IMG/VR virus record: IMGVR_UViG_3300028558_000016 | Location: 186,001-250,000 of that record | DNA: 64,000 nt | Strand: one strand, 5' to 3' | Shown: positions 1 through 64,000 of the stretch, piece after piece | Layout of the letters: each line of letters begins with the position of its first letter | Numbering within the stretch: the first letter of the stretch is position 1 | Notes under the pieces: model-generated | Seen by the model: the letters and a program-made list of their open reading frames with translations, nothing else | Database searches by the model: none | What the model was told of the DNA's origin: nothing | Program-made: the position numbers and the translations under genes

Positions 1-2
1 TG

Positions 3-2573
3 GTCATTGACATAAACAAATTCATATTGGATGAAGACCTAAAAGCATTTTCAGGATTCTGGACGTTCAAGGATCTGGTTGACGTAAACGACAACACAGA
101 CACAACAACAATAGAATTCACCAATAGAGAGAAATTTATTCACCATAACATTAATCTCGAATATGATTATTTAAAAGAGAATTTCTCGAAAGAGGAAGCC
201 GTCAAATCGAGAATATTCCCAAGCATTTCAAAATGGGTTTATCAAGGTGGAGATGACATAAGAGACAATCCATATAGGTTGAACACACATCCTGTATTTG
301 GAGCAATGAATTTTTCTCCAAGTTCAGTTATAAGAACTCAGGACCCGCAAGGTTTCTCACATGAGTGGCCGTATCTTGAACAACCGCCTCAACAATATCC
401 AAGCGGATTATTGAAGGACAACTATTATTTCTTCTATGACAAGATTGATCTTGCACAGATCAAGGATGCAAATCCTTTGAACCCTGATTACTTCACAGAG
501 TATTTCACTTTCCAACCAGCAGTCGACACTCCTGATCAAGAAAGATATGATATATTCAAATTCAATGGAGAAACTGGATTGTGTGAAACTTTCTTCAGAG
601 GAGTTAAGATAAGAATCAAGGAAGTAATCAAAGACACAAAGATTACTCAAATACAAGGAATCAAACCTCCGTTCAAAGACAGATCAACGAGATTTGAAGG
701 ATACAAGTTTTCTGTATTGTTAAGACCAATCAAACAGGATCCTAATTCCATTCAAGCACCTGTAACTTTTAATTTGATCGAAAACAAAACTCATCAAACT
801 TTATTGTTTGTGATCGACCTCGTCATTGAAGATTACAGAACTTTGACTTTATTAAATCCAGATGATTTAGGAGATTACGGATCACCAGTAATAAACTACC
901 CAGACCGTCTTGAGTCTCACATCGATTATCTTCTTCTTTATTCTATGAAGTCGAAGAAGAGCGAAAAATTATCTGACGACTCAGCATCCATATTCATACG
1001 TGGTTTGGATGGACATGATTTCGGAGACATCAAATTGTCAATGGGAATTAATGCTTCATCACCGAGTGGATTGATTGGTGGTTTCACTGTTATAAATGTG
1101 TTCGATAATCCTGACTATGATTGGGATTTAAGAGATGAATTCAAAAATTTCAATAAGGAAAATATTCTTACTGGAGAATTCATATTTGGTAACACTAAGT
1201 TCCCATATCCGTTACAGGTAAATCAAACCCAAATATTCTTTGGATTAACTGGAAACTTAGGTTATCCGCAAGATCCGCTAACTGCATATCCAAATTTCGA
1301 AGCTCCTATTGCAAACAACATATTCATTCCATACGGATCCGATTTTGACTGGGAATCTTTCCCTTGGACACAGGTTCACGGAGGAAAGCTTTATCTTGAG
1401 CCAATAATGCAGAGACTTGCGTTTGGAAGAATTGCAGAGAAAATAAATCTCTACAGTCCGTTCATTAAGTACAACACATATTTCTGGGACGAAGCTTCTG
1501 CCACAACAAAAGTAAGTCCTAACGAATTTTACATTGAGATAATTGATCCAAGCAAGATAACAAAAACAGAAGCAGTTCTTCCTCAAATAGACGAAGACAA
1601 GCCAGAAGAATTCAAGAACGAATCGACAATCGGTGTTGACTTTGTAAAAGTTGCATACTTTGCAGAAATTTACAGACACTCAGGTCCGTACGAACCTAAG
1701 TTCAGAAACGTTTTATTCTTCAAGGATCAGAAGACCGATATTATCGTTGATGCCAACATTAAATTGGAATTCAAACAAGCAACATTCAATCCGGCTGTTG
1801 ATGGATTTGGATTCATAAACAATCTCGGTTATTTAAAAGTTGCTGACCATGACGTTCTTACTCTTGCAAACAATCCTAAATACGATCCAAGGTATCCGTT
1901 ATTAAACGAGACTCCTATCGATAAGAGAGATTTCTTTACGTTCCAATCAAGTTGGGATCCAGGATTCTGGAGAACATACACGACGAAGAAAGATTTCTTC
2001 TCACAAGCAGGAACAAGGGAAATGTTGGAAGTTAAAAACTTCTTAGGAACCAAGATCATGAAAACACATGACTTGATAAGATTACAAGATTGGACCATTG
2101 AGCCGCAAATAGATTCATTGGACCAAATCAATGTTGACAACTTTAACGGCGAGATAGTATATGCCATAGTTAATGGAAAATTACAGGCATTGATCAATGT
2201 AAAGAAGAGACTATTGAGATTCCTCGTTTCAGACGGAGCAAACTCTGAATTCGTGAAAAATCTTTTACCTGAATTTGGTATAGGAGATCCTTCGACTCTT
2301 GACGATGACGTATTGGAATATCTGACGTTGAACGTTCTTCCAACTTACGAGGTTAAACTCGTTGACTCTTATATTAAGAAGTACAAGGAAAATCTTAATC
2401 TTCCTATATTGAGAGGTGACATGACCGATGCTCAGAAGCTCCAGAATGGATACCTTCTTGACAAGAACTTCACCACTCAGAAGAAGAATGATTTCGTTTA
2501 TTACTTTGAGTATGCACTGGATAAAAGCTTTAATGTTTCTTTGGCACCATCGTTAAATGTAGGTAAGATTTAA
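3..2573 (+). CDS. Large virion structural protein, 5' partial (frame is open from the window start)
   Basis: Open frame of at least 848 aa, no recognisable catalytic motif; lies directly upstream of tail-fibre-like genes. Confidence 0.55.
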   Translation, partial: VIDINKFILDEDLKAFSGFWTFKDLVDVNDNTDTTTIEFTNREKFIHHNINLEYDYLKENFSKEEAVKSRIFPSISKWVYQGGDDIRDNPYRLNTHPVFGAMNFSPSSVIRTQDPQGFSHEWPYLEQPPQQYPSGLLKDNYYFFYDKIDLAQIKDANPLNPDYFTEYFTFQPAVDTPDQERYDIFKFNGETGLCETFFRGVKIRIKEVIKDTKITQIQGIKPPFKDRSTRFEGYKFSVLLRPIKQDPNSIQAPVTFNLIENKTHQTLLFVIDLVIEDYRTLTLLNPDDLGDYGSPVINYPDRLESHIDYLLLYSMKSKKSEKLSDDSASIFIRGLDGHDFGDIKLSMGINASSPSGLIGGFTVINVFDNPDYDWDLRDEFKNFNKENILTGEFIFGNTKFPYPLQVNQTQIFFGLTGNLGYPQDPLTAYPNFEAPIANNIFIPYGSDFDWESFPWTQVHGGKLYLEPIMQRLAFGRIAEKINLYSPFIKYNTYFWDEASATTKVSPNEFYIEIIDPSKITKTEAVLPQIDEDKPEEFKNESTIGVDFVKVAYFAEIYRHSGPYEPKFRNVLFFKDQKTDIIVDANIKLEFKQATFNPAVDGFGFINNLGYLKVADHDVLTLANNPKYDPRYPLLNETPIDKRDFFTFQSSWDPGFWRTYTTKKDFFSQAGTREMLEVKNFLGTKIMKTHDLIRLQDWTIEPQIDSLDQINVDNFNGEIVYAIVNGKLQALINVKKRLLRFLVSDGANSEFVKNLLPEFGIGDPSTLDDDVLEYLTLNVLPTYEVKLVDSYIKKYKENLNLPILRGDMTDAQKLQNGYLLDKNFTTQKKNDFVYYFEYALDKSFNVSLAPSLNVGKI

Positions 2574-2577
2574 AGAC

Positions 2578-2586
2578 AATATATAG
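2578..2586 (+). promoter_or_regulatory. Putative late promoter element AATATATAG
   Basis: One copy of a recurring (A/G)ATATATA(G/C/A) motif found just upstream of starts; resembles the T4 late promoter TATAAATA. Confidence 0.5.
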
Positions 2587-2589
2587 GAC

Positions 2590-2961
2590 ATGATGATCAT
2601 ACAGTTCTTTCCACACCATACAGTTGACGCAGGAAGCTTTTTCGAGATTCTCGAATATGCTGTGAATGCTGAAGGTTTCATGGTTCAGAAAGAATCTGCA
2701 AGAGGAAACATAGCATTTGCGTTGCCAAGCGATGAAGCATTCACGCCCAATCAACCAAAGCTTGTTGGAATATCTCAGTTCGCAAACAGGACCAAAGATA
2801 GAACTGGAAAGATGTTGTATACTTTTGCTGAGATCACTCCTGAACTTGTTGCAGGTCTTATATTTGGACCTATTTCAAATCAGCATTACACGACGATAAC
2901 AGATGAATTAGGAATAAGAAGTTGTTGGTCACGAGGAATTAAAAATATATATTTCGTATAA
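2590..2961 (+). CDS. Hypothetical protein (123 aa)
   Basis: ORF fills the gap between two structural genes and follows the late motif. Confidence 0.7.
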   Translation: MMIIQFFPHHTVDAGSFFEILEYAVNAEGFMVQKESARGNIAFALPSDEAFTPNQPKLVGISQFANRTKDRTGKMLYTFAEITPELVAGLIFGPISNQHYTTITDELGIRSCWSRGIKNIYFV

Positions 2962-2963
2962 AC

Positions 2964-2971
2964 GATAAATA
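2964..2971 (+). promoter_or_regulatory. Putative late promoter variant GATAAATA
   Basis: 7/8 match to the T4 late promoter TATAAATA, 7 nt before the fibre gene ATG. Confidence 0.45.
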
Positions 2972-2978
2972 AGAAGAG

Positions 2979-5900
2979 ATGCTTTTAAATCTATTACAGC
3001 TATTACAGTCAGACGACCAAACGACGTACACCGACAAGGTAAACTATAACTTCGATCAGATCTTAGCTATGGGTGGTGGTCCAATTGGTCCAACCGGTTT
3101 CCAAGGAATACAAGGTGTTCCAGGTGCACAAGGAATCCAGGGATTCCAAGGTCTTCCAGGAATGGACGGATCGAGATGGTATGTGTTGCCTTCAACAAGC
3201 ACACCAACAACACCAACTCCAAAAATTGGAGATCTTTGGTTGCAAACGGACACTTTAGCAATTTTAGAATATCTTGGTTCTCCTCCAATGTGGGTCAACC
3301 TTGGTTTCACTTTAGCATCAACTGGAGTTTTCACTGCAGGCGGAGCAAACAACTTGGTTTTCACAAGCCCAAGCCCATTGCGTTCTCTTGTTTTATCTCC
3401 AATAAATTATGGAATTGGAAATGATTCTCCTGGAGCTGCCGATTACAGATTAAAGATCGTGACTTCTTCAGGAAGCCCAATGATAAGATTTGCTGTTGAT
3501 GATGCTGGATCAGAAAGCACACCAACAACAACACAACCTACAATAAGCGTTCAAAAAATAAACAACGTTCTTTATCCTGGTTCTACAAACTGGAGATTAA
3601 ACGTTGAAGACTTAAACGGTGACATCTTCTTGAATCTTAATGGAAACTATTTTGGAGTATATCCACAAATAGCAAGCGTATCAAGATTCGATTTCGGTGC
3701 ACAAACGAGATTACAAAATAATGCAGTTGACAGATTGTTGTCATTCGCTGTGTCAAACACAGGAACAGAGTTCTTCCACATAGGAAGACACACTGGTTTA
3801 GCAACAACTGCAGACAGATTATTCTCTATAAAAGATAATGGACAGATTTCTATTGGTGATGCATTCAGCAATCCAATTGGAGCAACAAATTATCACATTG
3901 ATTCCATCAATGATGACCTTGCGAAAACAGGTCCGCCACCTCCAGTAGATTGGTTGAGATTAAGAGGAAGAGTTCAAAATGGTGGAACTACTTGGGATTC
4001 ATTAAACATCAACCACAACAGGTTGTTCAGTGACACAGGATCTCCTGCACAAAGATCTACGATGATAAGAATTCAACATCAGGTCAACAGCTCGTTGTAT
4101 CACTTTGTTGGATTTACTGGTGGTGCCGATAATACTTCCGCATCATTCAGACCTCAATTGAGATTGGGTTTTACAAACTCTTATTATTTTGCTGCTGACG
4201 TAAACGGAAGAATTGGAATTGGTTCTACTTCATTCATACAAAAATACAACAGTGGTGCGAATACATTTCAACCTAAGTTAACTATCGAAGGTTCTGGAGC
4301 AACTGTCACAACAGGAAATTCAGCATGGAGCGGTATTCACTTAATACATCCAAACGTCGTTGATGCACAGGTTGGTATCACATCTGGTGGTCTTGGAGTA
4401 AATGAGAACTTAACATTTGCTGGAATTCACTTCAAGGATAAATCAAGTCAAATCATTCAAGGTGTTGACATTGAATTTGCCACAGCAAGATATTTCGATG
4501 CTGGTGAAATCACAAGACACACTATAACAAGAGAAGGAAATCACTATTGGTATTCAAAAAACGATCCAAACACATTCTTGTTGTTAGAGCCAGGCGGATT
4601 AGCAACTCCAAATGATTTCATGCACATCAGTGCTTACAATCAAACAACATTAAGCTGGAAGGATATTATATTTAACAGAGGAACTGATTTCACCGGATAT
4701 GGCGACGGATTTGTTGGTATTGGTGGAGACATTGGATTCGGAGATCAAGTAGCAGCTTCAGTCAACCTTGCAAACAATCCAGCACAAACTTATGTTGCAT
4801 TAACTGTTTGTACATTTACTGTTTATCCATTCTTTGGATTCCCATTCTCTGGATTCATAAATGCAGGAGACATTTTCACGTCATCTTCTTTCCCAGACGT
4901 AATGAACTTAGATTCAGGAACTGTTGCGAGAGCAAAACCTCAATCCAAGCTTCACGTAAATGAATCAGTAACTTTCGGAACAAGACTTGATGGTCTTTAC
5001 AGTTTCGTTGGAACTAATTCGTTCACGGTTGGTAATACACATCGTGCGAGCGGATTAAGAAGCATTATATTAGGTGGTGTTGGTCATACAGCATCAGGAC
5101 AAGATGGAATAATTATTGGTTGGAGTGGTGGAGCTGGTATCACAATGCCGGATCCAAATAAAGTATTGTTGGCAACAACAACTCACGTTAGCACAGTTGC
5201 TCCATCTACACTTGTTTCAAGCCCATTATACACAGACGGTGAACAAAATACATTCTTTGGTGTTCCAGCACAATACGTTGTTACTGGAGCTCCTATATTA
5301 AATCCGTCAATTTCAATTCCTACATCTGGATTTGGAATAAGCGGACAAATTGGAAGATACGGAAGCGTATTAACTTTAGAAGGAAGAACCGATACGGCTC
5401 AATTGGCAAATGTAGCAGTTGCGATGGAATTCCACATAAAGAACGTTTCTAACACTAAGAGAATATTAGCATCAATTAATGCACAATACACCGAAGTTAC
5501 TCCTGGAACTCCAATAGGATTCCTATCGTTTGCTGTTCTAAAAGGACCAGCGATAAACAGTGCTGGTGTTGGTGCTTCTGGTGCTTTGGCTGAAGCATTA
5601 AGATTAACAGCAAATGGAACTTTACAATTTATTCCAACAGATCCTTCGATGAAATCGAAGTTGACAGTTGCACAAAATCAAAAAACTGGTGGCCCAGGAT
5701 ATTCATTATTCTTGACCGGTGGTTTTGCAAACACGACTGGTGGACCTGCTGCAGGTGGAAACTTATTCATTGACGCAGGACTTGGTGGTGCAGGTGGTGC
5801 AAACGGTGGTGTTGCAATTGGTGTAAACTTTTCAACTGCTAATATTACTGTAGGAACCACCTCGGTTTCAACAACAGCAATCGTTGGAGCCACTGCTTCA

Positions 5901-6434
5901 TTAGCATCAACTACAGCTTCAGTTGTAACACAAAGTGCTGATGTGTCTGTTACAGGAAACATGAGACATGTAAGACCAACTTGGGAAAGCTTCTCAGTAA
6001 GCAGCTTTGTTAACGGTTCTGGTGGAGCAACTCTTACCATAATAGCAGATAACGTTAAAGTCCATCATGGTGGTGGAACAAACACAAACGCAGTAACATT
6101 ATTTTCGTTCATCATAGATCCAGCACCTTTCGATCGTATGATTTATTGGTTAGGTGGAAATGATGCTTCGATCGCACAATCTGCTGGAGCATTTAATGCT
6201 GTAGAACAAAACAAGGGACAAATATTCATGCACCTTTATAGATTTCCTTATGGTGGTGGTGACATCATCCAAAGAACTTATACAACGATGTATGGTGGTG
6301 GTAACTTTATTGTACCAGCTAATCAATCAATGAAAGTTTTAATGGAGACTGGACCTATTGAAGGTGTAAGAAGTTTCTTTAGAACTGCAACTGGGCACGA
6401 TTTCTTATTCAGACAAGCTAAATTTGGATTATAA
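2979..6434 (+). CDS. Collagen-repeat tail fibre / virion protein (1151 aa)
   Basis: Ten Gly-X-Y triplets near the N-terminus (GPIGPTGFQGIQGVPGAQGIQGFQGLPGMDG); long G/T/S/A-rich beta-type body. Confidence 0.7.
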   Translation: MLLNLLQLLQSDDQTTYTDKVNYNFDQILAMGGGPIGPTGFQGIQGVPGAQGIQGFQGLPGMDGSRWYVLPSTSTPTTPTPKIGDLWLQTDTLAILEYLGSPPMWVNLGFTLASTGVFTAGGANNLVFTSPSPLRSLVLSPINYGIGNDSPGAADYRLKIVTSSGSPMIRFAVDDAGSESTPTTTQPTISVQKINNVLYPGSTNWRLNVEDLNGDIFLNLNGNYFGVYPQIASVSRFDFGAQTRLQNNAVDRLLSFAVSNTGTEFFHIGRHTGLATTADRLFSIKDNGQISIGDAFSNPIGATNYHIDSINDDLAKTGPPPPVDWLRLRGRVQNGGTTWDSLNINHNRLFSDTGSPAQRSTMIRIQHQVNSSLYHFVGFTGGADNTSASFRPQLRLGFTNSYYFAADVNGRIGIGSTSFIQKYNSGANTFQPKLTIEGSGATVTTGNSAWSGIHLIHPNVVDAQVGITSGGLGVNENLTFAGIHFKDKSSQIIQGVDIEFATARYFDAGEITRHTITREGNHYWYSKNDPNTFLLLEPGGLATPNDFMHISAYNQTTLSWKDIIFNRGTDFTGYGDGFVGIGGDIGFGDQVAASVNLANNPAQTYVALTVCTFTVYPFFGFPFSGFINAGDIFTSSSFPDVMNLDSGTVARAKPQSKLHVNESVTFGTRLDGLYSFVGTNSFTVGNTHRASGLRSIILGGVGHTASGQDGIIIGWSGGAGITMPDPNKVLLATTTHVSTVAPSTLVSSPLYTDGEQNTFFGVPAQYVVTGAPILNPSISIPTSGFGISGQIGRYGSVLTLEGRTDTAQLANVAVAMEFHIKNVSNTKRILASINAQYTEVTPGTPIGFLSFAVLKGPAINSAGVGASGALAEALRLTANGTLQFIPTDPSMKSKLTVAQNQKTGGPGYSLFLTGGFANTTGGPAAGGNLFIDAGLGGAGGANGGVAIGVNFSTANITVGTTSVSTTAIVGATASLASTTASVVTQSADVSVTGNMRHVRPTWESFSVSSFVNGSGGATLTIIADNVKVHHGGGTNTNAVTLFSFIIDPAPFDRMIYWLGGNDASIAQSAGAFNAVEQNKGQIFMHLYRFPYGGGDIIQRTYTTMYGGGNFIVPANQSMKVLMETGPIEGVRSFFRTATGHDFLFRQAKFGL
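3078..3170 (+). repeat. Collagen Gly-X-Y repeat
   Basis: Ten consecutive GXY triplets in the translation. Confidence 0.9.
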
Positions 6435-6442
6435 TAATTAAT

Positions 6443-6775
6443 ATGACAACAAGAGACATAATAAACGATACTTGTAATTCTCAGCCAGAAGGAATGGAAT
6501 TACTACATTCTATCAAAGTTAATTTTAACGATGTTCAATCTCAATATTTGGGCTGCTTACTAATGCAGAAAATAGTTGAGATAAAACTCGACATGAATAA
6601 ACTTAAAACAGATGGATACACATTGCAAGAAGTTCTTGACGGATGTGCTGGAATAGTTCATGATGAAGCAGAGAGATTCGTTCTCATGAAGCTTCAGCAA
6701 TTTGTTAATCCAAGAATAGCAAAAGCAAAGTCAGAAGCAGAATCACAGGAAGCTCCTAAAGCTCCACAAAACTAA
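6443..6775 (+). CDS. Hypothetical protein (110 aa), possibly fibre-associated
   Basis: Tightly packed after the fibre gene. Confidence 0.65.
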   Translation: MTTRDIINDTCNSQPEGMELLHSIKVNFNDVQSQYLGCLLMQKIVEIKLDMNKLKTDGYTLQEVLDGCAGIVHDEAERFVLMKLQQFVNPRIAKAKSEAESQEAPKAPQN

Positions 6776-6781
6776 AAATAA

Positions 6782-7114
6782 ATGAGAAGAAGAATGTCGG
6801 ACATGATGAACAAATTTTCTTTCGCACAGATGACGTCAAACAGTGACGGAAAAACAAGCGGAAGCGGAACAGTGGGAATTATAGTAGCTCTCGCTGGAGT
6901 AGTTGGTTTCATATATGGCGTAGTAGAATATGCATGCCTTTCAAAAGATGGAACTATAATGAGCCAAAGCATAATCGTCATCACTATTGGTGCTGGTCTT
7001 CTTGGATTCAGAAAATCTAAAGATGGAAATCTTGCAGCAGTGTTAAACACCGCAGACAACGATACAACTACAATAACAACCACAGAGGTTAAAGCCGATG
7101 ATGTTGTTAAATAA
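6782..7114 (+). CDS. Small two-TM membrane protein, holin-like
   Basis: Two hydrophobic segments (GTVGIIVALAGVVGFIYGVV; SIIVITIGAGLLGF) followed by RKSK and a charged tail. Confidence 0.45.
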   Translation: MRRRMSDMMNKFSFAQMTSNSDGKTSGSGTVGIIVALAGVVGFIYGVVEYACLSKDGTIMSQSIIVITIGAGLLGFRKSKDGNLAAVLNTADNDTTTITTTEVKADDVVK

Positions 7115-7119
7115 TTTCT

Positions 7120-7128
7120 AATATATAG
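7120..7128 (+). promoter_or_regulatory. Putative late promoter AATATATAG
   Basis: Recurring motif, 3 nt before ATG 7132. Confidence 0.5.
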
Positions 7129-7131
7129 AAC

Positions 7132-8166
7132 ATGAGATTTTTATTTCTTCTTATTGCTTTCGTTTTTTCATCACTTAAGGCACAAACTTTCCGTGATGAT
7201 GGCTCTTTGTTATCAATCGAACAACCTAACGCAAACAAGGTAGAAAGTATTTTAGCAGGATGTCCAGCAACAAATAATTTATTTACTTTTTACGCGCAAA
7301 ACAATGCACAAAGAGGAGTAATGTTTGATCTTCAAGCAATTAATGCAGTAACAATATTATGCTTTGACGTTAATTTAGATCCAGGAACTACCAATGTAGA
7401 AATATATTCAAAGGCAGGAACTCATGTTGGATTTCAAAATCTTGCAGGTTCTTGGACACTAATTGGAACAGCTGTAAATTTAGTTTCAGCTGGAGTAAAT
7501 GTTGGTACGTATGTTCCAATTGCAGTAAACACTCCTATCGGTGCTGGCGCAACAAGAGCATTTTATATCACACGTACAACATTGAATGGACCTGTTGTGG
7601 ATTACACGAACGGTGTTCTCGTAGGTAATTTATTAGCTGCGGATGCTAACCTTAAAATATTTGAAGGAACCGGTAAGGAATATCCATTCTCTACAAACTT
7701 CTCTCCGCGTCAGTTTAACGGAAGAATATATTACAATCTTGGAGTTCTTCCAATAGAGATGACATTGTTCAATGTGTCTTTTGAAAATGAGACCAATGTA
7801 TTAAGATGGGAATGTGCAACAGAATTAAACAATGAATTTTTCTCTGTAGAGAAATCTTCTGATGCAGTTAATTTCAATTCAATTGGAAAGATTAATGGAG
7901 CAGGAACTTCATTGTATACCACAAGATATTCTTTTGTGGATAAGAACGTTTCTTCTGTAAACTATTACAGAATAAAACAAGTAGATTTTAACGGTAATTA
8001 CAAGAACTCTGACATGGTCGTTATCGATAACAACAGAACAATATCAAAGAATGTTATTAAGACATTTGATCCTACAGGAAGAGAAATTTCAGATGTTTCT
8101 AATTTCCAAGGAATTTATATCATACAATATGATAACGGCACATACGAAAGAAAAATCAAACAGTAA
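7132..8166 (+). CDS. Secreted protein with signal peptide, Ig-like pre-CTD domain and T9SS type A-like C-terminal sorting domain
   Basis: Signal peptide MRFLFLLIAFVFSSLKAQ; LPIEMTLF...LRWECATELNNEFFSVEKS...YYRIKQVDFNG block; C-terminus KTFDPTGRE...GIYIIQYDNGTYERKI. Confidence 0.75.
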   Translation: MRFLFLLIAFVFSSLKAQTFRDDGSLLSIEQPNANKVESILAGCPATNNLFTFYAQNNAQRGVMFDLQAINAVTILCFDVNLDPGTTNVEIYSKAGTHVGFQNLAGSWTLIGTAVNLVSAGVNVGTYVPIAVNTPIGAGATRAFYITRTTLNGPVVDYTNGVLVGNLLAADANLKIFEGTGKEYPFSTNFSPRQFNGRIYYNLGVLPIEMTLFNVSFENETNVLRWECATELNNEFFSVEKSSDAVNFNSIGKINGAGTSLYTTRYSFVDKNVSSVNYYRIKQVDFNGNYKNSDMVVIDNNRTISKNVIKTFDPTGREISDVSNFQGIYIIQYDNGTYERKIKQ

Positions 8167-8167
8167 C

Positions 8168-8404
8168 ATGAAAAGAGTAAAATTATTCGAGGATTTCCAT
8201 AACGATCTTAATGCACTTCACGAAGGTTGGTTCAGCGAGATCGACATCATAGGAAAAGAAGCCGCAACTAAAGAAGAATTTATCACAAAGGTAAAAGAAC
8301 TTTTAAAGAAGGCAGCAAATCCAGAAGAAGCAACTAAGCCGGAAGCTTTGGAATATTGGGCTTCTCCTTACTTTGATAAGGATGGCAAGAAAAAAGCTGA
8401 ATAA
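8168..8404 (+). CDS. Small protein with CTS-like leader MKRVKLFEDF (78 aa)
   Basis: ATG at 8168 directly after the upstream stop; leader shared with many ORFs in the window. Confidence 0.7.
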   Translation: MKRVKLFEDFHNDLNALHEGWFSEIDIIGKEAATKEEFITKVKELLKKAANPEEATKPEALEYWASPYFDKDGKKKAE

Positions 8405-8424
8405 AAAAATGGTTTATAAACCCA

Positions 8425-8475
8425 TCCATGAATAGCATTCATGGACTAAATGCCTTTCCGAACGAAAGGCATTTT
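8425..8475 (+). terminator. Tandem hairpins; the second is a rho-independent terminator
   Basis: tccatgaat-agc-attcatgga (8425-8445) and aaatgcctttc-cgaac-gaaaggcattt (8448-8474). Confidence 0.65.
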
Positions 8476-8483
8476 ACTTTAAC

Positions 8484-8780
8484 ATGAAAAAGTTTCTTCT
8501 CATATTATTTCTCATAGCATCCTTGATTGGTGTTGCTCAAACTGGTGGAAGACATCGAGAGGGTAAAAATCAAAAGAGGCTTCACCACCGCATAACAAAG
8601 AAATGGAAATACAGATCAACTCCTGGTTGGAAAAATAAGGACAAGAGTCTGTTTCATTGGAATGTGACCAAGGGTAAAAGGTCGAGAAATAAAATGCAAT
8701 TAAGAATAAACACTGAAAGAGCCAGAAGAAGGATACATGGCAATGATGTGTTCGCTAAAAGAAAATACAAGAGAGTTTAA
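8484..8780 (+). CDS. Highly basic small protein with signal-peptide-like N-terminus
   Basis: MKKFLLILFLIASLIGVAQ followed by K/R/H-rich sequence. Confidence 0.6.
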   Translation: MKKFLLILFLIASLIGVAQTGGRHREGKNQKRLHHRITKKWKYRSTPGWKNKDKSLFHWNVTKGKRSRNKMQLRINTERARRRIHGNDVFAKRKYKRV

Positions 8781-9484
8781 TCTTCGTAACGTTCTGAGAA
8801 ACCGTCCAACTCTTCTTTAAGCATCTTGTCAGTTTCTTTTTCTATCAAAAGCTTCTTGGCTATCTTCCATTCACTGTAACTGCTCCAACCCATTAATTTG
8901 CTAATCTTTGGTTCTAAGTTCTGTCTCTCAATTCTATTTGATAGCTCTTGTAATTCGCTTTCGAGCTGTGGGTTAATTACTATTCTATGAGTAATATAAT
9001 GAGGTTGTGTTTTAGTAACGAACATCCAAGGCTTCTTGAATTCAAACACCCACGAACCTCCTCTACCATATTTATGCATCTTCCATCTTTTCTCAAAACA
9101 ATTTTGTTGTTTTGTTGTAAGCTTACCTGCTGCAAGAAGTTTATTCCACTCCTTATGATCGATGCCAGCAACTTCTTGTAAGATCGGTTTCTTTGTTTTT
9201 GTTTTGTAGTCTTTATATTCAAACTTCTTATCTCTTGATAAAATAGTATTCTGAATCATTTTTAAAATGCCTCTATAAAAATCGGCTTCCTTGCTCTTTG
9301 CAACATCTTCACGCATGACAAAGAAACGTTTGTATCCCCAACGTTCAGGTTTAGGAAGTTCAACCCAATTAAGGCTTCTCTTTCCTTGCATGAGACGCCA
9401 TTTCTTCTTCCAAAGAGAAATGAGCTCCTTCTCATTTTCAAATTTATCCATGCGCCTTTGGCGTCTTTTTCCTACCTCTTTCAT
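8777..9484 (-). CDS. Hypothetical basic protein (235 aa)
   Basis: Long ORF, ATGA-coupled to the upstream minus-strand ORF. Confidence 0.7.
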   Translation of the reverse strand: MKEVGKRRQRRMDKFENEKELISLWKKKWRLMQGKRSLNWVELPKPERWGYKRFFVMREDVAKSKEADFYRGILKMIQNTILSRDKKFEYKDYKTKTKKPILQEVAGIDHKEWNKLLAAGKLTTKQQNCFEKRWKMHKYGRGGSWVFEFKKPWMFVTKTQPHYITHRIVINPQLESELQELSNRIERQNLEPKISKLMGWSSYSEWKIAKKLLIEKETDKMLKEELDGFSERYED

Positions 9485-9660
9485 TTTAATAAAAAATAAA
9501 TTGTTAGCAATACAACTATTCCTAATGCTATTATTAGTTTGGCTCTTCTGTTTTTCTTCTTTTTCTTCTTGTTGCCACCGCCATCTCCATCACCGATGCT
9601 TCCGACAATCTCAACCGTTGCATCTATTAATGCTTCAGCTATTTCTCCACCTTCTATCAT
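9481..9660 (-). CDS. Small tail-anchored membrane protein (59 aa), not in the ORF track
   Basis: MIEGGEIAEAL...GDGDGGGNKKKKKKNRRAKLIIALGIVVLLTIYFLLK*; ATGA overlaps at both ends. Confidence 0.65.
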   Translation of the reverse strand: MIEGGEIAEALIDATVEIVGSIGDGDGGGNKKKKKKNRRAKLIIALGIVVLLTIYFLLK

Positions 9661-10247
9661 ACTTTAATTTTTTTTATTTCCACGTCAACGAAATCAACAC
9701 CAGGGAAAACATCCTTAACGTATTTTTCTATTTCTTCTTTCTTGTTATTATTAAATACCGTAATAGCTAAAAATTGTTTGTCATCATTATTCCAGTAAGC
9801 ATATACATTTTCGATTTCAGGATCATTGTGAAATTTAGCTTCAATTGATTTTGCAACTGTTTTATAAATTTCTGTTGGTTCCTTCTCCCAGCATGAAACA
9901 CAAAAATGTATTTCATTATCTCCCATCAATTTCAATTGCTCAGCAGTCCATTCCATATTACACTGAGCGCAATATTCATAAAATCCCCAAAGAACAATTT
10001 TTTCTATTCCAAACTCTCTTATTTGTTCCATCTTTCCATCAACAGCTTTCAACAAATCATCTATGTCTCCGTCGCAATCTAATAAATAGTGTACTTTTCC
10101 TGGCTGAGCTTTTGACTCAAGCATCTTACACGAAACATATTTACCGATGGTCAGTTCTATATTCTTTCTTATATCTTCAGCAGCCATTGCATTTCCAGCA
10201 TCCTGCATGTTTAATTGGTCAGAATCGAAATTTAAGTGATATTCCAT
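9657..10247 (-). CDS. Hypothetical protein (196 aa)
   Basis: ORF, TAATG-coupled to the upstream nucleotidyltransferase. Confidence 0.7.
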   Translation of the reverse strand: MEYHLNFDSDQLNMQDAGNAMAAEDIRKNIELTIGKYVSCKMLESKAQPGKVHYLLDCDGDIDDLLKAVDGKMEQIREFGIEKIVLWGFYEYCAQCNMEWTAEQLKLMGDNEIHFCVSCWEKEPTEIYKTVAKSIEAKFHNDPEIENVYAYWNNDDKQFLAITVFNNNKKEEIEKYVKDVFPGVDFVDVEIKKIKV

Positions 10248-11296
10248 TATGTGCTTTGTTTTTGAAGTTCAAATACTGTTTTTATATACTGTTTAATCAA
10301 CTCAGGATCTGTCTCTAATATGTAATCGTCAAATGAACCGTCATCGTGAATCTTAAATTTATTCATGAATGCTCCAAGCTCTTGGCCTTTCAATCCAGTG
10401 ATCTCCATTACAATCTCGCCATTGTATTTTTCTTTTATCCTGTTTTCTCTTTCCATTTCAATGTGAAACTTATTCACTTCGCCTCTCACATTAGACCCGA
10501 AAAATTCATCAATAGTTCCTACTAACCTATTCGGAAAATATTCGTCAACAATCTTATCAAAGAAAGAAGTTTGATTTGCCTTCGGCTTTGTCTCTTCCAA
10601 CCAATCCAAGAAACGAGAGAATGTTTTTCTTTTCCTGTCTCTCTTTTCATTTATGGCAGACAATTCATCAAATAAAGCTGGATTGAAATACTTTCCAGTT
10701 GCAACCCATTCAAATATGTCTTCAAGCGTCGTGAATCCCTTGTTCCATTTCTCCGGATTCAAACCAAGAAATTCTAATATCTTAGTTTGATCTTTTGTAA
10801 CAAGAATCTCCTTACGTATTCCTCTTTCATCCCTCAACGGATAAATCAATCCTTGGTGTCCGTACTTTAAACCAAACTTATGAAAGAATCTTCCGAGAAT
10901 ATTTCCAACGTCATTGAAAGAATAATATGCTATTGACGTTTCGTAATCGGCAACGGTACAGATTAGGTCAATCTGAAAATTGTCATACAAGAAGCTAAAG
11001 CAATTATGATTGGTTGAATAGTTTGGATCTTTCTTCATTTCCTTAATTGGAGTGAACCCAAAGTGCTGTATCACAGCATCTCTAACAACATCTGTGTTGG
11101 CTTTAACCAAGACGTCAAGATCTCCGAAATCTTCCTTGGCCGAGTAATATGGAACTGGTGTGAATTTTATCTTCTCATCTGGTAATAGGCCTTCCACTTT
11201 GGAAAGTATTATTTCCAATTCAGGGACGAACTTCTTCATAAGTTCATCAAATTGTTCCTTGGGCATTCTTGTTGCCCCCAATAGAGATCCTCCCAT
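10247..11296 (-). CDS. Pol-beta superfamily nucleotidyltransferase (349 aa)
   Basis: FGDLDVL (DxD) and QIDLI third Asp; C-terminal GLKGQELGAFM resembles CCA-adding enzyme tails. Confidence 0.65.
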   Translation of the reverse strand: MGGSLLGATRMPKEQFDELMKKFVPELEIILSKVEGLLPDEKIKFTPVPYYSAKEDFGDLDVLVKANTDVVRDAVIQHFGFTPIKEMKKDPNYSTNHNCFSFLYDNFQIDLICTVADYETSIAYYSFNDVGNILGRFFHKFGLKYGHQGLIYPLRDERGIRKEILVTKDQTKILEFLGLNPEKWNKGFTTLEDIFEWVATGKYFNPALFDELSAINEKRDRKRKTFSRFLDWLEETKPKANQTSFFDKIVDEYFPNRLVGTIDEFFGSNVRGEVNKFHIEMERENRIKEKYNGEIVMEITGLKGQELGAFMNKFKIHDDGSFDDYILETDPELIKQYIKTVFELQKQST

Positions 11297-11603
11297 TTAT
11301 TTCCTTTATTATGTCTTTTACAAATTTTAAAACTTTATACTTCCCAGAGCTCAATTCATTATAAAATGCTTCCCATTCACCGTAAGCCAATTCGTTATTC
11401 TTACTTTCGAGAAATTTTAAAATCTCTTCTGTATATTTGGTTTCAACAAATTTTGTTGTCACTCTTCTGGTTTCGCCGTCCACTACAACATAAGTGGCCA
11501 ACCCATACTTTGGAGCTGCATATTTTGATGGAAAATCTGGTGCATTATTATTCCCCGTTCGCATCGGTAACAATTGATTTTGTATTTTATGAACCTGTCT
11601 CAT
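11247..11603 (-). CDS. Hypothetical protein (118 aa)
   Basis: ORF with ATGA overlap to the upstream gene. Confidence 0.55.
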   Translation of the reverse strand: MRQVHKIQNQLLPMRTGNNNAPDFPSKYAAPKYGLATYVVVDGETRRVTTKFVETKYTEEILKFLESKNNELAYGEWEAFYNELSSGKYKVLKFVKDIIKEINGRISIGGNKNAQGTI

Positions 11604-11863
11604 GCCAAAAATATTCTCATCTGAAAGAATTTCATCTCAAAAGTATATCCCATTCCCAGGATGTACTTAAGAAACACCTTCTTCTCTTCCTCGTTGTTAA
11701 ATTGTACATCAAAGAATTCAGTACATGGCCAATCAATAAAAGCCGGTTCTGCTATTTCCAGCAACCTTTTTATCCGCCATTGACACTCTTGCATCAATTC
11801 TGGATTCCTCTTATTCAACCATGCCCATCTGGCATCATTTATGTCGGGTATCTTTTCTATCAT
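11600..11863 (-). CDS. Hypothetical protein (87 aa)
   Basis: Start moved to ATG 11863 (MIEKIPD) to avoid overlapping the divergent gene and its promoter. Confidence 0.55.
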   Translation of the reverse strand: MIEKIPDINDARWAWLNKRNPELMQECQWRIKRLLEIAEPAFIDWPCTEFFDVQFNNEEEKKVFLKYILGMGYTFEMKFFQMRIFLA

Positions 11864-11882
11864 CTGTGGCCTTTTGATCGCT

Positions 11883-11891
11883 AATATATAC
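11883..11891 (+). promoter_or_regulatory. Putative late promoter AATATATAC
   Basis: Recurring motif, 7 nt before ATG 11899. Confidence 0.5.
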
Positions 11892-11898
11892 AATAGGT

Positions 11899-12195
11899 AT
11901 GACATTTAACAACCCTTTAATAGATAAAAACATGGTATTAGAACAGATAGAAAAAGAAAGCATCCTTGCACTGTTAAACAACTACAGGCAGATTCACGAC
12001 GGATTATCAAAAATTGAAGGTTCCATCAACGAGATGCAAAAAGCACTCACAGACTTGTTCAACGCTAAAGATGCGCTGATAAAGAACCTTGAAGACAACA
12101 GAGAAGGAGAGTCCACTCTCATAAAAGGATTAGTGGAAAAATATGGAGAAGGAAAATTAAACCTCGAGAACTTCGAGTGGGTTATAAACAAATGA
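11899..12195 (+). CDS. Coiled-coil protein (98 aa)
   Basis: Heptad-like L/I periodicity. Confidence 0.65.
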   Translation: MTFNNPLIDKNMVLEQIEKESILALLNNYRQIHDGLSKIEGSINEMQKALTDLFNAKDALIKNLEDNREGESTLIKGLVEKYGEGKLNLENFEWVINK

Positions 12196-12992
12196 GCACA
12201 GTAACAGATATTTTAGGAAAGATCTTCAAAAAGGAAAACAGGGAATTCATTCTCGTTGTTGCCTTAGGGATCGTCATCATGCTTTGGTGGAGAGGCTGCA
12301 GCAAAACCAACGACGAGAAAGCTGAAATGAAAAGACAGCAAGAAATAGCAGCCCAGAACAATAGAGCTTTAACCGACAGCTTGAGACTTGTCAAAAACAG
12401 AGCTGGAGAAATTGAAGCGATAAAATCGTCTTTCGTTTCCAAGCTTTCTGATCTTGAACAGCTAAACAGAGATTTATATGCTGAGTCGAAGAAAGAGATT
12501 GGAAATCTTAAAGCTTTAATCAAGGGAAGCCTTGATGCAAGCAGCGGAGACGTTGTCATATCTAATGAATTGAAAAGCTATCCTGATGGAAAAACCTACG
12601 GGCTTCTATTTGACAAGACGAGAATAGACAGCGGAATGGTTTGGAGCATCAAAGGCGAAAGCAGATTCAAATTGGAGAACAACACCATATTTCCAGGACA
12701 GACTGAGATATTCAATAATGACATGAAGCTTAAAGTAGTTCTTGGTTTCAAAGAGAACAAAGACAACTATGAAGTATTTGCAAGGTCAGCATCTCCATTC
12801 GTAAAATTCGACGATCTCAGCGGAGTAATGCTTATTCCGAAAAAGGCAGATCCATTGTTAACGCCTCCAGCCAAGAACAAGAGATTTGGTCTTGGAATAA
12901 ACATCGGATATGGAGTTGGATTCTTAAACAAACAAGTGATGCTGACTCCATACGTCGGCTTTGGTCTTCAATATAACTTACTTAAATTCTAA
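12192..12992 (+). CDS. Membrane-anchored coiled-coil protein with C-terminal amphipathic beta-hairpin; spanin-like candidate
   Basis: N-terminal TM ending WWRGCS, coiled coil, C-terminus KRFGLGINIGYG...PYVGFGLQYNLLKF. Confidence 0.55.
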   Translation: MSTVTDILGKIFKKENREFILVVALGIVIMLWWRGCSKTNDEKAEMKRQQEIAAQNNRALTDSLRLVKNRAGEIEAIKSSFVSKLSDLEQLNRDLYAESKKEIGNLKALIKGSLDASSGDVVISNELKSYPDGKTYGLLFDKTRIDSGMVWSIKGESRFKLENNTIFPGQTEIFNNDMKLKVVLGFKENKDNYEVFARSASPFVKFDDLSGVMLIPKKADPLLTPPAKNKRFGLGINIGYGVGFLNKQVMLTPYVGFGLQYNLLKF

Positions 12993-15037
12993 TGAGCTTC
13001 ACACAAAGATTTGTACAACTTACCGATTTCATCATGCTTGAATACAGGTACACAAGCCCTGTTACTCCTGACGAATTCAATTATAGCTTTACAAGAATAG
13101 TAAACAATCACATGGGTGGAATAATCCAACTCATGAATCCCGATGGAGCCATCGATGACACTGGAAACGTTAGAGAAAGATCGGCAGTGCAAACTGCGTC
13201 TGGAACCTATGTTGACACAGACAAGGACCAGGTTCCTGATTTCTTGACATACGACCAAAGTCTTGGAAATATTTCAACAACAGTTATCACAGGTGCAAAC
13301 ACTCCTTATGATACGTTGAGATTTCACATTGTCTCTGGTTACAACTTTGAAGACAAGGACGGAGTTATCGCTCAGATCACAGCAATGGAAAGATCTGGAA
13401 AACCAATGCAACTTGCAAATGTGGTGTTCTTGAAAGATGCGGATTTCTTCGTGTTCAACGCAAGACCGATTTGGCTTGGCGATAGATTATATGACAGATA
13501 TTTTGAATGCAAAGTTCCATCGGTAAAGCTGATCAACGACATATTCTATTCTCTCGAAGGAAATCCTGGTCAGGTAAATACTCTTGTCGCAAAGATAACT
13601 TCAAACGGACTTGGTTTTTTACGAGCAGCTCCATTAAACATTTCTATAACAGACATCTCATCCACGACGGTTCAAACCGTTGGCGGTGCAAGATACAAAA
13701 ACTATAAAATCGGTGGAACCAAGGTTGTTCCTCTAAATCAATCTGACGAATTTGGATTGTTGAGCGCGGTAGTTCAACCTTCTCCTGTTGGTGATTATTT
13801 TGAATACTTCGCTTCATGGGCAGGTGGATTCATAGAAGACTTTTTGTTTAACGCAAACACTCTTCCAGGAAACAATTACATCGTTCTACATGAGATAAGA
13901 GTATTTGAACAACAAGGATCTGCTTTCACGTTGACTGACACCTTGCAAATGATCCAAGAAGACAAATTCGATCAGCCAAGGAAATTCAGACCTATATTGA
14001 CCAATGCAGACAGAGACGTTTCCTTCACGTTGGAATACACAGTTAGATTATACAACAAGGCAGACTCATCTCAGATAATAAGAACAGCAAACTACACAAG
14101 CTTCAATCCAAAGGAATGGGGCTTAAAGATTCAACCTCTCAAGCTTCTAAATGAGCCTGAGCCGTTCATCATATACAACAGAGTTGTTGCAGGTCCAACA
14201 TTTCAAAACGAAGCTTTTGTTAATACAATAGCAGACGTTCAACCGTTCAATACTAAATTTGTTCCATCATTCTTTGACAGGTTCAGCGTCAACATCCATC
14301 ATGACACAGTTATCGTGGATAAGAACGGACAGCTTGTTGTTGACAGAACATCCACGACCACTTTGGTTTACGGACAAGGAGATTGCAACATCATCGTGAA
14401 TCCTTTCGATAACTTTTTTAAGTTCACCATATTGAAAACTAATGGAACTGAAACACCAACTCCTTTGGATCTTGGTAGCAGCGCCATGTATTATCTCGTG
14501 TTCATTGACAACCAAAACAAGAAGCAAAGATTTCCATCATCGGTAGATCCTGTTCTTGCCGATCCTTCTAAGGGAGACGTGTTGTTTAAGGTTCCTGAAG
14601 CTGATGCGACAAACATCGTGACATTCACGACAAAGGAATTTTATATAGTTTCCAAGTTCACTGATGGAGTTGAGACTCAAATATATCAAGGAGTTTACAA
14701 CAAACCTGCAGACATTCAAGCTGTCAAGACTTCTAATGCAGCTCTTCAAACTTCACAGAGCACAGCAATAGAAACAAAGATAACAGAAATAACAACTAAA
14801 CAGGACGACATCATTGCACAGACTAATGCAATCAAGAATTCAGGATTGACTCAGCAAGCAAATGCAATTTCAGTTAAGGTGGAAATTCCAGGATTGGCAG
14901 CAACTGTTCCAGCAGATTCGATGAATTCAATTGTTGCGAGCATAGTTCCAGTTTCGATCTCCAAGAAATCTGCTTCTACACAAGCGACTGACGATAAGCT
15001 GAAGGCGCAAGCAGATCAAAACAAAGCAAGTAACTAA
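12992..15037 (+). CDS. Large virion structural protein (681 aa)
   Basis: Beta-rich; in a late operon upstream of a tail-tube-fold gene. Confidence 0.55.
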   Translation: MSFTQRFVQLTDFIMLEYRYTSPVTPDEFNYSFTRIVNNHMGGIIQLMNPDGAIDDTGNVRERSAVQTASGTYVDTDKDQVPDFLTYDQSLGNISTTVITGANTPYDTLRFHIVSGYNFEDKDGVIAQITAMERSGKPMQLANVVFLKDADFFVFNARPIWLGDRLYDRYFECKVPSVKLINDIFYSLEGNPGQVNTLVAKITSNGLGFLRAAPLNISITDISSTTVQTVGGARYKNYKIGGTKVVPLNQSDEFGLLSAVVQPSPVGDYFEYFASWAGGFIEDFLFNANTLPGNNYIVLHEIRVFEQQGSAFTLTDTLQMIQEDKFDQPRKFRPILTNADRDVSFTLEYTVRLYNKADSSQIIRTANYTSFNPKEWGLKIQPLKLLNEPEPFIIYNRVVAGPTFQNEAFVNTIADVQPFNTKFVPSFFDRFSVNIHHDTVIVDKNGQLVVDRTSTTTLVYGQGDCNIIVNPFDNFFKFTILKTNGTETPTPLDLGSSAMYYLVFIDNQNKKQRFPSSVDPVLADPSKGDVLFKVPEADATNIVTFTTKEFYIVSKFTDGVETQIYQGVYNKPADIQAVKTSNAALQTSQSTAIETKITEITTKQDDIIAQTNAIKNSGLTQQANAISVKVEIPGLAATVPADSMNSIVASIVPVSISKKSASTQATDDKLKAQADQNKASN

Positions 15038-15585
15038 TGATTATAAATAGCAGGTCATCCAATTTTTTATTCACGTTTCCAAAGGGATTCTTTTCTAAGG
15101 CTGTCATTGACAAGTACACGCCTTATGTAAAGAGAAATCCTTTGCCGTACGATAATTTAGAAAATTTCATGGCAGCCCAAATACAAAGCGTAACGTTTCC
15201 TACTTTAAGCATGGAACCTGTTAGACAGACAAGGCTTTATGGCAAGTCACAGGAATACAAGAACTCAACTCCAATTGCAGATTTATTTACGAGAGACATC
15301 CAGGTTACGTTTAAGTCATTGGACGGTTACATCAATTATTGGATATTCATGGAAAATGCCTTGGAGTATCTCAGCTTTGAGAACAAGACCCTTTATTTCG
15401 ACGATTTACAGATGAGGTTCTTGGACCAAGAAGGCCACGTCATCACGACAACTCAGTATAAAGGAACTTATTTCAAATCATTGTCAGAGGTGACCCTTTC
15501 TTATTCAGACAACAACCCTGACTTTAAGACATTTACTGCGACATTTGGGTTCTTTAAGATGGACATATTCGTTGACCACGATTAA
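15037..15585 (+). CDS. T4 gp3/gp19-fold tail tube or tail completion protein
   Basis: QIQSVTFPTLS...DIQVTFKSLDGYINYW...FKSLSEVTLSY pattern typical of tail-tube-fold proteins. Confidence 0.55.
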   Translation: MIINSRSSNFLFTFPKGFFSKAVIDKYTPYVKRNPLPYDNLENFMAAQIQSVTFPTLSMEPVRQTRLYGKSQEYKNSTPIADLFTRDIQVTFKSLDGYINYWIFMENALEYLSFENKTLYFDDLQMRFLDQEGHVITTTQYKGTYFKSLSEVTLSYSDNNPDFKTFTATFGFFKMDIFVDHD

Positions 15586-15592
15586 TATATAG
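15584..15592 (+). promoter_or_regulatory. Putative late promoter AATATATAG heading the CTS-leader cluster
   Basis: Recurring motif upstream of ATG 15612. Confidence 0.5.
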
Positions 15593-15611
15593 ACAAAGAA
15601 ATACAGTTAAC

Positions 15612-15833
15612 ATGAAGAACATCAAATTATTCGAGAATTTTAGAACCGATGATGCTAAGAAAGCATTTGATGCGGTAACAGAACTAAGCGCCCAAGAACT
15701 GGAAGAATTTCTGTTTGCACTTTCTAAATACTTTGATGACAGCAAAGAAGAATTAACCAACATGAACGCGGAAGACATAAGCAAATCTTTGCATGACGCT
15801 GCTGAAATGGTACAAAATAGATCAGGAAATTAA
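15612..15833 (+). CDS. CTS-leader protein MKNIKLFENF (73 aa)
   Basis: Shared N-terminal motif. Confidence 0.75.
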   Translation: MKNIKLFENFRTDDAKKAFDAVTELSAQELEEFLFALSKYFDDSKEELTNMNAEDISKSLHDAAEMVQNRSGN

Positions 15834-15834
15834 T

Positions 15835-16674
15835 ATGAGAATAAAATTATTCGAGAACTTTAGCAAAGGCCCAGAGCTTTTGAATTCATTCCAGGATGCT
15901 GAAAGCAAGTTATCCGATAAAGATGGAATTGTATTGCCTGGAGTAACAGGAGACATGACTCATATTGAAGATGCCATTAAAGACATCCCACACAATGAGG
16001 CTTACGTTCTAATCACAGACCAAAGCAGTCACGTTGCTTCTTCATGGAAGAGCGATGTGTTTCTTGTTGGTGGAACTAAGGAAGGTGAAATGTCCATAAA
16101 ACAATATTTCGATGAAGAATGGACAGACCCAGCAGGTGGAACACACCGTGGAAACGAAGAAGATCCAGCCGCAGCTTATGAAGCCGAAGTCAAAGCCAAA
16201 AAAGTTCCATTGAAAGATTTATTAAAGAGTAAATCAATAGAGCCAGGTAATTTCCTTTCAATGAAAGGTTGGCCAAAAGCTCTTGTTGACGGAATAGATT
16301 ATGCTAAGAAAACAATATCTCTTCAATTCAAAGAAGATGGTCCTATAAATGATTATAAGTTCGATGATGAGTCTCTTGAAAAAGGAAATATCATGACAAA
16401 ATTATGGGAGCACGTAAACGAAGGAACCATGATCTCAAAGAGAAATATGGATCTTGACGCATTCAAACACCAAGGTTCTTTCTTCAATAGAGAACCTCAT
16501 TCAAACGATTCTCCTGTTCATGGTAAATCTATAAAAGAACTCAACGAAGAAAGATCTGGCGATCTTTTAATGGAACTAACTAACGTCATAACAAGATATA
16601 AAACTAAGATGAAGCCAGAAGCTATCTTTGATGTTTTACATCTTTTAGCTGAAAGACAAAAGAACGAATTTTAA
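15835..16674 (+). CDS. CTS-leader protein MRIKLFENF (279 aa)
   Basis: ATG at 15835, one nt after the upstream stop; shared motif. Confidence 0.75.
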   Translation: MRIKLFENFSKGPELLNSFQDAESKLSDKDGIVLPGVTGDMTHIEDAIKDIPHNEAYVLITDQSSHVASSWKSDVFLVGGTKEGEMSIKQYFDEEWTDPAGGTHRGNEEDPAAAYEAEVKAKKVPLKDLLKSKSIEPGNFLSMKGWPKALVDGIDYAKKTISLQFKEDGPINDYKFDDESLEKGNIMTKLWEHVNEGTMISKRNMDLDAFKHQGSFFNREPHSNDSPVHGKSIKELNEERSGDLLMELTNVITRYKTKMKPEAIFDVLHLLAERQKNEF

Positions 16675-16675
16675 T

Positions 16676-16927
16676 ATGGAAAAACTAAAACTGTTTGAAG
16701 CATTCGTCAATGAAGACGATATAAGAGCAAGAGGAGTTATTGACAGCAAAGAAGCTTTAGTTGCATTCATGACATCTCTTGTTAGAGGTGAAGTTGCACA
16801 GCTCATAGGTGGAAAGATGACACAAACAAACATCAAAATAATCTTGGCTGACATTGGCTTCGATCAAATCGAAGAAGCTTTAGATGAGATTAAGAAAGAA
16901 GTTGAAAGATTAAAAAAAGAAATGTAA
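16676..16927 (+). CDS. CTS-leader protein MEKLKLFEAFVNE (83 aa)
   Basis: Shared motif. Confidence 0.75.
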   Translation: MEKLKLFEAFVNEDDIRARGVIDSKEALVAFMTSLVRGEVAQLIGGKMTQTNIKIILADIGFDQIEEALDEIKKEVERLKKEM

Positions 16928-16929
16928 TC

Positions 16930-17298
16930 ATGACATTCGAGGAATATTACAACAAGAAGGTTTCTGAATCGCAAGACGATTTCAAACTATTCACGGACTT
17001 CAAGTCTGAAGAGAACAAAGGACTTTATTATCTGACTGAGCAAGAAAATGCTCAGATAGACGAATATGTAAAGATGTTTGAGAGCGAACATGGAAATGAC
17101 CTGTCTAAACTTGACGAGGCTTTCTTTGGAAAAATCATGGGTGGTGTTGCTGGTTTCTTAGTTGGACCGACCATCGGCAAGATCATCGCAAACGCACTTG
17201 GTATCGAAAAAGGAATTTTGTTTGACATGTTCACAAGCAGATTGGTTTCTACCGCTCTTGGATCTGCCATAGGAAAATCCATCGGCCAAAAGAAATAA
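16930..17298 (+). CDS. CTS-leader protein MTFEEY with Gly-rich amphipathic C-terminal helices
   Basis: Leader plus a second DFKLFTDF copy; FFGKIMGGVAGFLVGPTIGKIIANALG. Confidence 0.7.
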   Translation: MTFEEYYNKKVSESQDDFKLFTDFKSEENKGLYYLTEQENAQIDEYVKMFESEHGNDLSKLDEAFFGKIMGGVAGFLVGPTIGKIIANALGIEKGILFDMFTSRLVSTALGSAIGKSIGQKK

Positions 17299-17399
17299 TG
17301 AAGCCGTTTCATGATATGTGGATGGCATGGATAACATGCTACATTGCAATGCTGCAAACCCCATTCATGATATTAAAAGAATCTACAAAGAAGAAATGA
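17298..17399 (+). CDS. 33-aa peptide MKPFHDMWMAWITCYIAMLQTPFMILKESTKKK
   Basis: TAATG overlap at its start and ATGA overlap at its end. Confidence 0.5.
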   Translation: MKPFHDMWMAWITCYIAMLQTPFMILKESTKKK

Positions 17400-17587
17400 G
17401 AATCAATAAATACGACGATTTTGACATGAACGAGGGATATGCAGAAACTCTTAAGCTGGTAGTTTCTTCCATTAAAAACGCTTCAGACGAAGAGATCGAT
17501 AAAATCAGTCAAATACTCAGAGCCAAATTAACGTGGGGCAACATCAAGGACATTGCCGACGTCTTACATGTAGAAATACAAAAATAA
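17396..17587 (+). CDS. CTS-leader protein MRINKYDDFDMNE (63 aa)
   Basis: ATG at 17396; leader variant. Confidence 0.65.
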   Translation: MRINKYDDFDMNEGYAETLKLVVSSIKNASDEEIDKISQILRAKLTWGNIKDIADVLHVEIQK

Positions 17588-17593
17588 TCCTTC

Positions 17594-18139
17594 ATGAAAC
17601 GAATAAAGGATTTTAATTCATTCAATGAATCTCTTGAAGTATGGGCACCTAAAGTAGCATACACTAATACTTTGTACATCATGCCTAAGAAAGATCCAGA
17701 TTTGGATAAGGCAGACATCGAAGGAAAAGAAATAACTCCAAAGGTTCCTCAATTCGATTTAGTAAAAACCCTAACCATAATATTAGCAGATGGAAATTTG
17801 TCTGCTAAAGCAGCTCAAATATTTCCTAATACCGATCTCACCAAAGCTATAAAGAATCCAGACATGCTTGGTCCTGAAGAGAAAGACAAATTGATTCAGA
17901 TATACAATAACATAATATTAAAAGATTATGTGCTTAGACAAGAATATGACGTGCTTCCAGAATCCATAGACGAAAACATGTGCCCTGAATGTGGCGAGGA
18001 ATATACGTCGCAATGCAAATGCATGACAACTCACAAAAAGACTTTAGAAGATTTAAAAAGAGGACATGGTAAAACTTGTCCCAACGGACATACGTGGACG
18101 TACGACACTCCAGATGGAAAAGTAATAGTAGTGAAGTAA
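17594..18139 (+). CDS. CTS-leader protein with C-terminal zinc-ribbon-like domain
   Basis: MKRIKDFNSFNE; CPECG...QCKC...CPNGH. Confidence 0.7.
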   Translation: MKRIKDFNSFNESLEVWAPKVAYTNTLYIMPKKDPDLDKADIEGKEITPKVPQFDLVKTLTIILADGNLSAKAAQIFPNTDLTKAIKNPDMLGPEEKDKLIQIYNNIILKDYVLRQEYDVLPESIDENMCPECGEEYTSQCKCMTTHKKTLEDLKRGHGKTCPNGHTWTYDTPDGKVIVVK

Positions 18140-18238
18140 ATGAGTTGTTGTTTAAATTCACCAAAGAAGAAAATAGAGAAACCTAAGGTAAAAGAAAAGC
18201 CAAAGGTAAAAGTAAGCAAAGAGAAGAAGACGAAATGA
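18140..18238 (+). CDS. 32-aa Lys-rich peptide MSCCLNSPKKKIEKPKVKEKPKVKVSKEKKTK
   Basis: Starts right after the upstream stop; ATGA overlap with the next gene. Confidence 0.5.
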   Translation: MSCCLNSPKKKIEKPKVKEKPKVKVSKEKKTK

Positions 18239-19065
18239 AACACATAAGATCATACAAGCAACATCTCGAGGAAGGACTCATAAAAACTTATGACGTCACA
18301 GAATTTGTCAAGCATTTCAACAAGATGATTGCGGCAAAAGATTACAAGAAGCTTTTATCGAATGCAAAAGTTGATCCTGATGCGCACGTGTGGTTGATCG
18401 TAAAAATTAAACCAGACACAATTAATTTTGCAAAAGAATTAGTCAGTCTAATGAACGTTCTTGGATACTATGTGTCTGATGTAAATTTTCGTGGATATAA
18501 CATTGATGACGAGGCAAACCATCCACCGAAGAGCAACGACGATTTTTTAAAAATAGTAAAACAGGCTGAAGAAGAAAATGCGAGTGCTATTCAATTGCTC
18601 ATTGAACCTAAATTTGAAGAAGAGGCCGAAGGAAAATTCACAATTCTATATCACATCACAGAAGAAAAACATTTGAAGAAAATTCAAGAGATGGGATTGG
18701 TTCCTAAGTCTAAATCTAAAGTAACATATCATCCAGAAAGAATTTATCTTGCGACCAAAGAAGCAATGGCATTCCTTTTTACTAAATACAAAGATTACGT
18801 AAAAGATCCAGTCGTTCTCAGAGTCAACGTTAAAGGCTTGAAACTGTATCCAGACATTAATGCTGGAAAAGGAACGTATTTTACCACAACAAATATCTCT
18901 CCGGATAAAATCAAACCGTTGAAACAGGATGCGTATGACATAATGAATAAATATTTGAAAAATAAACCAGCTTCAAATCAAGGTTGGGATATTGAAAAAT
19001 TATTGTCAAATTTATTAGGACAAGCTCAAAAAGGAATAATATCAACGCAAAATGCGACACATTAA
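18235..19065 (+). CDS. CTS-leader protein with Tpt1/KptA-like ADP-ribosyltransferase-fold domain
   Basis: LYHITEEKHLKKIQEMGLVPK...RIYLAT...VVLRVNV...FTTTNISPDKI. Confidence 0.6.
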   Translation: MKHIRSYKQHLEEGLIKTYDVTEFVKHFNKMIAAKDYKKLLSNAKVDPDAHVWLIVKIKPDTINFAKELVSLMNVLGYYVSDVNFRGYNIDDEANHPPKSNDDFLKIVKQAEEENASAIQLLIEPKFEEEAEGKFTILYHITEEKHLKKIQEMGLVPKSKSKVTYHPERIYLATKEAMAFLFTKYKDYVKDPVVLRVNVKGLKLYPDINAGKGTYFTTTNISPDKIKPLKQDAYDIMNKYLKNKPASNQGWDIEKLLSNLLGQAQKGIISTQNATH

Positions 19066-19498
19066 ACTATATGAGGAATTTGTGGTTGACGAGGGATTAA
19101 TGAAATCTCTTGGCAAGCTCGCAAAGTTTGCTTTAATTCTTCCTAAGGTGATGCAGTATGTTGGATTCGCTTCATCTGCATTAGGAAAACACTTCAACAA
19201 CGATAAGGCCCAAGACATTGCAAAGTTTCTCGTTCAAAATGGAAAATCTCTTGACAACAAATACAAACAAACTGTTGCTTCAGCTTTAGCACCGTTCTTA
19301 AAAGACCCTTCAAAGAAAGACCAAGTCGCAAAGGATTACATTTATTATTTAACAGCCAAACACGTTGGCGGAGGTTTCTCTGACAAAAGCATGGCATTAC
19401 ACGATCCGCATAAATCAGCTATGAACGTTATAGGAAGCGTTGATCCAAGCAACATATTAAACAATGCCAGAAAAATATTTCCACAATTATTGAAATGA
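19052..19498 (+). CDS. CTS-leader protein MRHIKLYEEFVVDE (148 aa)
   Basis: Shared motif. Confidence 0.75.
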   Translation: MRHIKLYEEFVVDEGLMKSLGKLAKFALILPKVMQYVGFASSALGKHFNNDKAQDIAKFLVQNGKSLDNKYKQTVASALAPFLKDPSKKDQVAKDYIYYLTAKHVGGGFSDKSMALHDPHKSAMNVIGSVDPSNILNNARKIFPQLLK

Positions 19499-20082
19499 AG
19501 CACTTAAAGCTATACGAGGAATTTGTGGATGAGGCAATACTTCTTCCAGGACAACAGAAGATTAAAAGAGCTGATGCAATGGAAATTGCTAAGACTATAA
19601 TTGAAGGCATGGGTTTTAAGTATGTGGATCCTGACACTGTAACAACCAATTATGAGTTTGAGAAGAACGTTGGAATCCCAGTTGGTTCAATAAGAAGAAA
19701 GAGGCCTGAAGTTGGAGACATCGACATCATAATAACTTCACCAATAAACACGATGAAGCTTAGACAAGAACCATGGGCCAAAACCGTTTCAGGCGGAGAC
19801 AAACAAGTTAATTTTATTTATGAGGATGGAACAATTAAACGAAAAGTGAATTTATTTTCATTCGTTGATCCTGCAACTTTCGGCGGAGCTCTATTACATA
19901 CTACCGGTTCTCATCAATACAATGTAAGATTAAGATTCGTTGCCAACCAAAGAGGATTTGGAAAACTCAGCCAACATGGATTATTTGATGACAATGGAAA
20001 ATTAATAGCAGGTCCAACGGAAGCTTCAATACAGAAGGCGATGAAGGTCACGCAACGCGAACCTAAAGAACGAGAGAAATAA
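19495..20082 (+). CDS. CTS-leader minimal DNA polymerase X-like protein (palm + thumb)
   Basis: VGSIRRKRPEVGDIDIII; ALLHTTGSHQYNVRLR; LSQHGLF; TEASI...EPKERE. Confidence 0.8.
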   Translation: MKHLKLYEEFVDEAILLPGQQKIKRADAMEIAKTIIEGMGFKYVDPDTVTTNYEFEKNVGIPVGSIRRKRPEVGDIDIIITSPINTMKLRQEPWAKTVSGGDKQVNFIYEDGTIKRKVNLFSFVDPATFGGALLHTTGSHQYNVRLRFVANQRGFGKLSQHGLFDDNGKLIAGPTEASIQKAMKVTQREPKEREK

Positions 20083-20084
20083 AC

Positions 20085-20093
20085 GATATATAG
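20085..20093 (+). promoter_or_regulatory. Putative late promoter GATATATAG
   Basis: Recurring motif, 3 nt before ATG 20097. Confidence 0.5.
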
Positions 20094-20096
20094 TCT

Positions 20097-20498
20097 ATGA
20101 AACACATTAAATTATTCGAGAATTTCAATGAAGGCAAAGCGAAAGCCAATCCAACCGCTGACGAGAATTTCAAACCAATAGGTCCTGAGATAACTTACAA
20201 AAATGAATTCAATGAAACTACGTTCATCGGACAAATCTATAAAGAAAAATACCAAAATGACAGAATTGCTCTTGAAATGATCGGCACAAAAGGAAAATAC
20301 AAAGGAGAAACAATTCTCGTTGCAACCATAAATGTTCCATCAGAAAAAATTGCAGATGATGAAGTCATCATTAAAAACTATTCTGAGAACGAAGGAATTC
20401 TCGATGTTTTGATTGACGCAAAGATAATTTCCAAGCCAATCAGACAAGTTTCCACTGGTCACGTTTCAGCTCCAGTTTGCAAGCTTCTTATCAAATAA
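20097..20498 (+). CDS. CTS-leader protein MKHIKLFENFNE (133 aa)
   Basis: Shared motif. Confidence 0.75.
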   Translation: MKHIKLFENFNEGKAKANPTADENFKPIGPEITYKNEFNETTFIGQIYKEKYQNDRIALEMIGTKGKYKGETILVATINVPSEKIADDEVIIKNYSENEGILDVLIDAKIISKPIRQVSTGHVSAPVCKLLIK

Positions 20499-20613
20499 CC
20501 TATTGAACGTCAATAGGATTCGTTTACATTACTCACATACTTGGACCACATCGTTTGATATATAAAATGAACGATAAAGTCAATTGAAAGTCCAAGTTTA
20601 AAACAATTTAGAG

Positions 20614-21351
20614 GTGAAAAAATTAGTAATAGGTATCGATTTCAGTCTTTTAAGTCCTGGAATCTGCATTATCAAAGACAACACACACAAATGGATCTCG
20701 GTCTACACTGTAGACGCTGATGACCATCAAAAACTTCTCTCTAAGGAAGACGGTCCATTCAAGATCTTGAGTGAATCGAAAAACATCGGAATCAATCTTC
20801 GCGTAAAAAACGACAAAAAAGGAATCTCTTATTCGCACACAGAGCGTAATAAGTTGGTTGCCTCAGTCGAAGAGGTCAGTGCCCTTATATCAGAAATCAA
20901 AAAGCATTTAGTAGGTTTCTCTGGTGACGTTTACGTCGCTATGGAAGGAATCTCCTTTGGCTCAAAGGGCAACACACTGATCGACATCTGCATGGCTACT
21001 GGGATTCTCAGAGACGCAATCGTGTCAGAACTTTTAGATGGACGTTATGATAGGTTCTACGTTTTCTCGCCGGGCACAATTAAGAAGTACGCTTCAAAAG
21101 GCAACGCGAAGAAGGACGAACTCTACCATGCATTGATTTCTAAACCCGAACTTCAACATTTAGAATTCGTAAAACTGTTAGACATGTACAAGGAATCCTG
21201 GATCACTCCTGGCGGTGTAGTTAAAAAACCTCTGGATGATCTCGTCGACGCTACATGGATAGCTGAATTGCTGAAGGACGTTGTTGAGAATGGGTTGGCT
21301 GCCGAGGCTGAAAAGTCTCCTAAAAAGTCTAAGAAACAAAAAACCCTTTAA
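20614..21351 (+). CDS. RuvC-like Holliday junction resolvase
   Basis: VIGIDFSL, VAMEGISFGS and DDLVDATWIA acidic motifs of the RNase H/RuvC fold. Confidence 0.75.
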   Translation: MKKLVIGIDFSLLSPGICIIKDNTHKWISVYTVDADDHQKLLSKEDGPFKILSESKNIGINLRVKNDKKGISYSHTERNKLVASVEEVSALISEIKKHLVGFSGDVYVAMEGISFGSKGNTLIDICMATGILRDAIVSELLDGRYDRFYVFSPGTIKKYASKGNAKKDELYHALISKPELQHLEFVKLLDMYKESWITPGGVVKKPLDDLVDATWIAELLKDVVENGLAAEAEKSPKKSKKQKTL

Positions 21352-21458
21352 AAGATATAACAGATCTAAACTTTATAAAACTTCTCCACTTGAAAGAGTT
21401 AAAGGTTTTATGCCCCTCTCACATTGAAAGTTTCGTTTTGCGAAAAATAAATTGTGAG

Positions 21459-21488
21459 GAAACAAACAGAGCTATGCTTCTGTATAAC
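21459..21488 (+). promoter_or_regulatory. Putative early/middle promoter GAAACA-N18-TATAAC
   Basis: Same bipartite motif occurs at 38045 and 49929. Confidence 0.5.
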
Positions 21489-21553
21489 GTAGGTGATTTA
21501 CAAAGGCGAATCACAGAGTCAAATAAAATGTCAAATTAAAAACAATTAAAAAA

Positions 21554-22519
21554 ATGGAAAATTTCGAACAAGACGGAGACATCTTTAACCTCCAACCAGA
21601 TTCATTCATCAACCCTGTTAAGCCAAAGGCACAGAGTTTCTACCAGCCACAAGCTGACGAAGGTAGAGAAGGAGTTTACAAAGCAGTGATCAGGTTTTTA
21701 CCTTTTCACAAGAACCCAAACAAGAGCAAGATTCAGAAGTATTACGTGTGGATCAACAACACCGTTGACGGAGAAGCTTTCTCAGTAGACTGTCCAAGCA
21801 CAGTTGGTAAGAAGTCGATCTTAAAAGACACTTACTGGAAGTTAAAAAACAGCCAATCAGCTTCTGAGCAAGCTTTGGCAGAGAATTTCTCAAGAGCAGA
21901 GAATTTCTATTCGCTTATTCAGGTCGTAAAAGATCCGAACAAGCCAGAATTAGAAGGCAAGATCATGGTCTTCAAATTCGGAAAGAAAATCAACGACAAG
22001 ATCGAAGCACAGCTTAAACCGTTGGTTGGTAACCCATGCAATCCATACGACCTTTTCGAAGGTAAGTTATTTGCTCTTCACATCACGAAGAAACAAAAAT
22101 GGAACAACTACGACTCTTGTGAGTTTGTAGGAGACAAATGTTCTTTACAATTACCTGGAGAAGCTGCTCCAATTGCAAAGAGCAAAGAAGACATGGCGAA
22201 AGTTCTTAATTGGTTAAAAGAAGGTTCACCTGAACTCGATAAATACGAGTACAAGGATTGGACTGACGAAGTGACTGAGAAAGTTTACCGCGCAATCAAG
22301 AACATAATTCCTGATGGCAGATTGGTTGAACAGATCTTAAGCACTGCTGGTTCAGACAGACCAAGCACAGGAAAAACAACTGTGACTACTGATGCTCCTA
22401 AAAATTCTGCTCATGAAATAAACGAAGTTGCATCTGTTGCAAAACAAGAGAATGCTGCTCCGTCTAACAAAACAGAAAAAGCAGGAACAGGAATGGATGA
22501 CCTCTATTCTGACCTCTAA
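21554..22519 (+). CDS. T4 gp32-like single-stranded DNA-binding protein
   Basis: YKAVIRFLP, DCPSTVGKK, FKFGKKINDKI, WNNYDSCEF and acidic tail MDDLYSDL. Confidence 0.85.
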   Translation: MENFEQDGDIFNLQPDSFINPVKPKAQSFYQPQADEGREGVYKAVIRFLPFHKNPNKSKIQKYYVWINNTVDGEAFSVDCPSTVGKKSILKDTYWKLKNSQSASEQALAENFSRAENFYSLIQVVKDPNKPELEGKIMVFKFGKKINDKIEAQLKPLVGNPCNPYDLFEGKLFALHITKKQKWNNYDSCEFVGDKCSLQLPGEAAPIAKSKEDMAKVLNWLKEGSPELDKYEYKDWTDEVTEKVYRAIKNIIPDGRLVEQILSTAGSDRPSTGKTTVTTDAPKNSAHEINEVASVAKQENAAPSNKTEKAGTGMDDLYSDL

Positions 22520-22612
22520 GAAATAATGAGTGTCTACGTGAGCGTAGAGTAAGTGATTACCGACTTCTATAAAAGTGAAGCGGCGGAAACTAACAGCTCA
22601 GATTGTAATAAG

Positions 22613-22645
22613 AAGGAGAGGACCAAAAGTTCTCTCCTTTTTTAT
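22613..22645 (+). terminator. Rho-independent terminator
   Basis: aaggagagga/ttctctcctt stem followed by a U-tract. Confidence 0.7.
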
Positions 22646-22731
22646 TATGAATATCAACAATTTATTTTCTTTCAAAATGAAGCTTCCTAATTTTTCGAAG
22701 ATAAGAAATATAAGAGCGTCGCTCAAGTGAG

Positions 22732-23199
22732 TTGATAAGCGTTCAACCGCAAGAACCAAAATACGTTGACACTTACATAAATCATTGGGGCCAAACAGTC
22801 AATGTAACTGAAGGAGGAACAAGAATGACGTATTCACAGAATAACGATTCAGTATTATTTGGAGATCGTGGACACGCATACATGAACGGATGGTTTGTTG
22901 TCGACAAAGATAAAAATCAAATTTATAACGGAGATCCGGGTTATGATGAGCTTGTAGAAAAATGTAAATCAATGTGGGAAGTTCTCGATGGGTTACAAAA
23001 GAATTTTCCTGAATATAACGTAGAGAGAGGTCGTGGTGATAGATTATTTGTGAATGACAAGATGATCAAAGGAATTTTGATTTATCCAGGAATGCGAATG
23101 GTACAAGGATCTCTTGAAGAAGAAATAAAAAGCATTTCTGAGTTCATTCAAAATGACATAAACAATAAAAGAATAATTAAAGGCAAATACGGAATTTAA
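22732..23199 (+). CDS. Hypothetical protein (start uncertain)
   Basis: ORF between the SSB terminator and the primase. Confidence 0.6.
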   Translation: MISVQPQEPKYVDTYINHWGQTVNVTEGGTRMTYSQNNDSVLFGDRGHAYMNGWFVVDKDKNQIYNGDPGYDELVEKCKSMWEVLDGLQKNFPEYNVERGRGDRLFVNDKMIKGILIYPGMRMVQGSLEEEIKSISEFIQNDINNKRIIKGKYGI

Positions 23200-23211
23200 A
23201 AATTTAAAGTC

Positions 23212-24336
23212 ATGGTTTCATTTCAAAAAGAAAATAATTCAGCACCAATAGAAAAAATTCCAATGGACAAGATCATTGGTCCGTTGCAAGAGGTATTAAA
23301 AGCAAGATTTCCCGGAGACAGCGAAAGACAAAGAATAGTTCCAAGATTAAATTGGCAGAGACTAAACTTCTGTTGTCCTTATTGCGGTGACTCACACGAG
23401 AACGCAAGAAAGAAGAGAGGCAACTTCTATTCAAACTGGCTATACTTTAAATGTTATAACGGAGGTTGCGAACAGTATGTGGATTTCCTGACAATGTTGA
23501 AAGACTTTAAAGTCACAAACGCTGTTTCAGAGGAAGACACCCTACAGATGAAGCTCATGATTGCTTCATCAAGAGAAGCAGCAAAACAAGAGAGGATGAT
23601 GAGACACGAGCTTTCTCTTGATGCACTCACAAACACAGATTTCGAAAAAGTTTTAGTTCCAAGAAAAGATTTAATGAAGGCATTGAATCTCATGGAGGTT
23701 CATCCTAAATCTCCTATGGGAATTTATTTATTCAAGAGATCACAATTGGCTGACAAGAGGTTTGCATGGGACACGAAAAGAAAAAGATTGTTCATCATGA
23801 ATCTTGATCACACCCAAGAATGGGTGTTTGCTTTACAGACAAGACAGTTCGATAATGACAGCTCAAAATCTAAATATCTCACATACAATCTTTCTGGTAT
23901 ATGGAGCAAGATGATGAGAAACACCGACGAAGAATTTTTGACTAAAACAAGAGACCTTGATCATGTGTCAACTGTGTTCAATGTATTGACCTTAAACTTC
24001 AATGATACCATCACGTTGTTTGAAGGTCCGCTCGATGCATTTCTATTTAAGAATTCAGTTGGAATGTGTTCAGTGAATAACGCTTGGCCGTTTGACGTTG
24101 ACAACTACAGATATTTCCAAGACAACGATGAAGCAGGAAGAAAGAAGGCAATGACTATGCTTGCAATGGATAAGTCAGTGTTCATGTGGAAGAAATTCAC
24201 AGATGACTTTGAGCTTCATGGAAAGAAGATAAAGGATTATAACGACATAGTCACGTATCAGAGAGCCAATAACATTGATTTCGGAAACATTGAAAAATAT
24301 TTTTCAACGCATAAATACGATGGAATATATTTATGA
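23212..24336 (+). CDS. T4 gp61-like DNA primase
   Basis: Zinc finger CPYCGD...FKCYNGGC; TOPRIM motifs EGPLDA, DNDEAG, KDYND. Confidence 0.9.
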   Translation: MVSFQKENNSAPIEKIPMDKIIGPLQEVLKARFPGDSERQRIVPRLNWQRLNFCCPYCGDSHENARKKRGNFYSNWLYFKCYNGGCEQYVDFLTMLKDFKVTNAVSEEDTLQMKLMIASSREAAKQERMMRHELSLDALTNTDFEKVLVPRKDLMKALNLMEVHPKSPMGIYLFKRSQLADKRFAWDTKRKRLFIMNLDHTQEWVFALQTRQFDNDSSKSKYLTYNLSGIWSKMMRNTDEEFLTKTRDLDHVSTVFNVLTLNFNDTITLFEGPLDAFLFKNSVGMCSVNNAWPFDVDNYRYFQDNDEAGRKKAMTMLAMDKSVFMWKKFTDDFELHGKKIKDYNDIVTYQRANNIDFGNIEKYFSTHKYDGIYL

Positions 24337-24581
24337 TCCAAAAGATAAATAAGAAATACATGCTACACAAAGAAGAAGAAATAAAATCGCCATCAGTAGA
24401 AATGCCATGGGATCCCGAAGAAGCCAAGAAGGTTGGAAGCTTAAAAGGAATTGCAGAGTATAAGGTCGAAGCGGAGCACGTACCGCTTGCAATAGAGTTC
24501 ACAGAGCCAAAAGTTAAAAAGAAAGTAAGAACTTCTGCTAACGTGGTGAATCTAAAGAAGAACAAAAACGGTTTATTCTGA
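24333..24581 (+). CDS. Hypothetical protein (82 aa)
   Basis: ATGA-coupled ORF. Confidence 0.6.
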   Translation: MIQKINKKYMLHKEEEIKSPSVEMPWDPEEAKKVGSLKGIAEYKVEAEHVPLAIEFTEPKVKKKVRTSANVVNLKKNKNGLF

Positions 24582-24594
24582 TATAACTGATAAC

Positions 24595-25155
24595 ATGATA
24601 ATGGCACCTGAAAAGAAAGACAAGATTCAAGAAAAAGAAAAATCACAGGATATTTTTTATCATGGTGTATTCAACTTACAAGACACTCCTCAGGAAAAAG
24701 AAAAAACAGAGGAAACAAAAAAACCCGTGGAAGAAAAATCAGATCTCCGAACAGAGTTCGAGAAAGACAGAATAAAGTGGAAGGACATAATCCTTCAAAT
24801 GGCTTACAAGATTAAAGACATGAAGAGCATGACTGAGCTTCAGGTTGATCTATACAGCAACAGACAAATTGTATTGGAACATTCCCACTACTTACAAAGT
24901 CTTCTTGCAAAGATAACAAAGATATACAGAAAATCTCTCGGTGCAAAAACCGTTGATTTCATGAATGGAGATAGAAAATTGAAGATGGGCGAGACTAACA
25001 TTCTCGTTGAAGCATCTGTTGCAGATCAAAAAGAACAAATTGATTTGATAGAGTCACAGATTGAATACATGCAGGAAACAAAGAAGAACATCGACAACAT
25101 GGTGTTTGGGCTTGGACATAGAATTCAATTGGAAGAATACAGAAAAATAAATTAA
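24595..25155 (+). CDS. UvsY-like recombination mediator (helical)
   Basis: All-helical coiled coil ending IEYMQETKKNIDNMVFGLGHRIQLE; close to UvsW as in T4-like phages. Confidence 0.55.
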   Translation: MIMAPEKKDKIQEKEKSQDIFYHGVFNLQDTPQEKEKTEETKKPVEEKSDLRTEFEKDRIKWKDIILQMAYKIKDMKSMTELQVDLYSNRQIVLEHSHYLQSLLAKITKIYRKSLGAKTVDFMNGDRKLKMGETNILVEASVADQKEQIDLIESQIEYMQETKKNIDNMVFGLGHRIQLEEYRKIN

Positions 25156-25160
25156 ACACC

Positions 25161-25445
25161 ATGAGCAAAACAGCAAAAAATGGAATAACAGCATCGTTAG
25201 CTTTAAAAGTTAATATTGCAAAATTGAAATCTCAATTCAAAACAGACAATCCTTATTTGAACGATTTAATATTTGCAGGTGTTTCACAATTTCTTGGAAT
25301 CAAGAGTGGCCCAATTGAAATGTCTGCTGGCTTAATTGATACCATGCCTAATCCTGCAATGTTTCAATTCTTACAAGATGCTGAGATCTTAATTCCAGAG
25401 AGTCAAGAAGAAGAGAAAGAAAAAGTAGTTGTATTACACAGCTAA
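25161..25445 (+). CDS. Hypothetical protein (94 aa)
   Basis: ORF in the operon. Confidence 0.6.
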   Translation: MSKTAKNGITASLALKVNIAKLKSQFKTDNPYLNDLIFAGVSQFLGIKSGPIEMSAGLIDTMPNPAMFQFLQDAEILIPESQEEEKEKVVVLHS

Positions 25446-25451
25446 TCACAC

Positions 25452-26984
25452 ATGTTAAAGTTTGCCTTATCTGAAGACCACAAATGGTTACGACTCATAG
25501 CATACGACGATATTTTAGAATTTCGTCAGGTGCAGATCACTTTCACCAAACAGGTGAAGAACCATTGGCTGTACAAGAAAAAAGGATGGAACGGCGACAT
25601 TGCATATTTCTATAAAGACAAATTCATTCCAGCTGGTTTATGGGGCGAGCTCATACGCATGGGCAAGGAACATAAAATAGAAATCGAGATCGAAGGTCTC
25701 GATAAATTATTTTTTCCAGTAACCGTAGAAGAGTTTAATGAATGGGTCACAGAATTCTTTAAGGGTTCAGAACGAACTCCAAGGGATTACCAAATTGATG
25801 CAGCATATAAAATTGTTAAGTATGGTCTTTCCACACAAGAGCTTGCAACAAACTCTGGAAAGACATTGATCGTTTACATGGTTGTCGCTTACATGTTGTC
25901 AAAAGGAATAGCAGACAAATTCATGATGATCGTTCCAAACACCAACTTGATCATTCAGGCCGTTGAGGATTTCCAAGAATACGAAGAGCACAGAATGAAT
26001 AAGGTTGGAATAAAAACCCAAATGGTTTACGGAGGTTCAGAAGATCGAAAGAAGGAAGGTGCCAACATGACCATAGGAACTTTCCAAAGCTTGAAGAACA
26101 TGGATCCTGAATTCCTTGCACAGTTCAAGGTGGTCATGGTCGATGAAGCACACCACACAAATTGTACGAGCATAAAAACTATATTGACTAAATGCACTAA
26201 TGCCGTATGGAGATTCGGTTTGTCTGGTACATTAGGAGATCCAAAATTTGCAGACTATTTTACTATCCAACAGTTTCTCGGACCGTTGGTTAAAACTGTT
26301 TCGCCTGATTTCTTATTCCAGAACAATTACGCAACTCCAGTTGACATAAGAGTGATTAGGATGAATTACCTTCCTGAAGATGCAAGAAAGAAGTTAATTG
26401 ACCTCAAGGCACAAATGAAAGAGACCGATCCAACGTTCGTCTATAACTTGGAAAGAAAGCTCGTGGTCAGAGACAGAAACAGATTGAACTTTGTTTGCAA
26501 CTTCATATCAAGAACTTCCAAGAATTCATTGGTGTTGTTCCAGAGCGTTCAGGACCAATACGGAATGGCAATTTATAACAGGCTCAAAGAAATAACAAGC
26601 GACAAGGAGATATTCTATGTCGATGGAGATATTTCAACCGAGCTAAGAGAAGAGTACAAGACCAGAATGAAGACTGGAGCCAATAGGATATTGATAGCGA
26701 GCTTCAAGACGTTTTCCACTGGTATCAGCATTGACAACTTGCATAACATCTTCCTGGTTGAATCCTATAAGTCTGAGATAGTCATCAAGCAATCCATCGG
26801 AAGGATGATGAGAAAACATGACGACAAGGAAGTGGCCATCGTGGTGGACTTCGTGGATGACTTTTCGTATAAGACGAAGATAAACTATTTGATGAAACAC
26901 AGCAATGAGAGGATAGAGATATACAAACGAGAGAAGTTTAAGTATAAGATTTACAACGTGGACATTAATGCGGACGAGGCCTGA
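25452..26984 (+). CDS. uvsW: UvsW-like SF2 DNA helicase
   Basis: PRDYQ, ATNSGKT, MVDEAHH, GLSGT, QSIGRMMR. Confidence 0.9.
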   Translation: MLKFALSEDHKWLRLIAYDDILEFRQVQITFTKQVKNHWLYKKKGWNGDIAYFYKDKFIPAGLWGELIRMGKEHKIEIEIEGLDKLFFPVTVEEFNEWVTEFFKGSERTPRDYQIDAAYKIVKYGLSTQELATNSGKTLIVYMVVAYMLSKGIADKFMMIVPNTNLIIQAVEDFQEYEEHRMNKVGIKTQMVYGGSEDRKKEGANMTIGTFQSLKNMDPEFLAQFKVVMVDEAHHTNCTSIKTILTKCTNAVWRFGLSGTLGDPKFADYFTIQQFLGPLVKTVSPDFLFQNNYATPVDIRVIRMNYLPEDARKKLIDLKAQMKETDPTFVYNLERKLVVRDRNRLNFVCNFISRTSKNSLVLFQSVQDQYGMAIYNRLKEITSDKEIFYVDGDISTELREEYKTRMKTGANRILIASFKTFSTGISIDNLHNIFLVESYKSEIVIKQSIGRMMRKHDDKEVAIVVDFVDDFSYKTKINYLMKHSNERIEIYKREKFKYKIYNVDINADEA

Positions 26985-27010
26985 TGAGGGCCTCTTTCTA
27001 TTTAAAATGG

Positions 27011-27019
27011 GATATATAC
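27011..27019 (+). promoter_or_regulatory. Putative late promoter GATATATAC
   Basis: Recurring motif upstream of 27049. Confidence 0.5.
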
Positions 27020-27048
27020 AATAACAAACCAAAATAAACTGAATAGTA

Positions 27049-27237
27049 ATGAAAAAGATCACAACTCTGATACAAGAATCCGAAAAGGAAATGATAACAG
27101 AAGCTGCGTTAGGTTCCTTCGAGAAGGACCTCGATGAACTCGTTAGCAAATACGCTGATGCAATGGTAGCAGATCTTCAGGACAAGCTGAAGGGCAAGAT
27201 TGCAGTAGTTCTTAAGAAGAAAGCTGGAAAAATCTAA
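27049..27237 (+). CDS. Small protein, probable head-internal (MKKITTLIQES...MITEA)
   Basis: (L/I)xE sites and late motif. Confidence 0.6.
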   Translation: MKKITTLIQESEKEMITEAALGSFEKDLDELVSKYADAMVADLQDKLKGKIAVVLKKKAGKI

Positions 27238-28094
27238 TGATCGGTCGTTTCAGATACGTACAAAGCTTTGGACATTATGTTTTCGAAAGATACAATCCTT
27301 TATTTGAAGGTGGAAATGTATTTGATAACGTTAACAAGATAAACAAGGAAGATGTTGATGCCACAATAAATGACATCAAGGATCGTTTATTTCCTTCTTT
27401 AGGACTGGAGTTTGACAAGAACGTGATAAGCATAGGAAGTGCTGGTCATGCTGACGTTTCTGGCGACATCGATTTTGGAGTCATTGGGAAAGATTTACAA
27501 GAGTTGTATGCAACTCTTCAATCTAAATTTCCACAACACAAGAGCAACTTCATTAAAGGACTTGAGGTGTTAAGCACTGAATGGCCGATAAGAGGAGATG
27601 AAAAGAATCTTGTGCAAGTTGATTTCATTCCAGTATATGACAGAGCATGGACTGAATTTGTTTATAGGTATCCAGAAGGAAGCGATTACAAGAGCGCACA
27701 CAGAAATTGGGTGATGATGGCAATTCTTTCTACGATCAAAGACAACGTGGAACAGGATGAAGACGACCAGCCTCTTTCGTACGAAGGATACACAATGAAT
27801 CTTAACAAGGGGCTTTTCTCTATTAAGAAGGATTATCACGGTAAGACAAAGATATTGAAGCACGGTCAGATTGTTGAAGAGAAGTTAGTCACAACAGATC
27901 CTGATAAGTTCGTGAAGTTTGTCTTTGGAGACAGCTACGGTCCAGAGGACGTAAGAACATTTGAAGATTGCTGGCATATAATAGGCAAATCAGATTTCAA
28001 ATGGCGAGACAAGATAAGCGAAATAAAAGAGAATTTGAAAAAATTTCTGGACAGGGTCGAACTGCCGATACCAAAAGAACTCGAACAAGAATGA
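27237..28094 (+). CDS. Pol-beta superfamily nucleotidyltransferase (LFEGGN N-terminus)
   Basis: IGSAG...SGDIDFG...VQVDFI catalytic triad pattern. Confidence 0.7.
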   Translation: MIGRFRYVQSFGHYVFERYNPLFEGGNVFDNVNKINKEDVDATINDIKDRLFPSLGLEFDKNVISIGSAGHADVSGDIDFGVIGKDLQELYATLQSKFPQHKSNFIKGLEVLSTEWPIRGDEKNLVQVDFIPVYDRAWTEFVYRYPEGSDYKSAHRNWVMMAILSTIKDNVEQDEDDQPLSYEGYTMNLNKGLFSIKKDYHGKTKILKHGQIVEEKLVTTDPDKFVKFVFGDSYGPEDVRTFEDCWHIIGKSDFKWRDKISEIKENLKKFLDRVELPIPKELEQE

Positions 28095-28540
28095 AAAAAG
28101 TAAATGACGGAAACTTAGAACTGTTGCATTCGGCCTTAACACATTTCGTTGGAGAACCGATAACTCAAATGAGCAAGTTCGCAGATGACAGTTTATTGTT
28201 TCAGACGCACAGCGGAATTACTGGATTTGTAGAGCCAAACAATACTGGCAACATGGAAATATCGATAGGAGAAGACATTGTATATGAGATAGAAAAGAAT
28301 TTATACGACCTTCTCGAACTCGACAAAAAGGAAATAGGATTGATTGATTTTTACAACCATCTGAAAATGGTTGATTGGACAGAGTTCAAAACCAAATCAA
28401 AAGATTTTTTTGACATAGTAAAAATATCGACGGAAAACATTATTTTAAATTATAATCTTCCATTAGTTGGTGACACCACGATAAACTCAACACAGGTTCA
28501 CTACACAAATGACCAGAAGATTAAGATCAATCTTAACTAA
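28091..28540 (+). CDS. Hypothetical protein (149 aa)
   Basis: ATG 28091 overlaps the upstream stop (ATGA). Confidence 0.65.
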   Translation: MKKVNDGNLELLHSALTHFVGEPITQMSKFADDSLLFQTHSGITGFVEPNNTGNMEISIGEDIVYEIEKNLYDLLELDKKEIGLIDFYNHLKMVDWTEFKTKSKDFFDIVKISTENIILNYNLPLVGDTTINSTQVHYTNDQKIKINLN

Positions 28541-28541
28541 T

Positions 28542-30527
28542 ATGGCAGGAATTCAACATCTAACGGAAATATTCAAAAAGAAGGGGAAAGACTTCACTCA
28601 ATCTCTATTTGATAAGTTTGTAACAATCAACGAGAAGCTTGATGCAAGTGCATTTGGCATTGAGAAGAATTCTTCTACCAAGAAGTTGGAATTCTTTAAA
28701 AGGAATACTGAGACGCCTATTTCATTAATAGACAGAACTCTAATGAAGCTTTACGAAAAGCCAATTCATTACTTCGAGGCGTTTGATCAAGAGGTTCTCG
28801 ACAAGATACCTTCGAGATGGAGATTTGGAATGGAATATTTTGCCAACGACCATCCACAAGAAATTTCTTACGACAGACTTCCAAAGAACGGTCTCGTGCT
28901 TTCTTACATTCACGTTAAAAATTCAAATGGCAAACTTGTTAGAACCATTCAGGATAAAACTGAACTTGACCAATGGGCTGACTTGTTAGGAATAGAAAGA
29001 AGTCCAATCATATTTCAAGGAAACTTAAACGACGATCAGAAGATTCAGATAATGGATTTTCTCGATACTCCATTTGGAAAACTCGTAGACAAATTCAAGA
29101 CTGACTCATTCGTAAAATTCATCATATCGGTTTTAAATCCAAAATTGAAGAAGACCACTCTTAACGATGATTTGAACAAGAACATCGAAGGAATTGTTTT
29201 CAGGTTTGGAGACGAAGACGATAAGGAAGTAATTCTCGCAAAGATGGTTGACCCTGTGTTTGAGCTTGTTTCAAAGACCAAGGCTGAGACGAAGAACGAT
29301 GATGAGCCAAACGATATTTTCCAATTGACCGTCATTGACATGATGAATTTCATCGACAGTCTTAATTTCAAAAAGTTCCAACCTAAAGGAAAAGATCTCG
29401 AGTCAAGATATTTAAACTTCATTTCAAACGCGTTCAACGATTTCGTTGATAGGTTTGGTGACAAATACAAAGACCTTAACTTCAATGAACCTGAGTTCAT
29501 GAAGAAAAAGAATTTTGACATCAATCTTGATTTCATTAAGAATGATACAACAATCGATTTAATAAACGACAACGAGGCATATAAAAAGTTATTCAAGATA
29601 TTCTTGGCAAGCTTCAGAAAGAAAAAGAAAAAGCCAAGCGGACTATTCACAACTGAAGTCATTAAACAATTTAATGGAACTGTAGACAAGATCCATGATC
29701 ATCTTGCGCAAGGACTTGCCGTTAGCGAATCTGAAATTCCAACATTTGGAGAATTCAGATTACAAAAAGGTGGATACATGGAAGATGCAGAGTCTGACGG
29801 AGGCGTGGACGATTTTGTTGAGTTTGGTGGTAAAGTAATGGATGAAGACAAGGACGATCCAAATCCTCCACAAGAAAATCCAGAGCCAAAAGCAGCTGGA
29901 GATACTAAAGATGGAAAAGAAGAAAAGAAGAAAGAGATAATAAAAGAAAAGGGCGATAAGAAAGTAAACATCATTGTTGGAAGGTTTCAACCATTCCACA
30001 ACGGTCATCTTTCCATGGCAAAAGATTTGTATGACGTTAACAAATGTCCTACTGTCATTGTCGTTGTTCACCCAGGCCACAACAAGAGCGGACAAAGTCC
30101 ATTCACAATATCAACCATTAAAACAATGATGAGCAACCTGTCAAAGGACAGCGATGGAATCATTAAGGATTATTGCATCATAGGAAGAGGTTTCATTTAT
30201 GACGTGATAAACAAATTGAGAGAACTCAATTACGAACCTGTGTTATGGGGAGCTGGCGAAGACAGAATAAACGATTACAAGAAACAGCTCGAACTTAATT
30301 TCAAGAGAGACAATGAACTTAAGCTTGGAGATAATTTCCAGCTCGTCAAGACCGATAGATATGGAACTGGTACAGAAGTAAGAAAAGCTATATCAGACGA
30401 TAAGTTCGGTGAGTTCAAAGCACTCGTTCCTAAAACAGTTCAAGGAGTTTATACACTTCTCAGAAACGACATCGAGAATGCTAAGAGAGAAGCAGAAGAA
30501 GCAAAACAATTGAAGGCAACCCAGTAA
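28542..30527 (+). CDS. Fusion: RNA-ligase-like (KxDG-type) domain + HIGH-family cytidylyltransferase-like domain
   Basis: TINEKLDAS, IEGIVF and LAKMVD ligase-like motifs; IVGRFQPFHNGH and GAGEDR in the C-terminal domain. Confidence 0.65.
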   Translation: MAGIQHLTEIFKKKGKDFTQSLFDKFVTINEKLDASAFGIEKNSSTKKLEFFKRNTETPISLIDRTLMKLYEKPIHYFEAFDQEVLDKIPSRWRFGMEYFANDHPQEISYDRLPKNGLVLSYIHVKNSNGKLVRTIQDKTELDQWADLLGIERSPIIFQGNLNDDQKIQIMDFLDTPFGKLVDKFKTDSFVKFIISVLNPKLKKTTLNDDLNKNIEGIVFRFGDEDDKEVILAKMVDPVFELVSKTKAETKNDDEPNDIFQLTVIDMMNFIDSLNFKKFQPKGKDLESRYLNFISNAFNDFVDRFGDKYKDLNFNEPEFMKKKNFDINLDFIKNDTTIDLINDNEAYKKLFKIFLASFRKKKKKPSGLFTTEVIKQFNGTVDKIHDHLAQGLAVSESEIPTFGEFRLQKGGYMEDAESDGGVDDFVEFGGKVMDEDKDDPNPPQENPEPKAAGDTKDGKEEKKKEIIKEKGDKKVNIIVGRFQPFHNGHLSMAKDLYDVNKCPTVIVVVHPGHNKSGQSPFTISTIKTMMSNLSKDSDGIIKDYCIIGRGFIYDVINKLRELNYEPVLWGAGEDRINDYKKQLELNFKRDNELKLGDNFQLVKTDRYGTGTEVRKAISDDKFGEFKALVPKTVQGVYTLLRNDIENAKREAEEAKQLKATQ

Positions 30528-30538
30528 AATTTATTTTG

Positions 30539-31588
30539 ATGATAAAGCCGACAAAAGAAGAAATAATAGAACTTCTTAATAAGTCCTCTTTAGATGACAT
30601 GACGCTCGAAGCGGTACACAACCTTATCAAGGTTGATCCTTTGAACATCCGTTACGTCTCGGACTATTTACAAAAACTCGAATTCATAGAACACTTGAAG
30701 CTATCACACGATCTGTGCATGATGGATCATAGTGGGGTCCTTGATAGAATCATAGACAAAACAATAGTAGAGAAAGACTTTCCAAGAGAGAAGAGATTCA
30801 ACCTCATAGACCTCTGCAACTCAAAAGGAATATTGGTTGACGTTGGACTGTTTAAATACCTTCTTGATTTCAAACCCGAATCACACATTATAATTGGAAA
30901 AGGAGAAACTCTTATGAGAATTCTCATGAAGGGAGTTCCTACATTAAATGGAGACCTCGGAGCATCAGGAAAGAAATTTGAGATCAAATACAACAAATCT
31001 CGATTAAGAGGACAGACTGGGTTTGATGCAACAGATGCAACCCAGGTGGCAAAAGCTCTTGACGACTATTTCATACACGAATGCAAGGCAATAAAATTTG
31101 ATCCCACTTCATTGATAGGAACTGACAGAGGCAGATGGAATTTCGTTTCAGGTAAAAGAATAAAACCTTACCTTCTCAGTGAGATAGTAAAGCAATCCGG
31201 AATGAACCACCTTTATGCCTGCAAGATATTCGTTCAGGCCTTCAGAAAATTCTTTACCAAGATGACAGAGGATGAAGCATTGAACCTCGCGTTGTCTCTG
31301 TCAAACGAATTCAATCCAGATGGTTCCATCAAAGAACGATTCGGATACTCAGATTTCATCTACAAGATGTGTGCCTATTCAATGAAATATTATGCACAGG
31401 TTGAAGATTTTGATGGAATGCTTATCCTGAATGACAAATTCGATTGCATGTATATCACCAGGGAATTCATAGACACCAGTTCATTGGAAGTTCTATGCCG
31501 TTTCATCAGACACAACCTGGAAATAACCACTCCCAACCTCGGTTCAAAGGCAGGTCCGCAAGGTTCTTCTTTTGGTATATCCCTGTAA
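30539..31588 (+). CDS. Hypothetical protein, possible PD-(D/E)xK nuclease fold
   Basis: IGKGE...GDL...FEIKYNKSRL pattern. Confidence 0.45.
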   Translation: MIKPTKEEIIELLNKSSLDDMTLEAVHNLIKVDPLNIRYVSDYLQKLEFIEHLKLSHDLCMMDHSGVLDRIIDKTIVEKDFPREKRFNLIDLCNSKGILVDVGLFKYLLDFKPESHIIIGKGETLMRILMKGVPTLNGDLGASGKKFEIKYNKSRLRGQTGFDATDATQVAKALDDYFIHECKAIKFDPTSLIGTDRGRWNFVSGKRIKPYLLSEIVKQSGMNHLYACKIFVQAFRKFFTKMTEDEALNLALSLSNEFNPDGSIKERFGYSDFIYKMCAYSMKYYAQVEDFDGMLILNDKFDCMYITREFIDTSSLEVLCRFIRHNLEITTPNLGSKAGPQGSSFGISL

Positions 31589-31594
31589 GAAAGA

Positions 31595-31603
31595 GATATA
31601 TAC
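31595..31603 (+). promoter_or_regulatory. Putative late promoter GATATATAC
   Basis: Recurring motif upstream of 31625. Confidence 0.5.
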
Positions 31604-31624
31604 AAAAAGAATTCTCAACAACAC

Positions 31625-31858
31625 ATGGGACTCAAGAAATTTGAAGACTTCGAGCATCATCTCGCAGAAGAAGACAAGAATACATTGGCAAACGACCATG
31701 CCAATGCAAAGAAGGAACTATTGGATTCCTTTGATAAGCATGGAAAAAAATTTTATACCAAGAATCATTTAGTAGATGATAAAGGTGGAGACTTAATTGC
31801 CATCGCAACAGGCGGTGAAAAATCAGTCATCGTTAAAGTAATAGGATACGAAGTATAA
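31625..31858 (+). CDS. CTS-leader protein MGLKKFEDF (77 aa)
   Basis: Shared motif. Confidence 0.7.
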   Translation: MGLKKFEDFEHHLAEEDKNTLANDHANAKKELLDSFDKHGKKFYTKNHLVDDKGGDLIAIATGGEKSVIVKVIGYEV

Positions 31859-33774
31859 TGACTCATAGAAGCTTCATAAGTAAATCAGCAGCCTGGGATT
31901 TTATTCAATCCCAAATGAAGGCGGTCAATGAAAATTCGACCGAAGGCAAAACCATTATATGGAACAACGGATTGGACGAAAAGTCTTTATTGGACATCGT
32001 TGAGTCTGGAGCATTAAAAAAGATATTTGAACAGGAAGAAACAGTCGCAAGACAGTTTGTTATTTTGATGGGAGGACCGTCAACTGGAAAAGGTTATTTG
32101 ACCTGGTGCAAGTTCGGAGAACAATTTGGTCTTGTTAATGGAAAAATGATGAAGGATTGGCTTGACATAGATGAATTCAGCATGAAGGATATTCACGAAG
32201 GAGATTCTATATTGAGAGAGATCCAAAGAGGAATAGCAATCATAACGTTTAATAGGTTATACAATGCTTCTCTTGCAGCAGGCAAGAAAGGATTTAACGC
32301 AGCAATCAAGGAGATATTTTATACCACAAAAGACGGAAACACAAACAAGCTTTCCGATCATATAACATATCACGATTTCATGTCATACATCGCTCAGGCG
32401 CATGACCTTGGAGCAGAAGCTTCAAAATTGGCACATGAAATAAGAATAAACAAAGGAGAACTCAGAAAGATCAACAGCGATGTTGATGCTGAAGAAGAAG
32501 GAAAATCTCCAGATAAAGAAAAGGTAACAGATTTAAAAGCTAAGGCAAAGGAATTAAGATCTACTTTAAAAGACCAAAGAGGAGATTTAAAGAAGGTTGT
32601 TGGAGATCTTTATGTTGAGTCCATGCGAGACGAAGACGTATTGAGATATGATGATTTTTTAAATGAACAAGTTAAAAAAGAACTTCCAATAAAACAATTG
32701 AAGAGCATTCTCGGTCAAACGAGATCTGCTGAGCCTAAAAGCGAAGAAGCATTTGACGAATTCTTTGAGGCAACTATGTCTCAATTCTGGAAGAGCATGA
32801 GAGGTTGGAAAAATGACGGTGCTCATGGTATAGAAAGATTCAAGGATGCAGCAAGAAAAGAATTCGAGAAAGAAATTAAAGAGAAACCAGAAACGGTTAA
32901 ATCCATTCTTGGTGGAAACATCATTGTCGTTGACTCACCTGGAGAGGACGTTGCAAAGCAACCTTACGTTGGTGAATGCGAAGAAGCAGAAAAAGCTGGA
33001 TTCGTTACTAACATTATAAATCTTGAACCAAGAATTGGAGGAAGCGCATTATCATTGATGAGACTTTCCAACTTCACAAGAAATGTAGATGATGGTGATA
33101 GAATGGTTGACGACAGCGACATCACAGGTTACACTGAAAACGTTGATGAAGCAATTCATCACATACACGCACATAAATTTCCAAGAGGTCCGGTTCATAG
33201 ATATTTTCATCTCGTAAAAGATGTAGAGGATAAAGAAGCCATCACCAAGATAGTTGGTGCATTATACGGAGCTAAGAAAAACAAGGATCAATTCATATAT
33301 CCAACAGGTGTATATGGAGAAAATACATCAACTCCAAAAGATGGAGTAAGCTTCAGAGAATTAAATTCTGCCATAGACAAAGCAAAAATCAATATATCAT
33401 TGGCTACCGCTTTAAAAAACCTTCCAACATTAAAGGAATGGTGGAGCACTCACGTAAGAAAATTAATATTTGGAATAAACCCTGTCGTTCTTTATGGAAT
33501 TAAAGAAGGAGAAAACGGTTCATTCAATTTTGATTTGTCAAGCAAAGAAATTCTTGTTGGCGTCAATGCAAGATTGGCTAAGACAGACGATGAAACCGAA
33601 GAGGTGACTCATGATGACTACAATAAGATGGTTCAATCCGTTGACAAATGGACTAAGGAATATGATGAGTGGACAGACAAGGATACTTGGAACGCATTGA
33701 AGCCGGTGGTAAACATCAAGGAATCTTCCAGAGTGCTTGGTTATAATGAATATATAAAAAAATTAAACGACTGA
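31858..33774 (+). CDS. P-loop kinase-like protein (zeta-toxin/AAA_33-like) with a large helical insertion
   Basis: ILMGGPSTGKG Walker A; IIVVDSPG; EKAGFVTNIINLE. Confidence 0.6.
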   Translation: MTHRSFISKSAAWDFIQSQMKAVNENSTEGKTIIWNNGLDEKSLLDIVESGALKKIFEQEETVARQFVILMGGPSTGKGYLTWCKFGEQFGLVNGKMMKDWLDIDEFSMKDIHEGDSILREIQRGIAIITFNRLYNASLAAGKKGFNAAIKEIFYTTKDGNTNKLSDHITYHDFMSYIAQAHDLGAEASKLAHEIRINKGELRKINSDVDAEEEGKSPDKEKVTDLKAKAKELRSTLKDQRGDLKKVVGDLYVESMRDEDVLRYDDFLNEQVKKELPIKQLKSILGQTRSAEPKSEEAFDEFFEATMSQFWKSMRGWKNDGAHGIERFKDAARKEFEKEIKEKPETVKSILGGNIIVVDSPGEDVAKQPYVGECEEAEKAGFVTNIINLEPRIGGSALSLMRLSNFTRNVDDGDRMVDDSDITGYTENVDEAIHHIHAHKFPRGPVHRYFHLVKDVEDKEAITKIVGALYGAKKNKDQFIYPTGVYGENTSTPKDGVSFRELNSAIDKAKINISLATALKNLPTLKEWWSTHVRKLIFGINPVVLYGIKEGENGSFNFDLSSKEILVGVNARLAKTDDETEEVTHDDYNKMVQSVDKWTKEYDEWTDKDTWNALKPVVNIKESSRVLGYNEYIKKLND

Positions 33775-33776
33775 AG

Positions 33777-34361
33777 ATGGAATTCAACGAGAACAACATA
33801 AATGAAGCAAAGAACTTCTTAAGAGAGAAAGCATCTGGAAAGGTGTTAAACTTCAACGACTTCATATTTGAAGCAGAAGAGAACGGATATGGCCAACAGG
33901 CATTCTTCTTTGCGGTTAATGGCGACACAGCTAATTATTTCTTTAAGATCAAAGATGGTCAAGAAACACATGCTTTGGTTGTATCCATTGGAAAGTTTGC
34001 AAAAACAATTCAGCCAACAGAACAAAAGACTGACTTCGGAGTTTTAGGAATAACAACTCTAAGTGAAGACGATCTTGACCAAGCTGTAGTTGACAAAGGA
34101 AAATTCACAACAAACGAAGAGATCATTACAGCAAATGAGTCGTTCACAGGAAAATTCCTTGAGCACTTAGCTCTTATAATAGACGATTACCTTCAGAAGA
34201 ATCCTAAGGTGACTAAGTTTTATGACGAAATGCAAATGTGCTTTCAAGCACCTGATTACGATAACAAATTCTCTGTGTCATTAGCAAAATGGCCTGGCGG
34301 TAATGAAGCATGGAAATTACAAACCATGGAGAAGGGTAAATTAAACATCATCACCAAGTAA
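33777..34361 (+). CDS. Probable head-internal protein (KVLNFNDFIFEAEE)
   Basis: Leader-like motif near the N-terminus; AATATATAA at 33749. Confidence 0.65.
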   Translation: MEFNENNINEAKNFLREKASGKVLNFNDFIFEAEENGYGQQAFFFAVNGDTANYFFKIKDGQETHALVVSIGKFAKTIQPTEQKTDFGVLGITTLSEDDLDQAVVDKGKFTTNEEIITANESFTGKFLEHLALIIDDYLQKNPKVTKFYDEMQMCFQAPDYDNKFSVSLAKWPGGNEAWKLQTMEKGKLNIITK

Positions 34362-34549
34362 TGAAGCATATCAAATTATTTGAGGAATTCAAAATAGACG
34401 AAGCTGAAACAGGAGCTTATCCTGCTCCTAAGTTTGCAAGAAAGCCTGCAGCCGGTGATTCTGGTTATAATTATGTTGCAAAACAATTTGGTGCAACTCC
34501 AGCTCCTAAGAAGAAAAAGAAGAATTCAAGGACTGAAGAGTCTAAATAA
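34361..34549 (+). CDS. CTS-leader protein MKHIKLFEEF (62 aa)
   Basis: Shared motif. Confidence 0.75.
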   Translation: MKHIKLFEEFKIDEAETGAYPAPKFARKPAAGDSGYNYVAKQFGATPAPKKKKKNSRTEESK

Positions 34550-34971
34550 TGGAACACTTAAAAGATTTTAATATTTTTGAAGCAGAGACGTCAAGTTATG
34601 ATACTCCTAAATTCATAGTCAAACCTTATCCAGGCGATAAAGGTTATGAATTGACAAGAAAGAAATATCACAGATTTCTGTGGGTTCTTCCTCAACTTGG
34701 AAAAGGTGTTATCGATAAAGGAGAAAATCCTCCAGTAACTGAAGCTGCTTATGATGATACAATAGATAGAGACTCATTCAATCCAGCTGAGATCTCAGGT
34801 ATGGGAAGAGCACAGGAATTTCCAGGAGGCAAAACTCCAGGATACACTAAAGATACTGGGACTGATTATTTGCCAAGTGACAAATACGAAGATCCCGACG
34901 AGAAGAAGGCCAAAAAGTTAAAGAAGATAAAAGACTTTGAGGACTTTATAAATGGAGAAGAAACAAAATAA
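34549..34971 (+). CDS. CTS-leader protein with the motif at both ends
   Basis: MEHLKDFNIFEAE ... KKIKDFEDFINGEETK. Confidence 0.7.
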   Translation: MEHLKDFNIFEAETSSYDTPKFIVKPYPGDKGYELTRKKYHRFLWVLPQLGKGVIDKGENPPVTEAAYDDTIDRDSFNPAEISGMGRAQEFPGGKTPGYTKDTGTDYLPSDKYEDPDEKKAKKLKKIKDFEDFINGEETK

Positions 34972-34983
34972 AAAACATAAACA

Positions 34984-35379
34984 ATGATTTACGTAATCGG
35001 TTTAATAGTTGTAGCGGCAATAGCATTCGTATTATGGAAAAGCCATAAGACTGTAATGTGCAAATGCGATAAATGCACAGATGAAAATTGCAAATGCGAC
35101 GAGAACAAATGCGACGATAATTGCAAATGTCATGATGTTGCTGAAGCTCCAGTTCCATATTTGAATGGTCACAGCAAGAAAATAACAGCTGATCCTGCTG
35201 ACGAACCAACTGATTCTTGTGATACAGCAGGTCACGAACCTTGCGACACTTGTACAGATGATGAACCTAAAGCAGCTGAAGCTCCTAAGGAAGAACCTAA
35301 AAAGGAAGAACCAAAGAAGGAACAGCCTAAAAAGAAACCAGCACCAAAGCCTAAGAAAAAAGGTAAAGGTAAAAAGTAA
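34984..35379 (+). CDS. Membrane-anchored Cys-rich (metallothionein-like) protein with a P/K/E-rich tail
   Basis: N-terminal TM; CKCDKC...CKC...C...CKCH; 11 Cys. Confidence 0.65.
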   Translation: MIYVIGLIVVAAIAFVLWKSHKTVMCKCDKCTDENCKCDENKCDDNCKCHDVAEAPVPYLNGHSKKITADPADEPTDSCDTAGHEPCDTCTDDEPKAAEAPKEEPKKEEPKKEQPKKKPAPKPKKKGKGKK

Positions 35380-35816
35380 TGCTGATTTCCATTGTATATC
35401 TGCTTTGGATTCTATTTGCAATCTATGAAGGAAAAAGAGAAGCATTCTATTTTTCTTGCAAGATTAAAGCTCCACAGCAACAGGCATACAAAATAGACGA
35501 GCACGTCATGTTCACTATACAGAGGACTTTTATTGCCTCAATGGCAATTTTAGCTTGTCGAGTGGATTGGTTGAATTCTGTTTTAGTATTGTTTTCGTTT
35601 GGATTATGTTTTCCATTTTTTCACGATGGGATGTATTACTTGACGAGACATAAGCTTGATGGAATATACGTAAAGGGTTGGTTTGATCAAAGCACAACAT
35701 CGTCAGCTAAGTCTGACAAATTACATTTATTTGATCCAATACCAAGAACATTAATTTTTGGTTTGTCTTTAGGATTAATTATTTATGAAATAATAAAATT
35801 TTGGAAATGGGCATAA
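35379..35816 (+). CDS. Multi-pass membrane protein
   Basis: Several hydrophobic segments. Confidence 0.65.
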   Translation: MLISIVYLLWILFAIYEGKREAFYFSCKIKAPQQQAYKIDEHVMFTIQRTFIASMAILACRVDWLNSVLVLFSFGLCFPFFHDGMYYLTRHKLDGIYVKGWFDQSTTSSAKSDKLHLFDPIPRTLIFGLSLGLIIYEIIKFWKWA

Positions 35817-36235
35817 AGAGATACAGCGATTTCGTTAACGTCAACGAAAAAGTCGAACAATACGATTTTGAATTCCACACAGTAGTGGTTGCAAAGAACA
35901 TTGATTTCGATAATGAGCCTGTGGACAATTCTAAGGAACAATACATTGAAAAAGGAGATTTAACCATCCATTGGATAATGGATTTCGATAATAGAAAATA
36001 CGGAATCAATAGTATGGCGCCTGTGATCAAAAAGATCTCAGGATTTTATACTTTGGTCACTCCACAAGAACAAGGCAGAGATATTGAAGATGAAGTGGAA
36101 ATTCTAATGGATGAAAAATCTGATTGGAAATTCGAGAATGATTTTCAAAGCGAATTCAAATTCGGTTACTCAATTGTTCCAGGAAGCATAGAGATAGATT
36201 TCAAAGACAAGACAATCAAAATACTTTATTATTGA
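35807..36235 (+). CDS. CTS-leader protein MGIKRYSDFVNVNE
   Basis: ATG 35807; leader variant. Confidence 0.65.
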   Translation: MGIKRYSDFVNVNEKVEQYDFEFHTVVVAKNIDFDNEPVDNSKEQYIEKGDLTIHWIMDFDNRKYGINSMAPVIKKISGFYTLVTPQEQGRDIEDEVEILMDEKSDWKFENDFQSEFKFGYSIVPGSIEIDFKDKTIKILYY

Positions 36236-37194
36236 AGCATTTCCATTGCAAGTCTCGCACCAGGTATGTGAGATGTCATTGCCATGAATGCGTACAGTGC
36301 TAAAGCAAGAGTAAAGTATTGCAACACTGCCAATAATATTTGACGCAAAGTCATTATTGGTTTTTCCACCGGCTTTTCCGGTTTCCTTAAATTCGTTTTT
36401 GTTTCAGTTAGATATTTTGCTAATTCAGCAGGAATTGGAACATTTTTATCCGTATAATCTTTTTCTATCGATGCAATGTGATTCAATATTGAATAGTATT
36501 CGTTATTGAGTATCTCATCATATTTGTTTTTTCTCTTCAACAGCCAAAATTCGAGCAACAATTCTATGGTTGATAGAATGACAACGAGAATAAAAATCCA
36601 AATGTGCGCATACACTGCGAGAAATATTGCACCCACAATTCCGAGGCACATGAAGATCAATCCAACCCAAGAGTGAATAGAGAATGCAATTGATTTCATT
36701 ATACGACCACCATCAAGAGGATTTATTGGAAGAAGGTTAAAAAGATTTATCATTGCCATCCAGCTTGCTCCAGCAGCATACATTGGATTTTCCGTGACAT
36801 AGAATATAATCATCATTCCAAGCGCACAGGCAAATCCAAACACAGGTCCCATTATGGCAACAAACACTTCGTCATTCCTTGTTTTAAAGTCTTCTGACGC
36901 AACAGCCGCTCCACCCACAAATGGAATGAAATAGATTCCCTTGGTTTTTATGCCAACACGTTTCATGGCCCAAATATGACCATACTCATGGATTAAAAGT
37001 TGTACCATTAATATAAGAGAGAACTTCCATGAATACATGTAACTGTATGCGGCAAAAGATATTCCAGCCAATGCAAGCTTGGTCATCTTTGCTGATATTG
37101 AAGTCACCTTTGTTATTACTTTAAGAGATAAGATAGCGATATTCGTCATCTTACTACCAAACGATTTTGGTTTTTCTGTTGTCATTTCTGCCAT
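36229..37194 (-). CDS. Site-2 (M50 family) intramembrane zinc protease
   Basis: HEYGH, FIPFVGG, AIMGP, NLLPINPLDGGR; start MAEMTTEK at 37194. Confidence 0.9.
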   Translation of the reverse strand: MAEMTTEKPKSFGSKMTNIAILSLKVITKVTSISAKMTKLALAGISFAAYSYMYSWKFSLILMVQLLIHEYGHIWAMKRVGIKTKGIYFIPFVGGAAVASEDFKTRNDEVFVAIMGPVFGFACALGMMIIFYVTENPMYAAGASWMAMINLFNLLPINPLDGGRIMKSIAFSIHSWVGLIFMCLGIVGAIFLAVYAHIWIFILVVILSTIELLLEFWLLKRKNKYDEILNNEYYSILNHIASIEKDYTDKNVPIPAELAKYLTETKTNLRKPEKPVEKPIMTLRQILLAVLQYFTLALALYAFMAMTSHIPGARLAMEMLQ

Positions 37195-37198
37195 GCTA

Positions 37199-37206
37199 CA
37201 AATATA
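37199..37206 (-). promoter_or_regulatory. Bacteroidota sigma-ABfr -7 element TATATTTG
   Basis: Exact TAnnTTTG, 4 nt upstream of the M50 ATG (near-leaderless). Confidence 0.55.
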
Positions 37207-37296
37207 CTTAAAACTTTTAATATCTAACGAATACAACTATTGAGAATTTTTGTAGATTTGTTTGAGTATATAGATACTGATAGTTCTTTGATTTAT

Positions 37297-37696
37297 GGGA
37301 CCGAACGGTTTTGACAGTAATCCCTTAGTGGGTAAGCACGTCGTGCCTTGTATGTGTAGCACGTTAAAGCAAACATTCACAATTTTGTAAACGGCAACGT
37401 AATTACAAACGAAGTTGGCTCAAAAGCTGACGTATTAGCAGTTTTAAAAACAGTTAAGGCTAAGCCTTCTGTTGCTCAAGTTGAAGAACTTGAGATTGCT
37501 TAATACCCTACGGGTTCACCGCAAACTCTTCAAACCTGAGAAAAGCATAAGACGCTAAGGTACAATCCGCGTGAATGCAAAGTTGATCTCGAACTCATCG
37601 AGGTTTAGTTTGAGGAATTATAAAAATTCCATCTAAACGTGTAGAAAATCTATTATTGTTTTTATTTGGACCCGGGTTCGAATCCCGGCGGTTCCA
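37297..37696 (+). ncRNA. ssrA: tmRNA
   Basis: Acceptor stem GGGACCG/CGGUUCC with G3-U wobble; GUUUUGAC D-region; T-arm CCGGG-UUCGAAU-CCCGG; discriminator A; internal tag ORF. Confidence 0.92.
37393..37503 (+). CDS. tmRNA tag frame GNVITNEVGSKADVLAVLKTVKAKPSVAQVEELEIA*
   Basis: UAAAC directly before a GGC resume codon; 36 codons then TAA. Confidence 0.7.
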   Translation, partial: GNVITNEVGSKADVLAVLKTVKAKPSVAQVEELEIA

Positions 37697-37699
37697 CTG

Positions 37700-38010
37700 A
37701 AGGTGAATCATATTGGTTTACCTATTGAGTGCCTGTTACGTGACTTGAGAATTAATAGTTGCGTGGTGTAAGAAAACAGGATAAATGATAAATTCATGCT
37801 TACCGTAGACTGGATGTTGAGTGGTTTACGCAACTATCAACCAGTCGAACACACATGAGTGACCTCGTTCGAAAACATTCAGCTCAATTGAATTTCGCCG
37901 TTAGTGTTTGTCCATTCGTAAAATGGACTGGTGGATCAAGGTAACAACCTAACATGCCCAAGTTTGTCCAAACTTTAAATGGACTGGTGGAGGTGTATGC
38001 AAACGCCCTG
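37700..38010 (+). ncRNA. Unidentified structured non-coding RNA candidate
   Basis: No long ORF; several complementary segments whose pairings cross; two copies of a 30-nt hairpin unit. Confidence 0.55.
37906..37991 (+). repeat. Two copies of GTTTGTCCA-N7-AATGGACTGGTGGA
   Basis: 37906-37935 and 37962-37991, 56-nt period, GTCCA/TGGAC stem conserved. Confidence 0.85.
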
Positions 38011-38012
38011 TG

Positions 38013-38044
38013 GAAAATGGAACTTCGGTTCCATTTTCTGTTTT
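38013..38044 (+). terminator. Rho-independent terminator with UUCG loop
   Basis: gaaaatggaac-ttcg-gttccattttc followed by tgtttt. Confidence 0.8.
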
Positions 38045-38073
38045 GAAACATATCATTAATCCTTTAATATAAA
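38045..38073 (+). promoter_or_regulatory. Putative early/middle promoter GAAACA-N17-TATAAA
   Basis: Motif shared with 21459 and 49929; ends 4 nt before ATG 38078. Confidence 0.5.
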
Positions 38074-38077
38074 AGTC

Positions 38078-38719
38078 ATGCATGAAATCTTAATATCAAA
38101 CGGAAAAATAACAAAGGACGGAAAGAAGATCGAAAGCATTTTTAGAATATTAACAAAGAGTGTTGAATTCCATAAAGATCTTACCGTATACGGATTATTT
38201 AAAGCATTGAAACCTTTTTCAAAGGAAATCAATTTGGCATTTGCATCACAACTCGGTGGATTTGATTTTGATCTTTACATAACAGAAGCAGAAAAGAAAT
38301 CCACCAAGGATGGTCATGGAGACTACATTGATTATTGTGAAGTTCATTGGAACGTGGATTACTCAAAAATAAAGAAGTATGAAGCTTTTTATTTATGGCC
38401 TGATTTCCATGGATGCAAGAAAAGACAAAAGATGGGATATGGATTAGATTTCAGTCCAATCACAACATATAAGGATAAGCCAATCATATTGAATGAAACC
38501 TTAGACATCGGACTCGTTCACATTGTAAATAAAAAAACAACGAGAACCCCAATATTGAACACAAAAAAACATTTCACGTTTTTTGAAGCCATTGGTGGAT
38601 TTTTAAATGACATTTCCTTTTATGGCCCACCTAAAACCAGAGATGAAAAAGGAAAAGAAATAATGGATGACACTGCATCGGAAAGAGCAATATTGATGGA
38701 GAAAAAGAAAAAGAAATAA
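38078..38719 (+). CDS. Hypothetical protein (213 aa)
   Basis: ORF. Confidence 0.7.
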   Translation: MHEILISNGKITKDGKKIESIFRILTKSVEFHKDLTVYGLFKALKPFSKEINLAFASQLGGFDFDLYITEAEKKSTKDGHGDYIDYCEVHWNVDYSKIKKYEAFYLWPDFHGCKKRQKMGYGLDFSPITTYKDKPIILNETLDIGLVHIVNKKTTRTPILNTKKHFTFFEAIGGFLNDISFYGPPKTRDEKGKEIMDDTASERAILMEKKKKK

Positions 38720-38720
38720 A

Positions 38721-38987
38721 ATGGAAAATATAACTGACAACCTGCTATCTGGATTAAGCGATGACTTAACTAAAGAAACGGAGCTTTTCCTTTTAAATAA
38801 CATTGCTGACAAGAATACACAGCAAAAGATTATAGGATTAATAAACAAATCTTTTAACGAAGGAGCTCAAACTGCTCTTGAATTCTACGACAAGGCAAGA
38901 GAAGATTTTCAAAATCAGGCATCATCCTTTCAAAAGGATTTCCACAATAAATTATTCGATGGACAAGATAAGCATGTTTCTGAGTAA
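38721..38987 (+). CDS. Hypothetical protein (88 aa)
   Basis: ORF. Confidence 0.6.
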   Translation: MENITDNLLSGLSDDLTKETELFLLNNIADKNTQQKIIGLINKSFNEGAQTALEFYDKAREDFQNQASSFQKDFHNKLFDGQDKHVSE

Positions 38988-39327
38988 TCTTCCAAGAGTT
39001 TTAAATGACGATGGTGGTTTTGGATCTCCTCCAACTGAACTGGTCATACAAAATTCCATTAAATTCGTTAAGAGTCTTCCAGCATATTATCAAAGAATAT
39101 TAGACCTTGAAGATTGCATAACTGCAACAGGTCATGGAACAGTCACAATCGATTGGTATTATAAGAAACACTTCATCTCAGTTGAGATAGGGAACACATT
39201 AATTGGATGGTTTTCAGACCTTCCCGATGGTATAAATACCTCATCTTCAGGTGTTCCTATAAATGACTCCCCGCCTACTGAAATCATATCAGGTCTTAAT
39301 AAGATCTATTCACGTAAAGAAGTCTAA
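38974..39327 (+). CDS. Hypothetical protein (117 aa)
   Basis: Start MFLSNLPR at 38974. Confidence 0.6.
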   Translation: MFLSNLPRVLNDDGGFGSPPTELVIQNSIKFVKSLPAYYQRILDLEDCITATGHGTVTIDWYYKKHFISVEIGNTLIGWFSDLPDGINTSSSGVPINDSPPTEIISGLNKIYSRKEV

Positions 39328-39391
39328 AACATTTATTTTTTTATTATCATTTTTGTTAGTATTTTTACATCCGTGAAAATACTGAAAGAAA

Positions 39392-39751
39392 ATGAAGAAA
39401 ACACCGCCAAATGAGTTCAGATCTAAGGATCTGCCACTGCCAAATACCGACGAAATGGGAATGCTTGGAATATTTAGAATTCCATTCAATGGCGAGACAT
39501 TCACTGTCGTTATCAATGATGACAGATATGACAAGAAATGGGAACACGTTTCCGTTAGCCTGATGCACAGATGTCCAACCTGGGAAGAAATGTGCCACAT
39601 CAAATCCCTCTTTTTTGAAGAGGAAGAAACTGTAGTTCAATTCCATCCAAAGAAATCACAGTATAAAAACGCTCATCCTTTTTGTTTGCACATGTGGAGA
39701 GACACCACAAAGGAGTATGAGCTTCCACCATCAATATACGTCGCATTATGA
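39392..39751 (+). CDS. Conserved phage hypothetical protein (WEHVSVS...PTWEEMC...CLHMW family)
   Basis: Recognisable widespread phage motif. Confidence 0.7.
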   Translation: MKKTPPNEFRSKDLPLPNTDEMGMLGIFRIPFNGETFTVVINDDRYDKKWEHVSVSLMHRCPTWEEMCHIKSLFFEEEETVVQFHPKKSQYKNAHPFCLHMWRDTTKEYELPPSIYVAL

Positions 39752-40416
39752 GAAGAAAACACATCATCAACACGTTCGCACGTAAAGCGGAAAAGAATTG
39801 GGACACTCTTTATTGGGCTGTCGACATTCACGACACCTGCATAAAAGCAAATTATAAAGCTGGAGACATTCCAACTGAATTTTTTCCAGGTGCAAAAGAA
39901 GCATTAATAAAAATAGCAAGCAGACCAGACTGTTGTCTTATATTATTCACATGTTCTCATCCGCATGAGATTGAAAAATATTTGGACTATTTCAAATCTC
40001 ATGGAGTTAGATTCAAACACGTAAACAAAAATCCAGAAGCTGAGAATACTGCATTTGGTTTCTTTGAACACAAGTTTTATACCAACTTCATACTTGATGA
40101 CAAAGCAGGTTTTGACCCGAAAGAAGATTGGGACATGATATTGAATGCATTGGAAGAAGTTGAATACATGGAAAGCACAACTCCAGAAGAAAGAGCCGCT
40201 CACAAGAAAACAGAAGAACGTCTTCCATACATATTTTCATTTACAGCCACGGCCGGAATTTTATTAGGATGCCTTTTAGGAATATGGACGCATTGGACAC
40301 TTGGTGCTTTATTTTGTATTGCATCATTTGTGTTTAACACAATATATTTTTCCAAAAAAACAGATAGTGCACCTCTTAAATATCACACACCAGCATTTAA
40401 AAATAAATACCGATGA
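39748..40416 (+). CDS. HAD-superfamily hydrolase with C-terminal membrane anchor
   Basis: AVDIHDT, LILFTCS, ILDDKAG; two C-terminal TM segments. Confidence 0.65.
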   Translation: MRRKHIINTFARKAEKNWDTLYWAVDIHDTCIKANYKAGDIPTEFFPGAKEALIKIASRPDCCLILFTCSHPHEIEKYLDYFKSHGVRFKHVNKNPEAENTAFGFFEHKFYTNFILDDKAGFDPKEDWDMILNALEEVEYMESTTPEERAAHKKTEERLPYIFSFTATAGILLGCLLGIWTHWTLGALFCIASFVFNTIYFSKKTDSAPLKYHTPAFKNKYR

Positions 40417-40775
40417 AAACAATAGAAGCAGCAAAAGCTTTATTTGTGTTAGAAGCAATTAAAGCTGGAAACTTTAAACCAGTTTCCTATTTTACTTATC
40501 CAACCGGAACTGTTGGAAGCTCTTACATATTTGAGCAAAACTCTACTCCTGGTTTTCCAAGAGATGAAGAAGAGCAAAAATTATATGTCGCTGTTGAAAA
40601 AGCATTCGACGATGTTTCTTCTAAATTAAACATATCAAAAGATAACAAGACCGCCATCAAGATCTCAATTGAAGGAATTGATGAACCTGTTTATCTTTCA
40701 ACTTATGATTGGCGTCATGCCATTTGTATGGAGATTGCATCCAATAGAGGTGGAAAAGAAATTGAAATAAAATAA
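40413..40775 (+). CDS. Hypothetical protein
   Basis: ORF. Confidence 0.6.
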   Translation: MKTIEAAKALFVLEAIKAGNFKPVSYFTYPTGTVGSSYIFEQNSTPGFPRDEEEQKLYVAVEKAFDDVSSKLNISKDNKTAIKISIEGIDEPVYLSTYDWRHAICMEIASNRGGKEIEIK

Positions 40776-40785
40776 AAAAACCAAA

Positions 40786-41163
40786 ATGAAAAAAGTAGCA
40801 ACAAAAGTCGCAATCCTCGCCATGATAGTCATGATGACAGGATGCGCAAAGACGTGTAACAGAGTAACCGCAAACGGTTCCATAATAGGAGCAACTGACG
40901 GTGATTGGATAGTTGTAACATACAGCGGAAACAACATCACTGATGTATGGAAGATGTCTAACGTGATGGTCCAATCTGAAGATCATAGCGATGGGTGGTT
41001 ATTTGTCGATGATCATGGAAATGCTATTCATGTTGGTGGAAATACAAAAGCCATAAGAGTGAATGATAAGACCGGAGCACAATGGGACAAATACGTTGAA
41101 TATCATTCTGAGTTCTCTAAAGTTGCATACCAACATTATGCAGATTCATTGTTGAAGAAATAA
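40786..41163 (+). CDS. Putative lipoprotein
   Basis: MKK...ILAMIVMMTGC lipobox. Confidence 0.65.
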   Translation: MKKVATKVAILAMIVMMTGCAKTCNRVTANGSIIGATDGDWIVVTYSGNNITDVWKMSNVMVQSEDHSDGWLFVDDHGNAIHVGGNTKAIRVNDKTGAQWDKYVEYHSEFSKVAYQHYADSLLKK

Positions 41164-41363
41164 TGAAAGAAAAAGAAGCATTCATAAAAGCATTGGATGG
41201 TTTATTCCATTATTGGGGTGGAGACACTCCGCCTGAAGTGTATTGGGGTGCTAATGATATGTTGGATTGGTATGAGAAAGAATATTCAGTAAAGTTGAAC
41301 ATTCGCTTCGATGAAGAGAATCATAATTACGATGAAGTAGTTGAAGCAATAAGAAAGAGCTAA
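41163..41363 (+). CDS. Hypothetical protein
   Basis: TAATG-coupled ORF. Confidence 0.6.
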   Translation: MKEKEAFIKALDGLFHYWGGDTPPEVYWGANDMLDWYEKEYSVKLNIRFDEENHNYDEVVEAIRKS

Positions 41364-41647
41364 TGGAAAAGAAAAAGAAAAAGACGTGGGAAGAAGTTGT
41401 CGGCGACCCGTTCAAACAGGTTGAAGAAAGCACGAGCCTTGAATATTTAACTCAGATGAGCAAATTCGTTGGAATGGATATTGAAAACATCAATAACGAT
41501 GTCAATAAGTCAATAGACATACAAGGATGGAAACTCACTGAGGAAGAGTATCAAGCAAAGAAGAAGAAAAGACTTGAATGGTTCAATGAATTTAAAACAA
41601 GGATAGAAAACAGAATAACTAAATTGAAAACAAATGAAAACAGTTAA
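41363..41647 (+). CDS. Hypothetical protein
   Basis: TAATG-coupled ORF. Confidence 0.6.
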   Translation: MEKKKKKTWEEVVGDPFKQVEESTSLEYLTQMSKFVGMDIENINNDVNKSIDIQGWKLTEEEYQAKKKKRLEWFNEFKTRIENRITKLKTNENS

Positions 41648-41816
41648 ATGGATTGTAATCACAATGATCTTAATGGTCATTGCTTACGCAGTAATTCACG
41701 CGGTATTAGTATTTGCATGGATGCTTCAAATTGGAGTTATGGCAATGGCAGTTGTGGCCATCGTCATGTTATATTTCAAAGGAAAAAAATGGTTAAAAGG
41801 CGGTAACCAGAAATAA
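41634..41816 (+). CDS. Small two-TM membrane protein
   Basis: Almost wholly hydrophobic. Confidence 0.6.
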   Translation: MKTVKWIVITMILMVIAYAVIHAVLVFAWMLQIGVMAMAVVAIVMLYFKGKKWLKGGNQK

Positions 41817-41841
41817 TCGCCAACAATAATAAAATAATAAT

Positions 41842-42318
41842 ATGAAAAAAGTAGGTTTACTAATTGCCCTTGTAGCATGTACAATGGGTTCGTTTGCACA
41901 AAAGGATAGCACTAAGTCCAAAGGATTAGACATGTATCTCGGAGGATCACTTTCCACTTCAACCGGAAATAATTTTAATCAGAACTCTTATGCCGGTGTT
42001 GAACTTGGCGTTTGTGCTAAGAACATGATGTTTGGTTATGCAACAGGCCGTGGAAATCTTGATTTCACTTCTGACATGACACAAAACTATTGGGGAGAAT
42101 TAAAAGCTTATGCCTGTTTACCAATTGGTTCGGTTAAAGCATTTATTCTCGGTGGTTGGGGACAATATTACACATCAACACATAGCTTCATTGAATATGG
42201 AATTGGTGCATCATACAGCGTAAAGAAGATTGATCTCTCTGTCACCGTTAGCAATTGGGATGGAGTTGTTTACATCTCTCCTGGATTGTGTTGGAACTTC
42301 CATGTAGGAAAGAAATAA
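41842..42318 (+). CDS. Secreted small outer-membrane beta-barrel-like protein
   Basis: Signal peptide ...GSFAQ; alternating G/aromatic strands ending GLCWNF. Confidence 0.6.
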   Translation: MKKVGLLIALVACTMGSFAQKDSTKSKGLDMYLGGSLSTSTGNNFNQNSYAGVELGVCAKNMMFGYATGRGNLDFTSDMTQNYWGELKAYACLPIGSVKAFILGGWGQYYTSTHSFIEYGIGASYSVKKIDLSVTVSNWDGVVYISPGLCWNFHVGKK

Positions 42319-42322
42319 AATA

Positions 42323-42772
42323 ATGAGCACAAGCAGAGACATAATATTCTTTTCCAAAGATAAGAATCCAACCATTGAAAAAATGCTCAGATTTTCTGAG
42401 AGTCTTTTCGATCCTGGAAAACCTCACACTAAATTCGTGTTTGACAAAAACTTATTCTCTTATTCAAGAGAAGATGTTTGGGTTCCGACCAAAGGTGCGG
42501 ATTTTAAATATTTTGGAATGCACAACGTTCCAGAAAAATTTAAAGGTCTCAAATCATTCATATACATAGGTTCATCAAACACTGTGTACGAGGATAATGG
42601 AAAAAGATATTTTTACAACTATCCATACTTTGCCAAGTTAATGGAACATATCAAAGATGATGACGTAAGCGAGATTTATCTCTTTTGCAAAATCAATGAT
42701 CGTTCTGCAAGACCAGCTTGGATGAAAGAATGGAAAGGTAAATTTTTAAGAACACCAAAATATCTTGACTAA
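42323..42772 (+). CDS. Hypothetical protein
   Basis: ORF. Confidence 0.6.
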   Translation: MSTSRDIIFFSKDKNPTIEKMLRFSESLFDPGKPHTKFVFDKNLFSYSREDVWVPTKGADFKYFGMHNVPEKFKGLKSFIYIGSSNTVYEDNGKRYFYNYPYFAKLMEHIKDDDVSEIYLFCKINDRSARPAWMKEWKGKFLRTPKYLD

Positions 42773-43107
42773 TGACTGAGGAACAAAAACAACAATATGA
42801 TGAGTGGTTCAATTCACGTCCAAAGGTTATACAGGATTTGATTTTAAAATATCCTCACGACAAACAATATAGGATGACGAAGGATGCTCCTTATAGCATC
42901 TCATGTCCTGGAACAAAGGTGAGCATTCATTCTTATATGGAAAATGGCAACATAGGAGTTGTTGTTATGGCTGAAGAGAAGATGGCCGAGGCAAAGCTGC
43001 ATGAGATGGAATTAAGTGCTCAATACGGAAAGAACTACGACAAAATAACAAAACAAAATGTTAAGGTGGAAATAAACCCAATATATTTAGAAGAAATAAA
43101 ACCATGA
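42772..43107 (+). CDS. Hypothetical protein
   Basis: ORF. Confidence 0.6.
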   Translation: MTEEQKQQYDEWFNSRPKVIQDLILKYPHDKQYRMTKDAPYSISCPGTKVSIHSYMENGNIGVVVMAEEKMAEAKLHEMELSAQYGKNYDKITKQNVKVEINPIYLEEIKP

Positions 43108-43373
43108 AAGACGCGATAAAAGCTTTCTTAGAAAGCGACGAACAAAGCATTGAATTGGAATTCAAACCAATCAATGAATATGCTGAGATGCTATCTGAAT
43201 TAGGATTCAATACCAAAGAAAACGGATCTCTCAACTTATGTAATGAAGGAGGAAATGATTGGGATTCTAATGGTTGGCAGGTTGATTTCTGGTGGACCAT
43301 TCACAGAGATGGAAAGAAATATACCTTAGCTGGTTCTTTGTTTTATGGACAAATTAAACTTTCAAAAGGATAG
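43104..43373 (+). CDS. Hypothetical protein
   Basis: ORF. Confidence 0.6.
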   Translation: MKDAIKAFLESDEQSIELEFKPINEYAEMLSELGFNTKENGSLNLCNEGGNDWDSNGWQVDFWWTIHRDGKKYTLAGSLFYGQIKLSKG

Positions 43374-43615
43374 TGTTTTTCCAGATCTACATATTCTTTT
43401 TACAAATACGGAATCTTTTTCCGTATTACACAGGTCCTACACTTATTCGTTGCATTAATAATGAACATTATGGTAAACAAATTTATAAACTTACAGTTGG
43501 AAAAGATTACAAGTCTGAACGTCGCGATAGAATATCCTATTACGTGAAAGACGACGACGGTGTTTTGCAAGAGATAGTAAAGACTAATTTTGTTTTAATA
43601 AAAAAAGTTAAATAA
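43373..43615 (+). CDS. Hypothetical protein
   Basis: ORF with GTG start. Confidence 0.45.
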   Translation: MFFQIYIFFLQIRNLFPYYTGPTLIRCINNEHYGKQIYKLTVGKDYKSERRDRISYYVKDDDGVLQEIVKTNFVLIKKVK

Positions 43616-43621
43616 TTAATT

Positions 43622-44737
43622 ATGTGGTCAGACAGAGACTTAAAAGGTCCATTTTTAAAATATCGTGACATCCTTACAAAGTATGGATGCAGCGATGAAG
43701 ACATTGCTAAACTTCAATCAATGTGGAATGAACCACACAGAGTTTATCACAACCAAGAACATCTTGATGAGATTATCTCATTAATAGAAAATTGGAAATC
43801 TCCAACCATCATTGATGGCAAAATGACTGAGACTGAATTCGATCTATTTATTCTTACTGCAATCTTCCATGATGCGATATATGATCCAAGAGCTAAATCT
43901 GGCGAGAATGAATTAAATTCTGCTGAGTTATTTTTAAAGATGTGTCCAAAAGCAGCTGAGAGCGAATTGAACCCGCAAGGAAATCCATATAAATCCGTTT
44001 CAGATTTCGTATATGGAATGATACTCGATACGAAAGACCACACACAAGAACCTTCATCAACATATTCAAGAGTATTCTTAGAATATGACTTGCATGGCAT
44101 GATTAATGGAAGCTTATCGAGAATGATCTCTGATGAAGCAAAGATAATGCGCGAATATGGTTTCGTCGATTATGAAACTTACCATAATGTTAGAGGAACA
44201 CAATTCTTGGAAAAGTTTGCCCCTCATATAAAGAAGCTAAATCCAAACTCAAAGGTGGAAGAGTATCTTGATTGGTATAAGAACAGAACTCCTAATATAG
44301 CGATATTTGCTGGAAGCTTTTATCCATTTCACAAAGGACACTTGGACATTCTGAAGAGAGCTGAAAGAATATTCGATAAGGTTATTGTGTTATTGTGCGT
44401 TAATCCCGGAAAGAATAACAACAGCGAACATGTTAAAGGATATATCATTAATGAATTAAGAGGAAAGCTTCCTAATAATCAGATTGAATTTTTCGATGGG
44501 ATGTTACATAACTACATAAAGAAATTAAGCTATCCAGTTTCCATAGTTAAAGGATTAAGGAATGCAAGCGATTTTGATTCTGAGAAATTACAATTAAGAT
44601 ATATGGAAGACATGTGCCCTGACATAAATATAGTTTATATTGTGTCTGACAGAAAATATGAACACATTTCTTCTTCTGGCATTAAGCAAATACAAAGCAT
44701 GGGAGCATTAAGTGAAGCTAAAGAATATTTAATATGA
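43622..44737 (+). CDS. coaD: HD-domain phosphohydrolase fused to phosphopantetheine adenylyltransferase (CoaD-like)
   Basis: HRVYHNQEH...AIFHDAIYD; GSFYPFHKGH, KGLRNASDFDSE, ISSSGIKQI. Confidence 0.75.
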   Translation: MWSDRDLKGPFLKYRDILTKYGCSDEDIAKLQSMWNEPHRVYHNQEHLDEIISLIENWKSPTIIDGKMTETEFDLFILTAIFHDAIYDPRAKSGENELNSAELFLKMCPKAAESELNPQGNPYKSVSDFVYGMILDTKDHTQEPSSTYSRVFLEYDLHGMINGSLSRMISDEAKIMREYGFVDYETYHNVRGTQFLEKFAPHIKKLNPNSKVEEYLDWYKNRTPNIAIFAGSFYPFHKGHLDILKRAERIFDKVIVLLCVNPGKNNNSEHVKGYIINELRGKLPNNQIEFFDGMLHNYIKKLSYPVSIVKGLRNASDFDSEKLQLRYMEDMCPDINIVYIVSDRKYEHISSSGIKQIQSMGALSEAKEYLI

Positions 44738-45144
44738 ACAACGCAGAATTCAGAGCATGGGACATACGCAACAAGAAGATGGTGTATGACGCTCTTAAAA
44801 CTTCTCCAACAGGTCAACTTGTAACCGTTAATGAAGAACACTTCAACAGTCCGTTCTCTTTCTTTGATGGTTGTGTTTGGATGCAATACACAACAATGAA
44901 TGACAAAGAGAAAAATAAAATCTTTGACGGAGACGTTATAGAATTGGATAAAGAATGGGCAGAAAGCATTGGAGCATCCAGGACTAAATGCTTGGTTGGT
45001 TTCAAAGATGGTTCATTCATGTTTGCACGAGGAGATGATCCTAATCACATGGATTCTTATTTATGGATCTCAAACAGGCATTGCAAAGTTATCGGTAACA
45101 TTCATGCCAATCCAACAATACTCGAAACTATTTCTTTGTCATGA
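44734..45144 (+). CDS. YopX family protein
   Basis: EFRAWD...WMQYT...DKEKNKIFDGDVI...VIGNIHANP. Confidence 0.85.
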   Translation: MNNAEFRAWDIRNKKMVYDALKTSPTGQLVTVNEEHFNSPFSFFDGCVWMQYTTMNDKEKNKIFDGDVIELDKEWAESIGASRTKCLVGFKDGSFMFARGDDPNHMDSYLWISNRHCKVIGNIHANPTILETISLS

Positions 45145-45521
45145 TTCCGCAAACAGAAAGAAAAAGAATACCACCTCTTCCTCCATCATTGTCAATAGGA
45201 ATTGATGAAGAAGGAATGTATCTTTCTGATGTGCAAGAATTTTACAATAGGCTTTGCAAGAAATATAGAACTTTATCTGTGAAAGCATACTTAGTTCACA
45301 ATGATGAAGAAAGCACCAAACTCACTGGACAAGCATTCAGAAAATTAGATTACAAAGGATTGTACATTGAATGGCCATTCAGAAAGATTTTCTTAAACGC
45401 AAACAACTTTACAATAAGAACTGTTTATCACGAAATATTTCATCATTTGAATCCTAATTTAAGAGATGGTGAAAAATTTGAACGGCTATTAGATAAATTC
45501 ATGATAGAAGAATATCTATAA
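45141..45521 (+). CDS. Small HExxH metallopeptidase-like protein
   Basis: TVYHEIFHH. Confidence 0.5.
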   Translation: MIPQTERKRIPPLPPSLSIGIDEEGMYLSDVQEFYNRLCKKYRTLSVKAYLVHNDEESTKLTGQAFRKLDYKGLYIEWPFRKIFLNANNFTIRTVYHEIFHHLNPNLRDGEKFERLLDKFMIEEYL

Positions 45522-45544
45522 AGTTATTATCTTTCTATTATCAG

Positions 45545-45574
45545 AAGGCATTCGCAAACACGAATGCCTTTTTT
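45545..45574 (+). terminator. Rho-independent terminator
   Basis: aaggcattcg-caaaca-cgaatgcctt followed by tttt. Confidence 0.8.
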
Positions 45575-45632
45575 GTTGAAATAATTCTAAAAAAATTTTG
45601 AAAAAATTATTTTTCTGTTGAAGAAAAAAAAT

Positions 45633-45640
45633 TACATTTG
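45633..45640 (+). promoter_or_regulatory. Bacteroidota -7 element TACATTTG
   Basis: Exact TAnnTTTG after a terminator, upstream of an operon. Confidence 0.55.
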
Positions 45641-45670
45641 TTAAGAAACAATTTTACTGATAAAAAATCT

Positions 45671-45967
45671 ATGTTCGGTCAAGAAGAAAATAAGCAGTTG
45701 ACATTTGGCGGTTATCCGGTTACGTTAAGAGTTGTTGGCGATGATGTCTTAGTAAATTGCAAAAATGTAACAGGTGCTTACTCGCAAGCGAGAGCATTTG
45801 TAAAGAATCAAAGTCCAACAAACATCTATCCGTGGGGAATTAAAACAACGAAGCCAGCTTTTCTTGAATACATCCCTGGAGGCAATGTGAACATCGCATG
45901 TCTTGAAGACACAAAGGCGAAATTCATGGAGCTCTATGATGAATGCGAAAGGTTGCTCGGTAAATAA
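45671..45967 (+). CDS. Hypothetical protein
   Basis: ATG start downstream of the promoter. Confidence 0.6.
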   Translation: MFGQEENKQLTFGGYPVTLRVVGDDVLVNCKNVTGAYSQARAFVKNQSPTNIYPWGIKTTKPAFLEYIPGGNVNIACLEDTKAKFMELYDECERLLGK

Positions 45968-46012
45968 TTCCATTTTAAATCAATAAATAATAACCATAAA
46001 AACAAAAAACAA

Positions 46013-46648
46013 ATGTCAACAACAGGAAAAGGTGCTAAAAAAGGCACATCAAACACAGAATTAATCATCGGCTCAGCAGTTGGTGAATTAAAAAAAGTAA
46101 TTGCTTCAGTAGAATCTGCTACCGAAAAAATCGCAGCCCTTGCAGAAGAAGCTGAAAAACAACAAGGCATCATCGCTCAACGCGAAGACCAAATTAAAGA
46201 ACTTGACGTCACGTTTGCAGAAACAAAACGTCAAAAAGAAGTTCAAATGGCTGTTGAGTTAAAAGAAAACGAAAAGAAAACCGTTGATGGTATTCTTGAA
46301 AAACAAAGCCTTGTTGCAGTGGACAAAGCTTCTTACGCTAAATTCACATCGGATTTGGAAACAATTAAAGCCGATGCTTCAAAAGACGCACAAAAAGAAA
46401 TTCACGCCGCTACCGGTTCGATGAAGAAACAACACGAAAACGAAATTGCTTTAATGAAAGCCGGTTTTGAAAAAGACCAGGCATCAACTACCGCGCAACT
46501 TGCACAAACTGCAGAACAAATCAAGTTCTTACAAGAACAGGTTAACATGTGGAAAGGTGCTCTTGATGCAGAACGTTCTGCAGGTGTTGAACGCGCTAAA
46601 GCAAGTTCAATCGGTACAGTTTCCATCACTGGTGCAGGTAAAAACTAA
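46013..46648 (+). CDS. Long coiled-coil protein
   Basis: A/E/K/Q-rich heptads. Confidence 0.75.
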   Translation: MSTTGKGAKKGTSNTELIIGSAVGELKKVIASVESATEKIAALAEEAEKQQGIIAQREDQIKELDVTFAETKRQKEVQMAVELKENEKKTVDGILEKQSLVAVDKASYAKFTSDLETIKADASKDAQKEIHAATGSMKKQHENEIALMKAGFEKDQASTTAQLAQTAEQIKFLQEQVNMWKGALDAERSAGVERAKASSIGTVSITGAGKN

Positions 46649-46690
46649 AAATCGACAGTAACTTAATATAAACCTAAAAACAAAATCAAA

Positions 46691-48196
46691 ATGTCGTCAA
46701 CCGCAGAAAAAACAAAGAAAAAAAACGACGAAGCCAAGGAAATCATCAACGACGTGTTGAAAAATGGCAAAGTTAAGAAGGACTTCTCTAAAGCAGAAGT
46801 AACGAGAGGAGAAACCAGCAAAATCATCCTGCCTGAAGGCATGCCGTTGGAAACAGCAGCAGAGTGGATCAAGCGTCAAATAATCATGGAAGAGAAAGTT
46901 GTTACTTTCCACCAGGGTTTGAGAGCTTATCCTCTTGATGGGGCTTACGCGCTTTACCGTGCGATTGTCGACATCTTCGGATATGTTGATCTTGCGAAAG
47001 AAGAAGGGCCTTCAAGCTCAACTCCTCCGCACATGATCGGAATTAAGTTACCGGATGGAAGTAGCATTCAGGTTCCTTGGGGTCGCATGCAGTTCCCTGG
47101 TCTTGACAAGGAATCTTTCTTGGAGACTAAATACAACAACCAAAAAATGGAATTCGAGATCCACGGACAATTCCGTAAAAAATTCGAGCCGGTTGTTGCG
47201 CGTATCGCAGACAGGACAATGGAAATCCTTCGCGACGAGTCGATCTACAAAGGACAAGCAATTAAGGTTGACCTTGCCTGGATCGCTAACAACGAATTTC
47301 CTTCGGATCCTAAGTTCTTAAAGGACATCATGAACATTAAGGATGAAGATGTTCTTATGAACGAAGCAACAAAATCAAACTACGGAACATCCGTATTGTT
47401 GCGTATCCAACGCTCTAAACTTTGCATTAAGAAAGGCATTCCATTGAAACATGGTTGCTTACTTGCTGGACCTTACGGTACCGGTAAAACCTTAACTGCA
47501 AAATGGACAGCTAAGAAAGCAGTTGAGAACAACTGGACTTTCATTTACCTTGAAGATTGCCGTCAGATGAAAGATGCTTTGCGCCTTGCAGAAATGTACG
47601 CGCCAGCAGTTGTGTTCGCTGAAGACATCGACAAAGCAATGGAAGGTGGACGTAGCACTCAGATGAATGAGATCTTAAATACCTTGGACGGTATCGATAC
47701 TAAATCGAATCCAATCATCACCATCCTAACAACCAATCACATCGACAATATCAACCCGGCGTTTTTACGTGCAGGTCGTATTGACAGCCTCATCCAAATG
47801 AGAGCTCTTGATGTGGAAATGGCTGCTCAATTCATTAAGAATTTTGGAAAAAATTCTGATGGAGAAAGCGTGTTAGCTGACGATGACTACTCAAAAGCAG
47901 CACAAGCATTAACCGGAATTGTTCCTGCCTTCGCAAGCGAGGTAATGAACAAAGCGAAAATGAATGCTCTTTACAGAGGTGGAGAAGAAGAGAAAATCAA
48001 CAACGAAGACATCGTTGCGGCAGCTCTTTCATTCAAGGAACACATCGCCTTCACTGAGGGTGCTGTTGAGAAATCACCATTGGAGAAACTTGGTAGCGCA
48101 GCAGCGACATACTGGGATCTTGTGGTACAATCAAAGAACCTTGCTGACACTGTGAATTCAACAAAAGCCGCGGCTCCTGTAGCTAAAGGCAAATAA
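46691..48196 (+). CDS. AAA+ ATPase
   Basis: GPYGTGKT, VFAEDID, TTNH, RAGRID. Confidence 0.9.
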   Translation: MSSTAEKTKKKNDEAKEIINDVLKNGKVKKDFSKAEVTRGETSKIILPEGMPLETAAEWIKRQIIMEEKVVTFHQGLRAYPLDGAYALYRAIVDIFGYVDLAKEEGPSSSTPPHMIGIKLPDGSSIQVPWGRMQFPGLDKESFLETKYNNQKMEFEIHGQFRKKFEPVVARIADRTMEILRDESIYKGQAIKVDLAWIANNEFPSDPKFLKDIMNIKDEDVLMNEATKSNYGTSVLLRIQRSKLCIKKGIPLKHGCLLAGPYGTGKTLTAKWTAKKAVENNWTFIYLEDCRQMKDALRLAEMYAPAVVFAEDIDKAMEGGRSTQMNEILNTLDGIDTKSNPIITILTTNHIDNINPAFLRAGRIDSLIQMRALDVEMAAQFIKNFGKNSDGESVLADDDYSKAAQALTGIVPAFASEVMNKAKMNALYRGGEEEKINNEDIVAAALSFKEHIAFTEGAVEKSPLEKLGSAAATYWDLVVQSKNLADTVNSTKAAAPVAKGK

Positions 48197-48214
48197 GAAA
48201 TCACATTTCTAATT

Positions 48215-48244
48215 AAAAGGGGGCCATTTCTGGTCCCCTTTTTT
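48215..48244 (+). terminator. Rho-independent terminator
   Basis: aaaagggggcca/tggtccccttttt stem with U-tract. Confidence 0.75.
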
Positions 48245-48269
48245 GTTTTTACTTGACAGATATTATTAG

Positions 48270-48277
48270 TATATTTG
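48270..48277 (+). promoter_or_regulatory. Bacteroidota -7 element TATATTTG
   Basis: Exact TAnnTTTG after a terminator. Confidence 0.55.
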
Positions 48278-48320
48278 CATATTAAACGTAATACAAATGG
48301 CAGGCAACTAATTAAAACAA

Positions 48321-49097
48321 ATGGCAAAAATAAGAAAGCTTATTCTTGAGAGGAACAAAAAAATAAAACGCAAATACCTCAAGGAAACAACTGCAGGAAA
48401 AGACTCGGATGCCGTGATGGACGAACTTGCTAAACAGCATGACATTGGAAGATTTTATATTCGTACTATTCTGAAAGAAGAAGGAATAGAGATTGAAAGA
48501 AAAACAGAGTACGAAAGAAGCGACAAGGAAAAGCTTAACAAGAGAGACCAGGACATTATTGATTTGTTCAACACGGAAGTCGACCCTGACGATATTGCAA
48601 AAAAATTCAAACTAACTCCAACGAGAGTAAGGCAGATTCTTCGTGCCAAACTTGGAAAAGCATTCAAGGTACCAAAGCTAAAACTCAAGCTTGAGGAAAT
48701 AAAAAAAGAACTTGAGCAGGGAGTTCCATACGACACTATAGTCGATAAATATGGAAAGAATGTAATCAAGCAAATAAAATACAATCTCAGTTATAACATA
48801 TTCAAGAAATCTCTCGAATACAAAATAAAAGACATTGTGTCAATGGCTAAAAGCGGTGAGGCTCCAAAAAAGATTGCAGACAAACATCGTGTGACGTTGA
48901 ATTATACTTACATGATACTTCACGACAATGGAATACGTTCTAAGATCTCAAAAGACGATAAAGAAAAGAGAGACTTGAAAATATTCAATGCAAGCAAAAA
49001 GAAAAGCGTGGACGTCATAGCAGAAGAATTTGAATTGACTCCTACAATGGTGCGAATAATAATTTCTAAAATGAAACTAACTAAAACCCCTAAATAA
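48321..49097 (+). CDS. Tandem helix-turn-helix DNA-binding protein
   Basis: Repeated IA-x3-(F/H)-x-LT-x3-V-x2-I units. Confidence 0.7.
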   Translation: MAKIRKLILERNKKIKRKYLKETTAGKDSDAVMDELAKQHDIGRFYIRTILKEEGIEIERKTEYERSDKEKLNKRDQDIIDLFNTEVDPDDIAKKFKLTPTRVRQILRAKLGKAFKVPKLKLKLEEIKKELEQGVPYDTIVDKYGKNVIKQIKYNLSYNIFKKSLEYKIKDIVSMAKSGEAPKKIADKHRVTLNYTYMILHDNGIRSKISKDDKEKRDLKIFNASKKKSVDVIAEEFELTPTMVRIIISKMKLTKTPK

Positions 49098-49579
49098 TGG
49101 CTCTCGAAATAGAAAGACGAATATTGCTTAAAAACATCCCTCTTCCAATATTTGAATTTGACGAACATCAAGTCATTCGTCAATTTTATGCTCCAACTGG
49201 AAGATTGAGAGAAGTTTCCATTATCAAAGGGAAAAAATGTTTGACTAAATACATCAGAACAAACAAGACTGCTATATCTGAAGGTGTTAACGATGAAAAA
49301 GAAGAAGAGATTTCCAAAAAACAATTCTATAAGGAAATAAAAAGATCCACACGAGCTCTGACCAAGATCAGATACATCAAGAAGGTTGGAAAATATAAAT
49401 GGGAAGTGGATGTTTTTGATTTCAAACTTGTCATCGCTGAAATAGAAGTAAAAACAAAGAAAGAATTGAAGACTGTGAAAATTCCAGGCTTCATCAAAAA
49501 AGTAATGATCAAAGACATCACCGGAGAAAAACCATTCTCCAATTTTAATTTAGCAGATAAGTGGAAAAAGAAGAATTAA
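49097..49579 (+). CDS. CYTH-domain protein
   Basis: EIERRIL; LTKIRY; WEVDVF; VIAEIE. Confidence 0.85.
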   Translation: MALEIERRILLKNIPLPIFEFDEHQVIRQFYAPTGRLREVSIIKGKKCLTKYIRTNKTAISEGVNDEKEEEISKKQFYKEIKRSTRALTKIRYIKKVGKYKWEVDVFDFKLVIAEIEVKTKKELKTVKIPGFIKKVMIKDITGEKPFSNFNLADKWKKKN

Positions 49580-49926
49580 TAAAACATGCAGATCAGGAAT
49601 TGCAATGGTTAAGATATTATGCTCTCGCAGATGTAGATCAAAAAACGTATCCTAACAAAAATGGTCGTAACAATTTCGACCCTAATAGATCTCCTTATGA
49701 TCAATTAGTAAGCATCGGATATACTAAAAGAGTGATTGGTCTCGATAGAAGATGTGCATTCATGCGTGTCACAGCAGAAACCCCTCTGATAGAAACCCCT
49801 CTAAGCAATATCGTAGATGCAGGTGGTGAACCAAGAAACCCAGATAAAAATATTTTAAGCGCTTTAGAAATATTATTGCTCAAATGTCCTGAAGAGCATG
49901 AGAGAATAGTAAATTACCTCAAATAA
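49561..49926 (+). CDS. Hypothetical protein
   Basis: ORF with GTG start. Confidence 0.55.
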   Translation: MEKEELIKHADQELQWLRYYALADVDQKTYPNKNGRNNFDPNRSPYDQLVSIGYTKRVIGLDRRCAFMRVTAETPLIETPLSNIVDAGGEPRNPDKNILSALEILLLKCPEEHERIVNYLK

Positions 49927-49928
49927 CC

Positions 49929-49957
49929 GAAACAAGGTTTCTTCATCCTGGTATAAC
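49929..49957 (+). promoter_or_regulatory. Putative early/middle promoter GAAACA-N17-TATAAC
   Basis: Motif shared with 21459 and 38045. Confidence 0.5.
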
Positions 49958-49973
49958 TTCAAAACATACCAAG

Positions 49974-50423
49974 ATGAAAGAAGTAAAAATCTTTAAATTA
50001 CGAAGCGTAAAAACCCCTCAAAGGGGAACACCTAAATCGGCGGGAATAGATTTCTTTATCCCGGACGATTTTCCAAGAACAGAACTGTTGCCTCATCAAT
50101 CGGTATTAATACCGTCAGGCATCAAAGTAAAATTACCAGAAGGTTATGCACTTGTTGCAAACAACAAATCTGGAATTGCATCAAAAAAACAATTGATCAT
50201 TGGCGCTTCCGTCGTCGATGAAGATTATCAAGGAGAAATTCATCTCAACCTCATCAACACAGGACACGTGAATGCAATCATCGCACCAGGCGATAAAATC
50301 ATTCAATTCCTTCTTGAAAAACAAGAATATGCTTCTGTTATTGAAGTTGGTTCTGAGGATGAATTATTTAATGGCGTCGTAACAGAAAGAGGCGCAGGCG
50401 GATTTGGTTCTACTGGAGTTTAA
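49974..50423 (+). CDS. dut: Trimeric dUTPase
   Basis: SAGIDF, KSG, VVDEDYQGEI, ERGAGGFGSTG. Confidence 0.95.
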   Translation: MKEVKIFKLRSVKTPQRGTPKSAGIDFFIPDDFPRTELLPHQSVLIPSGIKVKLPEGYALVANNKSGIASKKQLIIGASVVDEDYQGEIHLNLINTGHVNAIIAPGDKIIQFLLEKQEYASVIEVGSEDELFNGVVTERGAGGFGSTGV

Positions 50424-50440
50424 CTAAAAAAATTAATCAC

Positions 50441-51085
50441 ATGGGAAATGACGTTTGGGGAGGAAAACCCGGCATGGAAGCCGAGGATAAAAAATCTGTA
50501 ACTACGCCAATAGTAAGCGCAGGAAGCAGTGATAGAGTAGATTCACTTGGATCTAAAATTTTCTTTTATTCTTCGGTTGTCGAAGATAAAATTCTTGATC
50601 TCAATAAACACTTGCATGAAATATCTGGAAAGATGGCTGCAAGAAATTTTGAAAATTCTTTAGGCGACAATGCTTTAATTACAACACCCATAATGTTGCA
50701 CATTAAATCTTATGGTGGTTCAGTGTTCGCAGGACTTGCTGCAATGGATACAATCATTGATATTAAAAAGAGAGTTCCAGTTTACACAATTGTAGAAGGA
50801 TGTGCAGCAAGCGCAGGAACTTTTCTTTCTTGTGTTGGTACAAAAAGATACATGCGCAAACATGCATGGCTGTTAATTCACCAATTGAGTTCTGGCTTCT
50901 GGGGAAAATACAGCGAGATAAAGGATGAAGTAGAAAATCTCGATCGTTTAATGGAAACAATCAAGAAGATTTACAAGGAGAATACAAAGGTTCCTATGAA
51001 GGAACTTGATGGCATTCTTAAAAGAGACATTTGGTGGGATGCGCAGACTTGTTTGAAGTATGGATTAATAGATGAAATAATTTAA
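50441..51085 (+). CDS. clpP: ClpP-like serine protease
   Basis: SYGGSV, AASAGT, LIHQLS, RDIWWDAQTCLKYGLIDEI. Confidence 0.85.
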   Translation: MGNDVWGGKPGMEAEDKKSVTTPIVSAGSSDRVDSLGSKIFFYSSVVEDKILDLNKHLHEISGKMAARNFENSLGDNALITTPIMLHIKSYGGSVFAGLAAMDTIIDIKKRVPVYTIVEGCAASAGTFLSCVGTKRYMRKHAWLLIHQLSSGFWGKYSEIKDEVENLDRLMETIKKIYKENTKVPMKELDGILKRDIWWDAQTCLKYGLIDEII

Positions 51086-51086
51086 T

Positions 51087-51389
51087 ATGGAAGAAAAAGA
51101 ATTGATAATACTCACACATTATGTGAATGTTGGGAGTTCATCTCCAGAAACAGCAAAGCGTATAATGGAAAGAACCGTAGAAATGGTTTTGAGCGAGGAT
51201 ACAGATCCATTGTATAGATTTAAACATTTTTTCTATCCTGTGAAAGATGAAGTCAATGCAAGAACAGAATGCATCTATCCTGTAAGACAAGGTCCAATGG
51301 GAATTCCTGGAGTTCCTGGAGATTATTTTGAATCGATTTTGAAAGACCTTGATAATAAGTACGAACAGCTTTTAGAAAAAATAGGATGA
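51087..51389 (+). CDS. Hypothetical protein
   Basis: ORF. Confidence 0.6.
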   Translation: MEEKELIILTHYVNVGSSSPETAKRIMERTVEMVLSEDTDPLYRFKHFFYPVKDEVNARTECIYPVRQGPMGIPGVPGDYFESILKDLDNKYEQLLEKIG

Positions 51390-52849
51390 TACTCGATATA
51401 GAAAAAAGACCTCACGAACTTGCATGCAGTTACTTCAATAAAGAAGGAACAATTGAATATGTAAGAATTCCAGTTCCATTGAACGAAAGATTCAATTGGT
51501 TAACTTGTAATGACACGGATAAGGACAAGGACGTAGAATGGAAAACGTGGGACGAAAATCCTGTAAAGAAGATAATCGTAAAAGATGCAACTAAACTTTC
51601 TAAGTATAGATGTGAAGAGGTTATTTATCAACATACACAAGCAAATCCCGACTCTCCGTTATTGGAGTTTAATGTTCCAAGAAAGTATTTCATAGATATT
51701 GAGGTTGAGGTTCTTGATGGATTTCCAGATCCTGACACAGCACAAAATAAAATAACTGCAATATCAATCGCAGGCGCTGATAGCAAAAGGATTTTTGTTC
51801 TTGGTCTTAAACCATTAACAGAAGCGCAATGTCACAAGATCGATGCCGACATCAACGGGCACTTTGCCAAGTTCGATGATAAATGGAATTTCCAATACAA
51901 GCAGTTTGATTCTGAGCATGACATGTTGGTTGAATTCTTTCAGAAGATATTACCTAACATGCCTTGCATAAGTGGATGGAATTTTTTCGGATACGATTGG
52001 AAGTACCTTCTTAACAGAGCTTACAAATACAAGGATGTAAAACCAGAGAGATGTTCTCCGTCGAATACTTTAATAACAAAAAGAAATTCCGGTAATTCAG
52101 GAATTCCACAACATAAGCTTATTGTGGATTACATGGAAATTTACAAGAAGTGGGATAAGGTTATCAAGGTAAGAGAAAACGATAAGCTTGATTATGTTGC
52201 CAAGATGGCAACAGGATTGGAGAAAATTAAATATCCAGGAAGCTTCACAGAGCTTTATGAAAGAGATTTTCAAAAGTTTATCTTCTATAACGCGGTCGAT
52301 TCAATTCTGGTTCATTACATCGATAAGAAGCTAAACACAATGTTGGCTTATCTTAAATTGGCACATGTTTCAGGAATAGAAATAAAGAAAGCATTCTCTC
52401 CTATTTGGATCATGGAAGCAATGATGAACAGAAAATTCCTTGACAGAAAACAAGTATTCGTTTATTTGGGTGGAGATGAAGAAGATCAAAAACCATTTGA
52501 TGGTGCGTATGTAAAAGAACCTTTGAGAGGATTTCACAATTGGGTTACATGTTATGACTTTGCATCTTTGTATCCTAATACCATGATGCAATTCAACATC
52601 AGTCCAGAAACATTTGTTGGAAATAACGTTGAGCCTAAAGAAGGTCAGATCAAGGCCGGTGAGCACGTCAATGAATTTGGAAAAACATCTTGGAGAGTTT
52701 TCGATAACAGCTCTGACTCCATAATGAGAGTAATTTTAACAGAGCTTTATGGAAAGAGAAAAGAAACGAAACAAAAGTACCTCTCTATTAATAAAGAGAT
52801 CGACGCTCTCAGCAAGTACATTTCAAAAGAACGATTAGAGAAAGCCTAA
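51386..52849 (+). CDS. Family B DNA polymerase, N-terminal half (gp43A-like: exonuclease + region II)
   Basis: FIDIE, GWNFFGYDW, YNAVDS, YDFASLYP, NISPET; ends after the first fingers helix, with no KxxxNSxYG or YxDTDS. Confidence 0.9.
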   Translation: MILDIEKRPHELACSYFNKEGTIEYVRIPVPLNERFNWLTCNDTDKDKDVEWKTWDENPVKKIIVKDATKLSKYRCEEVIYQHTQANPDSPLLEFNVPRKYFIDIEVEVLDGFPDPDTAQNKITAISIAGADSKRIFVLGLKPLTEAQCHKIDADINGHFAKFDDKWNFQYKQFDSEHDMLVEFFQKILPNMPCISGWNFFGYDWKYLLNRAYKYKDVKPERCSPSNTLITKRNSGNSGIPQHKLIVDYMEIYKKWDKVIKVRENDKLDYVAKMATGLEKIKYPGSFTELYERDFQKFIFYNAVDSILVHYIDKKLNTMLAYLKLAHVSGIEIKKAFSPIWIMEAMMNRKFLDRKQVFVYLGGDEEDQKPFDGAYVKEPLRGFHNWVTCYDFASLYPNTMMQFNISPETFVGNNVEPKEGQIKAGEHVNEFGKTSWRVFDNSSDSIMRVILTELYGKRKETKQKYLSINKEIDALSKYISKERLEKA

Positions 52850-53028
52850 TGGATCAAATTAACAAGGAAGAGTTTAAGAACATGGACATTTGGACAGGTA
52901 CTCAAATTCTGATTGACAAAATTAATCACCTCATGCAAGAGGTGGAAAAACTTAAAGAAGAAAACAAACAATTAAAAAACAACACCAACTATTATGAACA
53001 ATCATTATGTAGCAGTAGTCGCGTTTGA
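52849..53028 (+). CDS. Small coiled-coil protein (59 aa), not in the ORF track
   Basis: TAATG-coupled; MDQINKEEFKNMDIW... Confidence 0.5.
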   Translation: MDQINKEEFKNMDIWTGTQILIDKINHLMQEVEKLKEENKQLKNNTNYYEQSLCSSSRV

Positions 53029-53236
53029 GACAGAAAAACTCGATGGCGAAGGAAATCCAAAAACCAAGAAATCTAAATTCTTAATCGAAGGGGTGACTCT
53101 TTATGATGCACAGGAGAGCCTGATGGCTTACTTGAAGACAGATTCAAGAGGATGGGACGTTAAATCTATCTCAGAGGCAAAATTCGAGGACATCATCGGA
53201 CAAAAGAAAACTTCAAAGGTAGTAAAAATGGATTAA
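52994..53236 (+). CDS. DUF4494-like protein (Bacteroidota family)
   Basis: KTKKSKFLIEGVTLYDAQE...VKSISEAKFEDII pattern. Confidence 0.55.
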   Translation: MNNHYVAVVAFETEKLDGEGNPKTKKSKFLIEGVTLYDAQESLMAYLKTDSRGWDVKSISEAKFEDIIGQKKTSKVVKMD

Positions 53237-53261
53237 TTTGAATCGAATCGATTATTCCACG

Positions 53262-53296
53262 AAAACCTCCGGAAATTTATTTTTCGGAGGTTTTTT
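53262..53296 (+). terminator. Rho-independent terminator
   Basis: aaaacctccg/cggaggtttt stem followed by a U-tract. Confidence 0.75.
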
Positions 53297-53309
53297 ATTT
53301 TACTTTTTA

Positions 53310-53318
53310 AATATATAG
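53310..53318 (+). promoter_or_regulatory. Putative late promoter AATATATAG
   Basis: Recurring motif upstream of the holin-PAS gene. Confidence 0.5.
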
Positions 53319-53358
53319 TTCAGACCTTCCTATTATAGGTAACCAAAAATAAGGTCAA

Positions 53359-54207
53359 TTGCTTGTGAAAAATTTTTTAAACGGATTGTTAGATAAAGTT
53401 GTTACTAATTTCGGATTTGACTCAAACCATGATTTCTCCTCTTCCATGATGCATGCTAATTTGCTGTTCTTCACTATACCAGTTGCCTTCATATCTTCCT
53501 TTATAGAAAACTATTTTGGACTGCAGGCTGTTACCCTTATAGCTTTCGTGACGCTTATTGCACTGGAATTAATAACAGGAATAAGTTCTTCAAGAGTAAG
53601 GAAAATTCCATTACAATCAAAGAGGTTCAGCAGATTTGGTTTTAAGCTTGTTATTTGGTTCTTGATATTCTTCATCCTTCAAACCATGAAGCTTCAATAC
53701 AAGGACAATGCCGTCATAGGTGGAATATACAGTTGGCTGCACAGCAGCATCTTCATATATGTCACGCTTGAGTATTTGATCTCTGTTGTTGAGAACGTAT
53801 CTGTCATCACGGGAGATAACAACAACGTCATCCTGCACATGATAAAGGGAACTGTTGGAAAATACATGAAGGTTAAAGAGAATGAGGCGGAAGAGTTCTT
53901 CCAAGTAAACGATGAACTTTTATGTGTTCTGTCTGAAGAAGGTAAATTCAGAAAGGTAAATAAGGCATGGATGGAAGCACTTGGATACGATGAGAAATAC
54001 ATCCTCAATAAAAGCTTTAAGGAATTCGTTCATCCAGAGGATTTAAAGAAGACCAAGGAAGAATATGAGAAATTGAAATCATCTGGAACTATTTCAGGAT
54101 TGATAAACAGGTATAAGACAAAAGACGGCAATTACATCTATTTGTCATGGCACGCTAAAGGAGGTAAGAACGGAATGTTCTACTGCACCACAAAGGTCGT
54201 AATCTAA
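53359..54207 (+). CDS. Phage holin family 4-like membrane domain fused to a PAS domain
   Basis: LELITGI...RFGFKLVIW...LEYLISVVENV; then LCVLSEEGKFRKVNKAWMEALGY...FVHPED...RYKTKDGNYIYLSW. Confidence 0.75.
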   Translation: MLVKNFLNGLLDKVVTNFGFDSNHDFSSSMMHANLLFFTIPVAFISSFIENYFGLQAVTLIAFVTLIALELITGISSSRVRKIPLQSKRFSRFGFKLVIWFLIFFILQTMKLQYKDNAVIGGIYSWLHSSIFIYVTLEYLISVVENVSVITGDNNNVILHMIKGTVGKYMKVKENEAEEFFQVNDELLCVLSEEGKFRKVNKAWMEALGYDEKYILNKSFKEFVHPEDLKKTKEEYEKLKSSGTISGLINRYKTKDGNYIYLSWHAKGGKNGMFYCTTKVVI

Positions 54208-54223
54208 TTAACAAAATCATAAT

Positions 54224-54254
54224 AAGAGCCCTCGAAATTTCGAGGGCTTTTTTA
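54224..54254 (+). terminator. Rho-independent terminator
   Basis: agccctcga-aatt-tcgagggct followed by tttttt. Confidence 0.8.
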
Positions 54255-54278
54255 TTTTTATTATATTGCAATAAGCAA

Positions 54279-54698
54279 ATGATAAAAGATAAAAGTCCAT
54301 ACAACCTTCTACAAGAAATATATTGGCCTGATGAATGGAAGATACTTATCTGTTGCATGTTTTTGAATCAAACCGGAAGGAAACAAGTAGACGCAGTTAG
54401 GGTTTCATTCTTTAAGAAATGGCCAAACGCAAAGAAGGCAGCAAAAGCAGATCCTGGAGAAATGAAAGAGATGATAAGGTCTCTTGGATTTGTCAACAGA
54501 AGAACTATTTCCATCATTAAAATGAGCCAGGATTTCATCGAGAAGGATTGGAAGGAACCAAAGGAACTTTATGGAATTGGACAATACGGACAGGACTCTT
54601 ATGACATATTCGTGAGAGGAAACATAAGGATAAAAAATCCATCTGATCATGTATTGAAAATGTATTTAAAATGGGCTAAACAATATAAAACAAAATAA
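54279..54698 (+). CDS. MBD4-like HhH-GPD DNA glycosylase
   Basis: WKILICCMFLNQT; LYGIGQYGQDSY; PSDH with the catalytic Asp. Confidence 0.85.
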   Translation: MIKDKSPYNLLQEIYWPDEWKILICCMFLNQTGRKQVDAVRVSFFKKWPNAKKAAKADPGEMKEMIRSLGFVNRRTISIIKMSQDFIEKDWKEPKELYGIGQYGQDSYDIFVRGNIRIKNPSDHVLKMYLKWAKQYKTK

Positions 54699-54699
54699 C

Positions 54700-55062
54700 A
54701 TGGCAAAGAAGAAAATCAATCATGATTCCAAAGATTTCGTCACAGCATTAGGCATTGATAAGAATGACATAATAGATGCTGTGGAAACAGGATTTAAAAT
54801 GCACATGACTGAAGAAAAACCTTTAAGCGAATGCATACTGGAAGTGGCAAAGAAACTAAAGAAAGGTAGAAAACCTACTGATAATGATCTAAAGATGTTT
54901 TCTGCCGGGATGGTATTATCTACTGCTTTATCAAGCGTTAGGGGTGAACCTCTGGGCGCTTTACTTAAAAGTATGAAAAAGCGCCAGGATAATGACCTGG
55001 CATTCACCACGGATGACCTTCTAAAGTCTATTAGAGATGAAATGGATGGCCAGAAATCTTAG
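54700..55062 (+). CDS. Hypothetical protein
   Basis: ORF. Confidence 0.6.
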   Translation: MAKKKINHDSKDFVTALGIDKNDIIDAVETGFKMHMTEEKPLSECILEVAKKLKKGRKPTDNDLKMFSAGMVLSTALSSVRGEPLGALLKSMKKRQDNDLAFTTDDLLKSIRDEMDGQKS

Positions 55063-55150
55063 AAAATTATTTTAACAAATATTTTTTTATTTGAAATTTA
55101 GTTCGTACTTTTACAGTCCAAATCAGTTTAACAATTAAAAATAAATTATC

Positions 55151-55858
55151 ATGGGATTATTCTTTAAGGATGACGATGAAAAAAAGGAAGTAACGAAAAA
55201 GGATGAAAAAAAACCTATCGTTAACAACACGGCAAAAAAAATTCCTTTGTCGATTATGTCGATTAACAACAAAAACAACACTACGGACGACTCGGATTTT
55301 TCCAGCCAGTTCAACGGCACATCTTCCGTCGCAGGTGTGAAAAAACAGGAAATAGTTGAATACTTCGAAAAGATTTTTGAAGAGAACAATATTCCTGGAC
55401 CTGATTACTTTGAATTCAGGAAAGCTTTATTGAAGATGAAAAATGTTGCTCAGGATGATGCAACTAAAATCAAAACAGTTTTCATCGGATTTGAAGCGAT
55501 GGGATTAACTCCACAAAAACTTATAGAGACCACCGGTGTTTACAAAAAATTGTTTGCTGGAAAATTAACCCAATTCAATGGCGAACTTGAAAATGCGTTT
55601 AAAGAACAGATCGGAAAAAAACAAACACAGGTAGATGAGCTTTCAAAAGCCAACATCAAGATCGATGAAGAGATGCGTAAGCTTAATGAGCAAAAAATTG
55701 CAAATCAAAAAACTGCCGAAAATCTAAACGCGGAAATTCAGAAGAACACTTCTGAGTTAAGCACATCAAAAAATGATTTCCATGCAACATACGATGACCT
55801 AATCAAGGAAATTGATGGTCACGTTGATTTGTTCACTAAACACCTTTTAAATCAATAA
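55151..55858 (+). CDS. Soluble coiled-coil protein (gene 1 of the membrane module)
   Basis: PGPDYFEFRKAL then a long coiled coil. Confidence 0.75.
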   Translation: MGLFFKDDDEKKEVTKKDEKKPIVNNTAKKIPLSIMSINNKNNTTDDSDFSSQFNGTSSVAGVKKQEIVEYFEKIFEENNIPGPDYFEFRKALLKMKNVAQDDATKIKTVFIGFEAMGLTPQKLIETTGVYKKLFAGKLTQFNGELENAFKEQIGKKQTQVDELSKANIKIDEEMRKLNEQKIANQKTAENLNAEIQKNTSELSTSKNDFHATYDDLIKEIDGHVDLFTKHLLNQ

Positions 55859-55895
55859 TCACAAATATAAATCATCAACAAAAACCAAATCAAAT

Positions 55896-56921
55896 ATGCA
55901 AACAATTGGATCAGGGGAACCAAAACCCCATTGGATGGAAAAAATAATCCGCTTGGCAATACCAGCAGGATTAATATGGGGAGGTATAAAGCTGTTCAAT
56001 GCTTTTGCTCCCACGTTAATTGAATTCTTCAACAACTTCTGGCACATCGTGCTTGTTGGAGCTCCGGCAGTGTTTCTTACATTGTTCGTTTTACAAAATC
56101 CAACATTCTTATGGATGGGTTATAAAACGCTTTGTCGTAAGATAACTTCCTTCTTTATTAAAATGGATCCGCTGTCATTCATGGACAGATATGTGGATCT
56201 TTTGAAAATGAAAAGAAAAGGCTTGCAAGCAAGCAAAACAAGTCTCAATGCAAATAAGATTCAGCTCGAACGCGATATGGCAGATCTTAAAAAGAACATT
56301 GATGAAAAAATGCGTATGTCCAAGGCCGCAAAAAATTTGGGCGACACCGAAGAAGCAAGTCATCAAGCAGGTATTGCGATGACGGACAAAGGCTCATACG
56401 ATTTGTATGCACCAATTCTCCACAAAATGGAAAGCAATCTTGTATTCCTTACTAAGCTGGATGAAAACTGGGGTCGTTCAATAGAAAAGCTTTCTCACAC
56501 CGTTGAAGCTAAACGTAAAGAATTTACCACGTTGAAAAAAATGGCTAAGGCTCTTAACTTCGCAGAAGAGTTTGCCAAAGGAGATACAGAAGCAAATCGC
56601 ATCTACAAAGAATCTGTGTTAGCATTGGAAGAAAAAGTAACACAAAGTCTTGCATACATTGAACAATTTGAAACAGACTCAAAAGGAGTTATGAAATCAA
56701 TTGATCTTGAAAAACAAATGCAAAACGATGAAGGATTAGAAATGCTTGCTCAATACGAACAAAACGGTTCATTGTTCTTGGATGAAGATTATAGCAAGTA
56801 CAGAATGGAAATTGACCCTAACAAGGATTTATTTTCCAAAGCAAATGCAAATGCAAAAAATAATTTTGCCGATGCAAGCAAAAACAAAAGCACTGAATTC
56901 AGTAGCTTCTTAAAAAAGTAA
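55896..56921 (+). CDS. Two-TM + long coiled-coil protein, PspA/IM30-like architecture (gene 2)
   Basis: N-terminal hydrophobic pair then about 250 aa of helical sequence. Confidence 0.65.
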   Translation: MQTIGSGEPKPHWMEKIIRLAIPAGLIWGGIKLFNAFAPTLIEFFNNFWHIVLVGAPAVFLTLFVLQNPTFLWMGYKTLCRKITSFFIKMDPLSFMDRYVDLLKMKRKGLQASKTSLNANKIQLERDMADLKKNIDEKMRMSKAAKNLGDTEEASHQAGIAMTDKGSYDLYAPILHKMESNLVFLTKLDENWGRSIEKLSHTVEAKRKEFTTLKKMAKALNFAEEFAKGDTEANRIYKESVLALEEKVTQSLAYIEQFETDSKGVMKSIDLEKQMQNDEGLEMLAQYEQNGSLFLDEDYSKYRMEIDPNKDLFSKANANAKNNFADASKNKSTEFSSFLKK

Positions 56922-56983
56922 CAAATCAAAAATAAATAAAAACAAAAACAAGTAGTAATCATCAACAATTAAAAAAACAAATC

Positions 56984-58819
56984 ATGAAAGACAAAATCAC
57001 GTACTTTTTAAAAGAATCAACAGTCTTCACTAAATTCTTAGTGGTAGTAGGCTTAGTTGGAATCGTTTGGGGCTTTAAATATGCATGGGAAACATGGATG
57101 CCTAAACCAACAGTTAAAACGGAAGTAATCGCAGTAAACGATCTTCCACCGTTAGCGTACGATAAAAACGCAAACGCAATTTCGCGTCCTTTACCTGACA
57201 CCATTAACCTTAGCGAGGTTGGTGCACCGTTCCAATTGAGAGCGGAAATCATGGGATGGAACGCGCAAGCCGGAGTAGCATACGCAAATGGTGGAGCACA
57301 AACAATGGCAAAATCAATCATGGAAGAACAAGGTGTTCGTCTTAACTTGATCTGTCAAAACAATTGCGGTAAACAAGGTGAGGATGTATTTGCATTCGCA
57401 CAAGAATATGCTAAAGGAAGTAAAACATCCGCAAAAGGATGTCACATGATTGCCTGGATGGGTGATGGAGTTCCATCTTACTTGCAGGACTTAAACGAAC
57501 GCATCAAAAAACAAATTGGTGAAGAATACATCTTACAAGTGTTCGCAACGTTCGGTGCTTCTTTCGGTGAAGATAAAGCAATCTTCGAAAACGGTTCATT
57601 CAAACAAGATCCTCAAAAATTACGCGGTTCATTATGGTGCGGTGTTATTCGTGATGGAGATTGGAACATCTTAATGAAATATGCAGACATGAACCAAATT
57701 CCAGTAAACACAGATCTTACAACTTACGATCCTACCGGTATTAATTGGATGCAAGCTCCTGATTTCGATTACACGAAAGCTGCTCAACAATATGTTGCTC
57801 GCACAAAAGAAAAACGTGAAATCGTTATAAATGGAAAACGTACAGGCCGTGACACTACAGTTGCAGTTAATGGTTGTGTTACATGGTTCCCTGGTGATCA
57901 AGTTGCTTTCCAAGGTCGTGGCGGTGTAACAGTTGCTTCAACTAAAGATTTTGGTGCTCAAATGGCAAACACTTGGTTAGCTCCAAAGAAATGGTTACAA
58001 GACAATCGCGCATACGTTGAGAAATTTATTTATGCCGGTTTATTAGGTGGAGATCAAGTTAAATCTCATAGTTCAGCTCTTGCATTTGGTTGCCGTGTTG
58101 AAACTGCTATCTATGCTGATGCTACAATGAAAGCTTCTGATTGGGAAAATGCATTCAAAGGAATGCAATATACCGATGCAAATGGAAACATGTGCGAAAT
58201 CGGTGGTTCACGTGTATTCAACTTATCGGATGCTGCTGAGTATTATGGATTAACAAATGGTGGAACTGACAAATATGCTGCGGTGTATTCTACATTCGGT
58301 GATCTTTGTGTTAAGGCATATCCTAAAGACGTTCCAAAATATCCTGCTTATGAAGAAGTAGTTGATTTAAGCTACATCACAGAAGTTTACACCAAGAACA
58401 AAGGGTCAAACACTTCAGTTGCTTCAATGCCAACATTCAAAGAAGGTCAAACAATGACATCATCGTTTTCTTCTAAGAAAGTTTCCATTGAATTTGACTT
58501 AGGTAGCGCAACAATCAAGCCTTCATCTTATGCTACATTACAAGGCATTGCAAACGATTTCATCGTTGCTGAAGGTTTACTTGCAACTATCGAAGGTCAT
58601 ACTGACAACACTGGAAATGCTGATGCTAACATGAACCTATCTCAACAACGTGCTGATGCCGTTAAGAATTGGTTGATGAATAAAAATCCTAAGTTATTCA
58701 AAAACAAAATCACTTCGGTTGGTTACGGACAAGATCGTCCAGTTGATCCAAACGCAGACAACAACAATGCTTCTAATAGAGCACACAATCGTCGCGTTGA
58801 AATTAAACTTGGCCACTAA
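56984..58819 (+). CDS. ABC-type substrate-binding domain fused to an OmpA C-terminal peptidoglycan-binding domain (gene 3)
   Basis: N-terminal TM; IEGHTDNTG, LSQQRADAV, GYGQDRP, NRRVEI. Confidence 0.85.
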   Translation: MKDKITYFLKESTVFTKFLVVVGLVGIVWGFKYAWETWMPKPTVKTEVIAVNDLPPLAYDKNANAISRPLPDTINLSEVGAPFQLRAEIMGWNAQAGVAYANGGAQTMAKSIMEEQGVRLNLICQNNCGKQGEDVFAFAQEYAKGSKTSAKGCHMIAWMGDGVPSYLQDLNERIKKQIGEEYILQVFATFGASFGEDKAIFENGSFKQDPQKLRGSLWCGVIRDGDWNILMKYADMNQIPVNTDLTTYDPTGINWMQAPDFDYTKAAQQYVARTKEKREIVINGKRTGRDTTVAVNGCVTWFPGDQVAFQGRGGVTVASTKDFGAQMANTWLAPKKWLQDNRAYVEKFIYAGLLGGDQVKSHSSALAFGCRVETAIYADATMKASDWENAFKGMQYTDANGNMCEIGGSRVFNLSDAAEYYGLTNGGTDKYAAVYSTFGDLCVKAYPKDVPKYPAYEEVVDLSYITEVYTKNKGSNTSVASMPTFKEGQTMTSSFSSKKVSIEFDLGSATIKPSSYATLQGIANDFIVAEGLLATIEGHTDNTGNADANMNLSQQRADAVKNWLMNKNPKLFKNKITSVGYGQDRPVDPNADNNNASNRAHNRRVEIKLGH

Positions 58820-58827
58820 GAAATATG

Positions 58828-58855
58828 GAAAAGGGCTTCGGCCCTTTTCTTTTTT
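58828..58855 (+). terminator. Internal terminator with cUUCGg loop
   Basis: gaaaagggc-ttcg-gcccttttc followed by a U-tract. Confidence 0.8.
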
Positions 58856-58873
58856 CCTCTAATCTTGTGTAGT

Positions 58874-59683
58874 ATGAAACAGTTAAAGATGCTTAGGCAG
58901 ACAGCCATTGATGTGACCACTCCAAATAAAACAATTGGAGGTTCGTCAAAAAATTCCATATTCGCATTTTGGATTTGTTCCACCATGTTGTTATGGTTCT
59001 TGACAGGATCAAAACTTCTTCCATCGCCAATGGATATTCTAACGGCATTGAAGATGATGATCGTGGATAAGAATTTCATAGGTGAGCTTTTGACAAGCAC
59101 CACCTTTTGTATGAAGGCAATGGGATATGCAATTGTCGTATCATTCATTGTAGCATACCTCTCAGTGCTTCCAATATTTAGACCTATATGTGCATTCGTT
59201 GCTAAAGCAAGATTCTTAAGCACAGCAGGTTTGACGTTCTTTGTTGGAGAAATAACCCCAGACAGCGGAGTTAAAAAACTCGTAATGCTTTCGTTTGTCA
59301 TCACTGTATTTCTTGTTACTTCCATGCTCGCAGTAGTTATGGATGTTAAGAAGGATGATCTTGATTATGCAAGAACATTGAGAATGAATGAATGGAAAGC
59401 CGTATGGGCAGTAATAATTAGAGGAAAGATCGATATGATGTTTGAAGTGATAAGACAAAATTTTGCCATTGCCTGGATGATGCTTGCCATGTCGGAAAGC
59501 TTATGCAGGGCAGAAGGTGGGATAGGAATATTATTGACAGACACAGACAAACATTTCCACCTCGATGAGGTATTTGGAATTCAACTTGTGGTGTTATGTG
59601 TTGGTATGTTCTTTGATTGGTCACTTAGAAAAATCAGAGCTTGGTTCTTTCCATATTCAGTGCTTAAACTTGAAAGGAAGTAA
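58874..59683 (+). CDS. ABC transporter permease, SsuC/TauC-like (gene 4)
   Basis: LLPSPMDI; several TMs; LAMSESL...GGIGILL. Confidence 0.85.
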   Translation: MKQLKMLRQTAIDVTTPNKTIGGSSKNSIFAFWICSTMLLWFLTGSKLLPSPMDILTALKMMIVDKNFIGELLTSTTFCMKAMGYAIVVSFIVAYLSVLPIFRPICAFVAKARFLSTAGLTFFVGEITPDSGVKKLVMLSFVITVFLVTSMLAVVMDVKKDDLDYARTLRMNEWKAVWAVIIRGKIDMMFEVIRQNFAIAWMMLAMSESLCRAEGGIGILLTDTDKHFHLDEVFGIQLVVLCVGMFFDWSLRKIRAWFFPYSVLKLERK

Positions 59684-59685
59684 TT

Positions 59686-60513
59686 ATGTTAGGACAGTCA
59701 TATACATTAGGTGAAGACATTCTCAATGTAGAGAATGTTTCCCTTGAGCTTGGTGGAAAACTCATATTGAGAGACATCAATATAAACATTAAGGACGTAA
59801 TTCGTCCGAACACAGGACCAACAGGTCAGATCATTGGATTTCTTGGTCCATCTGGACGTGGAAAAACTCAACTATTTAAAATACTTGCAGGATTAAATAA
59901 ACCAACAACAGGACAAGTTCTTCTTGGAACTGAAAGGAAAATAGTTCAAACTGGAGATGTTGGAGTTGTTGCACAAAATTATCCGTTGTTTGAGTACTTA
60001 ACGGTTTGGGGGAATCTCGAACTTGTTGCGAAAGAAAAAACAAAAGCAGAAAAGAAAGAAAAAATTGAGTTCTATCTTGATCGTTTCAAGATGATGGAAC
60101 ATAAGGACAAATATCCTGCTCTATTATCTGGAGGACAAAGACAACGCGTAGCAATCATTCAACAAATGCTTTGTTCTGAATATTTCTTATTGATGGATGA
60201 ACCGTTTTCCGGTCTTGATCCATTGATGACGACGCAAGTTTGTCAAATGATAGAAACCGTTGCAAACATAAATGAGAAGAATACAATCATCATTGTGTCT
60301 CACGATATTCCATCTACAGTATCAATAGCTCAAACCATTTGGCTTCTTGGATATGATTATGATCCTCAAACAAAACAGCCAATACCTGGAGCAAGGATAA
60401 AATACGTTGAAAACCTTATGGATCGTGGATTGACATGGAAAGAAGATCTTGTGAACTCACCTGAATTCTTTTCATTTGTGAAAGATGTACGTAACACATT
60501 TAATGAACTGTAA
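59686..60513 (+). CDS. ABC transporter ATPase, TauB/NrtD-like (gene 5)
   Basis: GPSGRGKT, LSGGQRQR, LMDEPF, VSHD. Confidence 0.95.
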   Translation: MLGQSYTLGEDILNVENVSLELGGKLILRDININIKDVIRPNTGPTGQIIGFLGPSGRGKTQLFKILAGLNKPTTGQVLLGTERKIVQTGDVGVVAQNYPLFEYLTVWGNLELVAKEKTKAEKKEKIEFYLDRFKMMEHKDKYPALLSGGQRQRVAIIQQMLCSEYFLLMDEPFSGLDPLMTTQVCQMIETVANINEKNTIIIVSHDIPSTVSIAQTIWLLGYDYDPQTKQPIPGARIKYVENLMDRGLTWKEDLVNSPEFFSFVKDVRNTFNEL

Positions 60514-60515
60514 AC

Positions 60516-60740
60516 ATGGGAGAGCATATACCTCAATTGGAAATATTCACAGTGTACAACAATCCAAAGGATTATCCTGGCAAAGTAGTTGTTCGCAAAT
60601 TTGTAGGTGAGCAACCATCGCCAGATCCTTTGTGTGTTGTAGACACATTGGAAGAAGCTCGCAAAAAAATTCCGGCTGGATTATTCAGAATGGACAGAAT
60701 GCCTGAAGATGATGCGGCCATATTAGAAACATGGTTTTAA
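60516..60740 (+). CDS. Hypothetical protein
   Basis: ORF. Confidence 0.6.
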   Translation: MGEHIPQLEIFTVYNNPKDYPGKVVVRKFVGEQPSPDPLCVVDTLEEARKKIPAGLFRMDRMPEDDAAILETWF

Positions 60741-60750
60741 AAATATTATA

Positions 60751-61314
60751 ATGGAAAAAGAAGAAAAAGAAGAAAGTATTTCAATGTTAGAAAGAATTTT
60801 GCTTTCATCCAAATATCTGCTCATCCCGTTTTTCATGGGTTTGATGGTATCATTAGCAATTTACACCTACATTGACATTAAAGAAATATGGCACTTGTTC
60901 CACAAGGTCAAAGCTTTAGAGCCAAATGATGGAATGTTAATGTTGTTGGAAATAATAGACATTGCAATGGTAGCATTCTTGGTTAAGCTAATTATCGTAG
61001 GAAGTTATTCTTCTTTTTATAAGAAGAATGATGGAGGTGGAAAGAAAGTAGATCCAAACATAAATACAAGCTCAGGCGTATTGAAAGTTAAGATTGCGAC
61101 AGCATTAATAGGTGTTACATCGATCAATTTGTTAACCACATTCATTAAACCAGAAGAGGTGAGTATGGAAGCCTTTCAAAAGAAATTGGTAATACACGCA
61201 ACGTTCTTGATAGGAGCATTGGTATTAGCTGCGATAGATTGGATGCACGTTAAGGCAGAAGCAATACACCACCAGGATTGCATCTGTTGTAAAGAAAAAG
61301 GAATAACACATTAA
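60751..61314 (+). CDS. YqhA/UPF0114 family membrane protein
   Basis: SKYLLIPFFMGL; LEIIDIAMVA; LKVKIATALIGVTSINLL. Confidence 0.75.
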   Translation: MEKEEKEESISMLERILLSSKYLLIPFFMGLMVSLAIYTYIDIKEIWHLFHKVKALEPNDGMLMLLEIIDIAMVAFLVKLIIVGSYSSFYKKNDGGGKKVDPNINTSSGVLKVKIATALIGVTSINLLTTFIKPEEVSMEAFQKKLVIHATFLIGALVLAAIDWMHVKAEAIHHQDCICCKEKGITH

Positions 61315-61324
61315 CAATAACAAT

Positions 61325-61549
61325 ATGAAATTTGAAATCACTCTTGATGACGCAAAGGAGAAAGAGCTTTTGGAGATTATTAATAAACGCTTGGATGGGA
61401 TGAAAATCCTTAAGAGCGATACTAATACGAAGAAAGCACTTGTCCAATACATCGTGAACAAAGCTTTAAGTAAGAATGGCGACATTCTTTCTTCTACGCT
61501 GAAGAACATGAGTAATGGAGAATTCTTTGAACTAATCAAGAATTGTTGA
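61325..61549 (+). CDS. Hypothetical protein
   Basis: ORF. Confidence 0.6.
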   Translation: MKFEITLDDAKEKELLEIINKRLDGMKILKSDTNTKKALVQYIVNKALSKNGDILSSTLKNMSNGEFFELIKNC

Positions 61550-61554
61550 TGATG

Positions 61555-61589
61555 GGAGAGCGCTTTTGATTTGGCGCTCTCCTTTTTTT
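61555..61589 (+). terminator. Rho-independent terminator
   Basis: ggagagcgc/gcgctctcc stem followed by ttttttt. Confidence 0.8.
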
Positions 61590-61598
61590 CACTAAACC

Positions 61599-62138
61599 AT
61601 GAAAACATACAAACATAATCAAATACAGACAGACAACAAAGGAATAGAGATAGGAAGAAACTATGCCTATTTTGAAGAATTTCCAACTGTCATCGCTTGC
61701 ATCGTGGTCCTTGAAGATAATTCTGACGATGAATTCATAAAGCTTAAACTTAAAGTAGTAAAAGGGATCCATCCCACAATGCAAGGAAAAGAAGGACATA
61801 CATTTGATGTGTCAGCTAAACAAGGATTATATTATTATGCAGGAATGTGGACCATCAAAAATTTCAATGCAATCAATCTCGCCTCATCAATGAGTAAAGC
61901 AAAAACACCTGTGATGGAAATGGATCACGTAAAAAAGGTTTGTAAGGTTGGTGCAGGTGGAGGTCAATGTTGTAGATACTTAACTATGGGTGCAGATGGT
62001 TTTGAATGTGGAAGACTTAGTGAATCCATGACTAAGTTATTAGATGAAAGAGCAGACTCTGGACAGATGAATGCCATCAGTAAAAATTGTGATGGTTATG
62101 GAATTCATAATACAGATCATATAAAAGCAGCCAATTAG
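61599..62138 (+). CDS. Hypothetical protein with Cys-containing C-terminus
   Basis: QCCRYL...FECGR...NCDG. Confidence 0.65.
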   Translation: MKTYKHNQIQTDNKGIEIGRNYAYFEEFPTVIACIVVLEDNSDDEFIKLKLKVVKGIHPTMQGKEGHTFDVSAKQGLYYYAGMWTIKNFNAINLASSMSKAKTPVMEMDHVKKVCKVGAGGGQCCRYLTMGADGFECGRLSESMTKLLDERADSGQMNAISKNCDGYGIHNTDHIKAAN

Positions 62139-62319
62139 TCCATTTGGAAGATTTCCGCCTGGAAATTTAACTTATTGATTATCAACAAGTTACGCATTAT
62201 TCCACCAATTTTGATGAAATTATTTTTCTATATGGAACATATTTAGTAATTTTACATTGTTAAAGGAAAACAAATAACCTTAAAAATAAACAAAGTAAAA
62301 ATTAAAAAACAAAAAAGCC

Positions 62320-62958
62320 ATGAACAACAACAACGACACCAACGAAACAGGAACAGTAGCAACTTCAAACGAAACCGCTGCTTCAACCTCAACCGCAAAA
62401 AAGCCAGCTAAGAAAGCTGCAAAAAAACCGCATGTAACAAAACCTGCCGCTAAAAAACCTGCAGCAAAGAAACCTGCTAAAAAAACAGCAAGCAAACCTG
62501 CTGCTAAAAAACCGGCAAAAAAAGCTGCTAAGCCAGCTAAAAAAGTAGCTAAAAAACCTGCTGCTAAAAAACCATCAAAAAAATCAGGAAAACGTACAGC
62601 CGACAATTTCGATCGTAACTTCGGTCGCATCCGTTTCAACGGTGAGTCATTCTCAAAAGGCCGTGCAGTTCATGCAGTAATCGCTGCTTTTGCTGAAAAG
62701 AAAAAACCGACCGCTTCAGCGTTACAAGCTGCATTCCCGGCTGAGTTATTGAAAAACTACGGTATCGTACGCGAAGCTGCAAAAGCACGTCAATACAATG
62801 TAAATGGAAAAACCCGTTTCTTTGTTGACAGCGCGGACCTTATCAAAACAAAAGATGGAAAATCTTTTGCAGTGTGTAATCAATTCTCTACTGAGAACAT
62901 TAAACCATTCATCAAGCATGCGAAATCTTTAGGTTTCACCATGACTGCTGGAAAATAA
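62320..62958 (+). CDS. Histone H1-like (PAKK-repeat) protein with a globular C-terminal domain
   Basis: About ten (P/A)AKK repeats followed by a roughly 115-aa folded domain. Confidence 0.75.
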   Translation: MNNNNDTNETGTVATSNETAASTSTAKKPAKKAAKKPHVTKPAAKKPAAKKPAKKTASKPAAKKPAKKAAKPAKKVAKKPAAKKPSKKSGKRTADNFDRNFGRIRFNGESFSKGRAVHAVIAAFAEKKKPTASALQAAFPAELLKNYGIVREAAKARQYNVNGKTRFFVDSADLIKTKDGKSFAVCNQFSTENIKPFIKHAKSLGFTMTAGK

Positions 62959-62981
62959 TCAAAACCATCATCAACAAAATC

Positions 62982-63014
62982 AGAAGCCCAAATGAAAGTT
63001 TGGGCTTCTTTTTT
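62982..63014 (+). terminator. Rho-independent terminator
   Basis: agaagcccaaa/tttgggcttct stem followed by ttttt. Confidence 0.8.
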
Positions 63015-63029
63015 AAATTAAACCCAACC

Positions 63030-63356
63030 ATGAAAAAATTTAAACATCTGAATAGAATTTCCGGAGGATCACTTGGAATGTTCATTCTCAGCATAATTTT
63101 CTTATTCATAACAGTTTCATGCACAAGCGATGAAGCTGGAAATATCTACATAGGTGGAAAACCAAAAGATGCAGAGATCAATCCATTTAAGATCAAATTT
63201 CTGTTCACTAAGGATTGTTGCTCTGTGTATAGTTTTCAAGACGAAGGAACAACACATTACTTTTGTACAAGACCAGGATCCGTTGAAAGCCAGCATCAAG
63301 TTGGAAAAATAACCAAACATGAAATAACAGAAACCTTTAATAAAGAAACGCCATGA
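63030..63356 (+). CDS. Putative lipoprotein
   Basis: Hydrophobic stretch ending ITVSC. Confidence 0.55.
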   Translation: MKKFKHLNRISGGSLGMFILSIIFLFITVSCTSDEAGNIYIGGKPKDAEINPFKIKFLFTKDCCSVYSFQDEGTTHYFCTRPGSVESQHQVGKITKHEITETFNKETP

Positions 63357-63793
63357 AAAAAATAATAATTTTAATATGTTCATCCTTAGTTGTTGCGACA
63401 ACACTCTCTATCGTTTTTTTCTACTATGGACAAAATTCGGCAAAGCCTGAAATGGAAAAAATCCACAAGGAGCTTGATTCAACAAGAATGGAGCTTTCCA
63501 ATTTTCAGGGTCTGTCATTGGCCAAAACGAGATACATCGATTCTTTGAGCAAAGTGAATTTGCTTCTATCCAAATACAGAGCATTAACTGATGCAATGAC
63601 CTACAGGGATTCAATTAGAAAGCCATTGGAATTTAGGATAGGAGAGAATGTCAGAATGAAAAGAGACTCATCACGCGTTCTCGTGGATGACATAATAGTT
63701 GGTGGAGATAAATTCAGCTATTACATTAAATACATCATTGAGCATAAGGATAAATCATTGGAAACTGTTTCACCTGAAAAATTATACAAATGA
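63353..63793 (+). CDS. Membrane-anchored hypothetical protein
   Basis: N-terminal TM and coiled coil. Confidence 0.65.
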   Translation: MKKIIILICSSLVVATTLSIVFFYYGQNSAKPEMEKIHKELDSTRMELSNFQGLSLAKTRYIDSLSKVNLLLSKYRALTDAMTYRDSIRKPLEFRIGENVRMKRDSSRVLVDDIIVGGDKFSYYIKYIIEHKDKSLETVSPEKLYK

Positions 63794-64000
63794 AGAAGAT
63801 TTTCTTTTACATAGAAACGTATGTCTCAAATTTTCCGTGCTATTTAGCTCATGAAATTTCGCACATTATTTTCGTGTTCATATTTTGGATATTTGGGATT
63901 AATTCATTTCCAAAAATGATATGGAAAAGAAAAGCAAGCATGACAATAAACAAAGATCTAACAACTTCAATGCAATCTACATATTTGTTTGTTCAATACA
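63790..64000 (+). CDS. Membrane protein with HExxH, 3' partial
   Basis: LAHEISH within a hydrophobic segment; runs off the window. Confidence 0.45.
   Translation, partial: MKKIFFYIETYVSNFPCYLAHEISHIIFVFIFWIFGINSFPKMIWKRKASMTINKDLTTSMQSTYLFVQY

What the first reader, a model, noticed from the sequence alone, without database searches (positions are those of the whole stretch)
7132..8166. Phage gene encoding an apparent Type IX secretion system cargo protein
Seen: a Sec signal peptide, a central domain, an LPIEMTLF...YYRIKQVD block and a short C-terminal sorting-like domain (TFDPTGRE...GIYIIQYDNGTYERKI), with a late-type motif 3 nt upstream. Established: this pre-CTD/CTD layout is typical of Bacteroidota T9SS substrates, which are exported and anchored on the cell surface. 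Inference: the phage uses the host T9SS to display or release a protein late in infection, for receptor masking, exclusion of competing phage or as a decoy.
Basis: partly seen in the sequence, partly recalled or inferred. Interest (0 to 1): 0.72.

Follow-up and report, generated by a model that had tools for sequence, protein, structure and literature searches.

The report
Phage secreted protein with short T9SS tail
A 482-kb rhizosphere phage carries a host-derived gene for a lectin-like surface protein whose export tag is the recently described three-strand "short" form of the Bacteroidota type IX secretion signal, so it is a real but not unprecedented case of a phage borrowing its host's secretion system.

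Summary
It has a Bacteroidota-style Sec signal peptide (cleavage predicted after A17, Gln at +1), a lectin-like jelly-roll (about 44-203), an Fn3/Ig-like domain (206-299) and a 37-aa C-terminal tail. However, 24 of 35 same-architecture relatives carry a bona fide type A CTD. All seven closest motif-bearing cellular orthologues (Bacteroidota MAGs) have full-length CTDs. The phage tail aligns to these with two internal deletions, keeping motifs B, D and E and the terminal lysines. This matches the "short CTD" class shown experimentally in Prevotella intermedia in 2025: a 3-stranded sheet equivalent to strands 3, 6 and 7. The same tail sits on unrelated signal-peptide proteins in 6 of 401 cellular genomes. 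A PorV complex model passes its controls (0.77 vs 0.01), with the interface confined to the tail. Phage-encoded T9SS cargo was already reported in 2020. The upstream ATATATA motif is real and recurrent, but it is not demonstrably "late". The protein's role in infection is untested. Verdict: new member of a known kind, of moderate interest.

The parts
7121..7128 (+). ATATATAG start-proximal motif, 3 nt before the ATG. It is a candidate promoter or initiation element giving a leaderless or very short-leader mRNA (inferred).
   Evidence: 9 of 43 TATATAG sites genome-wide are followed by N3-ATG. ATATATA is the top enriched upstream heptamer, with its 3' end peaking at -4.
7132..8166 (+). Complete ORF, 344 aa plus stop (P0001).
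7132..7182 (+). Sec/SPI-type signal peptide, residues 1-17. Predicted cleavage is LKA|Q, with Gln18 at +1 (the Bacteroidetes Q-rule).
   Evidence: Sequence; helix 2-13 in AF2; homologues carry the same ...A|Q pattern; Q-rule in PMC5837995.
7183..7260 (+). Low-confidence linker, residues 18-43. It contains a DDGS motif shared with the closest cellular orthologues.
   Evidence: pLDDT <50 at residues 30-42; alignment.
7261..7740 (+). N-terminal jelly-roll, lectin-like beta-sandwich, residues 44-203. It has no Pfam model and often occurs as tandem copies in giant surface proteins.
   Evidence: (44% identity, rmsd 1.7 A to a DUF4082-named AFDB cluster).
7747..8028 (+). Fn3/Ig-like 'LPxEL...YYRLKQVD' domain, residues 206-299. 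In this family it is the usual domain preceding the CTD.
8029..8052 (+). Inter-domain linker, residues 300-307. By analogy this is where PorU-type cleavage would be expected (inferred, not shown).
   Evidence: pLDDT dips to 73 in block 301-310; analogy to PMC11969387.
8053..8163 (+). Short type A CTD, residues 308-344, forming three beta-strands (308-312, 327-333, 338-343). Motif B is FDPTGREI, motif D is GIYII, motif E is ERKIKQ with K341 and K343. Motif A and motif C are missing.

Best explanation
The gene encodes a T9SS cargo protein that the phage acquired from a Bacteroidota host lineage and that now carries a 'short' type A C-terminal domain.

Proposed mechanism:
(1) The pre-protein crosses the inner membrane through Sec. 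Signal peptidase I cuts after Ala17, exposing Gln18. This step is inferred from the sequence and the Q-rule.
(2) In the periplasm the protein folds into a lectin-like jelly-roll, an Fn3-like domain and a 3-stranded C-terminal sheet. This step is predicted.
(3) The sheet presents motifs B, D and E and the terminal lysines to PorV and the SprA/Sov translocon, in the way shown for short CTDs of Prevotella intermedia. The protein is then carried across the outer membrane. This step is inferred, supported by homology and a complex model.
(4) The passenger is then released or attached to the cell surface. There its lectin-like domain most likely binds a glycan, which would change the surface or adhesion properties of the infected cell. 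This step is inference only; neither the ligand nor the benefit to the phage is known.
For: - Genome setting: the gene lies in a 482,156-bp IMG/VR virus record.
- Family: 24 of 35 same-architecture relatives hit TIGR04183, best E 1.4e-12.
- Orthologues: the seven closest cellular orthologues that carry the YYR motif (Bacteroidota MAGs, 37-56% identity) all have tails of 109-112 aa, against 67 aa here.
- Alignment: the phage tail is the long CTD minus two internal segments.
- Profile comparison: hhalign of short tails against bona fide CTDs gives probability 79%, E 1.6e-5, in register with a 17-aa gap. The CTD profile itself hits solved T9SS CTDs such as 8glk_D at 1.6e-13.
- Fold: AF2 gives three strands for the tail at pLDDT 87-94.
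- Precedent: Ye et al. 2025 describe exactly this class. Their short CTDs are 40-55 aa with collapsed spacing before motif B and between B and D, form one 3-stranded sheet equivalent to strands 3, 6 and 7, and were shown by experiment to be cleaved and glycosylated (PMC11969387).
- Motifs: D and E with the lysines are the parts reported as required or sufficient for secretion (PMC4804311; PMC10202324).
- Portability: the same tail sits at the extreme C-terminus of unrelated passengers in 6 of 401 cellular Bacteroidota genomes. Four of four assessable passengers have a signal peptide followed by Gln. They lie in chromosomal neighbourhoods next to canonical Por_Secre_tail genes.
- PorV model: PorV from the MAG holding the closest orthologue was folded with residues 205-344. 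The score was 0.77 against a best control of 0.01. In the tool's calibration that mark was reached by 51 of 78 solved complexes and 2 of 108 mismatched pairs. The interface on the phage protein covers only residues 312-344.
- Same phage: it also encodes a canonical T9SS cargo, a 634-aa protein with a signal peptide plus Gln and a CTD scoring 36.9 bits.
Against: - The tail does not reach the curated TIGR04183 cutoff (14.4 vs 23 bits), and the whole protein hits nothing. Five other short tails give no TIGR04183 hit at all.
- In Flavobacterium johnsoniae the translocon pocket recognises the size and shape of a 7-stranded sandwich (PMC10994853). A 3-strand tail might therefore not work in every host.
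- Short CTDs have been validated in one species only.
- The host is unknown.
- The PorV model may pass from memory of solved CTD-PorV complexes, so it shows likeness and not binding.
- No expression, secretion or virion data exist; no RNA run was listed.
Confidence: 0.7

Rival explanations
1. The tail is a decayed remnant of a long CTD that no longer works. On this view the protein is exported by Sec only and acts in the periplasm, or is simply released at lysis.
For: HMM scores are sub-threshold. Four of the seven strands are lost. The F. johnsoniae translocon recognises the shape of the whole domain (PMC10994853).
Against: The same trimmed architecture, with conserved motif B, D and E positions and a shared [DN]-G-[STN] turn, recurs in 11 tails on unrelated passengers. 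That pattern points to selection and not decay. Short CTDs are functional in P. intermedia. The PorV model also passes its controls.
Confidence: 0.12
2. The short tail binds PorV or the translocon but is handled poorly, so the protein acts as a phage-made competitor. It would slow export of host adhesins that serve as phage receptors, which would give superinfection exclusion.
For: PorV binding is predicted. Within this protein family, the short-tailed copies recovered are on phage or phage-like contigs while the closest cellular orthologues are long-tailed. This reading is inference only.
Against: The same tail occurs on ordinary chromosomal genes beside other T9SS cargo, where a jamming signal would be harmful. 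P. intermedia secretes 48 predicted short-CTD cargo normally. The phage also encodes a long-CTD cargo that needs a working T9SS.
Confidence: 0.07
3. It is a virion decoration or fibre-associated protein, with lectin-like and Ig-like domains as in capsid or tail decorations. On this view the hydrophobic N-terminus is not a working signal peptide.
For: It lies about 700 nt downstream of a 1151-aa ORF with collagen-like repeats. Ig-like and lectin-like modules are common on virions (established knowledge). One gene that follows the same upstream motif hits a virion structural protein family.
Against: The signal peptide is textbook and conserved across cellular orthologues, with Gln at +1. Relatives in other phages sit among metabolic genes, ORFans or next to terminase, not in a consistent structural module. 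There is no PHROG structural hit. The whole family is cellular secreted cargo.
Confidence: 0.05

Closest known systems
Short T9SS C-terminal domains of Prevotella intermedia (Ye et al. 2025, Open Biol 15:240335, PMC11969387)
   Same: Both are 3-stranded sheets corresponding to strands 3, 6 and 7 of long CTDs. Motifs B, D and E and a basic residue in motif E are retained. The spacing before motif B and between motifs B and D is collapsed. Both sit at the extreme C-terminus of signal-peptide proteins that often carry Fn3 or LRR passengers, and both are predicted to dock on PorV like long CTDs.
   Different: This tail is found in a rhizosphere phage, in other phages, and in 6 of 401 non-selected Bacteroidota genomes. 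[quoted passage not shown] This sub-type carries a [DN]-G-[STN] turn between the last two strands, and most members lack the GxY of motif D. Whether it shares a lineage with the P. intermedia tails was not tested. There are no experimental data here.
Phage-encoded T9SS type A cargo in 'Cryophage' (Bellas et al. 2020, Nat Commun 11:4403, PMC7468147)
   Same: A phage of a Bacteroidota host encodes secreted passenger proteins that carry T9SS sorting domains, and it presumably hijacks the host system.
   Different: [quoted passage not shown] Here the passenger is a lectin-like jelly-roll plus an Fn3-like domain, the CTD is the short form, and the contigs recovered from four rhizosphere metagenomes were identical.
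Canonical T9SS type A CTD (TIGR04183 / PF18962; RgpB CTD, PMC4804311; F. johnsoniae CTD-PorV-SprA complexes, PMC10994853)
   Same: The tail is homologous by profile-profile comparison and colinear alignment with orthologues. It shares the C-terminal position, motifs B, D and E, and the near-terminal lysine.
   Different: It lacks motif A (strands 1-2) and motif C (strand 5). It has three strands where the canonical domain has a seven-strand sandwich, and it scores below the curated HMM cutoffs.

Membership tests
T9SS type A CTD (TIGR04183 / PF18962) | HMM score above the curated cutoff | tested here: not met
   The whole protein gives no hit even at E<=10. The tail alone scores 14.4 bits, E 0.029, against a cutoff of 23. 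PF18962 gives no hit.
T9SS type A CTD (TIGR04183 / PF18962) | Seven-stranded Ig-like beta-sandwich | tested here: not met
   AF2 places only three strands after residue 305: 308-312, 327-333 and 338-343. The fold definition is from PMC4804311 and PMC10994853.
T9SS type A CTD (TIGR04183 / PF18962) | N-terminal Sec signal peptide plus domain at the extreme C-terminus | tested here: met
   The signal peptide is residues 1-17 with Ala at -1 and Gln at +1. The tail ends 1-3 residues before the stop. This was judged by inspection; no dedicated predictor was available.
T9SS type A CTD (TIGR04183 / PF18962) | Homology to bona fide CTDs: motifs B, D and E and the conserved C-terminal Lys | tested here: met
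   hhalign gives probability 79%, E 1.6e-5. The tail is colinear with long-CTD orthologues. K341 and K343 align with the K-x-I-K motif.
Short T9SS CTD class (PMC11969387) | Single 3-stranded sheet equivalent to strands 3, 6 and 7 of long CTDs, with motifs B, D and E kept | tested here: met
   the class definition is.
Short T9SS CTD class (PMC11969387) | Collapsed spacing before motif B and between motifs B and D; 40-55 aa from cleavage site to C-terminus | tested here: inconclusive
   The distance from the motif B Gly to the motif D Gly is 11 residues, against 27 in orthologue P0006. The tail is about 37-45 aa. The cleavage site is unknown, and motif boundaries are not defined identically to the paper.
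Short T9SS CTD class (PMC11969387) | Predicted to dock on PorV through the tail | tested here: met
   ipSAE 0.77 against a best control of 0.01. In calibration the mark was reached by 51 of 78 solved complexes and 2 of 108 mismatched pairs. The interface covers residues 312-344 only. The pass may reflect memory of solved complexes.
Short T9SS CTD class (PMC11969387) | T9SS-dependent export, PorU cleavage and C-terminal glycosylation | not testable with these tools
   Needs expression in wild type against T9SS mutants, plus mass spectrometry.
Phage-encoded T9SS cargo (PMC7468147) | Encoded in a phage genome whose host has a T9SS | tested here: inconclusive
   The phage genome is shown: a 482-kb virus record with completeness given as 100. 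The host is unknown. Genomes with the closest orthologues carry PorV and at least 111 type A CTD matches each. The phage also has one canonical CTD gene.
Virion decoration / fibre protein | Similarity to known virion protein families and no export signal | tested here: not met
   The only PHROG hit is of unknown function at E 0.026. A signal peptide is present.

The most novel reading that the evidence does not exclude
The short CTD may be a mobile sorting module that phages favour and swap between captured host surface-protein genes. Three phylogenetically separate phage-borne lineages of this family carry it, while their cellular sisters carry long CTDs. Its use may differ from normal cargo export. 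For example, it could give fast or PorU-independent release, or titrate PorV to strip receptor adhesins from the infected cell.
Probability: 0.12. Interest if true: 0.7.

Novelty: new member of a known kind. Interest (0 to 1): 0.4.

Why it matters
The finding extends two recent observations. Phage-encoded T9SS cargo was previously reported as a unique occurrence in one phage. Short three-strand CTDs were previously seen in one oral species. Here both apply to a huge rhizosphere phage, and short CTDs also appear in other phages and in scattered environmental Bacteroidota.

In practice, curated CTD models (TIGR04183, PF18962) miss these tails. T9SS secretomes and phage 'moron' inventories are therefore under-counted.

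In biology, natural three-strand tails on many passengers support the view that motifs B, D and E are the core of the T9SS signal. They also give a compact natural tag for secretion engineering. What the lectin-like passenger does for the phage remains open.

Tried and rejected
**Searches that could not run or found nothing**
- Megablast of 7 kb against GenBank phages found no match.
- The search for related loci with the 33-sequence alignment was too diverse to run. With a 4-sequence alignment it found no viral contig.
It was rerun without them.
- The PorV Swiss-Prot reference I named is not held. I used PorV from the MAG that holds the closest orthologue.
- Foldseek against the PDB gave only generic jelly-roll/Ig matches in glycoside hydrolases, with TM <0.3.
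- No RNA run was listed, so expression and timing are untested.
- Contigs from four rhizosphere DNA runs were identical, so no natural variants could be used to gauge selection.

**Hypotheses considered and dropped**
- That the short tail is a recurrent tag within this phage: an HMM scan of all 3,179 open frames found only the target.
- That the short tail is phage-specific: it also occurs in chromosomal contexts in 6 of 401 cellular genomes. The intermediate-tail protein P0069 is also cellular.
- That the short tail is an undescribed class: short CTDs were published in 2025.
- That the upstream motif is a late promoter: the genes that follow it have mixed functions.

Full report
**What is there.** The window is bases 186001-250000 of a 482,156-bp IMG/VR virus record with 36.8% GC. 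The same sequence occurs in several rhizosphere DNA metagenomes. The N-terminus MRFLFLLIAFVFSSLKA|QTF has the layout of a Sec/SPI signal peptide with Gln at +1. That is the Bacteroidetes Q-rule (PMC5837995), which has already been noted for proteins of Porphyromonas phages (PMC10367356). An AF2 model built on a 33-sequence alignment is confident, with mean pLDDT 86.9. It shows a signal helix at residues 2-13 and a poorly ordered linker. These are followed by a jelly-roll (44-203), an Fn3/Ig-like domain (206-299), a short linker and three final strands (308-312, 327-333, 338-343).

Scanned whole, the protein hits nothing in Pfam or NCBIfam, even at E<=10. Scanned alone, the last 75 or 50 residues give TIGR04183 at 14.4 or 14.2 bits (E 0.03). 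The register is correct but the score is below the 23-bit cutoff. PF18962 does not hit. Formally the test fails.

**Homologues change the picture.** An exhaustive HMMER search found 64,678 relatives. Both passenger domains are very widespread and often occur in tandem in giant proteins. Among 35 proteins sharing the full architecture, 24 hit TIGR04183, best E 1.4e-12. The tail length after the conserved YYR motif falls into two groups: 95-112 aa in most, and 63-67 aa in the query and a few others. The closest cellular orthologues are in Bacteroidota MAGs. The seven that carry the YYR motif (37-56% identity) all have 109-112-aa tails. The genomes holding five of the closest carry PorV and at least 111 type A CTD matches each.

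In the alignment the phage tail is colinear with these long CTDs but lacks two segments. One is the YPNP-containing first strands. The other is about 17 residues between 'D..G..V' and 'G.Y'. By the strand map of de Diego et al. (PMC4804311), it therefore keeps motif B (strand 3), motif D (strand 6) and motif E (strand 7, with K341 and K343). It has lost motif A and motif C. A profile of six short tails matches a profile of 18 bona fide CTDs at probability 79%, E 1.6e-5, with that same internal gap. The CTD profile in turn finds solved T9SS CTDs such as 8glk_D at 1.6e-13.

**A portable tag.** I first suspected a phage-specific invention. The other short-tailed family members lie next to terminase and RecT genes. 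Others lie in contigs of ORFans with Thg1, a sigma factor, PRPP synthase or MazG-like genes, or in 630-640-kb mega-phages. That idea did not survive testing. A short-tail profile run over 401 cellular Bacteroidota genomes found full-length matches in six, one per genome. Each sits at the very C-terminus of an unrelated passenger. The passengers include a 105-aa thrombospondin-type-3-like protein, a leucine-rich-repeat protein and a CBM-like protein. All four that could be assessed begin with a signal peptide followed by Gln. Their neighbourhoods are ordinary chromosome (acetyl-CoA carboxylase, NadA, iPGM, SusD-like), and four neighbours carry canonical Por_Secre_tail domains. A short C-terminal module shared by unrelated signal-peptide proteins is the expected behaviour of a sorting signal.

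**The literature settles what it is.**
- Ye et al. 2025 (PMC11969387) divide the 80 predicted T9SS cargo of Prevotella intermedia into 32 long and 48 short CTDs.
- The short ones are 40-55 aa. They have collapsed spacing before motif B and between motifs B and D, and are predicted as one 3-stranded sheet whose strands equal strands 3, 6 and 7 of long CTDs.
- They dock on PorV in the same way as long CTDs. [quoted passage not shown]
- The phage tail fits this description feature for feature.
- Earlier work showed that the last 22 residues of HBP35 (motifs D and E) can export GFP, and that the motif E lysines are needed (PMC4804311; PMC10202324).
- Against easy generalisation, the F. johnsoniae translocon structures show recognition of the size and shape of a whole 7-strand domain (PMC10994853).

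**PorV model.** I used the one complex job on PorV from the MAG with the closest orthologue, folded with residues 205-344. The score was 0.77 in all three runs (0.76-0.77) against a best control of 0.01. In the tool's calibration that mark was reached by 51 of 78 solved complexes and 2 of 108 mismatched pairs. The confident interface on the phage protein is residues 312-344 only. Because CTD-PorV complexes have been solved, this shows likeness and does not prove binding.

**Phage context.** The same phage encodes a canonical cargo outside the window, at G000:C1:171565-173469 (-). It is 634 aa, with a signal peptide plus Gln, SprB-like repeats and a CTD scoring 36.9 bits. Three related mega-phages each carry one or two TIGR04183 ORFs above the cutoff. 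Phage-encoded T9SS cargo was first reported for 'Cryophage' in 2020 (PMC7468147). The general idea is therefore not new.

**The passenger.** The N-terminal domain has no Pfam model. In fold and embedding space it lies among lectin-like, DUF4082 and MAM-type jelly-rolls. A glycan-binding or adhesive role is the natural inference but is untested. Relatives in other phages sit in no consistent module, so the gene behaves like an accessory 'moron'.

**The upstream motif.** ATATATAG ends 3 nt before the ATG. Genome-wide, 9 of 43 TATATAG sites are followed by N3-ATG. ATATATA is the most enriched heptamer upstream of 694 predicted ORFs, and its 3' end peaks at -4. The spacing leaves no room for a leader, which suggests leaderless or near-leaderless transcripts (inference). 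The 23 genes scanned that follow the motif include NUDIX hydrolases, glycosyltransferases, an RNA ligase and a 2OG oxygenase. They also include a virion structural protein and weak portal and tape-measure hits. 'Late-type' is therefore not supported. No RNA run was listed that could date expression.

**An unexplained pattern.** On a tree of the passenger domains only, the short-tailed proteins fall in three places, and the query nests among long-tailed cellular proteins. An AU test rejects a single clade (delta lnL 151, p 3e-30). Yet the short tails share a turn motif between the last two strands. The strict form [YF]-x-[DN]-G-[ST] is present in 6 of 6 short tails and 0 of 31 long or intermediate ones. 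The looser [DN]-G-[STN] is present in all 11 short tails once the cellular ones are added. Either the tail moves as a module, or the same deletions recur. The sample is small and partly biased by how it was found.

**Verdict.** It is a new member of known kinds: short-CTD T9SS cargo, and phage-encoded T9SS cargo. It has incremental value in showing short CTDs beyond Prevotella and in phages, and in showing that curated models miss them.

Noticed in passing
L005 (G000:C1:171565-173469, minus strand; about 14.5 kb upstream of the window): A second secreted protein of the phage, 634 aa. It has the signal peptide MKKQIAIIAICLMSIMNSTA|Q, a propeller-like N-terminal region, three SprB-like CxGGxxG repeats and a canonical T9SS type A CTD (36.9 bits, above the cutoff).
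   Followed up: partly
window 8484-8780 (+): A 98-aa ORF with a Sec-type signal peptide (MKKFLLILFLIASLIGVA|Q) followed by an extremely Lys/Arg-rich body. It has no family hit. It may be another exported phage protein.
   Followed up: no
window 6782-7114 (+): A 110-aa ORF with two hydrophobic helices that ends 18 nt before the target gene. It looks like a small membrane protein of unknown role and has no family hit.
   Followed up: no
window 2979-6434 (+): A 1151-aa ORF with an N-terminal collagen-like G-X-Y run, which looks like a tail fibre. It has no Pfam or PHROG hit. The preceding 856-aa ORF (3-2573) hits only phrog_31887, of unknown function.
   Followed up: no
whole genome G000; in the window at 2579-2586, 7121-7128, 15585-15592, 20086-20093 and 53311-53318: A start-proximal ATATATA(G) motif whose 3' end peaks 4 nt before ATG codons. 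It is the most enriched upstream heptamer in the genome. The genes that follow it have mixed functions. The spacing suggests leaderless mRNAs.
   Followed up: partly
L002, L003, L004 (mega-phage records LR756504.1, LR756502.1, LR745206.1): These 630-640-kb uncultured phages each encode one or two ORFs with TIGR04183 above the cutoff. They also carry relatives of the Fn3-like domain, one with a long-type CTD (sub-cutoff, 19.9 bits) and two with short CTDs.
   Followed up: partly
L101 9978-10292 (-) (G112:C4, cellular Bacteroidota genome): A minimal 105-aa cellular protein made only of a signal peptide, an Asp-rich thrombospondin-type-3-like repeat and a short CTD. It would make a compact natural test case for the short signal.
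   Followed up: no
tree of P0001 relatives: Short-CTD proteins of this family are polyphyletic by their passenger domains, yet they share a tail-specific [DN]-G-[STN] turn. This suggests either module exchange or recurrent deletion.
   Followed up: partly
window 10247-11296 (-): A 349-aa ORF that matches phrog_24943 ('DNA polymerase') at E 3.4e-35 over its first 251 residues. It is transcribed opposite to the structural-looking block.
   Followed up: no

What the first reader, a model, noticed from the sequence alone, without database searches (positions are those of the whole stretch)
8168..36235. A large family of proteins sharing a T4-like capsid-targeting leader: a modular packaged-effector system
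Seen: about 14 ORFs begin with M-K-x-(I/L)-K-(L/D/R/K)-(F/Y)-x-x-F followed within a few residues by an E site (8168, 15612, 15835, 16676, 16930, 17396, 17594, 18235, 19052, 19495, 20097, 31625, 34361, 34549, 35807). The leader is conserved at DNA level (aaattattcgag at 8168, 15612, 15835, 20097), while everything downstream is unrelated. Most copies sit behind (A/G)ATATATA motifs. Established: T4 internal proteins carry an N-terminal capsid-targeting sequence (IPIII MKTYQEFIAE) that directs packaging, is cut after Glu by gp21, and the mature proteins are ejected into the host. Inference: the leader is a portable packaging tag fused to varied cargo (ART-fold, Pol X, zinc ribbon, amphipathic helices), giving the phage an interchangeable set of proteins delivered before any transcription.
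Basis: partly seen in the sequence, partly recalled or inferred. Interest (0 to 1): 0.88.

Follow-up and report, generated by a model that had tools for sequence, protein, structure and literature searches.

The report
Capsid-targeting tag on phage cargo proteins
A 482-kb uncultured phage puts the same 13-residue N-terminal tag, a longer relative of phage T4's capsid-targeting sequence, on at least ten otherwise unrelated proteins in this window, so they are probably packed into the phage head, although no virion data exist.

Summary
The parts after the leader are unrelated.

The leader (M-K-H-I/V-K-L-F-E-x-F-[ILV]-N-E) is selected as a peptide and is virus-specific. A profile built only from metagenomic leaders, run against 949 candidate N-termini of phage T4, ranks T4 internal proteins III, II and I at 2, 3 and 6.

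In 160 loci picked only by capsid-protein homology, 148 of 174 leader genes lie inside T4-type head modules (gp20 portal, gp21-type S77 protease fused to scaffold, gp23 capsid protein). One cargo domain is a stand-alone protein in 97 of 104 homologs, including Bacteroidota chromosomes, so the tag is portable.

The best reading is a T4-type capsid-targeting sequence, expanded to at least 26 tagged genes in this phage and 33 in a 462-kb relative. Packaging, cleavage and ejection are inferred, not shown. No cultured relative sampled carries the tag, and this phage's own head genes were not retrieved.

The parts
8168..8404 (+). Leader-tagged ORF, 78 aa (MKRVKLFEDF...), acidic. It starts 1 nt after the stop of gene 7132-8166.
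   Evidence: Profile score 25.4 bits; contains the exact 12-mer at 8180; lies in the unit headed by RATATATA at 7120.
15612..15833 (+). Leader-tagged ORF, 73 aa (MKNIKLFENF...). First gene of the cluster that follows the tail-tube gene.
   Evidence: 23.5 bits; exact match to the DNA pattern; RATATATA at 15584, 20 nt upstream.
15835..16674 (+). Leader-tagged ORF, 279 aa (MRIKLFENF..., one residue shorter). Cargo unknown.
   Evidence: 15.9 bits; 12-mer at 15844; no Pfam, PHROG or NCBIfam hit.
16676..16927 (+). Leader-tagged ORF, 83 aa (MEKLKLFEAFVNE...), with V-N-E at residues 11-13.
   Evidence: 21.4 bits.
17594..18139 (+). Leader-tagged ORF, 181 aa (MKRIKDFNSFNE...). The C-terminal part has Cys/His pairs (possible zinc ribbon, read directly from the sequence).
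   Evidence: 18.3 bits; translation; no family hit.
18235..19065 (+). Degenerate leader ORF, 276 aa (MKHIRSYKQHLEEGLI...). The family keeps an invariant E13-G14-L15-I16. Possible ADP-ribosyltransferase-superfamily cargo, not shown.
   Evidence: 14.1 bits; family alignment A4, in which member P0015 has a canonical leader; weak PDB hits to Tpt1 and DarT, E = 0.2-0.5.
19052..19498 (+). Leader-tagged ORF, 148 aa (MRHIKLYEEFVVDE...), basic (pI 9.6).
   Evidence: 23.7 bits; pI.
19495..20082 (+). Leader-tagged minimal DNA polymerase X, 195 aa (MKHLKLYEEFVDE|A...).
   Evidence: 27.4 bits; Pfam DNA_pol_B_thumb 2.9e-15; PDB minimal 174-aa Pol X at 5e-12, aligned from query residue 59; all 9 homologs keep the leader and an invariant E13-A14.
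20097..20498 (+). Leader-tagged ORF, 133 aa (MKHIKLFENFNE...). Its cargo domain (about residues 50-132) is elsewhere a free-standing protein of about 96 aa.
   Evidence: 27.2 bits; phrog_37545 at residues 50-132; 97 of 104 homologs lack the leader, including chromosomal Bacteroidota genes; RATATATA at 20085, 4 nt before the ATG.
34361..34549 (+). Leader-tagged ORF, 62 aa (MKHIKLFEEFKIDE...), basic (pI 9.7).
   Evidence: 26.3 bits; exact match to the DNA pattern; lies in the chain headed by RATATATA at 33749.
34549..34971 (+). Borderline leader ORF, 140 aa (MEHLKDFNIFEAE...). Partial paralog of 34361.
   Evidence: 9.9 bits; similar to 34361 just after the leader, E = 1e-4.
15584..15591 (+). AATATATA promoter-like element heading the 15612-20082 gene chain. 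Identical or near-identical elements lie at 2578, 7120, 11883 (sheath/tube operon), 20085, 20557, 27011, 31595, 33749 and 53310.
   Evidence: Enrichment and strand bias; position 4-49 nt upstream of ORF starts; in relative LR756500 the same element precedes the capsid, protease-scaffold and portal genes.
12992..15585 (+). Context: putative tail sheath (12992-15037) and tail tube (15037-15585), immediately upstream of the leader cluster.
   Evidence: Tube: phrog_45 at 4.6e-7. Sheath: inferred from position and from homologs in LR756500 and MaF61. Gene order matches LR756500.
16930..17587 (+). ORFs 16930-17298 and 17396-17587. They are passengers in the same operon.
   Evidence: 5.3 bits, and below the 3.3 bits of the last row listed.
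31625..31858 (+). ORF 31625 (77 aa). The resemblance is weak and neither is supported as a member.
   Evidence: 5.6 and 5.3 bits.

Best explanation
The leader is a capsid-targeting sequence of the phage T4 type, three residues longer than T4's. In this phage the canonical form is M-K-H-(I/V)-K-L-F-E-N-F-L-N-E.

Proposed mechanism:
1. The tagged genes are transcribed together with structural genes.
2. The short amphipathic N-terminal helix docks the nascent protein onto the scaffolding core of the assembling prohead. The two invariant aromatic residues, at positions 7 and 10, correspond to Tyr4 and Phe7 of the T4 tag.
3. A gp21-type (S77) prohead protease then cuts after the Glu of the [I/V/L]-x-E that ends the tag (positions 11-13, matching T4 Ile8 and Glu10).
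4. This frees the mature cargo inside the head, from where it leaves with the DNA at the next infection.

The tag is portable. It is fused to unrelated cargo: a minimal Pol X, small acidic and basic proteins, and a domain also found free-standing in Bacteroidota. In related phages the cargo includes CHAP, GNAT, ATP-grasp and Acb1-like 2H phosphoesterases. It also sits on conserved head-core genes.

Shown here: the family, its peptide-level conservation, its restriction to viruses, its profile similarity to the T4 tag, its placement in T4-type head modules of related phages, and its modular addition to cargo. Inferred: docking, cleavage, retention in the virion, ejection and late timing.
For: 1. 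Profile test. A profile made from 186 metagenomic leaders was run against 949 candidate N-termini from 143 kb of T4, both strands. ipIII ranks 2nd, ipII 3rd and ipI 6th. Rank 1 is gp61.1, which starts with a similar peptide. The T4 N-termini were read from record NC_000866.

2. Conserved positions. Positions left free in the search pattern are conserved only up to residue 13: H3 54%, [IVL]11 62%, N12 38%, E13 67%. F/Y7, F/Y10, [IVL]11 and E13 align with T4 residues 4, 7, 8 and 10. Those are the residues that mutagenesis showed to carry targeting (4, 7) and processing (8, 10) (PMC9026906).

3. Head-module placement. Related phages have Portal_T4 (5e-71), Peptidase_S77 fused to a scaffold (3e-14) and Gp23 (9e-43), with a leader gene between portal and protease. 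In 160 loci chosen only by capsid-protein homology, 174 leader ORFs score at least 12 bits. Of these, 148 lie inside the head module: 69 between portal and protease, 17 between scaffold and capsid gene, and 62 directly after the capsid gene. 111 of the 160 loci have at least one.

4. Composition. The genes after the capsid gene are Lys/Ala-rich and basic (pI 8.8-9.4), like T4 ipII and ipIII (9.3-9.5). The genes between portal and protease are acidic (pI 4.1-4.3), like T4 gp67 at the same map position (4.1).

5. Peptide-level selection. Codon choice in the leader follows the gene body at K2, F7, E8 and F10.

6. Virus specificity. In 596 Gb of cellular genomes there are 44, mostly chance matches such as C5-methyltransferase motif I; about 10 look phage-like, and all of those are on metagenome-assembled contigs.

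7. Lineage-specific variants. The window's phage uses MKHIKLFENF, LR756500 uses MKYIKEYEEF, and the genes after the capsid gene use MKRVKSYNEFIAE. This suggests co-evolution with a phage-encoded partner.

8. Portability. 97 of 104 homologs of the 20097 cargo lack the tag (median 98 aa, against 125 aa with it). The Pol X cargo has about 26 extra N-terminal residues compared with solved minimal Pol X.

9. Co-regulation. All members lie in units headed by RATATATA, the element that also heads the sheath/tube operon. In LR756500 it also heads the capsid, protease and portal genes. Bacteroidota-type TAnnTTTG promoters precede other genes, and none of them a tagged gene.
Against: - There is no physical evidence. 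The cultured relatives sampled (Tenacibaculum phage PTm1 and Flavobacterium phage MaF61) show no leader in the regions examined, so no virion proteome applies. The Lak-A1 region also has none.
- The head module of the window's own 482-kb contig was not retrieved. It was not among the best 80 capsid-protein relatives, and a 37-kb walk to the right did not reach it. The S77 protease is therefore inferred from LR756500.
- LR756500 itself has no leader gene inside its head module (L261).
- In the window the processing part is irregular. 15612 has R-T-D at positions 11-13, 8168 has H-N-D there, and 15835 has no site. Some copies may be targeted but not cut, or the model may be incomplete.
- T4 scores on the profile are modest (7.5-11.6 bits), because of the three-residue length difference.
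- The RATATATA element also precedes non-structural genes, such as RuvC here and many genes in the AT-rich LR756500, so 'late' is not established.
- Much of the cargo in related phages is ordinary cytoplasmic enzymes (ATP-grasp, GNAT, cytidylyltransferase, methyltransferase). Packaging has no precedent for these families.
Confidence: 0.68

Rival explanations
1. The leader is a prohead-core docking motif, but the tagged proteins are assembly factors or scaffold-like fillers. They would be degraded or expelled during maturation, as T4 gp22, gp67 and gp68 are. On this reading the proteins are not delivered effectors.
For: The most conserved tagged genes sit at the positions of T4 gp67/gp68 and next to the scaffold. 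The ones between portal and protease are acidic like gp67. Several window members are small and acidic (pI 4.5-5.5), which is unlike DNA-associated internal proteins.
Against: Many tagged proteins are folded enzymes or domains (Pol X, CHAP, GNAT, ATP-grasp, Acb1-like). They would be pointless as disposable filler. The cleavage determinant lies only at the end of the tag, as in T4 internal proteins, rather than throughout the protein as in scaffolds. By contrast, [LIV]-A-E repeats can be read in the scaffold part of the protease-scaffold fusions. Both roles can coexist, as they do in T4.
Confidence: 0.13
2. The leader is a tag for a different process unrelated to the capsid. Examples are timed degradation by a host or phage protease, binding to a common hub such as the ribosome, RNA polymerase or a membrane complex, or sorting to a phage compartment.
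For: It is a short amphipathic helix (hydrophobic moment 0.53-0.56) that could bind many partners. The cargo resembles host-takeover and anti-defence enzymes, which normally act in the cytoplasm. No virion data exist.
Against: This does not explain why a profile of the leader picks T4's internal proteins out of 949 candidates. It does not explain why 85% of leader genes near capsid genes are inside the head module. It also does not explain why the tag ends in the prohead-protease motif. There is no hydrophobic core of the signal-peptide kind (read directly from the sequences).
Confidence: 0.12
3. The conservation is at nucleic-acid level: an A/T-rich translation-initiation enhancer for a host with little Shine-Dalgarno use, or a recombination cassette that shuffles genes.
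For: A-ending codons are enriched at K5 and L6. Within the window an exact 12-mer is shared by 4 of 6 K-L-F-E copies, far above codon-usage expectation, and Glu8 is GAG in 7 of 8 copies against 29% GAG usage in the window's genes. Short homology of this kind could help move the tag between genes.
Against: Across 123 distinct genes, synonymous sites at K2, F7, E8 and F10 follow ordinary codon usage, while the amino acids are invariant. Lineage variants change the amino acids in a coordinated way. A nucleic-acid signal would not reproduce the T4 peptide. This is best seen as a secondary feature (recent spread by recombination within this genome), not as the function.
Confidence: 0.05

Closest known systems
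Capsid targeting sequence (CTS) of phage T4 internal proteins IPI, IPII and IPIII (Mullaney and Black 1996; reviews PMC3012670, PMC9026906)
   Same: Both are extreme N-terminal propeptides. Both have two aromatic residues three apart, followed by an aliphatic residue, any residue, then Glu. Both are fused to unrelated, fast-evolving cargo in a phage with a gp20 portal, a gp21-type S77 protease and a gp23 capsid protein. The profile of the leader ranks the T4 internal proteins at the top. The variant on genes after the capsid gene (M-K-R-V-K-S-Y-N-E-F-I-A-E) differs from the T4 tag, as read, essentially by a three-residue insertion.
   Different: The tag here is 13 residues rather than 10, with an extra basic/hydrophobic turn (I-K-L). 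It is carried by many more genes: at least 26 seen in about 110 kb of this phage and 33 in LR756500, against 3 internal proteins in T4. It is also present on conserved head-module genes and on recognisable enzymes. The host is probably Bacteroidota, not Enterobacteria. In several window copies the processing part is missing. Nothing has been tested experimentally.
T4 prohead core proteins gp67 and gp68, and T4 Alt (a packaged ADP-ribosyltransferase)
   Same: A conserved small acidic tagged gene lies between portal and protease, exactly where T4 has genes 67 and 68, and its pI matches gp67. Alt is the precedent for a packaged, processed enzyme (T4 record annotation; PMC9026906).
   Different: There is no detectable sequence similarity to gp67 or gp68 outside composition; the gene has no PHROG hit and no tblastn hit in the phage collection. 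T4 gp67, gp68 and Alt do not start with the IP-type tag.
Propeptides of ejection and inner-body proteins of giant phages phiKZ, 201phi2-1 and SPN3US (PMC5694885)
   Same: These are giant phages that package many proteins, which a related prohead protease processes after Glu.
   Different: Those propeptides are mostly longer than 100 residues. They are cut at A/S/G-x-E and share no common N-terminal tag. Here the tag is short and uniform and has an aliphatic residue at P3.
Cargo-loading peptides of encapsulins (recalled from general knowledge, not tested here)
   Same: A short portable peptide directs unrelated enzymes into an HK97-fold shell.
   Different: They are usually C-terminal, bind the shell protein directly, are not removed by a protease, and the cargo is not delivered to another cell.

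Membership tests
T4-type capsid targeting sequence / internal-protein system | The tag occupies the extreme N-terminus (first 10 or so residues from Met1) of the precursor. | tested here: met
   All members start at Met1 of ORFs that abut the preceding stop codon. Conservation collapses after residue 13.
T4-type capsid targeting sequence / internal-protein system | Sequence relationship to the T4 IP tag, including the residues needed for targeting (T4 positions 4 and 7). | tested here: met
   The leader profile ranks ipIII, ipII and ipI at 2, 3 and 6 of 949 T4 candidates. Invariant F/Y7 and F/Y10 align with T4 Tyr4 and Phe7. The T4 scores are modest (7.5-11 bits).
T4-type capsid targeting sequence / internal-protein system | Processing determinant: an aliphatic residue at P3 and Glu at P1 at the end of the tag (T4 positions 8 and 10). 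| tested here: inconclusive
   Met in the wider family: E13 67%, [IVL]11 62%. 82 of 97 leaders against 448 of 3173 other N-termini carry [ILVMF]-x-E at 11-16, a partly circular comparison. E13-A14 and E13-G14 are invariant in two cargo families. In the window 7 of 10 members fit at residues 12-14, two have a later site and one has none.
T4-type capsid targeting sequence / internal-protein system | The phage encodes a gp21-type prohead protease with a scaffolding core, a gp20 portal and a gp23 capsid protein. | tested here: inconclusive
   Met in tag-bearing relatives: Pfam S77, Portal_T4 and Gp23 in L090. The syntenic relative LR756500 has portal, protease-scaffold and gp23-like genes by tblastn. 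Not retrieved for the window's own contig.
T4-type capsid targeting sequence / internal-protein system | Unrelated cargo behind a conserved tag, with the tag transferable between proteins. | tested here: met
   Mature parts are unrelated. 37 Pfam families occur among 123 tagged proteins. The same cargo domain occurs with the tag in 7 homologs and without it in 97.
T4-type capsid targeting sequence / internal-protein system | Expression together with head-assembly genes. | tested here: inconclusive
   Leader genes lie inside head modules in 111 of 160 loci. A promoter-like element is shared with structural operons. A distinct host-type promoter class lies elsewhere. There are no expression data.
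T4-type capsid targeting sequence / internal-protein system | Physical incorporation into proheads, removal of the tag, presence in virions and ejection into the host. | not testable with these tools
   No cultured phage sampled carries the tag.
phiKZ/SPN3US-type ejection-protein propeptides | Long (mostly over 100 aa) N-terminal propeptides cut at A/S/G-x-E, with no shared tag. | tested here: not met
   The tag is 13 aa and uniform, and its P3 residue is I/V/L. The definition is taken from PMC5694885.
Nucleic-acid-level repeat (translation enhancer or mobile regulatory cassette) | Conservation of the nucleotides themselves, including synonymous positions. | tested here: not met
   Across 123 genes, synonymous sites follow the codon usage of the gene body. 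Only within this one genome is a 12-mer shared by four copies.

The most novel reading that the evidence does not exclude
A large, almost wholly uncultured clade of T4-related phages uses one recognisable 13-residue address label for everything it loads into the capsid. The clade includes genomes of 460-480 kb that probably infect Bacteroidota. If so, the full set of injected proteins can be read directly from sequence. That set would be dozens per genome, and would include a DNA polymerase X, a possible ADP-ribosyltransferase-like protein, Acb1-like anti-CBASS phosphodiesterases, acetyltransferases, cell-wall hydrolases and domains captured from the host.
Probability: 0.45. Interest if true: 0.85.

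Novelty: new variant of a known kind. Interest (0 to 1): 0.7.

Why it matters
Proteins that a phage injects with its DNA act before any phage gene is expressed. They are the first line against restriction, CBASS and similar defences. Today they can be found only by virion proteomics of cultured phages.

If this tag works like the T4 capsid-targeting sequence, it gives a sequence-only way to list candidate injected proteins. The list would cover thousands of uncultured aquatic and soil phages and very large phages. It would show that capsid loading by a portable tag is an old and expandable feature of the T4 lineage, not a T-even peculiarity. It would also offer a second, longer targeting peptide for packaging foreign proteins in phage heads.

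The host-derived domain that has gained the tag (20097) shows how new cargo is recruited.

Tried and rejected
- Full-text search for the peptide strings found no paper.
- tblastn of a 20-aa consensus against 50,697 phage records found only LR756500, at E = 8.
- tblastn of common tagged families and of the head-module tagged gene found no cultured phage carrying the tag.
- PHROG search of the conserved head-module tagged genes gave nothing useful. Pfam, PHROG and NCBIfam left most window cargo unannotated.
- I suspected a type-IX-secretion sorting domain on 7132-8166; Pfam and NCBIfam do not support it.
- I tried to reach the head module of the window's own contig. A capsid-protein search returned other contigs. 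Walking right with exact-protein look-ups covered contig positions 250-287 kb. It found six more tagged genes at 12 bits or more, topoisomerase VI, a second PolB piece and RecA, but no head genes. Synteny with LR756500 breaks there.
The profile search against PDB sequences was not significant.
- I did not run a profile search of 1.84 billion representatives. A 14-column profile (about 30 bits at most) cannot reach significance at that database size.
- I considered and rejected the idea that the L-I-N-E at the N-terminus of the gp23-like capsid proteins is a copy of the tag. Those N-termini resemble the start of T4 gp23 rather than the tag.

Full report
**What the window is.** The window is part of a 482,156-bp viral contig (JGI sample 3300028558, Ga0265326_10000002; also IMG/VR UViG_3300028558_000016). 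Window base 63353 corresponds to contig base 249,353. Recognisable genes are:
- a putative sheath (12992-15037) and a tail tube (15037-15585);
- a RuvC-like resolvase, a gp32-like SSB, a primase, a DnaB-type helicase and a DNA polymerase;
- an AAA ATPase, and an RNA-ligase/cytidylyltransferase fusion.

Gene order matches the 462-kb uncultured phage LR756500.1 over the whole window. Capsid-protein relatives of that group include Prevotella Lak phages, Tenacibaculum phage PTm1, Flavobacterium phage MaF61 and the 630-735-kb uncultured phages. A Bacteroidota host is therefore likely. It is also suggested by TAnnTTTG-type promoter boxes in five intergenic regions (the consensus is from general knowledge).

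**Checking the observation.**
- A regular expression for the leader at ATG starts hits 12 ORFs, all on the + strand.
- The degenerate DNA pattern has 3 exact matches against none expected.
- A 14-column profile built from 186 distinct metagenomic leaders scores ten window ORFs at 14-27 bits among 722 candidates: 8168, 15612, 15835, 16676, 17594, 18235, 19052, 19495, 20097 and 34361. 34549 is borderline at 9.9 bits.
- 31625, 35807, 16930 and 17396 do not stand out from the background.
- Residues after the leader are unrelated in all pairs except the neighbours 34361 and 34549.
- Only two members sit directly behind an (A/G)ATATATA element. However, each member lies in a tight co-directional gene chain headed by one, and the same element heads the sheath/tube operon.

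**The leader is a peptide signal and it is viral.**
- Positions that the pattern left free are conserved up to residue 13 and not beyond, giving M-K-H-I-K-L-F-E-(Q/N/E/D)-F-(I/V/L)-N-E.
- Codon choice at K2, F7, E8 and F10 does not differ from the bodies of the same genes. Only K5 and L6 prefer A-ending codons.
- The same pattern in 596 Gb of bacterial and archaeal genomes gave 44 stretches. Most are chance matches: cytosine methyltransferases whose motif I happens to fit, or very short ORFs. About ten look like the phage leader, all on metagenome-assembled contigs.
- Of 117 leader-selected loci, 83 share at least one other protein with the window's phage or with LR756500, so the carriers form one broad group.

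**Link to the T4 capsid-targeting sequence.** I read the N-termini of T4 ipII and ipIII from NC_000866; both are M-K-T-Y-Q-E-F-I-A-E. I then searched the metagenomic leader profile against every ATG with at least 50 following codons in 143 kb of T4.
- Of 949 candidates, ipIII, ipII and ipI rank 2, 3 and 6. Rank 1 is gp61.1, which begins with a very similar peptide.
- According to PMC9026906, the first ten residues of IPIII suffice for packaging. Targeting depends chiefly on residues 4 and 7, and processing on residues 8 and 10. Asp at position 10 blocks cleavage but not targeting.
- With a three-residue insertion, these four positions align with the four most conserved features of the leader: aromatic 7, aromatic 10, aliphatic 11 and Glu 13.
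- A lineage variant, M-K-R-V-K-S-Y-N-E-F-I-A-E, is nearly the T4 tag plus the insertion.

**Placement in head modules.**
- In locus L090 the tagged gene lies between a Portal_T4 protein and a Peptidase_S77 (gp21-type) protease fused to a coiled-coil scaffold. A Gp23-family capsid protein follows.
- T4 has the order 20, 67, 68, 21, 22, 23.
- I drew two samples of 80 loci each from IMG/VR by capsid-protein homology alone.
- Among 5,988 ORF-start candidates, 174 score at least 12 bits. Of these, 148 are inside the head module: 69 between portal and protease, 17 between scaffold and capsid gene, and 62 within 300 nt after the capsid gene. 111 of the 160 loci have at least one.
- The tagged proteins between portal and protease are acidic, like gp67. 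Those after the capsid gene are basic and Lys/Ala-rich, like ipII and ipIII.

**Portability.**
- All nine homologs of the minimal Pol X keep the leader and an invariant Glu13-Ala14. Solved minimal Pol X proteins align only from residue 59.
- The cargo of 20097 has 104 homologs. 97 of them lack the leader and are about 98 aa long, including genes on a 4.6-Mb Aurantibacillus contig and a 1.2-Mb Bacteroidota contig. Seven carry the leader and are about 125 aa. A few have intermediate N-termini.
- In the wider set the cargo includes ATP-grasp, GNAT, CHAP, DUF5824, 2H/Acb1-like, P-loop kinase, cytidylyltransferase, amine oxidase and methyltransferase domains.

**Scale.** Outside the window the same contig shows 16 more tagged ORFs at 12 bits or more: seven in L080, three in L006 and six in the right flank (four of the flank ORFs were first seen). 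That gives at least 26 in about 110 kb sampled. LR756500 has 33 at 12 bits or more, with its own variant M-K-Y-I-K-E-Y-E-E-F-(I/L)-N-E. The genes occur in tandem arrays of small ORFs.

**Timing.**
- RATATATA is enriched and strand-biased, and 10 of the 11 + strand copies lie 4-49 nt before an ORF start.
- In the window it heads structural units and all units with tagged genes. It does not head the SSB, primase, helicase or polymerase genes.
- In LR756500 it precedes the capsid, protease-scaffold and portal genes and many tagged genes, but also many others.
- I read it as a phage-specific, probably late, promoter. This is an inference.

**Weak points.**
- There is no virion, cleavage or ejection evidence.
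- No leader was found in the sampled regions of PTm1, MaF61 or Lak-A1.
- The window's own head genes were not recovered.
- Processing sites are irregular in three window copies.
- The ART-fold claim is unresolved.

**Verdict.** The finding is real. It is a new, expanded variant of a known kind of system.

Noticed in passing
L341:18966-19130 (phage T4 gene 61.1, - strand): T4 gp61.1, an uncharacterised 54-aa protein, begins M-K-T-F-K-E-F-I-K-E. It is the top hit of the leader profile in T4, above ipIII and ipII. It may be an unrecognised CTS-bearing protein.
   Followed up: no
window 2578, 7120, 20085 (also 11883): The RATATATA element ends only 4-8 nt before the ATG of the next gene. If it is a -10-like promoter box, transcripts from it would be leaderless or nearly so.
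   Followed up: partly
window, upstream of 39392, 45671, 48321, 55151 and 62320: These intergenic regions carry TAnnTTTG-like boxes (Bacteroidota sigma-A type), a second promoter class distinct from RATATATA. None precedes a tagged gene.
   Followed up: partly
window 51386-52849 and L344:16378-17592: Family-B DNA polymerase appears to be split into two genes about 24 kb apart. The same split occurs in LR756500 (about 263.9 kb and 249.6 kb).
   Followed up: partly
L344:11678-14504: The phage encodes both subunits of a topoisomerase VI (Topo-VIb transducer/HATPase and TP6A/Toprim), just right of the window.
   Followed up: no
window 28509-30527: A 672-aa fusion has an RNA-ligase-like N-terminal part and a cytidylyltransferase-like C-terminal part. 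It is conserved in LR756500 (36% identity).
   Followed up: no
window 36229-37236 (- strand): A Peptidase_M50 (site-2 protease family) gene lies on the opposite strand, directly after the second group of tagged genes.
   Followed up: no
window 8777-11905 (- strand): A block of five or six minus-strand genes of unknown function interrupts the otherwise + strand window, with a matching GC-skew dip at 8-12 kb.
   Followed up: no
window 15612-20498 compared with LR756500 283.3-281.9 kb: The 5-kb array of tagged genes sits between the tail tube and RuvC. LR756500 has only about 1.5 kb at that junction, so the array is a lineage-specific expansion at a conserved junction.
   Followed up: partly
L033:8471-9607: A tagged 379-aa protein lies between protease-scaffold and capsid gene. 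It consists largely of repeats of about 23 residues (G-Q-L-H-R-T-D-G-P-A...W-Y-L-N-G), reminiscent of MORN-type repeats.
   Followed up: no
IMG/VR tagged proteins (alignment A1): Two tagged proteins match Pfam Acb1 (anti-CBASS) and the 2'-5' RNA ligase superfamily, and three carry CHAP domains. If packaged, these would be pre-loaded anti-defence and wall-degrading enzymes.
   Followed up: partly
window 18140-18238: A tiny 32-aa, very Lys-rich ORF fills the only sizeable gap (95 nt) inside the tagged-gene operon.
   Followed up: no

Follow-up and report, generated by a model that had tools for sequence, protein, structure and literature searches.

A phage protein joining a Tpt1/DarT-type ADP-ribosyltransferase fold to a putative T4-style capsid-targeting leader

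Head packaging of ADP-ribosyltransferases (ARTs) has a known case in T4 Alt, and predictions suggest that it is common among myoviruses. Ten residues of the T4 capsid-targeting sequence (CTS) suffice for packaging, with positions 4 and 7 being important for targeting, and the gp21 protease cleaves after L/I-x-E (PMC9026906). In the T4 record, the leader of both IPII and IPIII reads MKTYQEFIAE/A, that of IPI reads MKTFKEFTSTTTPVSTITE/A, which begins with MKTFKEF and ends with ITE, and that of Alt reads MELITELFDE/D. ARTs and Nudix proteins are the kinds of protein for which packaging into myovirus heads has been predicted (PMC9503650). Among enzymes of the ART fold, Tpt1/KptA depends on an essential tetrad, of which Arg16, His17 and Arg64 lie in the N-lobe and Arg119 is the fourth member (PMC8464070). 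DarT1 and DarT2 are ARTs that act on single-stranded DNA and are the toxins of DarTG systems.

The gene described here lies in a 64,000-nucleotide stretch of DNA (the window, analysed as a whole) that corresponds to bases 186,001–250,000 of IMG/VR record IMGVR_UViG_3300028558_000016. The record (482,156 bp, 36.8% G+C) represents a 482-kb T4-like phage known from metagenomes alone. At least six rhizosphere metagenome runs, none of them an RNA run, contain the region, and a blastn search with the region returned zero matches among GenBank phages. The preliminary description of this DNA had quoted five motifs from a gene at this position; all five are present in an ATG-started ORF of 276 residues, namely LYHIT (138–142), GLVP (154–157), RIYLA (169–173), VLRVNV (194–199) and ISPDKI (221–226). 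The gene is packed head-to-tail with other ORFs of the same strand, and its final 14 nucleotides are shared with the start of the next leader-bearing ORF (Table 1). The surrounding genes are replication and recombination genes (RuvC-like, gp32) and not head genes. Pfam gave zero matches for the four upstream leader-bearing ORFs, and the downstream ORF 19495–20082 encodes a minimal Pol-β/PolX-like protein (thumb 2.9e-15, palm 2e-4). No tRNA genes were found in the window, and sigma-70-like promoters and terminators near the target gene showed no excess over the shuffled expectation. ORFs on the opposite strand are short and without support. Searches of Pfam and PHROGs with the target protein gave nothing significant.

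Table 1. Window coordinates of the target gene, its predicted parts and the neighbouring leader-bearing ORFs.
Feature	Window position	Strand	Remarks
Target gene, 276 aa plus stop	18235..19065	+	ATG start, open ORF
Putative leader, residues 1–13	18235..18273	+	MKHIRSYKQHLEE, PSSM 9.6 bits
Ferredoxin-like α/β domain, residues 14–126	18274..18612	+	Predicted model, pLDDT 92.6
ART-fold domain, residues 127–235	18613..18939	+	Foldseek, VIA and profile matches
Helical tail, residues 236–276, low confidence	18940..19062	+	In closest homologues P0001–P0005 only
Upstream leader-bearing ORFs	15612–15830, 15835–16674, 16676–16927, 17594–18139	+	Run 15612..18139
Downstream leader-bearing ORFs	19052–19498, 19495–20082, 20097–20498	+	Run 19052..20498

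A full-length AF2 model of the target was built from eight sequences (mean pLDDT 72.5). When this model was compared with the PDB by Foldseek, the top 18 matches were all Tpt1/KptA, with E values from 3.8e-7 to 4e-4. VIA placed residues 126–235 on the C-lobe of KptA with a Z score of 10.5 and an rmsd of 2.0 Å over 89 residues at 21–26% identity. Lower VIA scores were obtained for the DUF952-like protein CC0527 (Z 8.7) and for DarT1 (Z 7.6), and scabin and pertussis toxin (Z ~7) also ranked below KptA; DarT and the scabin, pertussis and cholera toxins span Z 6–7.6. Both Foldseek and VIA place the split β-sheet NAD-binding core of the ART superfamily in the target. A profile of 128 domain sequences, searched against 177,635 PDB sequences at E ≤ 10, matched DarT1 (1.7e-5) and Tpt1/KptA chains (8.8e-4 to 0.23) and nothing else. 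The target itself has no match to PF01885 at E ≤ 0.1, and a six-frame search of the genome with PF01885 gave a sole match of 12.5 bits, in another gene. Among the 128 relatives, 25 individually touch PF01885 below threshold, and the multi-domain relative P0019 clears its gathering score. Because of the profile matches in the PDB and the PF01885 matches among relatives, homology to the Tpt1/DarT clade is demonstrated. Sequence profiles and the predicted structure together show that residues 127–235 adopt an ART fold and that this domain is a homologue of the Tpt1/KptA C-lobe, which binds NAD, and of DarT. Foldseek, VIA and the profile bear out the preliminary description, which had worked from motifs, in that the domain belongs to the Tpt1/KptA-DarT-DUF952 corner of the ART fold. 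The check it had proposed, an AF2 model searched by Foldseek, returned the expected Tpt1/KptA match, but the domain occupies residues ~127–235 and not 165–260.

Across the 128 sequences, which are 25–45% identical in pairs, G154 and D207 are invariant, and Y139, H140, T142, I150, L155, P157, K162, H166, P167, R169, Y171, N220 and I221 are at least 90% conserved. The conserved pattern of the domain runs H140-x-T142, I150, G154-L-x-P157, K160/K162, H166-P167-x-R169-I-Y171, D207 and N220-I221, in which H140 (L-Y-H-x-T) represents ART motif 1 (H or R on β1) and Y171 (R-I-Y-L-A) motif 2 (Y, H or S on β2). This conservation pattern argues for an active enzyme. The target was aligned by HMMER to Runella Tpt1 and read against the published contacts of that enzyme (PMC8464070). 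H140 and T142 align with H99 and T101, which contact the adenosine 2'-OH; I150 and G154 align with I109 and G113 at the adenine; and G213-T214 aligns with G164-V165 of the nicotinamide strand. The NAD site is thus kept on its adenosine side and in its nicotinamide strand. Y171 aligns with H123, and the corresponding motif 2 is R-I-Y-L-A, with Tyr, in the target and H-V-H-L-S in Tpt1. Arg119 of the tetrad falls on Y165 of the target, a variable position. The nearby K160, K162 and R169 are conserved and might be stand-ins for this arginine. The canonical position of the catalytic residue (motif 3, Glu/Asp/Gln at the start of β5) aligns with G213/T214 in the target, and Tpt1/KptA and the target are alike in having no acidic residue there. 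The invariant D207 sits in the loop preceding β5 and is the best candidate for a catalytic acid.

The target thus has in common with Tpt1/KptA the split-sheet fold, the H-x-T motif, the adenine-stacking Ile, the G-L/I turn and a G-[VT]-aromatic nicotinamide strand. It differs in having no winged-helix RNA lobe and no Arg-His-Arg of the tetrad, it adds a ferredoxin-like N-domain and an N-terminal leader to the Tpt1-type C-lobe, and it scores below the Pfam threshold. Since the RNA-binding N-lobe, with three of the four tetrad residues, is replaced by an unrelated domain, the target is, judged by its sequence and model, not a Tpt1 orthologue. DarT1 is the best sequence-profile match of the domain, yet it ranks lower than KptA structurally. 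Both have L-[YF]-H-x-T...N-L..IL..GL and, ahead of β2, a basic residue with x3-H-P after it; in the alignment, K162 falls on the conserved Arg position of DarT1 and H166-P167 on its H-P. The H-x-T / GL-x-P / YL pattern, which had been taken as a mark of the Tpt1/KptA-DUF952 branch, matches the sequence of DarT1 no less well than that of Tpt1. From G-L-x-P to β2, the target family has a loop with a conserved basic K-S-K-S-K...H-P-x-R, at the place where Tpt1 carries its phosphate-binding Arg and DarT its catalytic one. The profile alignment spans DarT1 residues 10–94 only, a stretch that ends before the catalytic Glu of DarT1, E152, for which no aligned counterpart was found. Unlike DarT1 and DarT2, the target is phage-borne and has an extra N-domain, and neither a DarG macrodomain nor a NADAR domain, as in the partner gene of DarTG, is present in its window neighbours. 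Arr (PF12120) and the CC0527/DUF952-like domains are, like the target domain, minimal single-domain ART folds of ~110–140 residues; no sequence-profile match of the target to Arr or to CC0527/DUF952 was found. The catalytic triad of Arr is H-Y-D, to which H140-Y171-D207 of the target would presumably be parallel.

The N-domain (residues 14–126) was modelled alone from a 126-sequence alignment. The prediction shows a family-specific ferredoxin-like α/β fold, which begins with a near-invariant G-L-I. Its best match among 48,161 PDB chains was PilO with Z 7.2, which is within the noise level, and no specific structural relative was found by Foldseek at E values up to 0.01. An assignment of the domain as the winged-helix N-lobe of Tpt1 was rejected, as the model is ferredoxin-like and no Tpt1 chain was among the best 50 of the 48,161 VIA comparisons. 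The domain may have a role in substrate recognition.

Many ORFs in the 482-kb genome start with a leader of consensus MKHIKLFE[EN]F[LIVN]NE. A regular expression detected 61 leader ORFs, compared with 0–2 in codon shuffles, and a leader PSSM detected 80 ORF starts at ≥8 bits, compared with 0 in a codon shuffle. Ten leader ORFs lie in the window, and both neighbours of the target are among them. The third positions of the leader codons vary (ATT/ATA/ATC/CTA/TTA), with GAA and GAG, as well as TTT and TTC, used at about 1:1. Upstream of the leader ORFs, no 8-mer was enriched beyond A-rich sequence, and the T4 late-promoter motif TATAAATA was missing from all 61. Free variation of synonymous codons and the lack of a conserved upstream DNA motif indicate that selection acts on the peptide. 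The 'packaging-type leader' named in the preliminary description is therefore real as a class (80 ORFs against 0 shuffled), of which the N-terminus of the target, MKHIRSYKQHLEE, is a weak member; its 9.6 bits are still above the score of every shuffled ORF. Other leader-bearing ORFs encode DUF2314, a Nudix hydrolase, a second ART-like protein, the PolX-like protein and LPD11, a domain of polyvalent virion proteins. The last four fall into the domain classes for which head packaging in myoviruses has been predicted (PMC9503650). The ORF with LPD11 was not among the 30 leader ORFs that were scanned individually. Another leader ORF, containing 'IYHFT' (G000:432857-433381), showed no significant relation to the target family. 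The leader array recurs only in the closely related contig L005 and is absent within ±8 kb of homologues in other phage contigs. The published literature, searched for the literal leader peptide, gave no match.

Comparison of the leader class with the T4 CTS reveals a common M1, K2, hydrophobic residue at position 4, K/Q at position 5 and F7, a likeness at the peptide level that shows the class to be similar to T4 capsid-targeting sequences. The leader carries one or two L/I-x-E sites (L-F-E and [LIV]-N-E), and T4 Alt and the internal proteins, like the target, have a short M-K-x-hydrophobic-x-x-F leader ending in L/I-x-E. The genome also encodes a gp21-family S77 protease domain (PF03420, 30.8 bits with a cut-off of 27; G000:69867-70217) within a 699-residue ORF that has acidic repeats (G000:68283-70385). 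This ORF adjoins that of a Gp23-type capsid protein (PF07068, E 6.5e-44; G000:66788-68023), whose N-terminus has I-I-E and L-N-E sites. The T4-like character ascribed earlier to the leader is upheld by both its resemblance to the experimentally defined T4 CTS and the matching gp21-type protease in the genome. T4 and the target phage are alike in having a gp21-type protease with a gp23-type capsid, in placing an ART behind the leader and in reusing one leader on unrelated cargo. They differ in that the leader is ~13 residues long and occurs on ~80 ORFs here, whereas that of T4 has 10 residues and occurs on a handful of proteins. A set of ~80 packaged protein species would far exceed the handful of T4. 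Alt (682 residues, R-S-E clade) has no sequence homology to the target, and no Alt homologue was detected in the genome by a search of uncertain sensitivity. The alt and ip genes of T4 likewise lie apart from the head genes. Five other family-carrying records (6–82% complete) gave no match to the S77 protease, and control genomes gave none either.

The leader of the target ends with L11-E12-E13, followed by G14. L11-E12-E13 is a predicted gp21-type site (L/I-x-E), which would be cut before G14. A homologue that is 49% identical to the target (P0004) has a canonical copy of the leader, MKHLKLYEQFVEE-GLIKT, and leader-like peptides start 36 of the 156 family representatives. Throughout the family, N-terminal extensions of 2–71 residues are followed by a near-invariant [LIVMF]-x-E-G-L-I, and the P3 residue before the conserved E-G-L-I is hydrophobic in 110 of 119 members. 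Such a motif behind variable extensions, with a hydrophobic P3, fits a removable propeptide that is cut after E13. Residues 1–16 of the full-length model have pLDDT values below 50, and the confidence of E-G-L-I climbs to about 78 in a deep-alignment model; conservation of E-G-L-I may be structural rather than that of a cleavage site. Because some members start almost at E-G-L-I, the N-terminal extension is not needed for the fold.

A profile search with the ART domain collected at least 2,467 representatives (clusters at 50% identity) with E ≤ 1e-3, of which 1,012 reached E ≤ 1e-10; a word-based search found seven relatives only. Family members are mostly 220–250 residues long and have the same two-domain layout, and the family is not covered by Pfam or PHROGs. 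All ten homologue contexts examined are phage contigs. Several of these are T4-like and carry genes for gp13, sheath, gp32, UvsX, terminase and topoisomerase II. Further homologues were present in IMG/VR contigs of 82–212 kb scanned with the eight-sequence alignment. Among GenBank phages, tblastn found homologues only in unannotated uncultured phages of 642–735 kb (LR756501-3), in Lak phages and in one Bacillus jumbo phage ('hypothetical protein'). No neighbour family is conserved across the ten contexts save gp32 in three, so the gene is not half of a toxin-antitoxin pair.

We propose, at a probability of about one half, that the target is a leader-tagged pro-enzyme that is packaged, trimmed and injected to act as a nucleic-acid-directed ART. 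In this scheme, a 13-residue propeptide akin to the T4 CTS would anchor the protein in the scaffolding core inside the prohead, and a gp21-family (S77) protease would trim the leader after L11-E12-E13 to expose a mature N-terminus starting with G14-L-I. Ejection together with the DNA would bring the mature enzyme into the cell as soon as infection begins. Given the T4-style leader, packing into the head and injection with the DNA are probable. By alignment to the RslTpt1 contacts, the ART domain would bind NAD+ through H140/T142 (adenosine ribose), I150/G154/L155 (adenine) and Y171. ADP-ribose from NAD+ would be passed to a host target or possibly to the ends of the phage DNA. By analogy with characterised relatives, we regard a phosphate or base in a nucleic acid, and not a protein side chain, as the most likely acceptor, because G213/T214 replaces the canonical Glu as in Tpt1, because the basic K-S-K-S-K...H-P-x-R loop is conserved and because the nearest relatives, Tpt1 and DarT1, all modify nucleic acids.

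The target could also be a cytoplasmic early or middle protein, with the leader serving as another tag (for assembly, localisation, stability or translation start) of a gene family spread by recombination. Such a protein would be at home among RuvC-like and gp32 genes, away from the head genes, although the alt and ip genes of T4 are placed no differently. The missing late-promoter motif upstream of leader ORFs is in its favour, as are the unprecedented ~80 cargo species and the members in other phages that have no leader or start almost at E-G-L-I. These points have to be set against selection on the peptide, the resemblance of the leader to the T4 CTS at the very positions that are important for targeting, its one or two terminal L/I-x-E sites in a genome with a gp21-family protease, and cargo classes that fit those predicted to be packaged. 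A cytoplasmic role is therefore possible but on the doubtful side. If the protein is injected, it might act as Alt does and mono-ADP-ribosylate proteins of the host such as RNA polymerase or translation factors. A precedent exists in T4 Alt, an ART that bears a CTS and is both packaged and injected, the invariant D207 could act as the catalytic acid, and no Alt homologue was detected in the genome, which would leave the niche open, subject to the uncertain sensitivity of that search. The domain, however, belongs to the H-type Tpt1/DarT corner of the superfamily and not to the R-S-E clade of Alt, the canonical Glu position has no acid, and the closest characterised relatives all work on nucleic acids or phosphates. 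Protein modification of the Alt kind is, on this evidence, unlikely.

Two further activities can be considered for the same fold. The protein might not be a transferase at all, and instead counter Thoeris-like or NAD-depletion defences, either as an NAD+ glycohydrolase or as a sponge for immune signals derived from NAD or ADPr. Conflict systems do include ART-fold NADases (PMC9503650), and the missing canonical Glu would be consistent with such a role. A viral cluster annotated as Tad6 is among the structural neighbours of the target in the Atlas, but with TM scores of 0.42/0.32 only, which are under 0.5, and a sequence relation to known sponges was not found. With its conserved basic loop and its additional conserved N-domain, the protein looks suited to a macromolecular acceptor, which makes this activity quite improbable. 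The preliminary description had raised the removal of RNA 2'-phosphates after tRNA cleavage, as would be catalysed by a genuine Tpt1/KptA phosphotransferase cleaning 2'-phosphates in the repair of tRNAs cut by anticodon nucleases of the host. Tpt1/KptA is the best structural match, and jumbo phages have been reported to encode KptA for RNA repair (PMC7824862; PMC9503650). Nonetheless, the N-lobe with Arg16, His17 and Arg64 is missing, an unrelated fold being present instead, Arg119 falls on a variable position and the target has no PF01885 match. An RNA-ligase or 2H neighbour is not conserved, and a packaging leader has no obvious use for a repair enzyme. The proposal of 2'-phosphate removal is thus not supported, and we consider it very improbable.

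For the preferred reading of a packaged, nucleic-acid-directed ART, the novelty does not lie in packaging itself, as packaged phage ARTs are already established; new are the large unnamed family, its architecture and the single tag on ~80 proteins. The family numbers at least 2,467 clusters, is included in neither Pfam nor PHROGs and is scarcely found in cultured phages; it unites a Tpt1/DarT-type NAD lobe with a new N-domain. Once the acceptor is known, the early steps of phage infection would gain a new ADP-ribosylation reaction, of nucleic acid or of protein. The leader, if validated, would be a natural portable address tag on ~80 proteins, would directly list the candidates for injected effectors and anti-defence proteins of this uncultured phage of 482 kb and would give the T4 capsid-targeting mechanism, which phage engineering makes use of, a second test case. 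More speculatively, and with little confidence, the target can be viewed as the founder of a very large family of phage enzymes that travel in the head and deliver a 'first strike' on entry by ADP-ribosylating the ends or bases of nucleic acids, and as one of ~80 capsid-addressed cargo proteins. If this were true, examples could include 5'-phosphate capping of incoming linear phage DNA against host exonucleases and marking of host RNA or DNA, and the repertoire of injected proteins would be the largest so far inferred for a T4-type head.

A feature search of the ESM Atlas gave Arr as the nearest named cluster, at 0.86 against a lead threshold of 0.9, and the Atlas neighbours of the target are viral 'hypothetical proteins'.

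The leader peptide of the target protein is shared by a large set of proteins encoded across the phage genome. About 61–80 ORFs of the whole genome (G000) start with MKHIKLFE[EN]F[LIVN]NE, and most of them are arranged in tight head-to-tail arrays (G000 147–159 kb, 201–206 kb and 458–476 kb). The leader-encoding sequences differ at synonymous codons, and the leader peptide resembles the T4 capsid-targeting sequences. Past the leader-ORF array in the window lie the RuvC-like resolvase and gp32-type genes, and a perfect 8-bp hairpin (window 20499–20517) is located between the two groups.

Features of the window and of the whole phage genome (G000).
Feature	Coordinates	Strand	Match
Leader ORF starts	window 15612, 15835, 16676, 17594, 18235, 19052, 19495, 20097, 34361, 34549	+	
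PolX-like, leader-bearing, minimal Pol-beta type, 195 aa	window 19495-20082	+	thumb 2.9e-15; palm 2e-4
RuvC-like resolvase	window 20614-21351	+	phrog_159, 3e-15
T4 gp32-type ssDNA-binding protein	window 21554-22519	+	PF08804, 7.3e-14; phrog_224, 4.5e-34
Gp23-type capsid gene, 507 aa	G000:66728-68251 (locus L025)	-	
ORF with S77/S80-type prohead protease domain, 699 aa	G000:68283-70385 (locus L025)	-	
Second ART-like leader-bearing protein, 402 aa	G000:268755-269960 (= L012:2755-3960), outside window	+	
Leader-bearing Nudix hydrolase	G000:381211-381705	+	PF00293, 8.4e-17
Leader-bearing DUF2314 protein	G000:466258-466590	-	5.1e-7

The array was compared with a 24-kb Logan contig (L005) that is syntenic with window 12–21 kb. 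This contig encodes a target homologue of 55% identity and bears the same leader on seven neighbouring ORFs. The PolX-like gene and a 133-aa gene are absent from the syntenic contig, indicating that the leader-bearing cargo array differs among close relatives. In the window, the PolX-like gene is the second one after the target on the downstream side.

The prohead protease domain occupies N-terminal residues 57–172 of its ORF, which also contains acidic PGEED-like repeats and is possibly a protease-scaffold fusion. This ORF sits directly upstream of the capsid gene, whose product bears I-I-E and L-N-E sites at the N-terminus.

The leader is also found on the proteins marked as leader-bearing in the table and on one more ORF, which has a match (2.8e-31) to LPD11, a domain known from polyvalent virion proteins. 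The second ART-like protein has a C-terminal domain (residues 293–388, F-Y-H-A-T...V-Y-L-S) with weak matches to the RNA 2'-phosphotransferase PHROG (1.5e-4), to PF01885 (12.5 bits) and to phrog_38345 (3.7e-14). An L-Y-H-T-S string directly follows its leader.

The ART domain of the target recurs in very long multi-domain proteins, namely P0078 (2613 aa), P0060 (1654 aa), P0019 (958 aa) and P0025 (896 aa), which are reminiscent of polyvalent virion proteins. Some of the four contain several ART-like copies; in P0019, three stretches match the domain.
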